DNA from: Lepidodermella squamata
Taxonomy: Eukaryota; Animalia; Gastrotricha
Reading direction: 5' to 3'
Assembly (NCBI GenBank): GCA_047495785.1
Contig: JBLDXI010000028.1
Location: forward strand, 1,302,001 to 1,366,000
DNA length: 64,000 nucleotides
The position numbers were made by a program, and so were the translations under genes. The notes beneath the pieces were generated by a model. The model was not told the DNA's origin, did not search any database, and worked only from the letters and a program-made list of their open reading frames with translations. This document shows positions 1-64,000 of the stretch, piece by piece. Positions within the stretch are counted from its first letter, which is position 1; every line of letters starts with the position of its first letter.

Positions 1-2085
1 ATGTTGAGTTGCTCGAAAATGTCTGGGCCGGTCTGGATATGTTGGTGTCAAAACGTCTCGAGCCGGAAGATTACCTGTCGAATATGAATTATCTACGCCA
101 AATCGTACATACAACCATCGGCAATTCAAAACCACCCCTGCCTGGTTTCGTCCTTACCAAAAAGGCCGTTCTTCCTATTTTGCCGATTTATCGCGATTGC
201 TTGTTGAACGGCACGCCGGAGGTGAAAGAATTGGCGGCTTGTGGTCTCGAAGAATTGGTCAACTATTCAAGCGCTGATGTGTTGAAAACTCAGGTTATCA
301 ACATAACCGGCCCGTTGATTCGAGTTTTGGGCGATCGTTTCGGCCCGAATGTCAAAACAGCGATTTTAGGCGCGTTGGACGCCCTCCTTAAGAGCTGCGG
401 GCCCCTGTTAAAGCCGTTTATTCCGCAACTGCAGACTACCTTCAACAAGTGTTTGATCGATACTCAACGACCGATCCGGCAACGTTGCGCCCAGGCCTAT
501 GGCGGTCTGGCGTCGATTCACATGAGGCCGGAGAGTTTGTTGACGGATTTGACGAATTTAGTTCGGTCGAATGCAAGTGAACCCGGCGTTCGCGAGTCGA
601 TTTTAGTCGCGATTCGTCGTTGTCTGCTGTGCCTGACCAACGGCCGATGCCCTGATGCTGGGGCTAGCGCGTTGTGCGACTGTCTCTTCCAGACTTTCGT
701 CTCATCGCCGGATATCACGACCCGCCAAGCTGCTGCCGGATGTGTCGGGACACTTCTAGTTGCTGGCTCTGACGCGTTTTTCGAGTCGACGATTAAATCG
801 AAGCTCATCAATATCGATGCGAACTCGCAGGAATGGGTGCAGGTGCATTTCAGGGTCATTTGCTTACAGCCGTTGTTGATTGCGGCCCCGCAGCGGTTGA
901 GCAAGTCGAATTTGTTGGCGCAAGTTGCCGGCTTCGCCAAAAAATGCGTCGAATCATCGCAGGTTATGCTCAAATCATCAGCGGCCCGACTTTGCCTCCA
1001 GGTTTTGAAATACCAGGTAAGGATTATTCTTCAAGACCAGTTTTTTAAACCTCCAGGTGTAATTCGAACGCTCTAAATTTAAAAAAAAGCTGACATATTG
1101 AAGCATCTGAATTTTTTTTATTTTCCGACGATCGACGCTTCTAATATCTTAGTTCGAATTTCCAAGCTCGAGGTTTCATATGTCATTATCATCTTTTGTT
1201 ATAATTGACCTTTTAGCGTGCTTATAACATTCTGAATTTCCTTGAAATAATATTGAGTGGCAATTTCGATTTTTTGACTAGTCAGCCCAGTTTATACCAC
1301 TTGAAGTTTTTAATCTATATTTGAGCCCCATTATTAGCTCTCATTCTGGAAATGATAGGAAATTTTTCTAACATTTAAGGCTGCGAATTGCTTTGTCATA
1401 TTAGCGACTCATTAATGGAAGGAATTTTATTTTTCGCAATTTTCAAATTTTCGAATATTTTTGGGAGATTTTTTGCTCAAGCAGTTTTGCAGTCGCTTCC
1501 ATTTTAATTTTTTCCTCCTTAAGCATCCTCCTGCAAATGGTGCCCATTCTCATTTTTTAATTGTATTTATTTTGAGCAACCACTAACATCGGTGGTTTTT
1601 CCGAGAAACTATGAAGGAATGAAATGAATAACGGATATTTCTTATTGAAAAATCGTTAGGTAACTGAACTGGCTGCTGATGCCGATCCAGATATCGTAGC
1701 TGCGTTGGTTGGCATTTTGAAATCAGGCTCGAACGAAGTGCGTGAGGTGATAGCTAGCATGTTGTACCAATTCGGCGTCGATGTGGCCGAGGACAAGGGC
1801 AAACAGCCGCCGAGCCCGAAATTCGTGAGTGAACTCGTGCCGCAGTTGGTTATGGGCACTAAAGAGAAGCAGATGACGCTGCGGCGCGCGTGCGAGTGCG
1901 CCCTAGTCGAGCTGTTGCGGCTGCGCGACCCATCGTCGGATATGTACGCGAAGGTCAGCGATTGCTTGGACAGTGGTATGAGTGAAACGCTGCGTGAGTT
2001 GCACTCGCGGGTGCTCAAGAAGCTGGCTGATCAGGCGCGGCCGAACTTGACGGTTGCGGACGATGAAACTGTGATTGAGGGGTGA
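1..2085 (+). CDS. GCN1: GCN1 (eIF2-alpha kinase activator, HEAT repeats), 3' part; exons <1-1016 and 1660-2085
   Basis: HEAT-repeat sequence includes VINITGPLIRVLGDRF and LLKPFIPQLQTTF, typical of the GCN1 C-terminal region. Donor CAG|GTAAGG at 1016/1017. Acceptor TTAG at 1659 is in frame with ORF 1705-2085. Confidence 0.9.
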
Positions 2086-2290
2086 TAGTTGCAAGAAGGA
2101 AAAAACATATGTTATATTCAGAGATGGTGATACAGGAAAAAGGCTTTCTTTATTTGTGAAGGTGATGTGTCATAATTAAAAATATGCTTAAAACAAGCTA
2201 AATGGAATAAGAATCGATAAGATTTAGCTCTTATTTATTGCCTCTTTAACCAATTTTTCTAGACGATCTTACTAATTATTTGCTCAGATA

Positions 2291-3347
2291 ATGTCTTTCG
2301 CTTTGGTGGCTCGAGAGGTAAGCTTCAATGCTAGATTTGTGTTTGTATTATTCACAAGCAAATTCTCATCATCCGAAATATTTCTCGTTCAAAGTGAAAA
2401 GATTGAATGTCTGTTCGAGTTAGACTGAACCAGTTCAGCAATGAATTTAATGGCTCATTTAAAAAACGGACTCGATCTACTTTTTCATAGTTCGAAAATG
2501 TATTTCGGTAGGTCCAGGCTTTTGCGTTCAAAATTTCTATCAACTCAAATTATGAGATTCTCGGTTTGATTTCCTGCGGTTCAATCGGACAGTCCGGAAC
2601 ATCGTATTTTAATATAAAATCAGAAAAATCAATGCCTTGTTTCGTGCCGAGAAATTTTCAATTCACGGCTGGTTGCATTTCATTGAAATTTTTATCATAA
2701 AACCACCCGTTGAAAAATTACGGATGTGGCGAAATTGCGGGATGGTGACGTCGCAGCGAGCTGTCTATTTTTTATTTAACAATATTATCTGCTTGCAGGT
2801 GGTATTCTCTGGCGAATGGTGGATCTACGTTGTATTCGCCATCCACATTCTCGCCACTGTTCTAATTATAGCCGGTCGGCGGTTGTTGATGATGGAATTG
2901 GTGTTATTCGTCATTCTTAGTAAGCCCAGTAGATACCGTTGACCTTATTGTTCTTGCAAAATTTATTGTCGTCGTTATAAATACAAAAACTACCTATGCT
3001 TATTTTTAATTCAGCCGTTATGGGCATGAGCGCTGAATCGATCAATGAACTAGGCGCTAAACACTGGCGCAGCTTTGCACGTGAGCAGTGGTTCGATAGT
3101 CGAGGCTATTTCATAGCCGTCATCTACACTATTCCGTTGATCACCAATTCGATATTGATTGTGGCAAGTTACTGCAAGTCGCACTCTTGCGAAATGCCGG
3201 GTTTTTTAACTTGTATGTAATCGCCCTGGTTTTTTATAGGTTTTATGGCTGAAAAGATTGGCAGATCTCGTTATTGTATTCGGGCGTATTCGTGTCAAAG
3301 AAAAGGCAAGGCGTGAACAGGAGGCTCAGAGTGACAAGCTGAAATAG
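2291..3347 (+). CDS. TMEM18: Transmembrane protein 18; exons 2291-2317, 2799-2919, 3015-3163, 3240-3347
   Basis: AESINELGAKHWRSFAREQWFDSRGYFIAVIYTIPLI matches the TMEM18 signature (AE.INE.AA..W..FS..QYFDS.G.FIS). Basic C-terminal tail. The third intron is GC-AG. Confidence 0.85.
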
Positions 3348-4989
3348 TCCTTAGAACCACCTTAAAATAATACAACTCAAATTTTTATGCTTCTCCTCGA
3401 TTAAATTTTGTTTTATTTTGTCTCATCTAGATATTTTAATTTAAAAATAATTAATACCAGTCCCAAGTTTTGCTGTATAGTCGGTAAGGTTTGCAGACTT
3501 TTCGACAAATTTCAGCCTTTTTCACTAGTTTATTACTATGTTGCCCATCTCGGAATTTTCGCTAGCTAATTTTTTCTTAATTTTTGCTTTTTACTGCGCT
3601 TCGGTTCATTTCAAATTTCAGCTAAAAAAATGTGTTGATGGACCAAACTCTGTTATCTATCGGATTTCTGTTGTACTTGAGTTGAGTCATTCCTAGGAAT
3701 TTGCAATTTAACTCGTAGTGAAATTTTTTCTTGCATTTTTTTGCGTTACAACTCACACGACTCGTGCACGTGAAAACGTCTCAAATATCACCGCTCGTGA
3801 GTTGTGCAGTGAAAGTCGCGCTTTGCTAGATGAGGAAACTCGTTCGATCGCACCTGCCTATGTTTTTGTAGGGCGTTGAGAGCTATGGGCATCAGCTATT
3901 GGCAGGAAAAGCTGTCATGATGTACTCTTCAAAAGTGTATTAAATATCATCGGTGATTGTTCGAATCTCTTCTAATGCATTTTTTCTCCTTTCCTCGAGA
4001 TCGTGTCGAATGGGCTGCTGGCGGCGCTCGTTCGCCGCGTAACTTAGCCTTTTTAATTTTCAGCGATCGATTGAAGCGTGGAGATGCGATCGTGCTGTTT
4101 TTTTACAGATATTTTTTCGCCCATCTTCTATCTATCTATCTATCTCGCTAGTCTGTATGGCGGCTGTGATGATGATGATGATGAAGGTGCGGAACCGTCA
4201 GGGCGGGGTGTAGAGTGTATATATCGCGCTCGTTTGGGCACGCACGCCGTCATCTTTCTTCTTAGCATATAGCATATGTAGTACATACGTATATATAAAT
4301 CGGATATTGATCAATAAACTACGACGAGCAATACTACTGTGCACATCTATTTGTTATATGTTTTTTTCGCTGTATAAACGTATCGACTATGCATGTGATA
4401 TAGAAATGTACTGTACATTCGTTCGTAAGTATATAGATGTGCGCCTTTGTTGCCTCCACGTCACGCGCGCTGTGATATATGTTGTAGTCTTTGAATTGCC
4501 TCTCTTCGTCGCATGCCCTGCTCCCTTAGCGGTCTAATTTAATTACAAATTTGCACCACGCGGCATCGCAAGCTTTGACCGTTGCTCAGGATCGCGAATC
4601 CGCTGCAAATTAGGCAACAGCCAAATGTTGTTGTATCATCGCTATTTTGTTTTAACGATTTTTTCCCGAATTCGAGGCGCACTTGTAAGGGTTGCTGCAT
4701 TGTTCGCATAGAAACTATGACGTGAAATCGAACAAGACATCACCTGTCATCGTTGATTTTTCTCCGCTTCATAGAAAAAATACCTGAAAATTGTTTATTC
4801 CCATGTTTAAATTGACTACGTTCCATCTAGGTGATGTTTTATGACACATTTTGAACGAAAAATCACGTTAAAGTATGGACAGCGTGTTATTTCTGTTTCG
4901 CTGAATGATGAATTTTACTATTGAAACGACTATTGCCAGTTGTCTCCGGAATTTTGTTGTGCGTCTACATAAACCAGTTACTTATCTGC

Positions 4990-7900
4990 ATGAATTCCAC
5001 CGCCGTTCAACTGAGTGACGTATCATCTACTCTACCTTCAATATTTCCAGACGATGTACTACAAGTGAGCGATTTTCAATGTCAATTTGTCTGAATTTTA
5101 TTGATAATTCTTACCAGGCTATCGATGGTTTTGTTATTATCATCACACCGCAGGGCCACATTGAATTTGTTTCGGATAATGTAACTGAGGTTTTACGTTA
5201 TCCACCGGTTAGTTATAATAGTGTTCATTTTCTATTTTTAATAGCAATTTTGCAAAAGCGCGTGCGTGGATTCTATTTATAACCTGCTCCCCGACGAATT
5301 TTTTCTATCCAGTCACCTGATACTCTATCATAAGGCGCTAGAATTTTCACATTTTCAGTTTGTTGAATTTTAGTGCTAGGAGCGACCTGCTTTTAAAAAT
5401 CAATTTTAAATTTCCTTTCTTGAAAGCGCGTTCATGTTGCATCAGGTATGCCAAAATTTTCAAACTTTAAGCAGTCCTGTTCTAGTTTAAGCTAGATATA
5501 GGGTTTTCTTATTAATTTAATTTTTATTGGGTCACAAGATGCTTAACTAAAGACGCATTCTAGTGCTAGATTTGTCGAATCTACCGTATTTTCCGTATAG
5601 CTTCATTTACCCGTTATTACCAATTACCACCCGTCCCGTTTGCAACCTCCGTGTTTTAGGCCCTTGATAAAATAAAGCCTCATGCCCGCTATAGCTACCC
5701 GCGATCTAAATTTTAAATCAAACTTCGATAATCGCATTTAAAATAATTGCGCACAATTTTTTGAAATTCTTTTCTGAGGCGTTTGATGGGCATGTATGAT
5801 GGAAAATGGCGAAACATAGCTGAGTGAGAGAATTCAAGCAGCAAACATGCCAAAGTAGCTATCGATTTCCTAGCAAACATTTCAAAAAAAACTAAAAACC
5901 TAACATTTTCAGAAATTCGCATCGCCCTCTAACGATAATTTCTCGATTTGATGAACAGCTGTTGCTTTCAGTTCAAAAATTATCAAGTTATTTTAATTTG
6001 TACTCAATTTTAACTTTGAAAACTTGCTTTGAACTATTAGAGTCGCATGCTCGCGTTTGTAACACGTCCCGTTTACAACCCCCTTTTTCGAAGCTTTGAA
6101 ATTACAATGCCCCCTGAAGCTATTACGGAAAATAGGGTATTCAAAGTAAAATTCAGAATTTTCATTTATTTCTTTTTAATTTAGGGAAGATTATTTTCAA
6201 ATGAAAGTTTTTTGTCTTGGCAAATTAGTACTGCGAAAAATTCTGAATTTTAAGAAAAATTAAATTACCAAGTTTCCCCTGATATAGATGTCACTTGATT
6301 TTGAAGTCATACTTTGAAATTGAGACCCCGGACTAGGTGAGCGTCGCAAATTCGCTTAAAATTTTTAGTTCTGAATTCATGTCCTAAATAATTTTGTTTA
6401 ATGACTGGTGGTTTTCTACTGCTAATTCAATTACTGTATGATAATTTTCGGAATTTTAATTGAAAGAGGCGATTATTCACCGCAAAAATTTCACGCAAAA
6501 TGCGTAATTAGTCTTTTCCATCTAATCAGGTGTCAATATGTCATCGCAATTCGGCATACTCCCACCTGCTATGCGTACCAATGTATTACAAAGGTTATGC
6601 GTTATCGCTTTATTGGATTGCGATACGCTCGAATTTGAGAATTCCTACTAGTTCCGCATCGTTGATTTTTTCAAAATGCGCGTCATCTGCTGTCAGGAAA
6701 AAATTCGCGATTGTTGCGCAATTTATTATCACCTATAATTAGTGTGTTTACTCTGTGGCTAAGCTCTTTCATTTTTTGTCTTAATACAGGACGAGATACG
6801 AGGCCGGTCACTATACAGTTTTCTGGCCGTAGATTCACACTTCGAGTTGAGCAATTGTTTGTGCACGCTGAACTCGAACGCCGCCGACTATAACCGACAA
6901 GACCGTCCATATGTATTCAACTGCCGCATGAGCGTGAAGCCGCGTTCTCAGATCGGCATTAATAACAGCATCTCTAAAGGAACAACTCACCCCCTTCACG
7001 AACAGCAGCGATTTGAAAATATTCAAGTTTGTTCAAGCTATAGCTATCATGCATGCTGTTTTTTATGTTGTAGAAATTTTTATGACATTTTTTTCCGTGG
7101 TGTTCTCACAATAACCCCCACCCCACAATTGCTTGCGCTTAACTAACACAATTAAATGTCGTCGTGCATGGCCGAGTATGGGCCAAATGTCAAAAATTTC
7201 ATGAGTTCACTGCAAGATAATGATGATAATACGAATGACTCACAGATATCGGTGCACGTGCAACAGCCTGGTAGTAACTCTTCGCCCGCTTCGGCGACGC
7301 CGAACTCGACCGGCGGCGATACGTTGAGCAAGACGTCGACGAAGAACGCGTCGCTGACGCCCGTTGACTTTGCGTCGATCGGCGACTTGTCGAAATCGTC
7401 CAACGCAACCCCGTCAACGCCTGCCTCGCCTAGCCAGAGCAGCAATCCGAAACTCGTGTGCATTGCGAAGCGGCGCCGCTCGGCGCAGGCCGCCGCCCAC
7501 CTGTTGTCGCACATGGGAATGCAACAGTTTCACATGCGCCTCGACCTGTCCGGCACGATCCTAGACTACGACGGCTCGGGACTGCACTGCGGTGATTACC
7601 AGATACCCGGATGCGTCGGCTCGAATATTCGCGATTTTTGCATCGAGCACGATCGCCACCTCGTAGACGAATTGTTTCGGACAGGTAAAATATGCGCATT
7701 TTTTGATAAAAAATTGAAAATGTCCAATAATTTGTCGATTCGAGAAAAAAATTGGGAAAAAATTGCATAAAAATATGTTAATTTTTCGCATTTTAAAGCC
7801 TGCTTCAACTGGGCTCGTAGCCTCCGAAGAGAACTTAGGGGCCGCAATTTAGGAGATTTTGCGTTTGGAACTCGGAATTTTTTTATTAAAAACCCTTAAT

Positions 7901-10900
7901 TTGTCGGTTTTTATAATTGAATTTCATAACTGAGTTATATTCAATTTTTGAGAATGAGAAAGAAAATTACACGATAGTTAGGGAATCTAATTTTCCTAAT
8001 TTTAATTTCTTGTTTCGGGAATGATCAACGAATGCTCGGGCAACGGCGAAAATTACGTAGCGTGTCCGTGTAGAAGGACACAAGTTTAACATACTTTATA
8101 CAATATTGAAGATTTCTACCTAGTATTTAATGCGAGATTTGATGTATTTTAAAGATTTATTCTGTGAATTCTTTTATTTATGTCATTTTTTATTTGTAAT
8201 TTCAGCGATCGATAAAGGCACCGTCTGGAAAGTATACCGGTTCAAGTTTTCGGACAGCGTTTACGCCTTTGTGCAGACGGAATTTTCGCTGGTCCGCAGC
8301 CCGTCTAATAATCAACCCCAGTGTATCTATGCGAGTCATACAATCGTGAGGTACAATTTTTTTCTTTTATTTTTTTCGCCATGAGTTTTCGGGAACAAAA
8401 TTTCTTCAAAATTGTGCATAGCTCCTTTCATCAAAAATCAAAAAGATATCAAATGGATTATTACTAACTATCTTTAATACTTTGAGTTTAACGGAAAAGA
8501 AGAATTACAGTATAAATTTGAATTCGATTGAATTCGATATCGATTTGAACTGCCAGAATTCTATTACAAAATGCTTTGAGAAATTCGTTCATCAAGGAAT
8601 TGTTTACCAATTAAGTTAATTTTAAATTCGTCGAATATTCTTTTTTTATTTTAATTTGTTTTACCCGAGTATTGAGGAGCTATAAAGGCGTTTAATTTTG
8701 GATTTTTAAGTACAACCTGCAGTTCCATAATTTCGGTTCGGGATGGTTGATTTAAATAATTCCTGTTTGTAATTGCAGAGAATGCGATAGTGAATCTGTG
8801 CTGAAGGGCTCGTCGACAACCGGCCTCATGAAGTCGGTGATGCAATCGACGCCGAACACGTTCGGCCAACGCCCGTCCGCCGTCGCTGCCGCCCAGCCGC
8901 CGATGCAAGTGTCGCCGGCGCCGGGCAACAACTCATTCCCGCCCGTCGACCCGCCCGTCCCGCCTCCGCCCCCGGTCAACCACGTGCAGGCCAGCCAGAA
9001 CAGCTACATGATGCCGTCGTCGGTCGGTCAGCAGCAGCAGCCGCCTCGCAACCCGGTGCAAGCGATGCCGGTGGCGAGCGAGCCGCACCCGAACGTGGTC
9101 TACAACCCGCAGATGCAATCGATGCTCGATCAAAACGGGTCGTACTACAACCAGGGTCCACCGGTCCAGCCGCCTCCGCCTCAACCCCCGATGCCTCCTC
9201 AGCAGCACCCGCAGTTCCCGCCAACCCCTCGGTCCAACTCAACGGCGCCCGGTTCCAATTACCAGTACTATGGCAGCGATTCTGGGCCTCACTCCAATTA
9301 CTCGACCTACTCGAACACGCCCTATGGCTCGGAAATGGGTCAACCAGCCACGCCCGGCCTCTCACCCTCGCCCTACCCTTATCCGCCGACTCCATACTCG
9401 AATCCGCGAACCTTTCATCACCAACCCCAAATGCCCGGTAAGATATTTTTACTTTATAATTTACTTTTTAATTTTCGGACTTGAAATTATTTTTTCAAAT
9501 TTTATGCGGAGTTGCATCCTTCAATATCAAAATTACGTTTAATAAGTCATATGACAAAATTATGAGGCATGAATTTTGAATTCACTTGTTATCAAATTCT
9601 ATTGGGTCTAAATATTGTGCCATAAGTATTGAGGTTCCAATTGTACATTTTAGCGACCTGGTTAGCAACTTTTCCGATTCTTTGAGATATCGACAGTTTC
9701 TTTCCTTGATCAATACTGAGCCTAGGATATTCAATTTGTAGCTACTTAGTTCCATCGTGGCCAGTCCAGTTAGGAACATTGTGGACTTATCTTGTCGGAA
9801 AAATCGCTGATTTTTAAAATCGATACTCATAAAATGACCGCTCATAGCCTGAAATAGTGAGATCTATCGGTTAGGTATTTATGAAAGTTGCAGATTTTAG
9901 GCATGACAGGAAAGTCAGGAAACCATAATATTTCCTCAAATTTATTGAGCCTCAGAGCCTCAAATTTATTGCTGGGAACCTTTGGAGTGTCCAGTAAGCA
10001 CAGCCGTGTTATGCTACGCTACAATCTCGCTATAAATTTAGTGGGGATGATCGATTTTGCTATTGGTCATCCGATATGTGCATGGATTGATGGCATTTCC
10101 TTCATTAAAATTGTCTCGCGCGGCTAAAATTATGTAGGTTGGCTTTATTTGATTTTTCTGATAAAGCTTTTTATAGCTGAATTTTCCGTTTTTAACCAAT
10201 GAACCCCCGCTTATTCCGAGATTCTTTGATTTTGATATTAGCGACGCGTACATTATCTGACTAAAAACAGGTAAAAGAGGTCATAATTGAAGCTAGGAAA
10301 GTGGATTTTTCACTTGAAGTGAGGATGGCGGGGTGATGGTTAATATCAATTACTTTTGACACTTGTCTATAGCAATAGAGTTAAGCGGACGTAGCTGGCT
10401 ATATGTAATGACTTTGATTCGACTTGGCAGCTCTATATACTGATAGAAAACAGGTGTTAATTGAATGCTTTTGCGACTATTTTTTTGCTACGGATATTTG
10501 TATTAAAATGCTGGCTTATTCGTACTCAGGTGGCCCCGACCGGCGTATGAACGACCCGATGGACCCGTTGTGCATGCCCATGTCGAATAACTACCCCGGG
10601 CCGTCACCTGGGCCGGCTTACAACACCAACAACAACTACGGCCAGCCTATGGTGCCGCCGCAGCAGAAGCGCATGATGGGCGGGCCGGGCGGTTACTCGC
10701 CGGGTGGCGGCTACCCGGGCGCACCGATGCCGAGCCCCGTCGGCCATCTGCAGCACATGCCGCCGCAACACAGGCCGCAACCACCACCACCTCCGCCGCC
10801 GCAGCATCAAATGCTGCCGCAGCACCACTCGCCAATGTACCCACCCAACCAAAACTTCATTCCACCTCAATCTCAAGCACCGCCGATGATGGCGAAGCCG

Positions 10901-13900
10901 TCGCCTTTTTACGACGATCGGCAGCATTTAAATGGCCATCATCATCCTCAGCAACAGCAACAACAGCAGCAACAACAACAGCAACAACAGCAGCCGGTTG
11001 AAATGCTGGAGCAGTTGCTAGGCGATCCACCTGTGCCGTCTTCGGTGAATTCGGGTGTCAACTCGACGCGGTCGCCGTCGCTGCTCATGATGATGATGGG
11101 CCCGTCGGACGTGCCGACGCCGCCCGGTCAGCAGAATCAGCAGTCGCCGGATACTTCCAGCCGGCAGCAGCAGCAACAACAGCATTCCATGGCGCAGAGA
11201 AATGCCCGTAAGTTTCCGATTTCTTCGGAAATTTTCAAAAAAAATCAGATAATAATTTTCCAGTTTGCTGTACAAATTAAAATTTAATTCAATTAAAATT
11301 TAATTAAAATTAAAATTAAAATAGTCCGTATCGAGTTTTGAATTTGTGATCGCCAGAAGTGACAGAAAGTTGTCCATATTTTAATAGGAAATCGTTAAGC
11401 AGTCTATTTTTAGCTATGGGGCAACTAATAAGAGGAAAAACTACACATTTGTAATCTGTAATTTGATACTTGGGCGAACTTGTCTTTGCGTTACGTCCTT
11501 GACTAGTCTGATGGTTCGTGTTTGAACTTTCATGTCTGAGATCAAAGGCTGGTCTGGATCAAAATAGGCATCATTTCATTCGCTGTGGACGTTAATTTGC
11601 CATTGAAAGAGACATATTTTTCAAAAATTATAAACAATTGCTGAGAGAAATTGAGTGTTTTGACTTTAATGTAGGGTTGCAGTGAAAAATTTTCCTGCGA
11701 TAATTTTTTAAATATTGATTTAAATTCTTCTCGGCAGTAAATTTTCTCGAATACTTTCTCAACATTTATGGAAAGCTGGACCTAGTTTGCTGTTTTCGCC
11801 CGTCGTTAAAATTTGCCCAATTATAAATGTCAAATGGACAAGAGTGTGACTAATTTTCGAGAAAATAAGATTTCTCGGAACGGAAGAAATGTACCCACTT
11901 GAAATGTGTCAATTAATTGTGGGGAATTTGACAGTTGGATTAATTAAATTTTTTGTTTTCGCTGCAGTCTCAGGATCAAAGCGAGGTGAACCTGACTCGA
12001 GCAACAACAACGCTAGTCGCTTGAAGCGCTCGGGCTCGATCGCCTCGCCCGCTGACGCGTCGGCAAGCAAGCGCGGCCGGCCGGGCGCGGGCAACACTGC
12101 CGACTCCTCGTCGACGTCGCTGTTCCCCGACAAGGACCAGACGGCGTCGTATCTTCTCGATTTGCAACCTCAACAGCAACAACACCAGCAGCCGTCTAAT
12201 CAGCAGCAACGGCCTTACGATCCATCGTCATCCGTTCCGAATCGATCGGTGGCCAATGAGGACTCTATATTACCATGGCTTGAAGTGAGAATTTGAACAT
12301 TTCGAAAATAAATGCGAAAAAATTCTGAAAAAATTGAATTAAAATTTTCTAAAATATTTTCTTGAAAGGAGGAGAATTGGCTAATTTTCCTTAAAATTAA
12401 AGATTTGAAGGCAATTTTTTTACCTTGAAACCAAAGTACTTCCAAATTTCGCTATTTTTCACGATTTTTTCAGTTTTTTGATGAATTGTATATTTAATTT
12501 GGGTAATATCTTGAAAAATCTCGCGGAAATTCATAATTTTAGACTATTAGGATCTAATTAGGATCTAATATTTTAAATATTTTATAGACTATTTTAAAAT
12601 TGATTGTATTGATTTATATTTTTTAAGGATTCCAACAAACAGTCAAATGACAACCTCGAATCGCTATTCAGCGGAGTTTCGGCGCCCTCTGCCATCCCGA
12701 CCAATGTCAGTGAGAGCAGTATGGACCCGCAACAGGCGTCTTACGTCGCTGAATTCATGTCCCTCGGCCAGACCCCGACGTCTTCGGATGACTCGCAGCA
12801 ACGGCACTCGCACCATCACAGGAAAAGCCACAAGTCAGGCAACAGCAACCATCAAGATCGCATGGTGGTAAGTCAGAAATTCAATTTTCCAAAAATTAAT
12901 GAATCAAAATTGGATAAGATTTCTGAAGCTGGGGAATCTTTTAGATTACTTGATCTTTTTTTGTAAAAATCTGAGAGGATTGTTGAGATTTTTCGAGAAT
13001 TCCTGAATCTGGCATAGAGCGATTTATCCAAAGTTTTCGAAGAAAGTCGCGGGTCGGAAAATTGCTCGACTTTTTCATCATTTTGAATATTTTTTAATTT
13101 TATTTTTTTTATTATTTCAGGCCGTCGTGGCTCCCTCGTCTCAGCCTGGTCCGATGCCTGGTCCGGGCGGCGGCATGATGGGCATGGACTACGGCGCCCC
13201 GTTCGTCAATACCAACTGCGCCATGGACCAGGGCCTGCAGCCGGCCGGCATGTGGGGCGGCGTCAACTCGCCGATGATGCAGCGCTCGCCCGGCTCCTCA
13301 CAGCCGTACATGAACTCGCCGATGCAGGGCGGTGGAGGTGGGTGGAACAACGCGCCGCCCGGCATGGCTGACATGAACAACCGCTTCCCGCCCGGCCAGG
13401 AACGGCCGCCGATGCACGACTTCGTACGGCAGCGCCTCGCCGGTCACTGCAACAGCCGGCAGCAGCAGCAGCAGCAACAACAGCAGCAAATGCAGGCGAC
13501 AATGCAGCGGCCGCCGCAGTTCAACGAGCCGGACATGCTGCCGAACCGATCTCAATCGGCGTGGGGCGCCGACCCGTACGGCGTCGACCCAGCCGCCAAC
13601 TTCGCATCACCGCGGTCGAACATGCCGGCGCAACACTCGCCGCGCCAGTCCGCCGCTATCATGCCGATGGGCGGCGCCCAGCCCCAACCTCGCTCGCTAT
13701 TCCCCGACTCGAGGCAGCAGCAACAGCAACAGCAACAACAACAACAACAGCAGCAAAATATGTATGGAAGACCGCCCGGCCCGCCCAGCCGGCCGAATAA
13801 CCTACTGCCGATGGATAGGTCGCCGTACCCGGCGCAGTCGCAGGGCGGCGGGTTCGGGCCGGGTTCGATGGACCTGGGCGTTTTGAACCCGCACTCTTCG

Positions 13901-14155
13901 GCGCTGTCGCAACTGCTGCAGGACCCGTACCCGCCCGGGCCAATGGCGCCGGCCGCCGTGCCGCCGCCCATCGTACCGCCGGTGCCGCAAATGAACATGA
14001 TGCTCAACAACCAGAACGGCCAATCAGGCGTGAACGCGGCGAACAACGCGTCGCTGGCGAATCTGCTCGACGTGGCGCCGCCGTCGTCGCTTGGCTCGCT
14101 GGGTGCCGGGCGGAACATCGACCCCTCGATACTCGAGGAATTGTTGCGTGACTGA
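4990..14155 (+). CDS. p160 nuclear receptor coactivator (NCOA/SRC/Taiman-like): PAS-A, PAS-B, Q/P-rich region, LxxLL boxes. Approximate exons 4990-5064, 5118-5207, 6790-7026, 7246-7684, 8206-8350, 8779-9437, 10530-11207, 11968-12284, 12628-12867, 13121-14155
   Basis: AVQLSDVSST, AIDGFVIIITPQGHIEFVSDNV, YVFNCRM, QRFENIQ, LVCIAKR and YRFKFSDSVYAFVQT...HTIVRE parallel NCOA1-3/Taiman PAS motifs. LxxLL at LEQLL, LSQLL, LANLL and terminal LEELL. Poly-Q tracts. Splice phases are consistent. The start codon is uncertain. Confidence 0.82.
5584..6137. mobile_element. Tc1/mariner (pogo-like) MITE in an NCOA intron
   Basis: Imperfect TIRs CCGTATTTTCCGTATAGCTTCA / TGAAGCTATTACGGAAAATAGGG flanked by TA on both sides; internal repeat CGTCCCGTTTrCAACC. 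Confidence 0.7.
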
Positions 14156-15834
14156 TCAATATTATAGGTGGAACTCTTAAATTTAGCCTAAATTTAGCCG
14201 CTTGTACTTCTAATACTAAAATAAATGATCATCGTTTAGAGCAAACACATTTCAAACGTTTCTTGAGGCGTAGAGTGCCCAAAATTTCGGCAATTTTTTC
14301 AACAAGCTACGCCAAAGATTATCTGGTTGGACGCTTGTAAAAATTTGTTAATTTTGTGTACGCCTGCTCTCATGTGGCGTTAGCCGGGCATGTGAATATT
14401 TTTATATTCTTGAATCACTTATGAAACAGTCACCTCTCTTGCTATAAATAGAAATATGAATATATATCTATGAAATTTATGGTTCTTCGCTGTTTGTTTG
14501 ACAAGGCGAATTTTTTCTTTTGGCGGGCCGAAATGATTAACTCCTAAACTTTAATACCTGGCCGATAATTATTTGCAGTATTTTTTTGATGAGAAAAAAA
14601 TATACCTATTAATCTGAAAATACTTCCTCTTCGCTAAAAAATAGACACTCGCACACTGAATGAAACGTGTAAATTTTCGCTGCTATTATTATATATTTTT
14701 CTATTGAAAGAAACTATAATATTTTTCCCGAATGATGAAAAGAATTACAGACAAAAGAACTGGTTGAAAGACTCGCTAATTTTACCAATTTCTTGCCGGG
14801 TTTTTTTGCCGCAGCCCGGAGCAGCGCCTATTTTCTCATGAAAATTTGATAATAATATGTTAAAAAACATCAATCAGTTATATATGAATACGGGTCATTT
14901 TCGAAACTCCCTATTTTTCCTCCCTGCTACTCGTATATCTCTCACTCAAATCGAAAAAAGAAATAGAATCAATTTGTCCTCTCTCTATCTCGATGACCAG
15001 CTGCGGTCTGCCCGGTTTTGTCTTGTTGTTATTTTTGAGCGCGTGTATGTGTTACTTTCTCCGAACCAGACGTTATTAAATCATTTAGTGGTCATTCGGC
15101 TCTTTTTGCTACGGTTTTTTCTCGATAACACAAAAACACAACTTGATCGGTTTTCTGCTTTTTCGCTCGAAGGCCCGTGCTTTACGCAAAACTTGATATA
15201 TCGTGTAAAAGTTTAATTGACGACGGTGAGCTCTCTGCTGGTTGTTTTTTTCAAATAATATAGTAGAAAAAAGTTAAATCAGCTGTCGAAAAAAATCGAA
15301 TCTGGTTCCCTTTCGTGACTTTTGTTGCAACTTATTTTTGTGTATGGAAAAAACCTGTTTTTCTAGGATTTCTCGGTATCAAATTTAAAGGCGTAAATTC
15401 TTAATTCATGTCATACCTTGCTAAAAAAAACCAATATAATGTACATCATTTCGCCCTCCTCTCTCATTTCAATTATAACGATGATAAGAGCTGTGTACTG
15501 AATGCCTGTGATGTTGTCAACCAGTGTGCTTGTCTATACTTAAAATAGAGACGATGAGGGAAATGCGTATGCTCGACTGTACCCATTGAACTTGGGCCGA
15601 ATTGATTTTTTACACACTCACACACTTGTTGTAGGCAGAAGTAATGATGAGCGCGCGAGTTTCATTTTCGGACAGAAACAGCTGAACAGATAAGATGATG
15701 ATGATACGCATACTTACACGAATTTAAATATAAATTTATGCTATTAAATTAAATGTTATCACAAAGGCTCTATTTACTGAATCAGTTATGATTTCGTTAT
15801 GTGACATAATATTGGAACGTTTTCAATTAATGTG

Positions 15835-15970
15835 AGTGTAAATATTTTGAATAAAAATCATGAATGACTCAAAAAATAACTGCTTTATTATCCATAAGGT
15901 CCATAATATATACGTCGCTGAGTTGAGCGGACCGAACTCAGCGAAGTATAATATATAAAGAATTAATTCG
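15835..15970. repeat. Direct duplicate of the SARDH 3' end region (20033-20118) with an inserted hairpin
   Basis: 15835-15896 matches 20033-20094 at 59/62. It is followed by the hairpin CGCTGAGTT...AACTCAGCG and then the shared GAATTAATTC. Confidence 0.85.
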
Positions 15971-16139
15971 TATGCCGACAACTGAGATCACGACATCTCA
16001 GATCCGACTACTGATAACGAAAAACCGAGACTAAATCAATTATAATTTCTTTAAATCGGTTAACTGAGACCCCAACAACCGAGACCAATTAATTAATAAA
16101 TTTAATTATTTTTAGGGTGCCAACTTTCATACATAAATA

Positions 16140-16648
16140 CAGTAGACTTTTGTTATAACGAACCTGTGATATAACGAACTTTTGATATAACGAACCAAAT
16201 TTGCTGGCTCGTTCCGAAATAGGCCTTTTTACATGTAAACAACTTTTGATATAACGAACTTCTTATAACGAACTTTTCTCTATAACGAACGGTTCCAGAT
16301 GGCTCGTCACGCTGATGACTCATGTTATTTACCTTATTTATAACGAACCTATGATGCCAGCCTTTGCAGATGAAGGAAAAACTTAGCATAATCGCGAAAG
16401 TCGACGTCGAAAAATGGAAAAATAGAAAACAATCCGCAGCTTTCTTATTAGTAAAAACATTGATGATTCAATGTTTAATGACATCGAGACAACCGCTTTA
16501 TTGAGTTCTCATTCTCGCCAAACTAGCATACTAGACTATTTTGAGTCAAATTGCGAATAAGAGTTTTGACATTTGTTGTAGCGAACTTTCTTTATAACGA
16601 ACCTTTTTGGCTGGCACGGTGGTGGTTCGTTATAACAAAAGTCCACTG
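16140..16648 (+). mobile_element. pogo/Tigger internal-deletion derivative (MITE)
   Basis: 25-bp TIR CAGTrGACTTTTGTTATAACGAACC with TA target duplication; multiple subterminal TATAACGAAC repeats; transposase relics MKEKLSIIAKVD and QTSILDYF-stop. Confidence 0.85.
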
Positions 16649-16959
16649 TATGTATGAAATTTTCAACTTTCATACATATTTTTTTTCCATTAAATTCAAG
16701 CTGAAAACATTAGAGAAATGCCAGATGACTAGGTTTCGGTTTATCAACGTGACATCAACGTGGACAAAGCCAGCGATTCTAAGCATAAGTCCTAGTTTTA
16801 CCATCTTCTGGCCATGCCAGATAGGGTAACTGAGCCAACATCTAGCCGTTTATTCATTTTAAATGTAATTTAAAGCGCGCTAAAGGATAGCTGAAGCAAA
16901 ATGATAGCCTCTTGTCAAAGTCTGAGCCAGAAGAATTGCGTACCTGTCAAGATTATCCT

Positions 16960-17361
16960 CCGATTTATTCAACTGGCCATGCCTAAATTTGCCTTTCGGT
17001 GCTCAAACCGCCCCGGCCTATTGGAACCGTCTGCTCACGTCAGTTCTGCATGACTGGTTTACTGGGCCGCATCGTCGCCACTTATTTCGACAATATCCTG
17101 GTTTTCAGCCCGAATAAAGAACAACATTTTCATGACCGTGCTTAAGCGCATGCGTAAATGAACTTGAAAATTAAGAGTTCAAAATGTCAGCTTTTTAGTC
17201 GCTCCATCAACTATCTTGGCCACACTATTAGCCAGGATGGTTTATCTATTTTCGGGACCACGTTTCGAAGGTCCAGCATTTTCCCGTCCCTACGACGGTT
17301 AGCGAACTCGAGCTTTTACCTCGTTTGCCGGATATTATCGGCCAGTCTGAAACTTTCGTGA
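16960..17361 (+). mobile_element. Degenerate Ty3/gypsy reverse transcriptase fragment
   Basis: Frameshifted LPFGAQTAPA, TYFDNILVFS (YxDD decayed), KCQLFSRSINYLGHTISQDG, FAGYYR. Confidence 0.8.
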
Positions 17362-17467
17362 GAACATAAAAAAGATGAGAACCATTTATATCCAATCTTT
17401 TGTTTCAATTTGCGTCTATCACAAGGGTTTCTAATTTATACCGTAAAAGAAATCAGGCATTTCACAA

Positions 17468-18190
17468 TCAGCGCACTATAGCTCCTTCTGGCTCTGGCGA
17501 AAGTGACGGTAGCAAAGGTCCGTTGCGGGGACTAAAATGATCCCGAATGAAGTTTTCCATGACCATCGCAAGCACCATTCGGCTCTGCATAATCGTAGTC
17601 CCTTCACCTCCAACCAAAACGCCCAAGAGTTCACCACGACAACTTGCAACAACGCCACCAGAAATTCCGTTGTCGCTATGAGCGGTTAGAGATATCTCAG
17701 CACCAACATAAGAACTGCCGGAAACGATTCCGTGAGTGAAGCTGAGACAGGCATTTGGTGATAAGCCTTTGCATCCCAAGATGTAAACGTCGTCGCCTAT
17801 ACCGCACGACCCTCCAACCAAGTTCGCCGGAACTTCAAGTAACGCCATACCAGCAACCGGTTTCAAGATTGACAAGTCTGGAGCAATAGAAAACTTTTCT
17901 AAAACCAAATCAACTTTTTCTCCGGTTGGATATTCGGCGAAAAACTTGGTTGGGCGAGAACTAGGATCGTTAAGATTTATCGGATTGTTGATATGTCCGG
18001 CAGAAATGACAATTTCGTGATCACGGTAAAGGCGAAAGCCAGTTGCATAACTAACTACAGCGCCATTATATTCACAAACAATGCGGAAAACGTGTGGTCT
18101 TAGTTTATGATACACAGCACGGCGGTGTCCCTGCAATGCTTCCACCACAGCCTGTGTTTCAACAGAAGTTTTGCCACTAATAGAAGTCAT
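17468..18190 (-). CDS. Trypsin-fold (Trypsin_2-like) serine peptidase, single coding exon, no signal peptide
   Basis: ATGF, ISAGH (His), PDLSILK (Asp) and DNGISGG (Ser) give an ordered catalytic triad, followed by GELLGV. Splice acceptor TTTTTACTCATAG 17 nt upstream of the ATG. Confidence 0.75.
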   Translation of the reverse strand: MTSISGKTSVETQAVVEALQGHRRAVYHKLRPHVFRIVCEYNGAVVSYATGFRLYRDHEIVISAGHINNPINLNDPSSRPTKFFAEYPTGEKVDLVLEKFSIAPDLSILKPVAGMALLEVPANLVGGSCGIGDDVYILGCKGLSPNACLSFTHGIVSGSSYVGAEISLTAHSDNGISGGVVASCRGELLGVLVGGEGTTIMQSRMVLAMVMENFIRDHFSPRNGPLLPSLSPEPEGAIVR

Positions 18191-18509
18191 TTTAAAACAG
18201 TTAAAGTCTATGAGTAAAAACCGTAATATAGTTAATCAATTAATTTTCTTTGCATACAATCCAGGAAAAATAGAAAATATAGATATATTGAAGAACTCTA
18301 TAGATTGACCGATAACCAAGTTGAATAATAAACATGAGGATTGATATTTCATCAATGGGCGTGCCCAAGCTAGTTACCCTGTTAGAGAAGATAATATTCA
18401 ATGCCCAAAAACCTGCATCATTTTATATATCCACACGAGCACCAGATGTTGATCGCTTGACGATTTAAAAATGTTTGCTGAGTATCAGGCATAGACATAA
18501 TTCAGTAGA

Positions 18510-19254
18510 GATCGCCCACTCGCGTGAAAAAGGGTGTACGCCATGGGCGCCAGATGGTCGGCTGATTCATCAGAGGCTTGGAGGCCAAGTAAACAAAATA
18601 TTCGATTCTTTGTTGTTGGTTCCGATCGCATTCTAGAATGAATTTAATTTTTGTTGATGGTTCCAGATAGGTGACATCCAACCTATTTTCTGCAATTTTT
18701 TAAAGGAAACGAGAGCATAATTTACATTTGTGTCTTTTTGAGATTCAGGTTTGGACTCTTTCCAACCACAACATGTGCATGTGGCGCACGTGCTGTCAAC
18801 AAAGGTTCTGAATTGAATCCTCCACCAAGTCCAGATTTTTATAATGGATGAATTTGATTTTCAAAATTTTCTAGAAAATCGATAAAAATTCATACAAGTT
18901 CGCTCCAAGTATCAAATTGTAGAGCTTGATCTGGTCTACACGGACCACTGAAAAACAGCTTTAATTTCGATTCAATTAGAGGTGTAAATATATTTTTATT
19001 GCATCAGCGAAATTCAATTTCTTTAATTTCAGTGGTTCATATATTGCTCCTATAGTTTTGGAAAAATAACCAGCGTGTTCCTTGTGATTTCACCTATCTG
19101 GAACCATCAACAAAAATTAAATTCATTCTAGAATGCGATCGGAACCAACAACAAAGAATCGAATATTTTGTTTACTTGGCCTCCAAGCCTCTGATGAATC
19201 AGCCGACCATCTGGCGCCCATGGCGTACACCCTTTTTCACGCGAGTGGGCGATC
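18510..19254. repeat. Perfect 165-bp inverted repeat (18510-18674 / 19090-19254), 415-bp spacer
   Basis: The arms are exact reverse complements by direct reading. Confidence 0.9.
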
Positions 19255-19413
19255 CATAGAGCTAGTTTTAATTGTTCAAGAATAATGAGTGATCGAAAAT
19301 CACCTGATTTGTTTACTTTTCCAACCACTCGATGCTGATTCATCACAACATCTCTATGGGCTTTGTCCATGCTTTGTCAGGAGTAGGACCTCTATCTTAA
19401 AACTAGCTCTATG
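19255..19413. mobile_element. Small MITE with 16-bp TIRs
   Basis: CATAGAGCTAGTTTTA (19255-19270) and TAAAACTAGCTCTATG (19398-19413); superfamily not assignable. Confidence 0.6.
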
Positions 19414-20157
19414 TTTTTACCCAATCGATTAGACGTGTTTACACAAGCCAAAAATTCACTTCTTTGCACAACATGAACAAACACGTTACACTTGGCCCGT
19501 TTTCACCCAAAAGATCATCTGTTAACCCCGTTATTTATTCGAAAAATGGGTCCAAAGGTCACTCGCAAAACATGTGCCAAGTTTAGGCCTCTTTTACATA
19601 ATTTATAGAAAATCAAGGTGAGCTCATAAATTGATGAAAAATACAGGTAGCCGCGGGATACTGATATGAAGCCCCAGGATTTTACCTAGAATTTTCAGAG
19701 TTCACCTTGATTTTTGAAAAAATTCTGAAAATCGGCCTCGTTTGTCGACCTTAATACATTAGTGAGTAATCAATCGATCCAGGCAGCATTGCTGCCGGGA
19801 AATTCGAGTTTTTTTAGGAAATTTTCGGGGAATTTTGAAATTTACTGGGGGAAGCGGTAAATTTAAGATTTGCTGCCGGGAAATTCTGTAGATCCTGTAC
19901 GCGTGCCTCAATTAATTGAATATTGCGACATTGAATCTTTTGAAAAATTCAATTGAATAATTAAATAATTATAATTATGTTCGCTAATTTTACTATTTGC
20001 CAATCAGAATTCAGAATTAATTGAAAGTTTTAAGTGTATATATTTTGAATAAAAATCATGAATGACTCAAAAAATAACTGTTTTATTGTCCATATAATAA
20101 TATATATAGAATTAATTCTCAGGCAGAAAAAGCAAAACAAAAATCAGTTTAATTAAT

Positions 20158-23100
20158 TCAGTTGTAAATTCCGCGAACTCGCTTGTTGTCAGCGTCGAAA
20201 AACGGCTTCAGCTGAGGCACGGCAGGAACACGCTGGCCCGGGTAAATTTCCAACTCGTATTTCGCATTCAAGCACCAGTCAGGCGATGCGAGGCCGGCTC
20301 CGTTACGGACGTAACCCGCAGCTAGGAAACGCTTAGTTGACGGCGAGTACGCAGCGCGGCGGGTGTGGCCGACATGTTTCCCTAAATTCGTACTCAAAAT
20401 CAAGCAAAAAACGAGGAAATAATGACAAACCATCACGGAAAATCGGTTCGTGACCGTGCAGAGAAATTTCGGCCGGGACGCTTTCGTGCAACGCGAATTG
20501 AACAAGACGACGCTTGAGGCCGTCTTTCTTCTGTTTTTCCAACGCCGCTCGGCCTAAAAAGTCCTTTTTGGTCGCCAATTTAGCCGTAAAAGCGAGCCCG
20601 GCTTCGAGAGGGGTGTCATCAAGCGAGATATCTTCACCCCAATGCTTGATTCCCTTCTCCATACTGAGCATATCGACAGCTCGGAAACTGCGGAAAAAAT
20701 TCAATAAAATATGGAAAAAGATTAAAAAATAATTTACCCGACTTCTCGAACTCCTAAATCGCGGCCTGCAGATAGAATTTTCTCGTGAACCGCAGGCAAG
20801 GAACTCATTGGCATGTGAATTTCCCAGCCCAACTCGCCGACATAGCTAACGCGCAACATTCGCGTCAAATGACCCCCGATTTTCACCAATCTATGAGTCA
20901 AATACGGAAATTCAACGTCGCCCAATTTGCCACGGTCATCGACGACTTTTTCCAGAACGCGTCGGCTATTCGGGCCCTGGACGCTAAGAATGCCCATGTG
21001 AGGCGTGTAGTCGATTAACCAAGCCTTGAACTTGCCGTCGTGTAAGCGGTCTTGAATCCACGAGTAGGACAATTGAATGGTAGTGCCCGAAGCAGCGATG
21101 TAATACGCTTCTGGATCGGCGAAATTCGGCTGCATTGGCAGACAGTGAGCCGGCTGAACGCGGCAAACCGTCAAGTCATTCACAATTTTGCCTTGTCTGA
21201 GGAAGCAATTCAGATTAAATTCAATAAAATCAACTTTTAAACACTTACTCATTTAGAATACAGCTGTAAATAACTTTTTCATTGCCGTCTTTATCCTTTG
21301 GCTGCGAGACATCAGCTGAAAAAATGTAGTCAGCAGCTTTGGTAGCATCAGGCCCGTAAAGATAGAATTGCCCGAAATAGGACATGTTTATCACACCAAC
21401 ACTTTCACGGCAAGCTTTCATTTCAGCTTCAATCTATAGAAAAAAATCTTTGAAAAATTTGGGAAATAGCTAGTTTTTTCACAAACCCATTTAAAGCTGG
21501 GTGGAGGGTGTTTCCATGTGTAATCAAGTCTCAGACGGTCCCAGTACGAGCTTTCATTCGCCGGGTTACCATACGCAGCGTAGTAATCGTACGCTGGTAC
21601 CTTAGCCGGGCCAAGATCTGGCGTGAAAAAAGCCGGCCTTTCATACCCGCCACGTTGTTGAAAAACAGCCCCGGCGGCTAATTGGCGATCGTAAATCGAA
21701 TCAAACGCGACATTTCTTCCGGCTAGCGACTCATCAAACGGCCATTTCAAGCTATATTTGCTGTAAAACATAATTAAATTTTAGATAAGAAGCCCGATAT
21801 TCAGCAAGTTTTCAACCTTGCGAGAACTTCATGGCAACGTTCTCGAATGAAACCAGGGTGATTTGTTAGCCATTTTGGATGGCGACGGATGTCGTATTTA
21901 TATAAATCGTAATCAGGCCGGCCGTTGATTATCCACTTAGCAACTTGCTCACCGACACCCCCTGATAACATCATACCAGAGGAAGAGAGGCCGCAAGCAA
22001 CCCAAAGGCCTCGAACATCGATTGTCTCACCAAGAACTGGCCTGCTATCAACCGTGAAAGATTCTAATACCTGATAATAAGAAAAGGCTGGGATAGCATA
22101 TAATAATGTTACCTGGACCGCAAATCGTGGTCTTGATGCCAACTTTCTCGACAATAGGCACACGGCGAATTGCACCTTTCATTGTCACGTCAAAGGTATC
22201 GTAGTTGAAACCGAAGAGGGAAAAGCTGAAATCGTGATGTTGGACCTCATCCCACATTTCAGGATTGGCTGCATAAGAACAGCGATTATCAACTTCAGTA
22301 AGCTATCAAAGATCAAACCTTCATAGCCGCCGATAATCAAGTCTTCGCCAACAGAGCGAATGTAGAAGCTTGAATCTTGATCGCGGACGTTCGGTAAATC
22401 TCGATGAGCTCCTGGAACTTTCTCAGTTTGGATGTAAGCGTGCTTTATCGGCATCAGCGGAACGGTGCTTCCAGCTAGCTTAGCGATGTAAGACGACCAC
22501 AGACCACCGCAATTTACGACAGTTCGAGTATTGATCCTTCCGAAATTCGTGACAACACCCGTTACACGTTTGGCTCCATACTCGTCAATAATAGTCTCAA
22601 CGGAATTGACACGGCAGTCAGTAACAATTTTTCCGCCGTTTTTCGTAGCAACTTTCGCCATTGCTTGGCAATAACCGGCTGGGTCGATGTTACCATCATT
22701 AGGACTGAAAACAGCTCCTTGCAGGTCACCGACGTCCATAATTGGGTACATCTTTTTCACATCAGATGGCATCAGCAGATCAGCTTTCACTCCCATACTC
22801 GTGGCGAATGAGGCCATCTTTAAATATTCGATCCAGCGATCGGCTTTGCTTGCAACAAACATGGAACCACATTCGATGTAACCAGTCTCAAGGCCATGTT
22901 CGTTTTTCAGCTCATACATCAGCTCGCGGGTGCGCTGTGACAACTTGGTCTCGGATTCGCTGCCACGAAGGAGCCATTGAATCCCAGCGGCATGCCAGCT
23001 AGACCCTGAAGTTAGCTTGTCTCTTTCCAACAAGACAACACGCTTTGCGCCATGTTTGACAAGATGATATAGCACAGAAAGACCGATGGCTCCACCGCCG

Positions 23101-23276
23101 ATAATCACGACATCACTTTCGGCGGGCACATTACCAGATGCGAATGTATCCTTTGAGCCGTTGGAAAAACTGGAAAATACTACTTATGATAGGAACTGGC
23201 ATAAGCATCGGTATTACCGTCTAGACGGAAGTCTCCAAGCTCGCTGCTGTTTAAGGAAACATCGTAAAATCTTCAT
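20158..23276 (-). CDS. SARDH: Mitochondrial sarcosine dehydrogenase (FAD oxidoreductase plus GCV-T domains), multi-exon
   Basis: Basic N-terminal transit peptide; VVIIGGGAIG; covalent-FAD motif SGSSWHAAG; DGNIDPAG; PNVRDQD; CGPESFT; RVSYVGELGWE; C-terminal KRVRGIY as in SARDH. Confidence 0.9.
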
Positions 23277-24057
23277 TCTGCAAATCTAAAAAAAGTAGCC
23301 GCTGAGGATTGGATAAAATAATAAAATAGTGAATAGTGATGGGATTAATCATGAACCAGACAGATTTATTGGAAGGTTTTCATCGACGTCTGACCGAGTG
23401 TATTGAGGTTTCAGGACCCGAATGAAATAGGTGTGGCAGCGATCCGTCGTACCCTGGATCCTGGTCAGGCGAGGCCACACCGACCGGCAGTCAGCTGACC
23501 TACTGAAAGTAGCGCCAAAACAAGCAAGGTTAGAAAATACGCTTTCAATTTTTATTAGTAGTACGTAATATGAATGCGAATTTGTTTTGTACGTGATAAA
23601 TAAAGTGATATTATCGCCGCATTTTCAGACGACCTCGACGTGGTGGGTCGGGCGAAATCGGCGGTTACAGGATCCAGGTCCTTGCTTACTTGACTCAGGC
23701 GACATACCCTGAAGTACAGGCATGAACTGGTGATGCGAGGCGCGTAAAATGTAGACCACCTGAAAATGAAATAGGCGTGGAAGAAGTGGAGCAATCATTT
23801 GTCTCGTGCAGATTTTTACGAAATTCGGCGTCAGCAGCATTCTGACCAGCAATCGTTGAACCAATCGCTGAACGCTCGTTCATTTTCGTTTGATCAAAAA
23901 TGTTGGCATGTTTCAAGCCACGCTTCTCACTCTTATTGTACAGCAGCCCAACCGGCAAACGCGGCGCAAGGCTTCAACCTAAAATCAAGGGCATCTTACC
24001 TAGATACCGTACTTCTGTTTCCTTCGTTGAATTTTTCCCATAGAGCCAAAGATCTAA

Positions 24058-26438
24058 CCCTAGTTAAAAAACCACAACGCGTTGGCTTGCGATGGCTATG
24101 CATCGGCGATGTATAGTGGATGTATAGCTTAGCGCGTTTACATGCATAGTCGTTGCGTTGTCGATGCGCGCGCATGTGTAGCCGATGCGTTGGAAACCGA
24201 TGCGTCGCCATTGTGAGTTATTCAATTGCCGATGTGTCGAAAGTGCGAGTAATCACAAGTCACTGCCTTGCATCGGCTATACAAGTGAACACAAGCAACA
24301 TGCAACTCATATGCATGTACACGCTGTTGGTGGGCTACTGGGCCTACTGCATCCGCTCGACCTGATGGTACCACTGGCGTACCACTGGTACTCTACCCTA
24401 CCCTACCCTACCCACCCATATTCAGATTTCGCTATCAAATTTAGAAGTCAAAGTCACCAGTTCACACTTCTTTACTCAGAAAAGCGGCTAAGACAACGCG
24501 AAAGAGGTTGCAGAGAGGAGATTAGAATCAGAAACCATAAGACAATAGGATAAAATCGACACAATTTGAAAGGCACAATAGAGGATATTGATCGCAACCA
24601 TGAGCGACTTGTTCACCAATTTCCAGGTGGCCAAGTACACCACCGAAATAACTCGAGTCACTCTGACTTTGAAGAATTCACCGCACCGCGCGCGAAATCC
24701 AAACACCATACCACAGAACCTGATAAAATATTAAATGGCTCAAGATTTGAGTAAAATCCATCAAGTTTACATGTACTTACTTAACATAGCGAACACTTAA
24801 AACATTCATCCTCAGCATCTTTGTTGCCTTCGCCTCAACTTCAACTTAGGTCAACTTCATCATCGTTGTCTTCTTCTCCGTCTTCTTGTCATCGCGTAAC
24901 ACATCTTGAAAAGGGTTTTCATGCCCGATCAAATTTTGGCGCAGCCGGGCAATCTCGTATTGCCAGTCACAAACGCGAAATAGCTCGTTCCGCGGGCAGC
25001 CGGGGCTCGGAAAATAATTCGAAAATTAAAACAGTTATAATCTATACACCAAACGCGCAAGGAAATACTAAAACAACAGGGTAAGGCGTAATGCTTACCA
25101 AGCTCTAAGATGATAAGCGTCGGATGACAGCTAAGGGTTCGAACCCTCCGCCCCACGCGAATCGACAGCCCAGCCAATTACCTCTTCTTCCAGCCTATCG
25201 ATAGCAAATCAATAGTTATGCAGAAATAAGTATCAAGTCTCCACTTACCTGAGACAGCGTGATAGGTTTGAGGCCATTTGAATAATTGCATGCCTAATGC
25301 TTGACACAGACCTAGCTGCAATACACTTTCATAATTTTCAAGAGCAGCAAATTAAAAATTAACTTCAGAACTTGTTGCGCTTAGCCAGGCGCGTCATTTT
25401 AATGGTCGTTCAATATCAAGCATGGCATGATATTGAAAGTGATAAGAATAATCGAAAACTTAGGCCTTCAGCTTTTTAGCTAGCGAACGTTATTTTATGA
25501 ATGACGACGAGCGTAATAAGTAAAAACGAGCGACATGGCTAGCCATAGTGTGGCCAGTCTGCGCGCGTGCCTTATTTTTATTACCCCTAATAATGCGAAC
25601 CGCCGACCCAAAAATGCGAGCAGGTCGCGGCACATTTCAAATCTCAGTAGACGTGGTAGCAAAAGCAAGGCTCGCCTAGGCTAAGCAGCAAAGTTAAAAT
25701 AATTAAATATAGGATGATTAACAAAATACTCGTGACTTCATCATCTGAGAAAGGAATTGGTTTAGAATTGTCTATGATTGATAATGCAATATAATAAAGA
25801 CGCATTAACCGTTTAGAAGAACGCTTGCGTTGTGAGGACAGTTAAACAATTAGTTTTTCCGAAAATGAAAAAGATGAGATGAGATGGTTCCCTAGCGCTA
25901 TAGTTTGGGTCAAATTTAAAACTAATTCAGAGCATGGTGTTGCAGAAGTAGGAGGTTGAACCGTGAGAGGTTGAAATAGCGCTTATTGGGTGGAAAGAAC
26001 AAACAATGCTGCTTTATGAAGATATAATGCGTAGAAGAAACAATAACAGCAAAGTTGGAAACGCAAAATTACAGCTAACGTTTTATTAAGGTGGATTTCT
26101 TAATTTTACAATAATTGATCACTCAAGTGATTTCCATCGATCTCGGATCAAGGCATACAGATTCCGATTCTGGGTATTTTACACCCTCGCTATGCATTGC
26201 CATTCATTTGCTTCACATGCGCTATGCATCTTCTATGCACGTCGATGTGTTGTCGATGTGTCGCAGCAACGTTGCACATGCAACCGCTGTGCACTCACTA
26301 CGCATGTAAACGCGTTGGTTTTCTAGCGTGTACATGCACGCACTATACATTCACATGCATAGCCGATGTATAGCGCCACCGACATGCACGTCAGTGCATA
26401 GTCGATGCATGTACACGCGAAGACTTTTTTCGCTAGGG
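24058..26438. mobile_element. Non-autonomous CACTA/EnSpm(CMC)-like DNA transposon
   Basis: Termini CCCTAGTTAAAAAA / TTTTTTCGCTAGGG with a 2-bp AA duplication. Long ATGCAT/ACATGC-rich subterminal arrays at 24080-24330 and 26185-26420 are partial inverted copies of each other. Confidence 0.6.
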
Positions 26439-28532
26439 AAATTTGATGCTCGGCCCCGTGGAACCGTTGAAAAATGTCTAATAAGTTGTTCAACTTGGAA
26501 ATTTATTTGCCAAAATGGCAGGTGAAATTTTGACGTTTCCTTTTGGCTTTTGGCTCGGACCAGTCGAAAGGGCAACGCTGGTTTCTGCCAGAGAGACGAG
26601 CGGTAATCTTTGAAATCATGGTTTTGTCCGCTCAATGTTCATTGATAGAAAAATACGTCAACCACCATAGTCACAATGATTGTACACCAACCGGTGGGAA
26701 TTCCGGGACATAAAAGAGTTCAATGTGGTATTATAGAGATTGGAGATACATTGATTTATATCTTTTCTGTTGAAGGATACCTATCATGTTTAACGCTGAT
26801 CAGGGCTGAAACTTCATTCAGCTCATTGATGTAACCTGATCGAGGCGTCGCTGTTTGACCTGAGAGATGCGGAAACAACTATATTGCTAGGAAATAAAAT
26901 TCACGACGGTAATTATCTTGAGTGAGACTGTTTTTTCACTAGGACCGGAGTCGTGCGCTGTATACATTCTTATTACCCATATTATTATACCGGATATCGG
27001 ATTTCGCCACGAGATAGCAAACTTTTGAAGCTAGGCTGCGCATTCATGCATTTCCTAAGTAATTTAAGAACGTCCGGCTTGATCTTCAAGAACGTATCGG
27101 TTTCGTTCACGATGCAAGGATTTTTACTACATTCAGCCCCCGTGTCTGCTCAACATCACGACTCAACTCTGGTATAGATCTTTAGCATTTTGAATTTCGC
27201 GACGACATTAGTCAGTAAGAACACTTTCAAATTTCAACATAGATGCTAAAAAGAACAAAGAATACATTTCTAAAAGGCAAAGTCCCGTTCAATTATGTTT
27301 TCCTTCGACTTATTGAAAAGATTAACATTTCCAAAAATTAGTCTTTGCCATTTTGAAATTTGCATTGTTAATCCAAAGTTGGCGCGAAATTATGATTTAT
27401 TAACACGCAGAACCATTAAAATCGCCCGATTAACTCTCCCCGATGAAGCAAAAAATTGATTAGCACTTCTATAATTCACGCGATGATATCAAATGTTCGT
27501 GGGAACATGTTTATTGGCATTGCACCAGCGTTAAATGCGTGATTTAAAATATCAGAGCTGTTTAAATAAACACCAAAAACTTGACATTGCATTTGCATTT
27601 TCGATAAATTATCCCGCCATTCGGAGAAAACGTCGCTCCATTTAGATCGTCATTCCATTCTATTCTTAAACCGATCTTTGCTCCCTGCAAATTTTTTTCT
27701 TGCTTTGGTTGTTAGTTTATCAAATGCTTTAAATTCACACAACCGAACGTGACGAACGTGATCAATTTTTAAGGACATTCCACATAAACCCCACCTTGAT
27801 ATCCTCCGCCCAATTATCGTAGTGGCTCTAATTTCATGTTTTGCCGCGCCTTGATTTTAAAGCTCTCTCGATAAAAAAACATTCACCTGAGTCCATTGTC
27901 AGTAATCAGGAATAAGTAACCGATTTTTCTGCGATAGCCGTAGCGGCTTTTTCAGGTTGATCACGCAAATGCGAAACTGATTGATTTCTTTATTCCTTGT
28001 CACGAGCTGAGTCAGTCGACAAATCTTTACTGCCTCCTGGCGTTTTTCTATTGCATCTTATGCCACGTCAAATTTCAAGTGGGCAGTATAAGCTTTAGTA
28101 TTTTTCTTTTTTTCTTAATTCCTGGATTTGGAAACGACATCGATTTTGTTTCGAATCCTAAATCTTATCAGATTTCATGGCATCAGTATTTTCTAGAACA
28201 ACCTAGCAATAAAATTTAAGAGTAATTCGTTGTAAGACATATTCAATATTAGTTTCACTTGAAGGCCATCGGCTTCGACGACTGCGTAGGATAAGTGCAT
28301 ACAGTGCAAGATCACGCCTTTCCCGTGTCATGTGTCATCTGTTTTCAGCGCAATTATCGCCTGTAAATTTTGCTATTCTGAGATTGCATCAGCGTCATAT
28401 GTCCGTCCAATGGTTACATTTTGCTATTAACAAGATATTTCTATTTTTTTAAGCAGTCCCACTCGTTAATAAATTTATACCTGGAAATTCACCGCATATT
28501 GATTATTCTAGTTCTAGAGAATTCTTAAAAAA

Positions 28533-31367
28533 ATGTCGCTGAACTTAACCAAAAACTTGGTAAAAGTAAACTTACGCCATTAAATTTTATTAAAATAAAT
28601 ATTCACAGGGTTCAGCTGGCATGAGTTCAGCACCTTTGATTTTTCAAAATCAGAGCGATTTTCAGCAATACGTCGATAAATCTTGCTCGGACGCAGTGAA
28701 CAGAATAGTTTCTATTTGGCTCGTACAATTACTAACAAATTTGACAAATTATGACCCTACGGCAAATATCACAGCAGCAAATGCGACCAATTTGAGCACG
28801 AATTCCTCTGGAACGAATGTCACAAATACTACTCAATCGGCGAATGTTGATCAGGTCACAGCAATGCTTGATTCGCTATCATCAATAGGCCCACTACTTC
28901 TTCAAAAGGCAATTCTAAAAATGCTAGCAGAAGATATGGGCGTTCAAACAGCAATAGAAGGAAATTTGATAAATAGCGCGAGTTTCAGCACGGCAGTTTA
29001 TGCGAACATGGTGACGCCCATTAAGGACAACAGCAACGTATTTTACCTTTTGGCCATGGGCATTTTCATTTATTTTATGCAAACCGGTTTCGCCCTCATG
29101 GAAGTTGGCATGGTTCGAACAAAGAACACATCGAACAGCTTGTGGAAAAACGTTTCATACAGCTGTGAGTTGATGAAAATAATCATTCATCTTTCATCTG
29201 AATTTTTTACAGTTGCATCCGCCCTTGGTTATTGGCTCACAGGAATGGCGTTTTCGTTCGGCGATAGTCGCGGTCATTTTGCGGGCTCAACTTTCTGGGC
29301 GTTCAAGGATATGCCAACAACTGGGGCGGGCACAAATTTGATGCTATTCTTCTTTGAATACGTGTTTTGCACGACAGCCGGAGCAGTAATGACAGGTATT
29401 TCTCAGAGAAAAAATTCAAGACGTAGGTATATCAAGACTCCTTCAACTAAGGTGCAATCGCCGAACGAGCTCAGTTGATATGCTACATAATTTACACACT
29501 CATCGCTTCAGCTGTCACCTATCCAGTCGTAGTCCATTGGTGCTGGCATGCGGAAGGCTGGCTGGTCCAAGGATTCAAGTACAACATGACAGGATCGGAT
29601 GATTTAGTGACCATTGGATACGAAGATTTTGCGGGATCCGGTGTTGTCCACGTGTGTGGCGGTGTAGCGGCTCTCGTAGCTATCATCTTCGTCGGCCCAA
29701 GGATTGGTCGATTTGGGCCGAACGGTGAAGTCAATGAAATCAGCGGACATTCTGTCACGGTATGAAATAAACCACTCCACATCTGAACTACTGCTATCTC
29801 TTAGCTAATACTCAGCTTGTTGGTGCTGGAGCTATGACCCTCTTCACAGGTTTTCTTGCCTTCAACGCCGGGTCGAAGCTGTCGATTAGCAATGATGGCG
29901 ACACGATCGCGATCAATCGAGCAGCTGTAAACACGATAATATGCGGAACCGGTGGCTTTCTCGTTGTTGGCATTTTGCACCGAATACTCAGCAAAAGATG
30001 GCTAGTTATTCCTATGCTGTGTGGCGGGTTGGCTGGCAACGTTGCGGCCTGCTGCAATTGTCACACCGTTGAAGCTTGGGCTGCATTCTCTATTGGGTAA
30101 TTTTGGGATTTTTGGAATCTGCATAAAAGTTATAAGCTGATTGAAGACTTAAAGAGCTCTGCCCTTCATTTAGAGCTTCGAAAATGTAAAATCAAGAAAA
30201 AGAGACTTACAGTTATGGCCATTTTCAACTATGCATTAAGGCGTCTTATCTATCGACTTTATATTTAACAGAATTTTGGCGGGCCTCATGTTCATGTTTG
30301 CTTCATGGGCACTGCGAAAACTAAGAATCGACGACGCTGCAGACGCTGTTGGAGGTTAAAACGGGCTGAAAGTACTTTTAATTCTTTAATTCTTCTTGAG
30401 TTTTTGCAGTTCATTGGGGAGGCGGTTTTGTCGGAGTATTGGGACTCGCTTTCTTTAAAATCGATGTCGGTGTTCTGTATGCCTGGGACTACCGATCTGG
30501 ACTGGTGAGCCGGCTAAAATACGACCACATTTGGTGTTAATTATTAATTTATGTTCATCAGATTCTTGGCTGGCAACTCCTAGGCTTCACCGTGATATCG
30601 CTATGGAGCGCATCTCACACAGTAAGTGGGTCAAATTTCTTGCTGTCGTGTGTAATTATCTCCTATTATCCTAGTACGTGATCTTCTATATCCTGAAAAT
30701 GTTCAATATGGTACGAGTTGATCCAGAGACGGAGCTACTAGGGCTAGACTACGCCCACGGCCACGAATTGCCTTACCCATCGGAAGCTTACAAGAAGCCA
30801 AATGTGCATGAACCGGAACCTGCTTGCGGTGAGATGGGTGCCTACAATTTGACAGAGGAAGAAAAACTTGAGCTCGCCTATGATCAGCTATTTGAGGAAG
30901 AAATGTCAAAGTATACCGTTGAATATATCAACAAACCAGGCTGGTCACACCCAGTTTTTGGCGGCGTTCTCTACGACTTGAGTTGGATTTCAGTTGTGCG
31001 GTCGCGGAGGAAGGAAATGGAAAAGCGGATGAAAGCTGCACTTATCAAAGCCAACGGCAGCGCTTCTCACACGAATGGTCACGCACTTCCGGTTATGACG
31101 CAACGCAGCGATCTTCACATGGTGGAAAACGGCAATGTTAAGCCTAACTCTGTGCCTATGGCTACATTAGCCCCTGCTGTGAATTCGACCCGATCGGAGC
31201 AAGCCGTCAACACTTCTGAACCCCCAACCCTAATCGATGCGAGTACAAATGTGGCTATGCGGTTCCGCGGTGATTTCAAGTCCTTCCAAGCCAATATGCA
31301 GCCGTCCTATGAAAATGGTGAAGCCGGCCATGGCCTTTCGCATGTCAACCCGAGTTTTGAATACTAA
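28533..31367 (+). CDS. amt: Ammonium transporter paralogue 1 (about 9 exons; long glycosylated N-terminus, long C-tail)
   Basis: FMQTGFALMEVGMVR, GAIAER, HWCW...GWL, DFAGSGVVH, GPRIGRF, FLAFNAGS, DDAADAVGVH, ELLGLD. A probable first exon 28533-28559 splices in frame. Confidence 0.93.
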
Positions 31368-32428
31368 ATATCGATGGACTACATTTTATACTTTTATGCA
31401 TGAAAAACTCACAGCTTGCTCGCGTCTTGCAGGGGCTGATCCAATTTTTATACATCAGTTTTGAACTCAAATGTTATATTGTGGCCAAACATGTCGTTCT
31501 CTATGTAATTTGTAACATTTCGTTGTGCTGATTTCTCATTGTTCACCTGCAAAAGCGACAAGCGGCAATTTTTCAGTTTAAAACTAACTTGAATTTTATT
31601 TCTACCTGTGTTAAAACAAGGATCGTTTAATAAAAAAAAGCCTGTCCGAAACCCGTGGCATCCTCTTTTATCTAATTTTGCGTGGTTCCATCTTGAAAAC
31701 CTTTTAAATTCAAGATCCGTGAATTCGCTCGCGATTTCATTCAGCAAAGAGGTGACTTGCACGCTGATCATGGCTATAATGACTTCAAGATGATAAAATT
31801 GTCGAGCCTTGAGCGTATCCATTAAATAATGGACATCATTATCACAGACATTCTCAAGATTGATGCATTCAACTCGTAAATGTACTAATTTCTTTCCAGG
31901 TCAATGAGGGCTTTCATCGATTTGAACGGTAGCCAAAGCTGTCAAGAAGCTGCATAACATTCAAAGTCTCACTTTTCACCCCGGTGAAAGTGGGCAAGGG
32001 TAGAAAAATTCCCATCATCGATGACCCGGCGTAAGAGCTAAATAGTCAAGTTTTGTGTTTTTATTTCGTCCGATGTTCTAATTACTATATTACGTGCGAA
32101 GTGACTAACTTTCGATAGTTTCGAAGTTTTTGTTCCGGAAACAGTCTGGCATTACACATTACAGCCCACCTGGTAGCAGTATCTATTATTGATGAATTCC
32201 ATTAAAAACCTCTGTTCGAAAATAGCGTTTTTTTATCCACACGAGACAACTTTTCGTACACTCGAGAGACAATTGCGTCATAAAAATTCGCTTCGCACAT
32301 TTTACTGCCTCTTTCTATTAGCTGATACCCTCTTCCTCTTCCTCCCGATTTTAGTGAAGGAACACCATGATTGTTCGCGATTAAATATCGGCAGGTGATT
32401 TTTCATTGTAGGCCTTACTTCTTTACGG

Positions 32429-34588
32429 ATGGAAATCGATTATAACCAAACCGATTTTCGCCTAAGTATTGATTCCGCATGTTACTTGAAGGCTCAAAGA
32501 ATCATCGCAACTATCATTGATAAAGTTCGTTTTTCACTCAAACAGTTTCGTAAAACCTAAATTGTGATGTTTTTAGCTAAATTTGACAGATCGCGAAGTT
32601 CAGGAACCATCACACCTAGCGGCAAGCCTTAAATCGACATGCTATTCGGCTCTTAACAACATCAACGCTGAAGCAGGAAAAGATATAGCAATTTACGGAG
32701 CTGGGTCAAACGCTTTTTTCCTCCTGTTCATGGCCATGAATATTTTCAGTATGGATTTCGGTTTTGCTATGCTCGAATGTGGCCTTATCCGGGAGAAAAG
32801 CTCCGGCAACAGTATGCTGAAAAATTGTCTATATACATGTAGGTTACATCGCGTTTTTAATATTGCAATCTTTACATTCCCTGATCAAGTTACATCCTCG
32901 ATACCTTATTGGCTTTTGGGTTATTCATTGACCTATGGCAAGTCGATTGGAGGATTAATCGGTGATTTGACTTATGTAGCGATGATCGATGAGTCTAACG
33001 GTGTTTTCTGGTTTTTCGAGGTTAAGTCAGCATTCTTTATTGTTAAGATCTTAGTCGAACTTGGATGTTTAGCTTTCATTTTGTCTAACCACATCGGCTA
33101 TCGTTTCCGGTGCAATGGCGGAAAAAGGCCAACTTTCAGCCTACATGATGTTCAACGTAGTTACTTCGGCCATCATCTTTCCAATTATAGCTCATTGGGC
33201 TTGGAATGACGAAGGTTTTACATTGCTGGAATCTAGTCAGCAATATCGTATATTTTGTTAATTTAATAGGATGGCTCAAACTGGGATCAGTATACCAATT
33301 GGACACTTCAAGCGGAACTGACGAAGTGCGCATCGGATATTTCGTAAGATTCCAGTTTGCAAACCATCTTAGGTAACAATTTGATTATAGGATTTTGCGG
33401 GAAGTGGTGTTTGCCACGTAACTGGTGGAATAGCAGGGCTAGGTAACATTTATATGCTTCATCATTACATTTAAACTTAACGAATTGACGCTCCTCGATT
33501 CAGTGTTTATAGCTTTTAATGGGCCTCGAATTGAGCGAATAGGTCCGGATGGAAAATTTCGTTTCTCTGAAATCCCTGGACACAATTTAGCGGTAATTGA
33601 CCTTTCCTTTATCAATATTCTAAAAACAGCTCCTATTTTATTAGTATTTTGTTTACGGAGCAACTTGTTTGTTCTCGAATTTCATCGCCTTCAACGCCGG
33701 TTCACAGCTTTCAATGAACTTGGCAAAGGATCAAATGCCAATCATTAGGGCTACGTCAACCACGGTAACTGCAGGATTTAGCGGCGGCATCACAACAGCG
33801 ATTTACCTAAGACTTTTCCATCGACAATGGTCCCTTGTGGCGCCCTTATGCGCAGCTCTTGCTGGCACGGTCGCCATATGCTGCAGCTGCAGTGTCGTTC
33901 AAAATTGGGGAGCAGTTTGCATTGGGTAAGAAAAGCTGCCGGATCTCTGAGACTGACTAATGTGAATATCTTAGAGTCATTGGGGCAATTGTTAGTCAAT
34001 TGGTTTCTTACCTCATGAAAGTCGCAAAGCTCGATGATCCTGTCGACGCGGTTTCCGTTCATTTCGGTGGCGGATTGGCTGGCCTACTAAGCTACCCGTT
34101 CTTCAAAATCGATGAAGGGATCCTCTACAACTGGGACCGACGGGGTCTCTTGGTGAGTGATGTCCTCTTGGCGGTATTTTCCTTTAGATTTCCTCTTCAG
34201 ATGCTTGGTTGGCAATTCGTTGGCCTTCTTTCTATTATGGCTTACACTGCAGCTGTGACGATCATCTTATGCCTGATCCTCAGGGCTTTCAACATGTTGT
34301 CTGTTGACAGAGAGGCGGAAGAGCTCGGTTTGTGAAACATGATTCCTGACTTCATAACTTCAACGTATTTCCTTTACAGGTTTGACGATAGCGCATGGGC
34401 ACGAGGGCTCAGAGGAAATAGCGTCTGAGCTAATAAAAACCATTAATCTTTTCGGCGAAACTGATAAGGAAATCAGTAGCAAAAAGCCACCCTCATGTGT
34501 GCTACTTGATCTCAGTCGTTTCTCAATTGTCACAGATCTAAGGCTGCGCAAGAGGAAACAGACGCCTTCGGAATCAAGTCAATTGTGA
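32429..34588 (+). CDS. amt: Ammonium transporter paralogue 2 (about 11 exons)
   Basis: [49 protein letters not shown]. All exon phases join into an open frame. Confidence 0.92.
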
Positions 34589-34750
34589 GAAGTTTTCACA
34601 AAATTGAAAAATGTATTGCCAATTAAAATAAGTGAGTGGATCAACATCTACGCAGCTGTATTTTTTAATCTGATACAGCCTCGAGCTATGCTAGCTAATT
34701 ATGATGTAGAAAATGCCTGAGCAGTAAGAGTGTCAATGCATGGATGAAAA

Positions 34751-36745
34751 ATGCTTTCCGACTCTGAAAAATTCCTCATCGAAGCAGGATGCAATGCCAA
34801 AGCGAAAAAGGTGTTGGCAGATCTTTTTCTGAAAGTGATTTTTGTCCATTCCATCTTGAATAAATGTTACTTAGTAGCCAATTTTTTCCAGTTGAACTTG
34901 ACAGAGGAGTCTGTTACGGAGTTAGTTACCGCAGAATTACGGAGAGCTGTTGAGCAAACGAAAGCCAACGATGAAAAGCTGCTTACGACTACGCAGAATG
35001 TGTTTTTCCTCCTCCTGACAGGAATCTTCATTTTTAGCATGGATTCAGGATTCGCGCTACTCGAATGCGGTCTCGTCCGTCAGAAAAATTGTGCCAACAG
35101 CATAGCGAAGAATTGCATCTACTCGTGTTGGTACACTTGACCTAGGTTCGGTAATCACAGCTAATTTGTGCCTCCATAGTTTCAACAGCCATTCCTTACT
35201 GGTTGGTTGGGCATTCTATAACATACGGCAAATCTATCAATGGGATTTTCGGGGATCTGAGTGATCAAATTGGCGGTTCTAATGGTGTTTTCTGGTTCTT
35301 TGAGGTTGTTACTGAACTCCTTGAGGCTTTTACTTAAACTGCTGTCTACCTTAGTATTCTTTTTGTCTGACAACCTCTGCGATTGTTTCTGGGGCCATTG
35401 CCGAAAAGGGTCAGTTGGTTGGCTACCTGTGTTACACCTGGGTAACTTCTGCATTGATCTTCCCAGTCGTTGCTCATTGGACATGGAACGAAGAGGGATG
35501 GCTGCGAATGGGGGCTATTTATCACCTCGCTGATGGGCCACAACGGATAGGGTTTATAGTGAGCATTTTCTCCCTGGAGGAAGCTCTTGTATCTGATTCT
35601 TTAAAAAGGATTTCGCTGGCTCAGGGGTATGCCACGTTGTTGGTGCAGCTTCTTCATTAGGTAGGTTACGATCCATTAGTTGTACGGTTTGCCAAGTTTT
35701 TTTTTTTACTTTTTTTTACTAGTCTTTGTGATTTTCAATGGTCCGAGGATTGATCGAATAGGACTAAGAGGAGAATTTCAAGATATCAATGGCCACAATC
35801 TCCAGGTAAATTTGCTTTCATTTTCGCTTTAAAGTATGATCTGGTGTTCAGTTTTTAACCATTGGATGCATGCTGCTTTTCTCGAGCTTCATCGCCTTCA
35901 ACGCCGGATCAGAAATGTCCATAGCCAGAGCTAAGAATCAGATGTCTGTAATCCGAGCTGCCTCGACAACCGTCGCCGCTACTTTAGGAGGCGGTCTAAT
36001 CGCCATGGCCTACCACCGAATCTTCAAAAAACGATGGTCTCTGATCCCGGTCCTATGCTGCTCGTTAGCCGGAACTGTAGCCATCTGCTGCAGTTGCAAT
36101 GTCGTGCAAAACTGGGCTGCGTTTATCATAGGGTTCGAAAGATCTTAAAACCACCCAAAAAACAATTGTCAATTTCGAATTTTTCAGGGTCATTGCTGGG
36201 CTGGCTTGCATGTCAACATCTCAAGCCATGAAAAGGATTCGATTGGATGATCCAGTCGATGCTGTCTCCGTCCACTTTGGCGGCGGAGTGATCGGCCTGG
36301 TGTGCTATGCCTTTTTCAAAATCGACGAAGGGATTCTCTACCATTGGGACCGAAAATCATTTCTTGTTCGATATTTGTTCTCCCTTCAAAGTACGGGATT
36401 AATAGTTCATTTTTAGATGCTAGGCTGGCAAATGGCTGGACTTGTATCAATCGTTTTTTACACTGGATTCGTGACGTTTCTGCTATGCCTAATCCTGAAA
36501 TATTTCAACCTTCTAACGGTCGACGAAAATTCTGAAAAAATCGGTATTAATTGAGGCAATTTTCTATTTAATAGCCCTAATAATGTCATTTTTCAGGGCT
36601 AAGCGCATCCTATGGACATGAGACGGAGAACAATTTTGAAATGCTCTCAACGCCACATATCAATTATCACGAGTTGCCTGTCGCCGCAAGAATCCGTCTA
36701 AGAAAAAACGCCGTCAGACCTAATAATGCTGCTTCAACGTCTTGA
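34751..36745 (+). CDS. amt: Ammonium transporter paralogue 3 (about 10 exons)
   Basis: [49 protein letters not shown]. Confidence 0.92.
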
Positions 36746-36939
36746 GGCGAATAAAAACTGACATTTTTGCAGAGCGTGTCACGCATTTTCAAGCCTTACG
36801 GGATCAATTTTAGTCAATAAATTCGAAAAAATTTACCTATATGCCTGAGGGCCTACTCAGCGTGGTTTCCGCTTTTCAAAAGTAAGACGCGCATCACTTG
36901 ACAATAATCATCGCGCTCCCTCACTTTATACATCATAAA

Positions 36940-39760
36940 ATGATTGTCAATAACACTTCCTACATTGACTCGCAATGTGCAATAAAAGCCCGCAAAATTT
37001 TGGCTCAGCTTATCGCTCAGGTTCGGCCTGTTTCAACTTTGAAAATTTCGGATTTTTCTAAAGCAAATTTTTTTTCCAGCTCAATTTGACTTCTATCGAC
37101 TTGGACGCAACTCAAGACCCGGCGGAAATAGCGAGAATAATCAGGGAAAGATGTCTTTCAGCCGTAGCGAAGGCAACGTCTGAGCAAGCTGAGGATTTGG
37201 AGAAATTCGGACGTCGCTACAACGCGTTTTTCTTATTCATTCTTGCGCTGTTCATCTTCAGCATGGATTTCGGTTTCGCCCTACTCGAATGCGGGCTAGT
37301 TAGGAAGAAAAATTCCGCCAATAGCATGCTGAAAAATCTCTTCTATTCATGTGAATTTCCATAATTTTATTTTGTCTTTACTTTAAACATTGTGATTTTC
37401 TTTTTGCAATTTATCATCAGATTCAAAAAACAACTGAAAAATTCACTGTAATAGGGTACGGCGACAAAACAGCAACTGCGTAGAACAGCAAATGCGACAA
37501 AACAGCAACATTTTTTCATTTCGCGACAAAACAGCGAGAACCAGTTACGTAAAAGAAGCATCGTGTTTCTGCTGTTATGTCGCAATGCGAAAAAGTTGCT
37601 GTTTTGTAGCGTTTGCTGTTTTGGGTATTTGCTGTTATGACGGTGTTATTGACTGTAAATGCCCTATTACAAGTCTGCCTCGTATTTGAGCCTTGATTTT
37701 TAAAAAAAAATTATATATTTTTGCGCAGTCGACAGGAAGAATCAAATTTCGAAATTCCCCGGAAATTTTCGGAAACTTCATGATTAATTTAAAAAATTCA
37801 AATTATTTACCATTGAATTTTGGGTAATTTCAGTAGAAGACCTATTTATTAAAATTATTTCTTATCGATTTATCGAATTTCCGTAAATTGATTTTAAATT
37901 TCCAACAGTTACGTCTTCAATTCCTTACTGGCTATTTGGTCACTCTTTGACCTATGGAAAATCGATCGGTGGACTGTTCGGCGATATGACCTACGCTGCT
38001 GAGACATCAGAGTTTGAAAATGGCGTATTCTGGTTTTTCGAGGTATTTTCATTCGAAAATTAAATTGGAAAATTACCTTACCTAGACTTTCCCATAGTAT
38101 TCCTTCTGCTTAACGACTTCAGCCATTGTTTCCGGTGCTATAGCAGAGAAGGGGCAGCTGATTGCTTTCATTTCTCACACAATCCTTACTTCGAGCTTGA
38201 TTTTTCCTGTCGTGGCTCATTGGGCCTGGAACGATGAAGGTGACTTCCTAATTAAACTCGACAATTTTCATTACGTTTTTTTTCTTTTTAGGTTGGTTGA
38301 GGAAGGGACAAATGCTGGAAATTGAGACTGATGAGGGAAAGCAAACAGTTCACTTTGGATACTTTGTGAGTTTCCTAATTTTTTTAATTCTCATTATTCC
38401 AAATTTCCAAACAGGATTTTGCGGGTTCGGGTGTTTGCCACGTTGTTGGAGCAGTTGCCGCTTTAGGTATACCTTATTTTATTTATTTATTTTTATTTAA
38501 TTTTCGGATATAGTTTTCATCTTTTTCAACGGCCCTCGAGCGGATAGAATCGGACCAGATGGAAAATTACTGCCTGACATTCCCGGCCACGACATTACAG
38601 TTTGTTAAAAATGCAAAATCAAGCAAAAATTTGAAAATTCTGCTAATTTTCAACAGCTGTTTGCCAACGGTTGTCAAAGCCTGTTTTCGAACTTTGTCGC
38701 TTTCAATACTGGATCGCAGTTATCGATGCGTCGTGTCAAAGACCAAATGCCTATTGTTCGGGCGACAGCTACGACAGTTTCTGCCGGTCTTGCCGCTGGA
38801 ATTTTCGCAGCATTTTACTACCGATTAGTCCACAAAAAATGGTCGCTAATTCAGCCTATGTGTTGCGCTTTGGCTGGAACTGTGGCGATTTGTTGTAGCT
38901 GTAGCGTGGTTCAAAATTGGGCAGCTCTTTGCATTGGGTTCGTAAATTCTATCAATTGATATTACTCAAAAAGCATCAGAATTTTTCGAAACGCGAAAGA
39001 GATTTATTCCGAAGCCCCTTAAATCATTTTGAAATTTTTTCCTGGTGTAATTTTTTTACTGAACCTTTATTGAACCTCTGACCTATTTTTTCTAATTATT
39101 GCAGTATTTTAGCCGGGATCACGAGTCTTGTAGTATCTAATCTGATGAAATTTTTGAGGTTGGATGATCCAGTTGACGCCGTGGCAGGTTTGAAATATCA
39201 AATATTTTTAAACTTTTTTCAATTTTATTGTTACAACAGTACATCTCGGTGGGGGTGCGATCGGCCTTATTAGCTACGCATTTTTCAGAATCGATCAAGG
39301 AATAGTTTACAACTGGGACAAGCGCGGAGCTTTCGTAATAAACTTTTCTCATTTTTTCTCAAATTTTTAAATACATTTTTTAGATGTTGGCTTGGCAGCT
39401 AGCAGGTCTTGTCGCTATAACGCTCTACACAGGCCTCCTCACAACGATTTTGTGCCTCACTTTGAGAAAATTCAACCTTCTAACAGTCGACAGAATCAGC
39501 GAGGCAATAGGTGGGTGTTTGCTACCCTATAGCAATCTTCGTAAATACCTATACCTTTAATTTAAGGTTTAACGATCGCCCACGGCCATGAGGACGGTGA
39601 CGTGTTAGACGATGCAGCAGTTTGCGAGGCAATCGATCAAAAACTAGCGCAAATTCAAACAAGTTTTTCAAACAATAACTCAGTTGAAAAGTCTGCCCTA
39701 GATTTCAGTTCTGTATCTGTTGTTTCCAAAATTCGGCGAAGGATTGTCATGAAAGCATAA
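36940..39760 (+). CDS. amt: Ammonium transporter paralogue 4 (about 12 exons)
   Basis: [49 protein letters not shown]. Confidence 0.92.
37447..37671. mobile_element. Fold-back MITE in Amt4 intron 2
   Basis: Terminal TGTAATAGGG / CCCTATTACA; internal AAAACAGCAAC repeats mirrored by GTTGCTGTTTT. Confidence 0.65.
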
Positions 39761-39911
39761 ATAATAAAATAATGTAGCTAAAAATGCGATGGGCCTTTCG
39801 TGTTTGAAGGGGCGTATTTGAGTGAGATTGCTAATTAAAAAAAAGGTAAGTCTGTCATCTTGCCGATCAGCATTTCTTATTACTATCTTTATAAAAAAAA
39901 CTGCTAATAGA

Positions 39912-41998
39912 ATGACTCAAATTTCCATCAATGCTACACAGCTTGAGCAAGTTCGCAAAGTTATCGAGGCAACGGCAAATAAAATGGCTGAAAATATATT
40001 AACAAAGGTGGGTCAACAAATTGCTGGCTATTTTTATTGAAATTATTTTCTGCAGCTGAAGAATCGAGTTTCGGCAGAACTATTGAATTCAACGGCTGGA
40101 ATTTTCCCGAATCCTGATGTCGAACGAAATATGAACGCGTTCTTCCTGCTCATAACTGCCTTCAGCATTTTTAGTATAAAAATCGCAATTATTTAGCAAT
40201 TTTCAATTGAAATATTCCTAAATCTAGGCATGAATTTCGGATTCGGTCTACTCGAAGCTGGGCTGGTTCGGAAGAAAAATTCGGCGAATAGTATTTTGAA
40301 AAATGCTTCTTATTCCTGTTAGTTGATTCGCAATTTCTCGCCAATTTTTCAATTTTTTTCTTACAATTTTCAGTGATTGCCATAATTTCGTGGTGGCTAA
40401 TTGGATTTTCGATTGCCTTTGGAAAATCTCAATACGGTGTGGTCGGATCGCTAGAATACGCTGCCAGACCAGGTCCGCGTGGAGCTTTTTGGTTCTTTGA
40501 GGTAAGCTAAAAAAAATCCGTTCATATTGGATTATTTTATAAAATCATTTCAAGTACTGTTTTGCCGTAACACCGTGCGCTATTGTCAGCGGTGCGATCG
40601 CGGAAAAAGCTCATTTAATGGCGTTTGTCACATTCACGCTGATGTCGACCAGCGTGATGTACCCTGTCATAGCTCATTGGAGCTGGAACGCAGGTGGGTG
40701 GCTAAAAAATGGCCTAATTTACCAAGCGAACGGAGCGAATTCAACTTTCCAAGTCGGTTACCAGGTTGGAATACAAATATTTTTCATAAAAAAATTAGAA
40801 TCTCAATTAGGATTTTGCTGGTTCCGGTGTTTGTCATATTGTGGGAGGCGTTGCGGCTCTCATTTTCGCAATATTTTTGGGACCTAGGATCGGCCGAGTT
40901 CAAAAAGATGGGACTTTTCGATCGATGCCTGGACATTCTCTACCCGTATTTTATGTTCAATTTCAATGATATTAATCATCGCAATTAATATTCATAGTAT
41001 TTCTGCTTTGGTTGCATAAATCTCTTCGTCATGTTCATCGCTTTTAATTGTGGTTCGGAGCTTTCGATCACGAGGCGAGAAGATAACCTACCCGTTTCGC
41101 GCGCCGCAATTAGCACAGTTTTCGCGTCGATGGGCGGCTTCATTACCGGGGCTATCGTCAACCGATTCAAGTTGAAAAGATGGTCAGTGGCTCCCACCCT
41201 TTGCAGCGGCCTCACGGGGACAGTCGCAATATGCAGCTGCTGCAACTCTGTCGAACCGTGGGCAGCGTTCATAATAGGGTAAAAATTCGAAAAATTTAAT
41301 TAAAAATTTAGATTCAAATATTTCGAAAACAGGGCTGTCTCAGCGCCTGTTTACCTCACGTTATCAAACTGCCTAGAGCGGCTAAAAATCGACGACGTAG
41401 TCGATGCGGTGCCTGGTAACAAAATTAAAAAAAAGTATTTAAAATACCATTTTAATTTGAAAATGTTGTGTCTGCTTTATACTCAAGTTCATTTGGGTGG
41501 TGGAATCACGGGTCCGATTTTGTTGGCTTTTCTTCAAAAAGATCGCGGAATTATCTACCAAGCGACAAAGAAATCTGGCCTGGTAATTAAAATTCCAAAA
41601 AATTTGAACTCGATTGATATTTTCGCTTTCAGATTCTGGCATGGCAGCTCGCCGGGATAATAACCATAATTATTTACTGCTCTATTTTAACGAGTCTTCT
41701 TTGCCTTGCTCTTCGCAAGTTCAAGTTACTGCGAGTTTCGCCCAAGGAAGAAATTGAAGGTAAATGAATTTTTTTCTTCATTTTTTTATTAATATTTTTT
41801 ATAGGTCTCGATTTAACTTTCGGTCATTGTATCGATAGCGGCAATTCATCTCCTGTCGTTTTAAAGCAGAAACCGGGCTTGTCACAATTTTCCCTGGCTA
41901 CATTGCCCAGTAATTTACGCCTGACCTCGAACAGCTCGAGCGCAGCGCTTATCACCATGCGCAATCGGCGACTAATCTCCCCGGCTAAACCATCGTAA
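39912..41998 (+). CDS. amt: Ammonium transporter paralogue 5 (about 11 exons)
   Basis: [61 protein letters not shown]. Confidence 0.92.
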
Positions 41999-43359
41999 AA
42001 ATTTCACCACCAGGCAGAAAAATAAATCCCAAAATATACACACCGTTAATCTGACACTTTTCGATAACAAATTGTCACTCAGGTGATAAGTGCTCTCTCG
42101 AGATTTTCCGGAATAAAATCGTAATTTTCCGCTTGAGTGACTGTTGTTACATCTTGGCGCATCATGATTGATGATGACTTCCGACTTCAAAGATGAAGAC
42201 ACCGATATATATATCTAGCTAACGACGCCGAAAAAGCCGGAACGGATGCGGAAAAGTGCGGCGGCGCAAAATTACGGCGGTGTCATTAAGTGCGCGGCAT
42301 TGCGCAACGACCGTCGCGGGGTCATTAGAGCCATATACGATTGCACCACATCGATAGACGTCAATCATTAACCATCTGGGCGCCCAGCAATATCGGAAGA
42401 AAAATCTAGATAGGATGAAAAAAAATAACTCGGTTGGGGTTGTTCGATGAGTGTCGCGCGACGTGTGACAAGTGTCATTGATGCGCGCAGTTGGAGGTGT
42501 CTCGTGCGCGCGCTCATCAGAGCGTCGAAAAGCGCGGAGCGAAGACAATAAACGCGAGGTGATGCTCTACGACTGATTGATACCACTGATAGTCAGGCCA
42601 TCTTCACTTTCGAGGTGATACCTACTCGCACAGCAGTCGATGAAACACCTCATTGGCCAAAATACATCATCATCAGGGTGAATAAACCCGGTCAAGCGTG
42701 AGAGTAATAAAAAATCGAGCCCAGGTGAAATTGGGTAAACATTTCCATCCAGGGTTGTCGGTACCAGAAAGACGGTGGTCAGAGATGCGGCCGCACTTTG
42801 TAGGTCCGTTGTCAAACGCGCGCGACTCGGCCTTTGACATGTGTGTGCGACATCCGAGTCGGGTGACAGGTGCGCCTTTTTGACGCATCCAAGGCGGCCG
42901 CGTCACGCAAAATCACTTCAAGAGTAACAAGCAGGTGCCACCTTGACTAAATAGGTTAATGAACACATGCTGACATGAATTGATTAAAATTTGATTGAAA
43001 TATGGAAATAAAATCATGAATAAATTACGCAGCAGGTATCCCGGTTCCCGAGTAATCCCGAATATCCCAGTAAATCAGTAACACGATGGAACCGGCCATA
43101 TAATGAAAAAGATGTCATTCAGAGAGTTCCTCTCTCAATGGCGGATCCTGAAGACATGTTTTTCACGTTACAGGCGTATTTTTTCGTTATTTTTTCATTA
43201 TTTTTTCATGGTTCCATTTTGGTACCGCATTGAGTCGGATTTAATGACCATGAGACGTCAATTTGACACAGAATTCATGAGAACCGGCACCTTGTTCGGC
43301 GACATGCGTCAGCCAGGTGCTTCGTTACCGCTGACCGTGAATGTGCGCGAATGAGCGAG

Positions 43360-43495
43360 GGGGCGGAGCTTAGCGCCGCGTGACGCGCGCTGATTCGCCG
43401 CCGCCCTTGAACCACGTGCGCCGACCAATGAGCGCGCGCGCACGCGATACGCGCACTATATAAACACGCACTTTACCCTCCAGTTCCGTCATCAC
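43360..43495 (+). promoter_or_regulatory. TATA/CCAAT/GC-box promoter of the orphan gene
   Basis: GGGGCGGAG 43360, TGACG 43381, CTTGAA 43406, CACGTG 43413, CCAAT 43425, TATATAAA 43457, with an Inr-like sequence about 30 nt further and the ATG at 43558. Confidence 0.7.
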
Positions 43496-43557
43496 TGCAC
43501 TCAGCTCTTAATTTGATATTTCGCATTTCCGATTTAATTTAACTACAACCTTCTGCA

Positions 43558-44208
43558 ATGGCTGCTATGTTCCGCCCTCGCAACCCGACCCCGTCGGCTG
43601 CCACCCGTTACCGTGACGACGACGTTTTCGATACTTCGTTCGACTGCGATTCTGTCTTCGAGGAAGACTTCGACATGGACGGCGACTGCGATCTTGCCGT
43701 TTTCATGGCACCAGTCGCCGAGCCTGTCGCTGTTAACCGCCGCTCTCGTCGCTTCCAAGTCCCGACCGTCACCCGTGACTACACCCCGTGCTGGGCCCCG
43801 ACTCGCCCTCGCAACCCGACCCCGGCTCGTGCTTCTCTCTCTAAAGGTAAATTGAAAAACAACCTTAAACTCGGCATGATTACTAATTTTTTCTTGATTA
43901 CTTCAGAATCGACCAAGTCGACTACAACATCTCGCCCGCGTAACCCGACCCCGGTTCGCGCTAAGAAGTCTGTCGTGAAGTCAGGCGCCGTTTCGAAGCC
44001 GATCAGCCTCGTTGTCAAGGCCAAGCAAACGACCGTCGCCGTTGTTGCGTCTCGCCATCCGACGTCGTTCTCGCGCCATTCTTCATCCGGCTTCTCGTCT
44101 TGCTCGTCACCCGTCGCCTCGCCATCGCCTCGCCTCGTTCTAGCGTGTCGTGACACCCTGATCAGCAACGCGTCTGTGTTCAGTTTCCGCCGTCACTTGT
44201 TCGCTTGA
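43558..44208 (+). CDS. Orphan, probably disordered S/P/R-rich protein with 3x RPRNPTP; exons 43558-43847 and 43908-44208
   Basis: Strong codon bias; AT-rich 60-nt GTAAAT...TTCAG intron; upstream core promoter; AATAAA near 44373. Confidence 0.75.
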   Translation: MAAMFRPRNPTPSAATRYRDDDVFDTSFDCDSVFEEDFDMDGDCDLAVFMAPVAEPVAVNRRSRRFQVPTVTRDYTPCWAPTRPRNPTPARASLSKGKLKNNLKLGMITNFFLITSESTKSTTTSRPRNPTPVRAKKSVVKSGAVSKPISLVVKAKQTTVAVVASRHPTSFSRHSSSGFSSCSSPVASPSPRLVLACRDTLISNASVFSFRRHLFA

Positions 44209-45190
44209 ACATCGATTCTTTGTCAACCCCTTGATCGCTTTGTGCTCATTTTTGTAAATATTTCGTCATTTTTTATTCATTTCTTGCTTCGCTTGTTTGA
44301 TATAACGACGTAAATGCATGTACATATTTCGAAATTTATTATATATTAATTTGAAAATGAGTTATTAAACGCAATAAATATTCGATGGTATAACTGATTG
44401 GTTTTTATTACGAGGTCACTAACAAAAGGCATTTTCCGAATTTGCAGTTTGGTTTCAACTAATCCAAATAGTAATTATTTTTTATCATCTCGATGATATG
44501 GTAACCACATTTTCCAAGAATTAGTCGCTTCCTGGTGGAAGTTTTCAGAAGTTTTTGGAAGTTTTTGCTGCATAAAGCGGTTCATTATTCGCTCTCGTCA
44601 CGCAACAAACGATCAGCCTATTTCCCGGCATTATCGGTAATTTTCACCCGGATTAACTCCGAACTTCCGCTTCTACGTCAAGCCCTGATCCGGACATGAC
44701 CCACTTGATGAGGCTAATAAATAACCCCGTCATCCCTTCGTTGCGCTTGACATTGCGCGTAATCTCCTGATGACGATATAGGTTGCAACAAGTTGGCGCC
44801 AAAATGGAACCGGGTTGCAAATCTTGATAGGCGAATCTAGACGAGACGGCAATTGTTTTAATATTACTTTCCTCAAAGATCTCCGCTCGCGATCTTTAAG
44901 GGCGCGCGCGCGCTCATTGCAGCTACCTGTAATTAGTGCGCCAACCGAGTGCGCGGTCCGCGATTTGAGCGACACGGTGACCGCAATTTCGGTACCGCGC
45001 ACTTGACCGTGTAATTAGACCAGTGCGCGCGCCCGCCTTGATTTCATCGACCGCCGTCTTGCGCTTCAATGCGCATTTGTTATACAACAATAATACGACG
45101 CATGGAGCAGTCCGGAAAAATCATTGGAATAATTTAAATCCGAAAAAATATGAACGAGACAATAAAATCAGATCGTAAAAATAAAGCGCA

Positions 45191-48100
45191 ATGATGATAT
45201 CAAATAAAGTCGAGCCCGAGTTTTCAAATACTATGCTAAGAATCGGCGGTTTTCACCGCGATACCGTGTTTGACCGGATAATACAGGGTCATAATTCGGT
45301 GAATTTAACATCACACGTGTTCGGGTCGATCAGCATACGAGACCTGAAGCCGGCTTTTATGGAGTTGGTTCACGATCCTGAGGTTCAACGGACTTTAATT
45401 CGGCATGTTAAATTCGAGGGTGTACAACTAGCGGCGCATAGCTCGGCATTTTTTCTCGTAGCAATGGCCATTCAAGTTCACGGTATACCAATAATTAAGA
45501 CAATTTGACGATTTTTATGTTTTGAATGTTAACAGTCATGCAGGCCGGTTTTGCGCTGATTGAAGCCGGTTGCGTTCGATCGAAAAGCGTGACGAATACA
45601 TTTTGGAAAAATTGCGTTTGCGCCTGTAAAATTTTGATTTTTTTTTCTAATTTTCCTTAATTTTTTCTCTTCCTCTCCCAGATATTGCGACAATAGGATT
45701 TTGGTTAACTGGCTACGCAATCGCTTTCGGACCTTCACTCGAAGGATTAGGAATTATTGGTACCGATTTTTGGGCCTTCACTAACCTCAACACATCTGAA
45801 TACAGCCAATGGTTTTATCATGTAAATAGGGAAAATATTCAATAATTTACCTAATTTTTTAACATTTTTTGTTAATTTAGTGCGCATTTTGCGCTACCGC
45901 GTGTACTATCGTTTCAGGTGAGCAACATTTTGATGACCACAGAAAATTTACATTTTTACTAAATTAATTTGTTGAATTTTCTCGATTTTCTTGATTTTTA
46001 TTTGATAGGTGCCATAGCCGAACGAGTTCATGTATTGTTTTTCGTTGTCCTCACCCTCGTAAATTCATCCTTCACGTATCCTCTCGTCGTTCACTGGGTA
46101 TGGTCAGAATGCGGATGGCTAAAACGAGGCGTTCCTTTCATTAACGGCAACCGGGCAACGATTCTATGCACTGAATCAATTCGAGAGGCGAAATACACGG
46201 TCGGATTCGAAGACTTCGCCGGAAGTGGGCCAGTTCATGTTGTAGGCGGAGCTTCAGCTATGGCTGCTATTATCATGCTTGGCTCGAGACGGGGTCGATG
46301 GCAGAGCTCGAGACGCGAATCGATTGGATTAGTCACTTTTCACGAAAATCATATACAAGGCCACTCAATCACGGTAAAATCACGCGATTTATGTGATAAT
46401 TTACCCGAATTTTCATGATTTCTAGCTGACGGCACTTGGCTTTATGATTCTGTCAGCTGGTTTTGTGGCTTTTAATGTCAGCTCCAACATGCAACTTGGT
46501 AATCAGCTCAATGACGATGCAACTATTGGCAAAATAGCTACTAATACAGGTATCAATCAATCAATCAATTTATTTGCAAACTTCGTTCACAGGACTAGAA
46601 GGGCACGCAGGCCTCTTACACTAACCCGATGCAATAAGATTTCCTTTACAATATTTCTTCAGATTCACGCGGTACAGATTTCGTTTTACGATATTGTTCT
46701 TTATATCAGCAGGTAAATTATCGTCAAAGTTAAATACGGTAGTCGGCAATCGATTCCAATTGTTTACTGTACGGTTCAAAAAATAGTTCTTATAAATAGG
46801 TTTGGTGGGATTTTTGCACTTCATATTCGGATTTAGAACAGAGAAACGAAAACGATGACCTCGATTGTTATTCAACAAAAATTTTATATTATTAGAGATA
46901 GATGTTTTAACAGACCCATTTATTATTTTGAAAAGGAAGCAAAGATCGTATATAAGGCGCCGTTCTTCGAGAGACACTAGCCGAAATTTTTTTAGACGCT
47001 CGGAATAGGACGGGCGCGAAGGATCGTAGGGTGATAAATTAAGAGCACGGCGAGTAAAGTAAGATTGCAATTTTTCTAATTTGTCAATTTCATTTTTAAA
47101 CCAAGGTGACCAGATGCAAGTACAATTCTCTAGCAACGGGCGAACATATGTACAGTAGGCACGTACTAACGTCTCAGGAGACTGACCTTTCAGAGCACGT
47201 AGTATCAGGTTTGCACGTAGGTAGGCTTTAGAAACAATCGAATTAATATGGGCTTTGAATTCTAGCTTTTCATCAATAAGAAGACCCAAGTCTTTATAGT
47301 TGAGACATCTTTGAAGCAAGTTTCCCCCTAGGTAGTAGGAAGATTTTGGATTTTTGAAGCCAAGATGAAGAACCGCACATTTGTCAATAGAGAGCTTTAG
47401 TTGCCAAGTTTCAAGCCAGACAAAGATGTTTTCAAGAGATAGAGATAGACGTTCAGAGAGAGATGAATCATTTTTACAAAAGACTATGTATAATTTGCAG
47501 TCGTCAGCGAACAGTTTAATGGAGACACCTTCAGGTAGGATATCGGTAAGGTCATTAATGTAGAGCAGAAATAACAGAGGGCCCAGAACGGAACCCTGAG
47601 GTACGCCACTGGTTACGCAAATTTCATCGCTTAGGGTTCCGTTGACATTGACACGTTGGGTACGATTAGTAAGATAGCCAGTTTAGAAGATTACCATCAA
47701 CTCCAATAGCTTTAAGTTTTATTAAGAGTTTCCGATGGCAAACAATGTCGAAGGCCTTAGCAAGATCTAGGTAGACTATATCCGCAAATTTCATGCATTC
47801 AAAGGCAAAGGTCCAGTCAAGCACGCATTCAAGCATTTGAGTAGCGGGTGATTTAAGTCGCATGAATCCATGTTGATCCGCAGAAATAATGCTGTGATAT
47901 AAGAGGAAGTCGAGGATTTTATTTCGAATTATTGTTTCGAGAATTCGAGGTAGACAGGGTTGCCCTCAGATTTTTTTCATAATTTTGACCTTAAGTGAAT
48001 CCAATTGGTTGTAGCATATTCTAGTCTAAAATCGGTATGCAAATCGCTTTTAAAACACGAGTAAAATTTGCGTAAAAGGTCCAATTAGCATATGCAAATG

Positions 48101-49579
48101 ATGTGTCCAAATTCAGAGGTTACTTCACGTATTTCTTAAAAATCAAAGTGAACTACGAAATTTCTCAAAATTTACCTGTCGATTCAGAATCTTCACCCCA
48201 AGGTTTCACAATTTTTCCAAAATTTTCAGACGAAAACATAATTTAAAAAAATTTAAAAACGTGCTTGGTCAAAGTTACAGTATTTAAATTTAATTTTTTG
48301 AATATTTTCTGAAAATATAAGATTAATTTATCGCATTTTTTAGTGCTTGGAGCCTCAGGTGGTATGCTGATATCTACAGCTGTAACGCTGATAGTTACCC
48401 GAAAGTGGCTAATTTTGCCGGCATTATTCGGCGGACTAGCCGGCGATGTGGCCATGGGAGCCGGTTGCAACGTCTACGACGCCTGGGGCGCCTTCTTGGT
48501 CGGCATTTTAGGCGGCATTGTCTACATGACAATTTCCAGGTTCATGGTCAAAATTCGACTTGACGATGTTGTAGACGCAGTTGCAGGTAAAAATTAAAAT
48601 GAATAGAAAATTACCGAAATTTCGGGTTCAATTTTATAGTTCATTTGGGCGGCGGCGTGACCGGCCTGATTGCTCTAGCATTTTTCCATCCTGATACTGG
48701 AATTTTATACAAATGGAATTCCCGATCAATATTGGTGCGTTTTAAACTAATTTTACCAGTATTTTCTTATGATTGTTTTGAGTAGCTTTTGTGCTGGCAA
48801 TGTGTTGGAACATTTTCAATAGCAGCCTGGGCCTCGATGAATACAATGGTCGTATTTTTCTGTCTGACTTGCTTCAAAAAACTACGATTCAGGTCTCGGA
48901 TCGAAAACCGAGGCATGGACTACGCTCATGACCACGAAATTTGCTACCCACCGAAATCGAACCCTTGGCAAGCTTCTGATATTGTCGAGATGAGCGGCAG
49001 TGAAAAGCGAAGAAATGCAATCGTTTCACAATTCGGCGAAAGTGACAAAAATGACGAAATTATTAACGACGAGATGACTTGTGAAATCGTCGATTTAAGT
49101 AAGGTTCTAATCAATTTAAAAAAAAATTTAGAAGAGAAATTCAGATTTTATTGAAATTTTACTATTTTTCAGGCGAAAAAATTCCTGAAAATGTTGCGAC
49201 CGAGCTGTCTCACCATCTATACGAAAATACACCTCTAGTAAGAAAGGAGCCGCCTAAAATTCTGGACCTAGCCTCACGACCTATTCCGACCCCGCCCGAA
49301 AATTCCAAAATTGATCAAGCGGAACAGTTCGTGAAGCCAACCAGGCGTGACGCAGCCGCGATGACTGATAATTGGGACGAAACTCTAAAAATCACCGTTT
49401 CACCGGGGCTGACCCCTGTTACCTCGAAAGACCTGCCTAACTGTGACAAAATGTCTCGACACGCTTCGATGAAATCGCGTCCGGAGACGCCAACAGCTAC
49501 GGTTCGCCGTCTAGCCGACGGAACGTTCGACATCGAAGCGCAATATGTCAATGTTGCAATTCAAGTCACAGAATTATGA
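45191..49579 (+). CDS. amt: Ammonium transporter paralogue 6 (about 10 exons; LINE in one intron; long C-tail)
   Basis: VMQAGFALIEAG, GAIAER, DFAGSGPVH, FVAFNVSS, DDVVDAVAVHLGGG, ENRGMD. Confidence 0.9.
46553..47947 (-). mobile_element. 5'-truncated CR1/L2-group LINE with one frameshift
   Basis: QHGFM, YLDLAKAFD, SGVPQGSVLGPLLFLLYINDL, LFADD, KDLG, YVRPLLE. Frameshift near 47680. The 3' end is AAATAAA plus an (ATTG)n tail. AGGTA occurs on both flanks. Confidence 0.92.
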
Positions 49580-51070
49580 TTGGATCATCTTTTATCTTTC
49601 GGCCGATAATTTTTTGTCCATTTTGCTTTTCTTGTGGAGTATCGTTACATTTCCCAGCTGTTGTCACAAAAAAATAAAAAGACCCTGGTATTTGTACTAA
49701 ATGCCTTTTGTTCCAATAAAAATCATTTCAGTATAGATTTTCTGCCATATTTGATTGAATTAAAAACATGTGAAGATGTGCTAATCGCATTTAATCGCTC
49801 TTTTTTCTTAATGGCCCACGCCTGGAAGTATAGTTGCGATAACGCCTCAAGGGTTCTTTGAATCTGCTATCAGAGAGCAGGAAAGTATTTAAAAAAGCAT
49901 ATGCTTGAAAATAAATGTGATTCCTTAGCAATTTGAGAGCAATCGAAAGCTTAAAATGATTGAAAACGTTGAAATTTTTCAGTCTCTGTCTATAAATAAT
50001 GTTCTAATAGCTTATGAGAACACATTCGAGAAATAGCAAACAGGAAGTTAATTCTTGTATAGAAAAAAGTGCTCTCGAGGCATCATATAGACCTCTCAGT
50101 TTTCAATTAGAAATCATCCGTCTTACATTTTTCGAAGTCTTGATGAGTTTGTGCGGTTCATGGGTAGAAAAATTAACATTCTCCACCTTCAAAATGACTT
50201 GTGCACGAAACACATAGTAACAGCTAGCAATCTTTATTATATTCTATCCTTTATTCACTAAATACAATAATGTAACCTTGCTATTCACTGCAGGAAAAAA
50301 AATTGGGACAAGCTACGCTCATGGAAAGGCTAATAAAATAACCCGCTATGAGGCCCTATTATCCAGGTGGAACTTTCTCGTTGGTCTCCTTTGTTCTGTA
50401 TCAACCATGCCAAAAGCTATTTATTGTTAACCCAGAATTAATATAGCATTGACCCTAATTAACCCTGATTACTGGTGACTCCGAATATTCGATTGCTGCA
50501 AATTTTGAATTTATTGGGACATCATTCTGGATTTTTCAAGGCGTATAAACTGCGGAAAAAGAATAATTTCCAGTCTCCTCTATATAGGATATTTCGAAAA
50601 AATCGCGGCATAGTTGCCGAAGCGATCAAGCGAAGCGTTGTTTGTATTTCCGCTAATAATACTATCACGCTGCATATCAATATAATAGTTCCCCGTTTTA
50701 TCTCCAGAAAAGCGATCAACGCCTAAAATTATCATTATTATATATCTCGCACAAATATGTTTTTTATCTAAAGCGCAATTCAAGTCAAGAAGTTTTTACG
50801 CATTTTTATATAACGCAGACATCGCGACGCCCGGCATGGGAATAGCATACGTTAGCGAGAGATAACTGTCAAATATTTTTCGTTTAATCTCATTTCAATC
50901 CGATTTTTATTGGCGCCGGGATGGCGAGAGGTTGCTCCCACTTCAAAATATTCTTGCTAATTTTTTGCTCTCAGGATAACTAGGCCAACACTTCCCTGAG
51001 GTTACAAATTGTGGCTTTTATTAATGAGGCCATTTTTTCTGACAGTTTTTCCGTTGCATAGGCAGTTAAC

Positions 51071-53749
51071 ATGGTACAACGATTCATCAGTCAGCATTCA
51101 TCCCGGGAAAATGGCACAAATTACACGGAAAAATTGATGCCGCCTGATTTACAGCTCGACGTCCGGAACCGATTGCTGGAGCTCATCGTCAACGACACGG
51201 CAGTTCAGGATGCAGTTGCGGACTTGGTTTGGAAATCGCCGATTTTCAAGGCCTTTCGGGACAATTCTAACGCATATTTCCTCATCGCTATGGCTATTCA
51301 AATTCACGGTAATTGCCGTTTTCGTTCGCCTAAATTTTTCGAAAATAATTTTGCAAAAATAGGGTATTAGTATGTTCATTTGACCTTTAAACTCGGATTT
51401 TCAGTTCATCAGTTATTTTAATGAATTTTTGGAATTTGAACAAAATCGAGCTAAGGATATATCATGAGACGACGAAATGTACTCGTTAAAATGTTCTTTG
51501 TTATTTCCGAATTATAGTTATGCAGTATGGTTTCGCTCTACTTGAAGCAGGCTGTGTTCGAGGCAAAAATGCAACCAGCAGTATGTGGCGAAACTGCGTT
51601 TGCGGTTTCGTGGCCGCTTTCGGCTTTTGGCTGTTCGGATTCCCACTAGCCTTCGGAAAATCAGTTGGAGGATTTTTGGGCACAACTTACTGGGCCTTCC
51701 ACAACATGCCCGACTCGACGGAACGGTACAACGCAAACTTTTGGTTCTTCCAGGTAATTTGTTGGGGAAATCTTGGGTTGGGGTTAGGGTTAGGGTTAGG
51801 CGTGGACTAGGGTTAGGATTGGGTTAGGTTAGGGTTTAAGGCTGGGTCTTAAAATTGGAGATTTGAAACTGATTGAAATAATATTGTACGGAATTCAACG
51901 ACGTTTGGTACTGAATTCAATAATTTGGGAATGATTTCATATCCCAATTTTCTAATTTACTTATTTGTAATTCATTCGATTTTTTCCGCCGAATTTATAG
52001 TACGCTTTTGCGACCACGGCTTCGACAATAATCAGCGGGGCGATTGCTGAACGAGGTCATGCTGTGTTTTTCCTCTTCTCTTCGTTCGTTATGTCATCTC
52101 TTACGTACCCGATTGTGGTCCATTGGTCGTGGCACGATGCTGGTTGGCTGAAATTGGGCACAAGGGGAGAAGAAATCGGTTTCATCGACTTTGCTGGAAG
52201 TGGCGTTGTCCATATGACTGGAGGAGCAGCTTCACTGGCCGCTATTATCCTACTCGGGGCTCGAAGTGGCCGATTTACTTCCAACCACATTGGCCAGCTC
52301 GAATCGTTTGTCGCTCATTCACCGACGGTGAAGAATTAGAAAAAGAATCGAGAAAAAAATTGAATTTTTTATGTTTATTCAGCTAGCGGCGCTAGGGTGT
52401 TTAATCCTATCAACAGGCTTTGTGGCCTTCAACGCTGGTTCGCAGCTTCACGTTGATGCGATCGGAGATTCTCATGCCATTGGTTATGCCGCTACTAATA
52501 CCATGTTTGTTACATTGCAATTTTTTCGATTCATGTTTCAAATTTTTTCCAAAAACAGGCTGGCTGGAGCTGGTGGAATGCTGTCTGTAGCTATTTTCGC
52601 ATTCTGGTAATTTTTTCGCCGCGCCACGCAAATTAATTTATTAAACTTATCTCACGAAAGGCGAACGCGGAAATTCCCATTACTACCACCATTGTGCGGC
52701 AGTTTAGCCGGAAATGTATGGTTTTTCTCAACTTTATTTGAGGTAAAAAATTGAAGAAATAATACATTTAGGTGGCGATATGTGCTGGGTGTGATGTTTT
52801 GACAACTTGGGCCTCAGTAGCCATCGGATGCGTTGCTGGCCTAGTCTACATTTTCGTGTCTTGGCTCGTTGCCAAGATGAAACTGGACGATCCTGTTGAT
52901 GCTGTTGGAGGTATGATAGGAAAATCACACAAATCTTGAGGAAAAATCCAAAAAATTTCCTTATAGTTCATCTCGGGGGAGGACTAACCGGTCTGATTGC
53001 TACGGCTTTGCTGCACCCTGGAATCGGAATATTTTATCATTGGAACATTCGATCTGCACTCGTAAGTTTATTTACTTTGAACTGTCAAAATGAGGCGAAT
53101 CAGGCATGGCAAATCACGAAAGTGGCTCAGTAAAGACCCTTTGAGTGGGGTACTGTTGGAAAGCCCGAGAAAAGGCAAACCTGGTTGTCTATAATAGACA
53201 TCGATCTGCTGCTAAAACGATGCATCTGGGCCTAAATTGAAGCAAGAATCATGAGGAAATAAAATATTTTCAAAAAGCTCGGGCTATCCGCTTTTCGCAC
53301 AGGCTATCCAACGACACCCAACTCAATCCACCCTTTTAGCATTTTGAATCTCATCTATCAAAATAATATGAACTTCACCTGAAAATGCGAATTTTGTGGA
53401 TTATCTGCGTTTTTTTTAGTTTTTGGGCTGGCAAATAGTCGGAGCTGTGGTCATTTTCGCTTGGTCATTTGTGCACACCCTGGTCATATGCGCCATTCTA
53501 CGGTACTTCAAGCTACTCCGAATGACGTCGCCCATTCCAAAAACTCTTCCATCCTTCGACGGAGCGCATAACGACGCCGAAGAAATCGGAATGGACGAAG
53601 CTCACGGCCACGAGCCGGCCTATCCCGAACTCGAATTAACCGTCGCTAGACTCAGCACGTTCTCCGCAAAACGAAATTCATGCCGATGCGAAAGTGACTC
53701 GACAAAAGACGACAGTTGCCCAACAACATGCGCAAGTGGACACATTTGA
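51071..53749 (+). CDS. amt: Ammonium transporter paralogue 7 (about 9 exons)
   Basis: VMQYGFALLEAG, WFFQYAF, GAIAER, DFAGSGVVH, FVAFNAGS, DDPVDAVGVHLGGG, EEIGMD. Confidence 0.92.
51773..51840 (+). repeat. Degenerate (TTAGGG)n-like tract in an Amt7 intron
   Basis: GGGTTAGGGTTAGGGTTAGG...GGTTAGGTTAGGG. Confidence 0.8.
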
Positions 53750-54056
53750 ACATCAAAATTGATGATGAATCATTATTTGTCTCCGGTGAATTTTTTATCT
53801 CTTATCACCCATTTTTTTAACGAATTTTATAATAAAAAAAAATTTGATTACAAGCAGGCTTCACTTTATTTGGCGCTTCAAAGCAATTAGTATCGGGTAT
53901 AAGTATATGTCATAAATAAAAACAAAAAAGCGGTATAATATAAGTAAAGGTGGCTAAGGCAGTCTAGCATACAAAAAATCGGCTAACAATCAGAGAAAAG
54001 CAAGCAAGCCTGTTTTTTGTTGTTTTTTACTAAAAAATGAACAATGACTACGCGTT

Positions 54057-56466
54057 TCATCGGTTTTCCTTCCGCGATTTTTTCGACGGATTTGCAGATG
54101 AAAACATGCGAGTTTGTTGCGACGATTCTGGCCGGGAGAAGAACGAACGCACCGTGTGGCCAACTGCGCTGTTTGTTGAGTTGTTCCGCGTGTACTCTTC
54201 GCCGTTTGAACTGCTGCTTTCGGTTTCGGCGAGTGGCGGCCGGGCGCCTGTCGGGGTTTTAGGGTACAGGGACTTCGATTCGAGGCGCAACTGCTTCAGC
54301 CAGTACTCGTTAGGAATGCTTAGCAAAATCTCAAGAGCCTAAAAATAGTCAAAAATTGTTTAATCATGCTGTTATTTTTAAATTACAAAATTATTAAAAT
54401 TTAAAAATTAATAGGGAATTTTGGAGCAATTTTTTTTATTGTTCCGCTAAAAAAAATTTGCATCAAGAAATTCAAAATTTTTAAAAGTACGAATTGGTGA
54501 CTTCAAACACAGTCAATTTCGATCGAATGATTCAATTTTATCCAATCCAAGGCAAATCAAAAATAATTTTCCTTTCTGGTGAATCTTCGAATAGCTGAGA
54601 ATATAAGATTGAGTAAATAATTCAATATTATTTGCCAAAGTTGTTACACAATTGAGTCTATTTTGTTCCCTTTATATGCTGAAATATGGCTCAGAAGAAT
54701 CCTTACCGCAGAAATAAGTTCGGCATCTCGAGTAGCAGCAACTGAGTTTTGGTTCGAGCAAGGCCCGAAGAGGGTCGGCGCCAGAACGCGGGCGAGATTT
54801 TTCACCGGCATATTCGTCGCCGGAGCAGCAGCAACGCGTTGGAGGTGCAGAAGAAGGTAAACCAGCGTATCATGGTGAGCATCCGTCATGTTCTTAACAA
54901 GATCCTTGAAACGACTAGTTTGCTGGTTGGCATCCAAATCTGCGAACAAAATCAATCGATTAACAACTAATTTTACGATTGAAATTAATTATTACCAAGA
55001 GCATTCACAAATTCCTGACGAACTGCGTTAGGAATAACTGGATCGGGCAAGTTATTCAAAAAATCTTTCAACAACCCGGTGATGACGTTGATATCGCGAA
55101 TGAGCGACAAATTAGGCGGAGCCTTGCCCTGGTAGACTTGTTTCTTCAAATCGCGAATTTCGGCCAAAGAGCCACTGAGGCGGTACAGCCCAGACTCGGT
55201 AAGGCCTCGAGTTTCGATCTCATTCACACATTGAATGACGACAGGCGGTACGAAGGGAGGCAGTTCGTTGACATAGCTAGTCAGATTTCGCTCGTCCTGG
55301 TGATTGCCCCAGCGCATTCGAGGCGTTGAAATCGCGGCTGGTGAGTTGACACGTTTGCCCCAGCAAGGCATAGGCGCATCATTTCGGCATTCAGTGTGAA
55401 CCATTTGGCTAGAAAAATTCAGAAGAATGATCATTAAATTGTATTATTAGTCTAGTAAAACTCACCCGCATTCGCCGCAACGAAGCATAACCTGGCCAAA
55501 TCGTGACTTTCTCTGGCAAGTAGCGCAGGTGTGAGATTTAACAACAGTGTCTTGGACGAAAACGTGAGGTTTCGCCAGGCTTGAGCTCGGTGATCTTGTC
55601 AGGGAGGCAAGAGGCTCCAGAACGCGAGTTTCAGACCGGGATCGACGGCCCAGGTTCAACGGACGGCCTTCCTTTGGATTCGGATTTGGATCAACGTGCT
55701 GGGACAGCTTGTTTTCGGTAGATCGGGACCGTCTGCGATTGTTAGGGGAACGTGGCGGTTTGGGCGGGAGCTGAATTGGAATATCCTCAGACGGGAAAAC
55801 AATAGGGTGTTGCTGGTAGTTATCACCCTGAGGGGCTCGGCTGTAAGGACGGCCGGATCTGGTTCGGGATTGATTCAAACTAGTCGGAGCAAATGTGGTG
55901 CTAACGTCGCAAATCATGTCGCGAGAAGCATCGCGATCGCCCTCGTTGTAAATCCACGAGGCTTCCTGTGACTCGTCGAAATCAGCGACATTAGTCGACG
56001 CTCGGCGAACGCTGGCTGCGGAGTTGAAGTTGTTGGTGACATTGCTCAACTCGCGTATGCATTCTTGTTCACGAGCAGGAAGACCTGAAATGCGTTCTTG
56101 ATCGATGATTCCAAGGGCGATCCGAACACGTTTGATATACGCAGCAAATTCGCGTTCCATTTTCTTTTTTTGATTCTTCGTTTCAAACTCCTTCTGCGTG
56201 AATTCATGAATACGATTCTGAAGTTTGCGATTGCTTTCGCGGAACTCGGCGTTTTCCGAACGAAGAGATGCGTTTTCTGAGCGAAGTGCTGCATTTTCTT
56301 CGCGGAGTTTCCGCTTATCTTCACTGAAGCGCATTAGCCAAAGAGCGAGATTGTCCATATCGCCAAGCAAGCCATTGTTGACGTAGTCTATGACGCCGTT
56401 GTAGCTACGTTTCAGATAGTCAAGCTCGGCTAATGCAGAGCAACCGTTTGACGAATTTACTGCCAT
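54057..56466 (-). CDS. RACGAP1: Rac GTPase-activating protein 1 (MgcRacGAP/CYK-4); exons 56466-55466, 55408-54996, 54939-54707, 54338-54057
   Basis: N-terminal coiled coil; C1 domain H...CATC...CGEC..H..C...C; RhoGAP domain with CVNEIETRGLTESGLYRLSG (Arg finger), LLKDFL and NLARVLAPT. Confidence 0.9.
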
Positions 56467-56787
56467 GGGGTGAGCTAAAAATGGTAAAACCTACTAAACA
56501 AAAGAATTTTAATCAAAATCTGCCTATTTCATATGAGAGACTATAAAATATAAACCTTGAAGTACAGCGTACATCTTAAAAAGATAAAGTAGGTTAGTCT
56601 GGTTATGGTTGCTAAGATGTTGTCAGTTACATGTCATATATTTAATGCAAGGCAATCCAAAGGAAAAGATGGAATTGCCAATCTATAACAGTTGTTGATC
56701 GCTTTCTAACCCGCCGCTAGGAAGAGCTGTTTGAAAACTGGGCAAAAATGACTGGGTCCTCGTCACATGATCAACAATAAGTGGAAT

Positions 56788-56843
56788 ACCAGGGACCAGG
56801 GACCAGGGACCAGGGACCAGGGACCAGGGACCAGGGACCAGGG
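56788..56843 (+). repeat. (ACCAGGG)8 tandem repeat
   Basis: Eight perfect 7-nt units. Confidence 0.95.
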
Positions 56844-57122
56844 CCAGAAAGCCGATGAAAAATTATTCCTCAACTTCACTTGAGCTAATCAAGACCTCAG
56901 ACCTAAAACCTAAGCTAGCAATTTTCTTGCCGCTACCTCTCCACGAAAAGACAAGGCGCTGTCTACAAGTTTTTTGATTGTGTTACACAAAAGAATTATT
57001 TTGAGACAGGTTTGAAGCATGAAGGATGAAGGAGGGACGAAACGAGACACCAGACACTAGACATGTAGGTGTGGGGAAAACGAAACAAAAATCAGGCAAA
57101 CACAAAGGGAGAGTCTGGAAGC

Positions 57123-57295
57123 TAGGAACATGTTCCTAACAAATATGGCTGAAAATGGCTCAATGTTAGGAACAAATAAGGACTATGTCGAAATCTTAAC
57201 GCATTTGCAAAATTCATATTAAAATTCGACGCTGAAAAAGGTTTCATTGTGAAATGTATCCGTCGACCTTACATGCTCGCTTCGCTCGCATGGAT
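57123..57295. mobile_element. Possible Helitron/Helentron-type end fragment
   Basis: Palindromic TAGGAACATGTTCCTA motif recurring at 57163, 57481 and 61751, plus the hairpin CATGCTCGCTTCGCTCGCATG. Boundaries unclear. Confidence 0.35.
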
Positions 57296-58259
57296 ATGCT
57301 AAAAAATGAATACGTTTTACTCCGCAAAAAAAACAAGTTCCAGGTTCATTGTTAACAAGTTCTTCTTTCTTGAAACAGTATTTTTAGCACTGAAGTAGCT
57401 AGAATAGCTAAAACTTTAATCTAAAGCAAGAAAATCCTGGAAAAATGATATCATAAGATGGTTTGTTTGGATGGGATGTATTGTTCCTAACATTGCGCGA
57501 TTTCCAGCCATATTGTGGGGGCACGGTAGTGCCCTCCGAAGAATGGAGAGGGTCTGGAAAGGACAGCGGCGAAAGGGACATAGCCCAGGATGAAAGAAAA
57601 GAGGCACACCGTTTGCCCCCTATATATACACTTGGGCCAGGTATAAATTTTTTCGCCAAAAATGACCCAACTTTGGGATCGAGGACCAGGACCTTGGAAT
57701 GAGATATATCGAGAAAAAATTATACCATCAGCTAGCTAATGATCTCAGCTATCTAATGGTATAAGTTAATTGGGAAAATTCCTCAGGTAACTTGTACTTT
57801 TGGGTTGCCGCGCAAAGGACATTTTTCCATGATTTTCTAAAAATGAAGGTACCCCCCCTGCCGTTTTGTATTTCGCTCTATAAGCGCTCAGGGCTGATCC
57901 GTGAGGAAGCTATTTCCACATTTAATTCAAAAAATTAATAATTTAAATATTATAAATGTTTATAATACAAATTCCATAAATTTGAAAATTATTTTGGCGG
58001 TATTTTTTTAAAGTATTTTTCGGGCGACCCGCGGAGATAAAGGGGCGAGCGAAACAGGGAGCCGCGCTGACTCAAACGAGGATCGCTTGCAACCGTGGAC
58101 TCGACGTTTTAACAAACTTCCAGCATGATTTGCAATTCCTTGGGATTCTCGGCACACGAGTTTGAGACGAAAATTATTTTTCTAGTTGATACCAGCCAGC
58201 TTGAATGTAGGTACACTCGAAACTCGAAGCTTTAACCTTGGATGTTGGTAGCCCTCATA

Positions 58260-58860
58260 CCGTCAACTGGGGTGACTTTACCTAGTGGGGTGACATTGGC
58301 ATGGGTTTTCGTAACTGACTTTCAAATGACCGCGGTGGGCGTGTGTTACATTGAAATATAGTCGATATGGATGTCAATCGAAAGCTGGCAAGACCTGCAG
58401 CCAAACGCAGTTGGCATTTTGACCAAATTGATACGCTCACGAAGCCTATTATCAATTACCTGTAACGAAAGTCACCCCAAACGGCAGTTTCACATATGGG
58501 GTGACTTCGTCGTATGTACTCTCTTCATGAATCCATATTTTTCATGCGACAATGAGTGGGGAAATAAATCATAATAATTAGGCGGCTGGAATTTGGTGAT
58601 CAGACAGGATCGGTAAGGGGATCGGAGGCTGTCAACCAATATAATTTAATCCACGCACGGTAGGATGACATTCAGCTAGGAAAATAGGGCCAAAAGGGTC
58701 AAATAACCGTTCAAAATTATTAGCAGATAAAATAATGTGAAGGTTATTTGAATAAATTCATGTTATTTGCATGTTTTTATGCGTCACGTGATGCTAATAA
58801 AGTCACCCCATTTTGGTACGCCAAAGTGACCCCCACCACTAAAGTCACCCCAGTTGACGG
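58260..58860. mobile_element. Tc1/mariner-type MITE
   Basis: Perfect 21-bp TIR CCGTCAACTGGGGTGACTTTA with TA duplication; internal GGGGTGAC repeats. Confidence 0.88.
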
Positions 58861-59827
58861 TACTTTTTTGCGACTGGTCCAGGCATTCGCCCCGAGGTTT
58901 AATTTCGATAAACAGACATCTGTGACAGCTGTGTTGTATGGACCTTTTACGACTATGATTTATGTTGCTTGCTTAATAATTACTCAACTTCAATGCTTAT
59001 TGATGTAAACCGAGGATGGAGATTTCAGGGATATAAAACAGACCGCTCAGTGTCTATCTCACGTTCGATCTTCTGCATAAATCGCATGAATCTTACAAGT
59101 TATACATGTTAACAGGACGCTAACCTTACACGGAACTTATGCCTGTTGATTGTTGAGATAACCAACAATAAAATAAAGAAGAGCCGATCAGACATAACCA
59201 ATCTTTTGAGGCTACGAGAAGTTTGGCATTTGCTAAATGGTGTGTTACGTACACAGGAACTGCTACCGTTAATGTCAAGTTGATAAAAATGAACACCTCC
59301 CACAGATGGAGTATGTTACTGCATGCTGCATAATAAATTTAGATTTCGGCGAACTACCAATTAAAAAGAAATGGCTAAACTCAAAAGTCAACAGATTTAT
59401 TAATAAAGCCTCAGGTTAATGCACGAAAAGCGACAAGTTTGTGAAAATCTATCGCAACCCGTCAACAAGTAAGTAAACAGTATTTTTACTTGAATCGTCG
59501 AACGTATTACTTCGCATCGCGTCAATAGGTCTTTTGACAGGCTTTTCCCGCGATAGTTTGTATCTTGTTCTAAATTGTCCGCGCTTCTACTAAAGACAAA
59601 TATGTAAAAAGTCATTCCCCGCAAACGAATTAGTCGAATGCGGACGAAGATACCTCTCCTCTCCGCATCTCGTCCGAAATAAGCCATATGTTTTAGTATT
59701 GATTCGAAGAAAAACTTTATTGTTCGGGGGGTGTGGGGGCTTGTTTGTATCTTGTTCTAAATCGTCCGCGCTTCTACTAAAGAAAAAAACTTCTTTAGCA
59801 GAATTTAGCCTCCGAAAACTACATCAT

Positions 59828-61749
59828 ATCCCACTGAAAACAGCTCCGCGAAGGATTTCAGACGAAGAATGAAGAGGTCCGAAACCTGTTCTGGCCCAAC
59901 TATACAACGGCATCAAATCCCGGATGGCGCTGACGCGCCCATCCTCATACCACTCGCCATTCTGAGCGGCGATTAATGCCACGGAAAAATAATCTACCGT
60001 GATGACGAATATGACTTTATTCTCCCCAAAACCCTACGGAAGTTTAGTCGGATCTTTTAAATTGTCACATCTTTTCATAAATCTATATTCTAAGGAGGGT
60101 GTCTCTCATAATCAGCGGCAAAACCTGCTGATTGTTTTGGTTATGTTCAAATAAATAAAAATACCAAAATGAAAACCTAAAAACCCCTCTTCGGCTTATT
60201 TTGTCTAGAAAATGGCTCAATTGCTTATAACGTGTGGGAAATTATTGCAAATTTGCCATAAATTTTACTCGCTTCGGTCGAAATTGTCGATACTGTTGAA
60301 AATCGAATTATTTCACTCTCAGATCCATAACAACTACCAACAAATTTTCCTGGTCACGCCCCTGCTGATTATTCGATCGTTCGCTAATGGGTCAATTTTA
60401 TTTTACTTTCTCCTATCGAGTTAATGTTGGTGCCAAAATGTAGCTCTCATCAAATGGAGTGAAAAAGCATTACAACTTATACCGGGACAGCCACTCCCTT
60501 TCTTACATAGCTTCCCGAAGAAAAAATTATTGGACTCAGACCTACGCAGTTTAGTATGGGAAAAATGTGTTTTCAAGTAGTTTCATGGATATAGATTTGC
60601 GTTACAGTCAAGGGATTGAATTAGTAAAGTCGACAAGCGCTATCGATTGGTGTTATCAATTTGACCATATCTATTGCGTAACCCATAGATCTGAGTTTCT
60701 ATGGACCCACGATTATTTTTGACCGGTGTTGAACATTTTAATATTAGAAAATATAATATTAAACATTTAAATGGATGGATGGATGGATGTTAGACCCTGA
60801 CACCAATTCTGGTGATTTAACATGGCTTGGATACAAAAATGAATAAAATGATACAAAAATGAATTATAAAAATAGGGCTATGATCTAGGTATTTAGTCCA
60901 AAAATTTTTGGAAATGGATAAATTGCATCCAATGTCGATTTTTCGTGTCCGTGAATGACCGAATAGTTTAGTAAACTAAAGTAAGTACTATAATTATATT
61001 AAATTATATACTATGGTTAGAAATCGATTAAATTCGGAAAAGCGTACCATATTGCCTAAAAGTAATGACTTTCTCTAACTAATATAATGGTTAGGGTAGA
61101 TGTGTTTTGGGCACTCTTAATAATATCATCAACGTTGTCATACGTTGTCCATTCGTTATTTCGGGAGGTACCTACTTCAGTTACCCAGGTGAAAACTTGC
61201 GCGTGGACTATGGGCACCATATAAGGGAGGGTCAAGTAGCCATGATTCAACTCAGCAAATGAAACACTGACTTTTCTTTCAGCCGACGTTCATCGTGATA
61301 CAATTTATGGACGAATTCATCGTTTAGCAGAAGAAATGTTAAAGAATGAAAAGTCTTGAGTTGTCAGTTGATACCTTGTTTAAATAACTATTCACAATAT
61401 CAATAAAAAAATAATTACTCATTCGGCGAGAACTCAATTATCTCAATTATCTCTGCGTACCATAGCCTTTTATGCTGTGCGGGAGCCATGACTTGTGAAT
61501 CCTTCCAAAAGGACTGAAGTACTATATAAATCTTCACATACGATTTGATCCCGAATGAGTTCAGAAGTTTGTTACTCCGAGCTACCGAAAAAGGATTAGC
61601 ATAATCGCCGCTCAGAATGGCGAGTGGTATGAGGATGGGCGCGTCAGCGCCATCCGGGATTTGATGCCGTTGTATAGTTGGGCCAGAACAGGTTTCGGAC
61701 CTCTTCATTCTTCGTCTGAAATCCTTCGCGGAGCTGTTTTCAGTGGGAT
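59828..61749. repeat. Perfect 148-bp inverted repeat (59828-59975 / 61602-61749), ~1.6-kb spacer
   Basis: Exact reverse-complement arms. A ~40-bp direct repeat lies just upstream (near 59557 and 59744). Confidence 0.9.
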
Positions 61750-62428
61750 TTGTTAGGAACATGTTCCTAACATTTAGATTTTCCGAACACAAACGCGCAT
61801 TATTTCAAATTTTGGTCTTGATGTTTAAAAATGCTAACATATTTCTAACAATTAATTTAATTCACAATTGCATTAACTGTAATTTTAATTTTAAGTTTTG
61901 AATTTGAGTTCCCGCGCGAAATCCTGTGGCTTTCAAAGCCAAGATGCTGGCCGACGAACGGGCGAGAGTGCAGTGGGGTTGTCCTTGCGGCTATCGGTTG
62001 TGTAGCCGGTGTGTTTGTGTTACATTATATGTGGTATGAATTGTGTGCTGCAGATTTACTGATTACGCAGTTCTGATTTTCGATTCTTCTACTTGTGTTA
62101 TTTTGAATGGCTCCTAGTTTCTAGTTTCAGCATTACTTCGTACTTCGCAGTAAGACAATTCAATGCTAGTGTTTCTTGGCGTCTCATAGTCTTGCTACCT
62201 ACAAATATTGGCATCAATTTGTCTGAGCGCTGGCTGCATTTGATGTAGATGCTTGTGAAAACTGATAGCACCTTAGTTGGTCGTCTGTTATCGTTGATAG
62301 TTGATAGTATGTTGCGCTTTCGATATTAGCGAGTACACAGCCGTAAATTGTCTAGTATTACTATATTGCCAGGATAATTTTTACAGTTTTTTTTCAATTA
62401 GAGCTTGAGTGATTAGGAAACGAACATC

Positions 62429-64000
<1,572 letters not shown>

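Follow-up and report, generated by a model that had tools for sequence, protein, structure and literature searches.

We found that a 64,000-nucleotide stretch of the Lepidodermella squamata genome (the window) very probably holds a genuine tandem array of seven AMT genes, which arose by old DNA-level duplications within a lineage-specific radiation, is maintained by purifying selection and likely serves ammonia excretion or handling. The array spans 28621-53749 on the + strand, comprises seven complete PF00909 Amt genes, and represents a lineage-specific expansion that is real, yet of a fairly ordinary kind. The analysis shows how the genes are built and related, that they are intact and under constraint, which residues they conserve and that the duplicates are old.

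Gene models were made by joining exons from the window sequence, using Pfam matches of the exons and a genome-wide PF00909 scan of the contigs. The scan and the complete models confirmed the seven same-strand Amt genes in about 25 kb that a preliminary description of this DNA had reported; its end point, 53749, was kept, but its start at 28533 was wrong, and the ATG of the first copy (c1) lies at 28621. Frames free of stops and frameshifts, also claimed there, were borne out, as all seven models run from ATG to stop with 0 internal stops and 0 frameshifts. Introns were GT-AG in 63 of 63 cases and mostly very small (median 54 nt; 62 nt or less in 54 of the 63). The genes and two further features are as follows.

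28621..31367, + strand: Amt copy 1 (c1), 8 exons, 748 aa, 486 bits over profile positions 9-442; exons 28621-29164, 29213-29395, 29452-29759, 29816-30096, 30272-30354, 30410-30504, 30562-30621, 30675-31367
32429..34588, + strand: Amt copy 2 (c2), 11 exons, 546 aa, 402 bits; exons 32429-32524, 32577-32838, 32890-33020, 33073-33214, 33270-33343, 33391-33442, 33504-33592, 33645-33925, 33975-34152, 34201-34327, 34380-34588
34751..36745, + strand: Amt copy 3 (c3), 10 exons, 505 aa, 418 bits; exons 34751-34834, 34892-35126, 35180-35304, 35355-35558, 35609-35660, 35723-35805, 35852-36132, 36188-36365, 36417-36543, 36597-36745
36940..39760, + strand: Amt copy 4 (c4), 12 exons, 539 aa, 411 bits; exons 36940-37020, 37080-37350, 37909-38042, 38098-38239, 38292-38365, 38415-38466, 38514-38599, 38657-38937, 39105-39187, 39240-39334, 39384-39510, 39567-39760
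39912..41998, + strand: Amt copy 5 (c5), 11 exons, 518 aa, 433 bits, the most diverged of the c2-c5 clade; exons 39912-40007, 40056-40173, 40228-40317, 40374-40501, 40555-40764, 40811-40945, 40998-41278, 41333-41415, 41488-41582, 41633-41759, 41805-41998
45191..49154, + strand: Amt copy 6 (c6), 9 exons, 584 aa, 437 bits, coding sequence intact; exons 45191-45482, 45536-45625, 45682-45821, 45881-45917, 46009-46373, 46426-46549, 48344-48586, 48640-48734, 48786-49154
51071..53749, + strand: Amt copy 7 (c7), 9 exons, 529 aa, 453 bits; exons 51071-51308, 51518-51753, 52001-52327, 52383-52504, 52559-52606, 52661-52715, 52772-52910, 52967-53061, 53420-53749
34589..39911, + strand: c2-c5 block, with stop-to-ATG spacers of 162 (c2-c3), 194 and 151 (c4-c5) nt
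46552..47946, - strand: non-LTR-type retroelement fragment with a (TTGA)n tail, antisense in c6 intron 6 and followed by a second repeat of ~300 nt

The 3′ end of the c6 model is provisional, as splicing further into the ORF at 49151-49579 is possible. Dispersed repeats were found within two other introns, one of ~190 nt with matches on both strands in the 558-nt c4 intron (37351-37908) and one of ~170 nt in c7 intron 2. Each N-terminal extension contains between 1 and 8 N-x-S/T sequons; that of c1 (~125-140 aa) is rich in them, and c1 also has a C-terminal tail of ~200-230 aa.

The metazoan Amt profile (476 positions) gave a single end-to-end match for each spliced model, scoring 402-486 bits and spanning from about positions 5-14 to 416-448. 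Exon-level PF00909 matches exceeded the gathering score in all seven genes. E-values reached 2e-21 for single exons against Pfam and ranged from 1e-123 to 3e-149 for spliced models against the metazoan Amt profile, so chance similarity is excluded. By full-length profile match, the array genes are assigned to the Amt/Mep/Rh superfamily (PF00909). Kyte-Doolittle analysis, a crude count, gave 7-11 peaks per copy rather than a clean 11, and the profile itself extends across all 11 helices of the core.

AmtB of E. coli (NC_000913.3) served as the alignment reference for the seven copies, and its residue numbering is used here. The alignment upheld the earlier claim that both pore histidines are present in all copies: H168 and H318 were found in 7/7, as were the motifs DFAGSG..H and DD..DA..VH, and F107, W148, D160, F215 and S219 were identical to AmtB in every copy. 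The C-terminal motif of AmtB (R384, E390, G393, D395 and Y404) is cytoplasmic and is used in inter-subunit coupling. We found that R384, G393, D395 and Y404 were kept in c1, c6 and c7, that c2-c4 had S/T at 384, T/S at 395 and E/N/D at 404, and that c5 kept R384 and D395, with position 404 unaligned.

Protein identity over all seven copies was 32-57%. Copies c2, c3 and c4 were 53-57% identical to one another and 41-44% identical to c5; c6 and c7 shared 47%, and c1 was 37-41% identical to all the others. Both identities and trees agreed with the three groups proposed earlier (c1; c2-c5; c6-c7), and c2-c5 were monophyletic (support 100/99). An extra intron between WNDEG and WL of the WNDEGWL motif is common to c2 and c4 only, which matches the tree. 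The copies have intron positions in common, which argues for duplication at the DNA level and against retrocopies. Using NG86, we found that dS was saturated (undefined or above 2.2) in all 21 pairs and that dN was 0.26-0.71, indicating that the copies are old and maintained by purifying selection. As for dN/dS in each paralogue, saturation leaves only a bound and no value per copy. The view of the array as an old, selectively kept expansion was supported by these values together with intact frames and splice sites and with the position of a relative's genes within the radiation.

That relative is a related species, represented by an ENA metagenome contig (L013) with a c1 orthologue of 64-77% identity per exon. 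Its gene order, GCN1-TMEM18-...-c1 orthologue, is the same as here, and the species also carries two c7-type genes of its own in tandem. Since the genes of this species nest inside the radiation, the three lineages predate that species split. Four separate assemblies all have the contig with its c1 gene ending ~100 nt past the final Amt exon. Alignment scans of JGI metagenomes with c2-c5 exons and with c1-type exons found nothing.

The genome-wide PF00909 scan revealed 15 full Amt-type loci and one partial one; the array makes up about half of this radiation, which spans the genome and numbers at least 15 genes, and other neighbouring Amt pairs also occur elsewhere. Four further loci were Rh-type (RhAG/RhCG, E 1e-64 to 5e-78) and scored poorly on the AMT profile. 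In trees built with Amt references only, all 16 AMT loci of this genome formed one clade against 59 metazoan Amt references (SH-aLRT 100). The sister paralogue of c1 was found on contig C17 (69% identity) and relatives of c6 and c7 on contigs C43 and C33; within the genome, the c2-c5 lineage was found only at the array. Among named proteins, those closest to the C43 paralogue (a member of the c6/c7 group) were 'putative ammonium transporter 1' of molluscs, cnidarians and echinoderms (36-43% identity, highest in molluscs). Because this paralogue matches animal Amt1 and the array copies share its clade, their sequences place the array copies in the AMT clade rather than with Rh. The animal host presumed in the preliminary description fits the neighbouring genes and the best matches. 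An intronless HSP70 gene was 74-78% identical to proteins of molluscs, arthropods and tardigrades and 83% identical to an unnamed metagenome protein; none of the 120 matches listed came from a rotifer. Its stand-alone specialised nitrogen system did not hold up, as the array is part of the larger radiation, the relative has a tandem pair, and animal expansions have already been published. The roles suggested there, namely excretion in ammonia-rich habitats, symbiont exchange, sensing and heterotrimers, found no specific support.

The c2-c5 copies share V167C beside the first pore histidine, R122K, W365Y and F374C, and all have lost Y404 as well as G211, which lies near the Phe gate; in c2-c4 R384 and D395 of the C-terminal motif are changed as well. 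They keep 70-76% of the 98 columns that are conserved at ≥93% in other metazoan Amts, and these losses make their transport competence less certain. Given where these changes lie (beside H168, close to the Phe gate and within the C-terminal motif), c2-c5 probably differ in regulation or kinetics. Judged from the alignment, such substitutions at near-invariant positions are the only hint of specialisation.

Saturated dS means that constraint is seen as a long-term average only, so that a single copy could have lost its function recently. One or more copies, most plausibly c6 or one of c2-c5, might be recently dead or dying with decay not yet visible, which we consider unlikely. The retroelement fragment begins 2 nt beyond the donor GT (46550) of c6 intron 6 (1794 nt), changing the context of the donor (CAG/GTATCA), and its abutting position may impair splicing. 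The insertion is very young, with copies 97-99.5% identical on contigs C42, C19, C20 and C12; its minus-strand ORF (46621-47319) had no Pfam match. The many near-invariant residues lost in c2-c5 also fit decay. When the c3 exon was compared with 1.84 billion representative proteins, no protein with ≥50% identity, and hence no transcript-derived one, was found, nor was a c2-c5 orthologue; the best match (48%) was the relative's c1 orthologue. However, the donor GTATCA falls inside the spectrum of donor sequences seen at other introns of the array, and frames (7/7), splice dinucleotides (63/63) and pore residues are intact despite saturated synonymous sites. The best match of the C43 paralogue was only 43%, suggesting that the species is missing from the protein collection, and the absence of a transcript-derived protein is thus uninformative. 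A word search with c1 exon 1 (a 260-aa query) likewise gave no match, which is an artefact of its length window given the ~748-aa c1 protein and says nothing about absence.

The shared c2-c5 substitutions, the altered R384 and D395 in c2-c4 and the spacers of just 151-194 nt could also be taken to mean that c2-c5 sense ammonium or amines as transceptors, or act as regulatory subunits of heterotrimers, and are possibly co-transcribed; we regard this as improbable. A c1 exon had as its best-scoring solved chains 6eu6 and 8qj3/8qpf (E 1e-15 to 6e-13), bacterial sensor-type Amts with fused signalling domains (6eu6 is Ks-Amt5), but the margin was small and the exon lies outside c2-c5. In contrast to these proteins, no further domain can be recognised in the array genes, the likeness is that of the Amt core only, and the C-terminal tails of c2-c5 are short and match no family. 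They retain the recruitment site, the Phe gate and both pore histidines, as a conducting pore would. An operon reading of c2-c5 was not adopted, since spacers of ~150-200 nt also part unrelated genes, such as GCN1 and TMEM18 (~200 nt), and a poly(A) signal (AATAAA or ATTAAA) lies 2-35 nt past the stop in each of the three c2-c5 spacers; the packing may merely reflect a compact genome. It likewise seems doubtful that c2-c5 form a new AMT subfamily of regulatory or sensing subunits, or of transporters with changed substrate or gating, that would have a remodelled Phe-gate helix, might assemble into heterotrimers and might be expressed from a single compact unit of four genes.

It is scarcely credible that the array arose as an error of assembly, through collapse or expansion of repeats or through haplotypes being placed one after another: contig C33 does carry a collinear copy of positions 52352-64000 of the window at 90-95% identity (92% in c7 exons 4-9), so the assembly holds diverged duplicates or alternative haplotype segments, but no near-identical copy of c1-c6 was found on other contigs, and the low protein identity of the copies, with their differing intron number, intron length and repeat content, indicates that they are not haplotypes or mis-assembled repeats of one gene.

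We favour a genuine, old AMT expansion under purifying selection. In this compact animal genome, whose introns are small, old duplications most probably produced the radiation and left three lineages side by side, namely c1, with a later dispersed sister on C17; c2-c5, a four-gene expansion in place; and c6/c7, with relatives on C43 and C33. By analogy with the family, each predicted product would have an 11-helix Amt core, form a trimer and carry NH4+/NH3 past a Trp/Ser recruitment site and a Phe gate and through a twin-histidine pore. The most likely role would be ammonia excretion and handling, split among the copies by tissue, stage or condition (subfunctionalisation). Expression, transport activity, trimer formation and division of labour are what we infer from the sequences.

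Compared with metazoan AMT-clade proteins (mollusc, cnidarian and echinoderm Amt1, C. elegans amt-1..4 and Anopheles AgAmt), the array has the same core and pore residues, and a putative extracellular N-terminus with glycosylation sequons is found in both. However, the copies of this genome keep 69-85% of near-invariant columns, where the references keep a median of 99%, they form their own long-stemmed clade, with only 36-43% identity for the member compared with the databases, the C43 paralogue, and at least 15 copies, seven of them arrayed together, is a high number for an animal. Plant AMT1 families have 5-10 genes, some in tandem, and form heterotrimers with C-terminal trans-activation (AtAMT1;1/1;3). 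Like the array, they are multigene AMT-clade families; the plant members are subfunctionalised, and the conserved C-terminal motif is where c2-c5 differ. The plant expansion is independent and in another kingdom, and plants use these proteins for uptake whereas the array presumably serves excretion.

Amt family expansions are described in bdelloid rotifers and land snails (PMC12804077), and amplification of Amt1 in Pocillopora corals (PMC10236652). As far as the parts of these papers considered here go, they concern the same kind of event, in invertebrate lineages whose genomes commonly show tandem duplication, and give family counts; a seven-gene array with three old lineages, or a subfamily of the c2-c5 type, is not described in those parts. 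The present genome is a well-resolved addition to such expansions, with at least 15 AMT genes and four Rh loci in a small genome, and suggests for comparative physiology that ammonia handling is split among many specialised transporters. The view of the family is unchanged unless c2-c5 prove to work differently; these copies provide natural variants at almost invariant positions close to H168 and the Phe gate and within the C-terminal coupling motif. A neighbouring FAD oxidase was also considered as an ammonia-producing partner, and was found to be an ordinary dimethylglycine/sarcosine dehydrogenase-like gene.

All 151 contigs of the assembly (121 Mb), in which the window is C28:1302001-1366000, were scanned with PF00909; the scan returned 52 exon-sized matches, 25 of them on the + strand of the window at about 29.0–54.9 kb, with single open exons scoring up to 76 bits (E 2e-21). 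When the window was scored in six frames with a 476-position profile made from 99 full-length metazoan Amt proteins, the matches formed seven collinear series, each spanning the whole profile. For each gap between matches, frame-keeping GT/GC...AG pairs were listed and the intron with the best profile score was chosen; N-terminal junctions were set by conservation across the paralogues, and three in-frame introns were recognised. Spliced models were analysed as computed joins, and database searches were made exon by exon. The seven copies, numbered c1–c7 along the strand, are as follows.

Amt gene models of the array (window coordinates)
28621–31367, + strand, c1: 8 exons, 748 aa
32429–34588, + strand, c2: 11 exons, 546 aa
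34751–36745, + strand, c3: 10 exons, 505 aa
36940–39760, + strand, c4: 12 exons, 539 aa
39912–41998, + strand, c5: 11 exons, 518 aa
45191–49154, + strand, c6: 9 exons, 584 aa
51071–53749, + strand, c7: 9 exons, 529 aa

Every model starts with ATG, ends with a stop codon, contains no internal stop and gives one full-length profile match of 402–486 bits. All 63 introns are GT–AG; their median length is 54 nt, and 54 of the 63 do not exceed 62 nt. These seven complete models bear out the preliminary description of seven same-strand Amt genes without stops or frameshifts, and the DD..DA..VH and DFAG.G..H motifs that it claimed are present in all seven copies, the latter as DFAGSG..H.

We found that the copies are strongly diverged from one another. 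At the protein level c2, c3 and c4 are mutually 53–57% identical, c5 shares 41–44% with those three, c6 and c7 share 47%, and c1 shares 37–41% with the other copies. Over 429 ungapped codon columns, pairwise dN was 0.26–0.71 and dS was saturated in all pairs (Nei–Gojobori undefined or >2.2). Since dS is saturated even in the youngest pair, c2–c4 (dN 0.26), its average dN/dS is roughly 0.1 or less. All seven frames (1.5–2.3 kb, with 7–11 introns each) are intact despite the saturated dS. The earlier proposal of an old, selectively kept expansion is supported: together with the intact frames, the codon comparison shows that purifying selection has acted on every array copy over most of its history, with recent loss in one copy being possible.

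Outside the window, near-full-length AMT-profile loci were found on contigs C43, C26, C19, C17, C1 (two) and C11 (two), together with a partial locus on C33, bringing the genome total to 15 full genes of the AMT type and one partial. The two C1 genes lie on the same strand about 2 kb apart (G000:C1:3091536-3096923, G000 being this assembly) and the two C11 genes on the same strand about 25 kb apart (G000:C11:557046-584006), indicating that local duplication of the AMT family is not limited to the window. The genome also carries four Rh-type PF00909 loci in two neighbouring pairs; among solved structures they match RhAG and RhCG best (E 1e-64 to 5e-78).

Rh-type loci
G000:C13:1263598-1264700 and 1272740-1273720: Rh-type pair, RhAG/RhCG-like
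G000:C42:5051020-5051570 and 5055179-5055907: Rh-type pair, RhAG/RhCG-like

A maximum-likelihood tree that included 59 metazoan references placed the 16 AMT loci of the genome together in a single clade (SH-aLRT 100). The C17 locus was the sister of c1, c6 was the first branch of a group that also contained C43, c7 and C33, and c2–c5 formed a clade confined to the window within this genome (100/99). These placements show that three old lineages are neighbours in the array, and that one of them expanded in situ. Furthermore, intron positions are common across the copies, and c2 and its sister in the tree, c4, have an extra intron in common, indicating that duplication occurred at the DNA level. 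Judged from gene models and tree, the array belongs to a radiation of at least 15 AMT genes spread across the genome.

When 1.84 billion representative proteins were queried with a c3 exon, only three matches fell below E 1e-10. The best of them, at 48% identity, comes from ENA metagenome contigs of a related species, where it is an ORF of the size of one exon. On one such contig, L013, GCN1, TMEM18 and other genes follow the order seen in window 1–14155, and after them comes an Amt gene 64–77% identical to c1 per exon. The roughly 14 kb between the GCN1–TMEM18–PAS block and c1 (window 14155–28600) is missing from this syntenic contig; on the minus strand this interval contains a dimethylglycine/sarcosine dehydrogenase-like gene (DAO domain 22185–23129, GcvT-like 20734–21252) and a Trypsin_2 peptidase ORF (17468–18190). 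L021 and L022, short contigs that come from these samples too, carry two head-to-tail c7-type AMT genes about 630 nt apart. In a more careful tree that included genes of the relative, its c1-like gene was the sister of c1+C17 (100/100), and its tandem pair was the sister of C43+c7+C33 within the c6 group (100/96–97). The c1, c6 and c7-type lineages are therefore older than the split of the two species, and by its tree position so is the c2–c5 lineage. The relative's own tandem pair shows that AMT tandem duplication recurs in the group, and the array is matched in kind by the relative. All four contigs bearing the c1-like gene, L012–L015 (ERZ23486787, ERZ27333047, ERZ23486764 and ERZ27332993), end about 100 nt past its last exon, and these independent assemblies break within about 650 nt of one another; such a common break would fit repeat or paralogous sequence downstream.

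Functional residues were examined by aligning the models to the metazoan Amt profile with E. coli AmtB from NC_000913.3 (mature AmtB numbering). F107, W148, D160, F215, S219 and the twin pore histidines H168 and H318 are kept in all seven copies. The Amts of this genome are nevertheless unusually diverged. Among the 99 references, 98 columns show conservation of 93% or higher; at these columns the Amts of this genome retain 69–85% of residues, whereas the median reference retains 99% and the lowest 86%. Several changes are common to c2–c5 and absent from c1, c6 and c7: Q24D/N, R122K, W365Y, F374C, loss of Y404, V167C adjoining the first pore histidine, and G211N/S/N/M four residues ahead of F215. 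In c2–c4 the C-terminal motif is altered too, with replacements at R384 and D395. Neither the representative proteins, queried with the c3 exon, nor the metagenome scans yielded a c2–c5 orthologue. The most interesting remainder of the array is this subfamily, whose members share changes where Amts are otherwise near-invariant and for which no orthologue was detectable.

AMT and Rh proteins are both general in animals, most of which have several AMTs, and vertebrates have Rh only (PMC4814505). Bdelloid rotifers and land gastropods are reported to have expanded ammonium-transporter families (PMC12804077), and Amt1 is amplified in Pocillopora corals (PMC10236652). Lineage-specific Amt expansion is thus a known kind of event, and the array is an instance of what has been described before in other invertebrates. 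Its neighbours are GCN1, TMEM18, a PAS protein, the dehydrogenase-like gene, a RhoGAP and a DEAD-box helicase, and these genes and their best matches are consistent with an animal genome. An intronless HSP70 of the genome is 74–78% identical to mollusc, arthropod and tardigrade proteins, with no rotifer protein among the 120 matches listed, and no close sequenced relative was apparent in the Amt protein search.

The partial C33 locus (G000:C33:680000-699999; retrieved as L010, L028 and L029) belongs to a collinear copy of window 52352–57106 and 61786–64000 with 90–95% DNA identity. This copy begins within c7 intron 3 and retains exons 4–9 with every splice site and no stop codon, its protein differing from that of c7 at 3 of 263 residues (dN 0.005, dS 0.16, ratio 0.03). 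No Amt exons 1–3 were found in about 9.6 kb upstream. The copy could be part of a second haplotype or homeologue that has diverged and is broken within c7, or else a gene of chimeric make-up.

Repeats were found in several introns. The 1794-nt intron 6 of c6 contains a retroelement fragment in antisense orientation (window 46552–47946), which has a (TTGA)n tail and starts 2 nt past the donor GT. Because its copies on C42, C19, C20 and C12 are 97–99.5% identical, the insertion is very recent, and this retroelement family was recently active. A repeat of about 190 nt in the 558-nt intron 2 of c4 (window 37450–37645) matches both strands and is MITE-like, and a dispersed repeat of about 170 nt lies in the 247-nt intron 2 of c7 (window 51776–51950); each has at least 40 genomic copies at 78–89% identity. 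In addition, the 3.2-kb gap between c5 and c6 (window 42000–45190) has a higher G+C content (49%) and contains an ORF of 216 aa (43558–44208) with repeated RPRNPTP motifs, for which a Pfam search gave no match; about 280 nt of the gap recurs on C42 and C12 at 71% identity.

Follow-up and report, generated by a model that had tools for sequence, protein, structure and literature searches.

Tandem gastrotrich ammonium transporter paralogues with a retained conduction path and replaced TM1-pocket and C-terminal latch residues

We analyzed a 64,000-nt window of the Lepidodermella squamata (Gastrotricha) genome (contig JBLDXI010000028.1, positions 1,302,001 to 1,366,000; coordinates below are those of the window), which carries seven intact Amt genes. 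The gene models were produced with a protein-to-genome aligner and their junctions were checked by hand; in the spliced models all introns are GT-AG (~50 nt), and every gene has an ATG, a stop codon and no internal stop. Amt2-5 run from the Amt2 ATG at 32429 to the Amt5 stop codon at 41998 (Table 1). Three Amt3 introns were skipped from GT to AG in contigs of run X1 (RNA-like) but not in DNA run X2. The 1.8-kb intron of Amt6 contains a retroelement remnant, and an Amt5 intron lies immediately 5' of the MNFGF motif, at a position common to Amt6, Amt7 and most other paralogues of the genome.

Table 1 Amt genes of the window and codons of replaced or retained residues
Feature	Position	Strand	Description
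Amt1	28621-31367	+	748 aa; comparator with MQ, AER, VVH and the full C-terminal motif set
Amt2	32429-34588	+	546 aa; 11 exons: 32429-32524, 32577-32838, 32890-33020, 33073-33214, 33270-33343, 33391-33442, 33504-33592, 33645-33925, 33975-34152, 34201-34327, 34380-34588
Amt3	34751-36745	+	505 aa; 10 exons: 34751-34834, 34892-35126, 35180-35304, 35355-35558, 35609-35660, 35723-35805, 35852-36132, 36188-36365, 36417-36543, 36597-36745
Amt3 introns skipped in run X1	35806-35851, 36133-36187, 36366-36416		GT..AG
Amt4	36940-39760	+	539 aa; PF00909 exon matches; 12 exons: 36940-37020, 37080-37350, 37909-38042, 38098-38239, 38292-38365, 38415-38466, 38514-38599, 38657-38937, 39105-39187, 39240-39334, 39384-39510, 39567-39760
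Amt5	39912-41998	+	518 aa; 11 exons: 39912-40007, 40056-40173, 40228-40317, 40374-40501, 40555-40764, 40811-40945, 40998-41278, 41333-41415, 41488-41582, 41633-41759, 41805-41998
Amt6	45191-49579	+	~701 aa, last junction uncertain; comparator with MQ, AER, PVH, FYH and the full C-terminal motif set
Amt7	51071-53749	+	529 aa; comparator with MQ, AER, VVH, FFQ and the full C-terminal motif set
TM1 codon (AtAMT1;1 Q57, Sd-Amt1 Q22)	Amt2 32754-32756, Amt3 35042-35044, Amt4 37266-37268	+	Asp, GAT
TM1 codon, same position	Amt5 40233-40235	+	Asn, AAT
ER-motif Arg to Lys	Amt2 33124-33126, Amt3 35406-35408, Amt4 38149-38151, Amt5 40606-40608	+	AAA, AAG, AAG, AAA
Cys before first pore His (E. coli V167)	Amt2 33412-33414	+	TGC; allele TGT, synonymous
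Cys before first pore His	Amt3 35630-35632, Amt4 38436-38438, Amt5 40832-40834	+	
ICL3 GPRxGRF Gly (E. coli G187)	Amt2 33533-33535	+	Glu
ICL3 GPRxGRF Gly	Amt3 35752-35754, Amt4 38543-38545	+	Asp; Amt5 keeps Gly
TM7 Asn (E. coli N233, Sd-Amt1 N239)	Amt2 33759-33761, Amt3 35966-35968, Amt4 38771-38773	+	Thr
TM7 Asn	Amt5 41112-41114	+	Ser
C-terminal Arg (E. coli R384, Af-Amt1 R370)	Amt2 34300-34302	+	Ser
C-terminal Arg	Amt3 36516-36518, Amt4 39483-39485	+	Thr; Amt5 keeps Arg
ExxGxD Asp (E. coli D395, Af-Amt1 D381, AtAMT1;1 D458)	Amt2 34385-34387, Amt4 39572-39574	+	Thr
ExxGxD Asp	Amt3 36602-36604	+	Ser
ExxGxD Asp	Amt5 41810-41812	+	retained

A six-frame genome search matched PF00909 (Ammonium_transp, Amt/Mep/Rh superfamily) exon by exon in each of Amt2-5; the Amt2 pieces span profile positions 2-389 of 399, and single Amt2 exons scored 56.5 and 28.9 bits against a cut-off of 23.2. 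Identity of Amt2-5 to molluscan Amts was 37-44%. His was found at both twin-His columns (E. coli H168 and H318) in all seven window genes, and F103, the Phe gate (F107 and F215), the recruitment site (W148 and S219) and D160 were likewise retained in Amt1-7. Amt2-5 thus share PF00909, the twin-His, the Phe gate, Trp148 and Asp160 with the canonical animal Amt (the 'putative ammonium transporter 1' of molluscs, arthropods and echinoderms) and with E. coli AmtB. A PDB search with a 93-aa Amt3 exon gave no match, and structure numbering was mapped via a canonical animal homologue instead. A word-index protein search with the 285-aa first Amt1 ORF likewise gave no match, a blank that carries no weight because this ORF reads through an intron and the full protein lies outside the length range. 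An exhaustive profile-free search with the Amt2 ORF covering TM1-TM3 returned 59 weak matches, of which the best scored 43 bits at 41% identity and none had MD. A close relative of the Amt2-5 subclade is absent from the protein library searched, and a metagenome contig of a related organism holds Amt6/7-like genes only, with no Amt2-5 orthologue.

The motif readings of the initial annotation at TM1, ICL2, the first pore His, TM3 and the C-terminus were all confirmed in the spliced models. From Amt1 to Amt7 the TM1 motif reads MQTGF, MDFGF, MDSGF, MDFGF, MNFGF, MQAGF and MQYGF. Gln occupies this position in 120 of 121 full-length, mostly animal, Amts (from a set of 122), and another 79 homologues (animal, algal, plant and bacterial) carry Q (68), E (4), H (3), A (1) or T (1); Asp or Asn was seen in neither set. 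The residue is Q57 of AtAMT1;1, the Gln of MQLGF, and its mutation alters transport, as the initial annotation stated (PMC3355798, PMC13745463). Q57H raises Km 65-fold and Vmax 10-fold and alters methylammonium discrimination, and Q57H and F60S rescue C-terminal mutants (PMC3355798); mutation of Q57 also impairs growth (PMC13745463). A water chain links the polar pocket that holds this position to the twin-His, and the position belongs to the N1/N2 signature of 'Cluster 2' Amts (Q22, E29, N45, D48, T104, S107 and Y119 in Sd-Amt1 numbering; Pflueger et al. 2024, PMC11152129). Each N1/N2 ligand position is retained in 120-122 of the 122 animal Amts. The set is broken in Amt2-5 by Asp/Asn at 22, Tyr at 48 and Ala at 104, with E29, N45 and S107 unchanged.

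The TM1 change is not confined to Amt2-5 as had been supposed: in six paralogues on other contigs the Gln is likewise replaced (D, D, N, S, I and V), with AER and a mostly canonical C-terminus. Two of them, C1a and C11a, combine Q to D with an intact ER motif and C-terminus, which indicates that the pocket and the latch described below are not obligatorily linked. All 15 paralogues of the genome also depart from this pocket at two further residues, lacking the N2-site (TM2) Asp and the exit-funnel Asn, both of which are retained in 120 of 122 sequences from other animals. We also considered whether the TM1 Asp compensates for the lost TM2 pocket Asp. No independent replicate of such compensation emerged from ~190 homologues: the TM2 Asp mostly persists in the few that have E, T, A or H in place of the Gln, and Gln persists in some that have lost the Asp. 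The idea stands as a hypothesis only.

The ICL2 motif is AER in Amt1, 6 and 7 and AEK in Amt2-5. The ER Arg is present in all 201 homologues (122/122 and 79/79), and Lys was never seen among them. Its AtAMT1;1 equivalent, R149, together with ICL3 arginines, holds the C-terminal regulatory domain (PMC13745463). The context of the first His is GVVH in Amt1 and Amt7, GVCH in Amt2-5 and GPVH in Amt6. The preceding residue is V (116), L (4) or I (2) in the 122 Amts and V (75) or I (4) in the 79 further homologues, with no Cys in either; Val to Cys takes two base changes.

The C-terminal motif reads ELLGLD in Amt1, EELGLT, EKIGLS and EAIGLT in Amt2-4, where it straddles the last intron, EIEGLD in Amt5, and ENRGMD and EEIGMD in Amt6 and Amt7. 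Its Asp is found in 121 of 122 mostly animal Amts and in 76 of 77 further homologues. The conserved Tyr-Pro nine residues downstream of this Asp is missing in Amt2-5. The C-terminal region has five universally conserved residues (R, E, G, D and Y), which dock on ICL1 and ICL3; in open structures its Asp caps the dipole of helix TM2, and ExxGxD is part of a conserved C-terminal region required for activity (PMC4852598), in agreement with the role first proposed for it. Amt1, 6 and 7 have all five residues and Amt5 lacks only the Tyr, whereas Amt2-4 keep only the Glu and Gly. R122, V167, R384, D395 and Y404 of E. coli AmtB are K, C, S/T, T/S and no Tyr in Amt2-4. Of the docking partners, both the ICL2 ER and the ICL3 GPRxGRF are altered in Amt2-4 and the ER is altered in Amt5; the ICL1 RxK motif and the ICL3 His are retained. 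Contacts between the replaced residues are taken from homologous structures described in the cited papers. Twelve replacements at columns at least 95% invariant in the 122 animal Amts are specific to Amt2-4, and six of them fall within the 24 ICL/C-terminal columns (Fisher one-sided p = 0.02; test defined post hoc). When the signature was sought in homologues, the MD/MN, AEK, VCH and ExxGx(T/S) states occurred in none of ~200.

Phylogenetic analysis placed Amt5+(Amt3+(Amt2+Amt4)) in one old clade with 100/100 support, nested in a monophyletic, lineage-specific 15-gene Amt family. The shared states were therefore inherited once and did not arise four times: each site needs a single event, placed on the Amt2-5 stem for the TM1, EK, VCH and Tyr changes and on the later Amt2-4 stem for the losses of the C-terminal Arg and Asp. 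What had been described as coordinated substitutions is accordingly explained by shared ancestry. Gene conversion as the source of the shared residues was excluded by pairwise identities of only 46-57% and saturated dS. The derived states have been kept despite this synonymous saturation between the copies (dN 0.36-0.42). Because dS saturation leaves pairwise dN/dS undefined, allelic differences were used instead: the Amt2 alleles in run X2 differ by 15 synonymous and 3 non-synonymous changes, with 23% synonymous expected (p ~3e-7). Amt2-5 are intact genes under purifying selection. It is very unlikely that they are redundant duplicates drifting to loss of function, with odd residues that are neutral or mildly harmful. 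Of 112 near-invariant columns, 30-34 do depart from the animal consensus in Amt2-5 (21-24 in Amt1, 6 and 7), the Amt2-5 stem and the Amt5 tip form long branches, and a 15-gene family offers redundancy. However, four genes of 10-12 exons have no stop, frameshift or broken splice site, Amt3 is spliced in the RNA-like contigs, dN stays at 0.36-0.65 against saturated dS, the Amt2 alleles differ mainly at synonymous sites, and the derived residues are identical in such divergent copies.

The substitutions are rare and fall on residues whose function is described in the literature, and the genes are intact, spliced and under purifying selection, which makes a changed mode of working likely; to this extent the suggestion of altered function stands. 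Its substrate part does not fit the unchanged W148, F107, F215, D160, S219 and twin-His. Unchanged pore residues, with half of the clade-specific changes in the latch, point to altered gating or regulation rather than substrate. It is improbable, in our estimation, that the chemistry of the pore itself has changed, with the TM1 carboxylate/amide and the thiol beside the first His affecting substrate range, pH dependence or the way protons are handled (NH3/H+ versus NH4+). The water-linked pocket, the kinetic and discrimination effects of Q57H, the Cys in all four copies and the TM3 change from FFQ to FFE would suit such a change. Against it, nothing has changed at the recruitment site, the Phe gate, Asp160 or the twin-His, the cytoplasmic face, outside the pore, takes half of the clade-specific changes, and FFE is not specific to Amt2-5, being found in Amt1-5 and several other paralogues (FYH in Amt6, FFQ in Amt7).

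Our best explanation, held with a little less than even confidence and drawn from sequence comparison, is that Amt2-5 still conduct ammonium but open independently of the canonical C-terminal latch, or through a re-wired one, so that their regulation and kinetics would differ from those of Amt1, 6 and 7. The conduction path is whole, comprising the periplasmic Trp/Ser site, the Phe gate, Asp160 and the twin-His, and two accessory modules have been rebuilt. The first is the lateral polar pocket below the twin-His ('N1/N2' of Sd-Amt1 and Ks-Amt5, including the Q57 position), in which the TM2 Asp is gone (15/15 paralogues), the TM3 Thr has become Ala and the TM1 Gln has become Asp (Amt2-4) or Asn (Amt5). 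The second is the cytoplasmic latch, formed by the C-terminal region docking on ICL1-3 to keep the channel open; here ER has become EK and the C-terminal Tyr is lost in Amt2-5, and in Amt2-4 the ExxGxD Asp and the Arg are gone too and ICL3 has gained an acidic residue. A parallel may be drawn with AtAMT1;1, in which the suppressor Q57H frees the protein from C-terminal control and yields a low-affinity, high-capacity conductor. Like the AtAMT1;1 suppressors (Q57H, F60S and, in TM3, I136F, A137D and A138P), whose transport no longer depends on the C-terminus when that is inactivated or truncated, Amt2-4 pair a change at the MQxGF Gln with a dismantled C-terminal motif. The natural residues are Asp/Asn rather than the laboratory His, so an equal effect is presumed by analogy, and paralogues whose C-terminus is intact show the same TM1 change as well. 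In alignment with I136, Amt2-5 have Leu/Val and other animals Ala. Several points run counter to latch-independent opening: the TM1 residue is not the tested His, Q to D is also found together with an intact latch (C1a and C11a), and Amt5 keeps the C-terminal Arg and Asp. Moreover, mutation of ExxGxD or truncation of the C-terminus inactivates characterised Amts, so Amt2-4 could equally be locked shut.

We regard it as unlikely that Amt2-5, or at least Amt2-4, are non-transporting ammonium sensors or regulatory subunits that modulate canonical neighbours in heterotrimers, with an undocked C-terminus giving a closed, Mep2-like state. The closest solved structures to a canonical animal Amt are the receptors Ks-Amt5 (6eu6) and Sd-Amt1 (8qj3/8qj4), at E values of 4e-62 and 7e-61 (Af-Amt1, 1e-41). 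They fall in the same sequence cluster as animal Amts, include the TM1 Gln position in their N1/N2 binding pocket, and also lack the ExxGxD Asp, reading ExxGxN (GLN; GLT, GLS and GLT in Amt2-4), a shared trait but not a published defining feature. Closed Mep2 structures are marked by lost contacts between the C-terminus and the loops (PMC4852598), and the tandem arrangement could make co-expression and mixed trimers plausible. Mep2, a C-terminus-regulated fungal ammonium transporter whose C-terminal region is undocked from ICL1/ICL3 in the closed, non-phosphorylated form, keeps the ER motif and all five C-terminal residues; it undocks by a conformational change that phosphorylation can reverse, not through altered sequence. 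Both receptors have kept every pocket ligand along with the Gln, AER, VVH and the C-terminal Arg, and have fused transducer domains, whereas in Amt2-5 the pocket ligands are eroded (D48 to Tyr, T104 to Ala, Q22 to Asp/Asn) and purifying selection maintains the pore residues in full. No Pfam domain at E up to 0.1, and hence no transducer module, was present in the C-terminal tails of Amt1-6, which argues against the earlier idea of a sensor in its modular form.

A more speculative extension of the preferred conducting, latch-independent reading, to which we give a low probability, is that Amt2-4 are natural 'latch-free' transporters. A suppressor-like TM1 change on the stem would have made the latch dispensable, and the Arg, Asp, Tyr and loop partners would then have been replaced. 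Thr/Ser at the Asp position could restore the negative charge only when phosphorylated, and a constitutive contact would thereby become a kinase-controlled switch.

Arguments about C-terminal gating of Amt/Mep/AMT1 proteins and about the role of the Q57 pocket still draw on a few structures and on mutants made in the laboratory. Amt2-5 are four long-maintained, intact-pore proteins that have replaced the Q57 equivalent, the ER Arg and as many as three of the five universal C-terminal residues; a normal pore with replaced pocket and latch residues makes them a natural test of the activation switch, for which the canonical sister genes of the array serve as built-in controls. Transport by these proteins would show that the latch can be dispensed with and would point to the pore or pocket changes responsible; if they do not transport, they represent a new kind of non-conducting animal Amt subunit. 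The 15-gene family without the pocket Asp and the exit-funnel Asn provides a second, independent lead.

Gene models were built with a custom protein-to-genome spliced aligner, using external Amt proteins as guides, and ambiguous junctions were checked by hand. Seven tandem ammonium transporter genes (Amt1-7) lie on the plus strand of this 121-Mb genome, every one with an ATG, a stop codon and no internal stop, and their introns are mostly 45-60 nt long with GT-AG borders. The span 32429-41998 named in the initial annotation runs exactly from the Amt2 ATG to the Amt5 stop. Spliced, joined proteins were used for alignments, trees and codon counts, and single exons or stop-free stretches for database searches.

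Coordinates of the Amt genes and associated features (positions in the window unless another contig is named)
Feature	Position	Strand	Remark
Amt1	28621-31367	+	spliced model
Amt2	32429-34588	+	spliced model
Amt3	34751-36745	+	spliced model
Amt4	36940-39760	+	spliced model
Amt5	39912-41998	+	spliced model
Amt6	45191-49579	+	spliced model
Amt7	51071-53749	+	spliced model
Short first exons	32429-32524, 34751-34834, 36940-37020, 39912-40007		Amt2-5
Introns directly 5' of the M(Q/D/N)xGF codons	40174-40227, 45483-45535, 51309-51517		Amt5, Amt6, Amt7
Introns skipped in run X1	35806-35851, 36133-36187, 36366-36416		Amt3, GT..AG
Near-end tail motif	34490-34560, 36690-36730, 39700-39750, 41930-41980, 31000-31060		Amt1-5 tails
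Short repeat	37429-37628		558-nt first long intron of Amt4
ORFs in 1.8-kb Amt6 intron	46621-47319, 47666-47863	-	antisense to Amt6
L041	G000:C33:686000-693000, about 2609-3870	-	partial copy of Amt7 3' half
L042	2356-3776, 4270-5746, 6355-7771		Amt6/7-like genes, ENA ERZ23486764 scaffold_3633
PF00909 loci	G000:C13:1263598-1264700, 1272740-1273720; C42:5051020-5051570, 5055179-5055907		

The spliced models bore out the residue states that the initial annotation had described. TM1 carries MQ in Amt1, 6 and 7, MD in Amt2-4 and MN in Amt5; ICL2 carries AER in Amt1, 6 and 7 versus AEK in Amt2-5; a Cys precedes the first pore His (His1) in Amt2-5; the last residue of ExxGxD is Thr in Amt2 and Amt4, Ser in Amt3 and still Asp in Amt5; and the TM3 motif is FFE in Amt1-5, FYH in Amt6 and FFQ in Amt7. 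The background that it gave also agrees with the literature: the MQ Gln corresponds to Q57 of AtAMT1;1, whose mutation alters transport (PMC3355798, PMC13745463), and ExxGxD belongs to the conserved, functional C-terminal region (PMC4852598). We compared these states with two sets of homologues. A Limulus Amt as query yielded the first, 122 full-length Amts that are mostly from animals; the second comprised 79 additional proteins of animal, algal, plant and bacterial origin. The TM1 Gln was found in 120 of 121 proteins of the first set, and the second set had Q68, E4, H3, A1 and T1 at this position. The ER Arg was present in 122/122 and 79/79, the residue before His1 was Val, Leu or Ile (V116/L4/I2; V75/I4 in the second set), and the ExxGxD Asp was kept in 121/122 and 76/77. 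None of the 122 + 79 homologues had Asp or Asn in place of the TM1 Gln, a Lys in ER or a Cys ahead of His1. The states of Amt2-5 are therefore not common among canonical Amts, which the initial annotation had named as an outcome that would refute it. At TM3, the His of Amt6 is an ordinary variant (27/122), and the Glu of FFE is rare (1/122) yet common to Amt1 and other paralogues.

Eight more Amt-type genes (loci L032 and L035-L040) were found on other contigs and are named after them: C43, C26, C19, C17, two on C1 (C1a, C1b) and two on C11 (C11a, C11b). In a maximum-likelihood tree of 53 proteins and 465 columns, all 15 paralogues formed a single clade (100/100; stem of length 1.34), which therefore represents a lineage-specific expansion. 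Amt5+(Amt3+(Amt2+Amt4)) was supported at 100/100; Amt6, Amt7 and C43 formed a second clade, and Amt1 with C17 joined the remaining non-Gln paralogues at 83/90. On this tree, the Gln/non-Gln pattern requires two changes. The substitutions in copies 2-5, which the initial annotation had called coordinated, instead reflect shared ancestry, with each site changed once, along one or the other of two consecutive stem branches: as read from the tree, the TM1, EK, VCH, TM7 and Tyr changes came earlier, and the C-terminal Arg, the ICL3 Gly and the ExxGxD Asp were replaced later, along the stem of Amt2-4. A search of a representative library of 1.8 billion proteins found nothing close to the Amt2-5 subclade (best identity 41%).

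Exon structure added to this picture. A short first exon, followed by the same phase-0 intron, is common to Amt2-5. In Amt2-4 this exon holds a conserved Cys and the second exon opens with LNLT, in the extracellular N-terminus, which is likely a sequon for N-glycosylation; in that region Amt5 has different N-x-S/T sequons. The intron preceding the M(Q/D/N)xGF codons in Amt5-7 also occurs in most paralogues on other contigs and is missing from Amt1-4 and C17, and was therefore lost at least twice. The C-terminal tails of Amt1-5, otherwise unrelated, share a near-end hydrophobic-Ser-hydrophobic-Val motif followed by an Arg/Lys-rich run; this motif had no Pfam match.

The TM1 replacement extends beyond Amt2-5. 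TM1 reads MQ in C43 and C17, MD in C1a and C11a, MN in C11b, MS in C26, MI in C19 and IV in C1b, so that 10 of the 15 paralogues have lost the Gln. Among solved structures, those of the Amt-like receptors Ks-Amt5 and Sd-Amt1 come nearest to a canonical animal Amt, and their N1/N2 cation pocket below the twin-His includes Q22, E29, N45, D48, T104, S107 and Y119 (PMC11152129). The TM1 Gln is Q22 of this pocket. Each N1/N2 residue and the exit-funnel Asn (N269) are kept in 120-122 of the 122 Amts. In all 15 paralogues D48 is replaced by Tyr, Cys or Phe and N269 is gone, mostly to Cys, and T104 is Ala in Amt1-5 and most off-window paralogues; C1b has further changes (M-Q to I-V, F161 to I, F215 to L). 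MD/MN is therefore one step in a family-wide rebuilding of the pocket. AER is present in all eight off-window paralogues except C43 (AEH); a Cys ahead of His1 is absent from all eight, and the C-terminus is canonical in most of them. The real distinction of Amt2-5 lies in AEK, VCH and the C-terminal losses rather than in MD/MN.

We then screened all 112 alignment columns at least 95% invariant across the 122 homologues for replacements present in all of Amt2-4 and unchanged in Amt1, 6, 7 and C17. Twelve sites were found (E. coli AmtB numbering): Gln (aligned with I25), R122, Y140, V167, G187, G211, N233, W365, R384, D395, Y404 and P405. Of these, R122 corresponds to the Arg in the ER motif of ICL2. 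G187, flanked by the two arginines of GPRxGRF in ICL3, is Glu/Asp in Amt2-4. Six of the twelve fall within 24 ICL/C-terminal columns (Fisher one-sided p = 0.02, indicative only as the categories were set post hoc). Five C-terminal residues (R384, E390, G393, D395 and Y404) have been described as universally conserved; in open bacterial structures they dock this region onto ICL1/ICL3, with the Asp capping the TM2 helix dipole (PMC4852598). Cryo-EM structures of AtAMT1;1 show the corresponding loop arginines, R149 among them, holding the C-terminal regulatory domain, and Ala mutants of these arginines lose function (PMC13745463). Amt2-4 retain only the Glu and Gly of the five, and in Amt5 the Tyr alone is missing. 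Profile match and pore residues place Amt2-5 in the Amt/Mep/Rh superfamily; they differ from canonical latch-bearing Amts in the five-residue C-terminal set and its ER partner, and from the cluster of other animal Amts in the N1/N2 signature.

What needs explanation is the retention of the states shared by Amt2-5. The copies are only 46-57% identical, with synonymous sites saturated and dN of 0.36-0.42 within Amt2-4; two base changes are required for each of the replacements Val to Cys, Arg to Lys and Gln to Asp, and the Lys, Cys and Thr codons vary among copies. In sequencing run X2 (DNA), parts of Amt2 are also represented by a second haplotype. Among the 18 exonic allelic differences listed there, 15 were synonymous, one of them in the VCH Cys codon, and 3 conservative (I/V, S/P, F/L), compared with a synonymous share of 23% expected at random (p about 3e-7). 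Contigs of run X1 skip three Amt3 introns, and high-coverage X2 had no intron-skipping joints at Amt3; spliced Amt3 RNA therefore exists, X1 being taken as RNA by guess. Amt2, 4 and 5 had only scattered coverage in X1. Decay of these copies is a very improbable account. The pore residues F103, F107, W148, D160, H168, F215, S219 and H318 are unchanged in all of Amt1-7, and we consider a change in how the pore deals with protons or substrate an unlikely explanation. These results show an intact pore, a rebuilt pocket and a dismantled latch, under purifying selection.

In AtAMT1;1, Q57H rescues C-terminal mutants, raising Km 65-fold and Vmax 10-fold (PMC3355798), and Q57 substitution impairs growth (PMC13745463). 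In canonical Amts, loss of C-terminal docking would leave the protein closed or inactive unless a pore or pocket change (Q57H, F60S) releases it; Amt2-4 have both an altered residue at the Q57 site and a C-terminus that would be unable to form the Arg, Asp and Tyr contacts. The site aligned with the TM3 suppressor I136 is Leu/Val in Amt2-5 versus Ala in other animals. The simplest reading, which we favor tentatively, is that Amt2-4 may conduct ammonium without the canonical latch and differ in kinetics and regulation. Speculatively, the Thr/Ser at the ExxGxD Asp position, T480 in Amt2, S459 in Amt3 and T478 in Amt4, might act as a phosphorylation-dependent carboxylate substitute. Both known receptors, Ks-Amt5 and Sd-Amt1, also lack the ExxGxD Asp, as would suit a closed sensor or regulatory subunit, but no transducer domain was found in Amt2-5, which fall outside the modular receptor class, and their pocket ligands are eroded; such a role seems doubtful. 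Maintained genes lacking 'universal' latch residues beside canonical sisters in one array offer a useful, somewhat surprising natural experiment, whose meaning hinges on transport behavior.

Related loci were also recorded. L042 is a metagenome contig from a related organism and shows 54% identity to C43. Its three Amt6/7-like genes stand in tandem and have MQ and AER, with the ExxGxD Gly changed to Thr (TID for GxD); the C-terminal motif is therefore labile more widely in the lineage. L041, with few amino acid differences from Amt7, represents a segmental duplication of recent date or else a haplotype that was not collapsed. Four further PF00909 loci failed to align to Amt references and are probably Rh-type genes. 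The antisense ORFs in the Amt6 intron have motifs that we take to resemble those of the reverse transcriptase and the thumb in a non-LTR retroelement; the 232-aa ORF had no Pfam match. A very high-copy short repeat lies within the first long intron of Amt4: X2 depth there is about 19,000, compared with about 110 in the surrounding sequence, and joints and loose ends are numerous.
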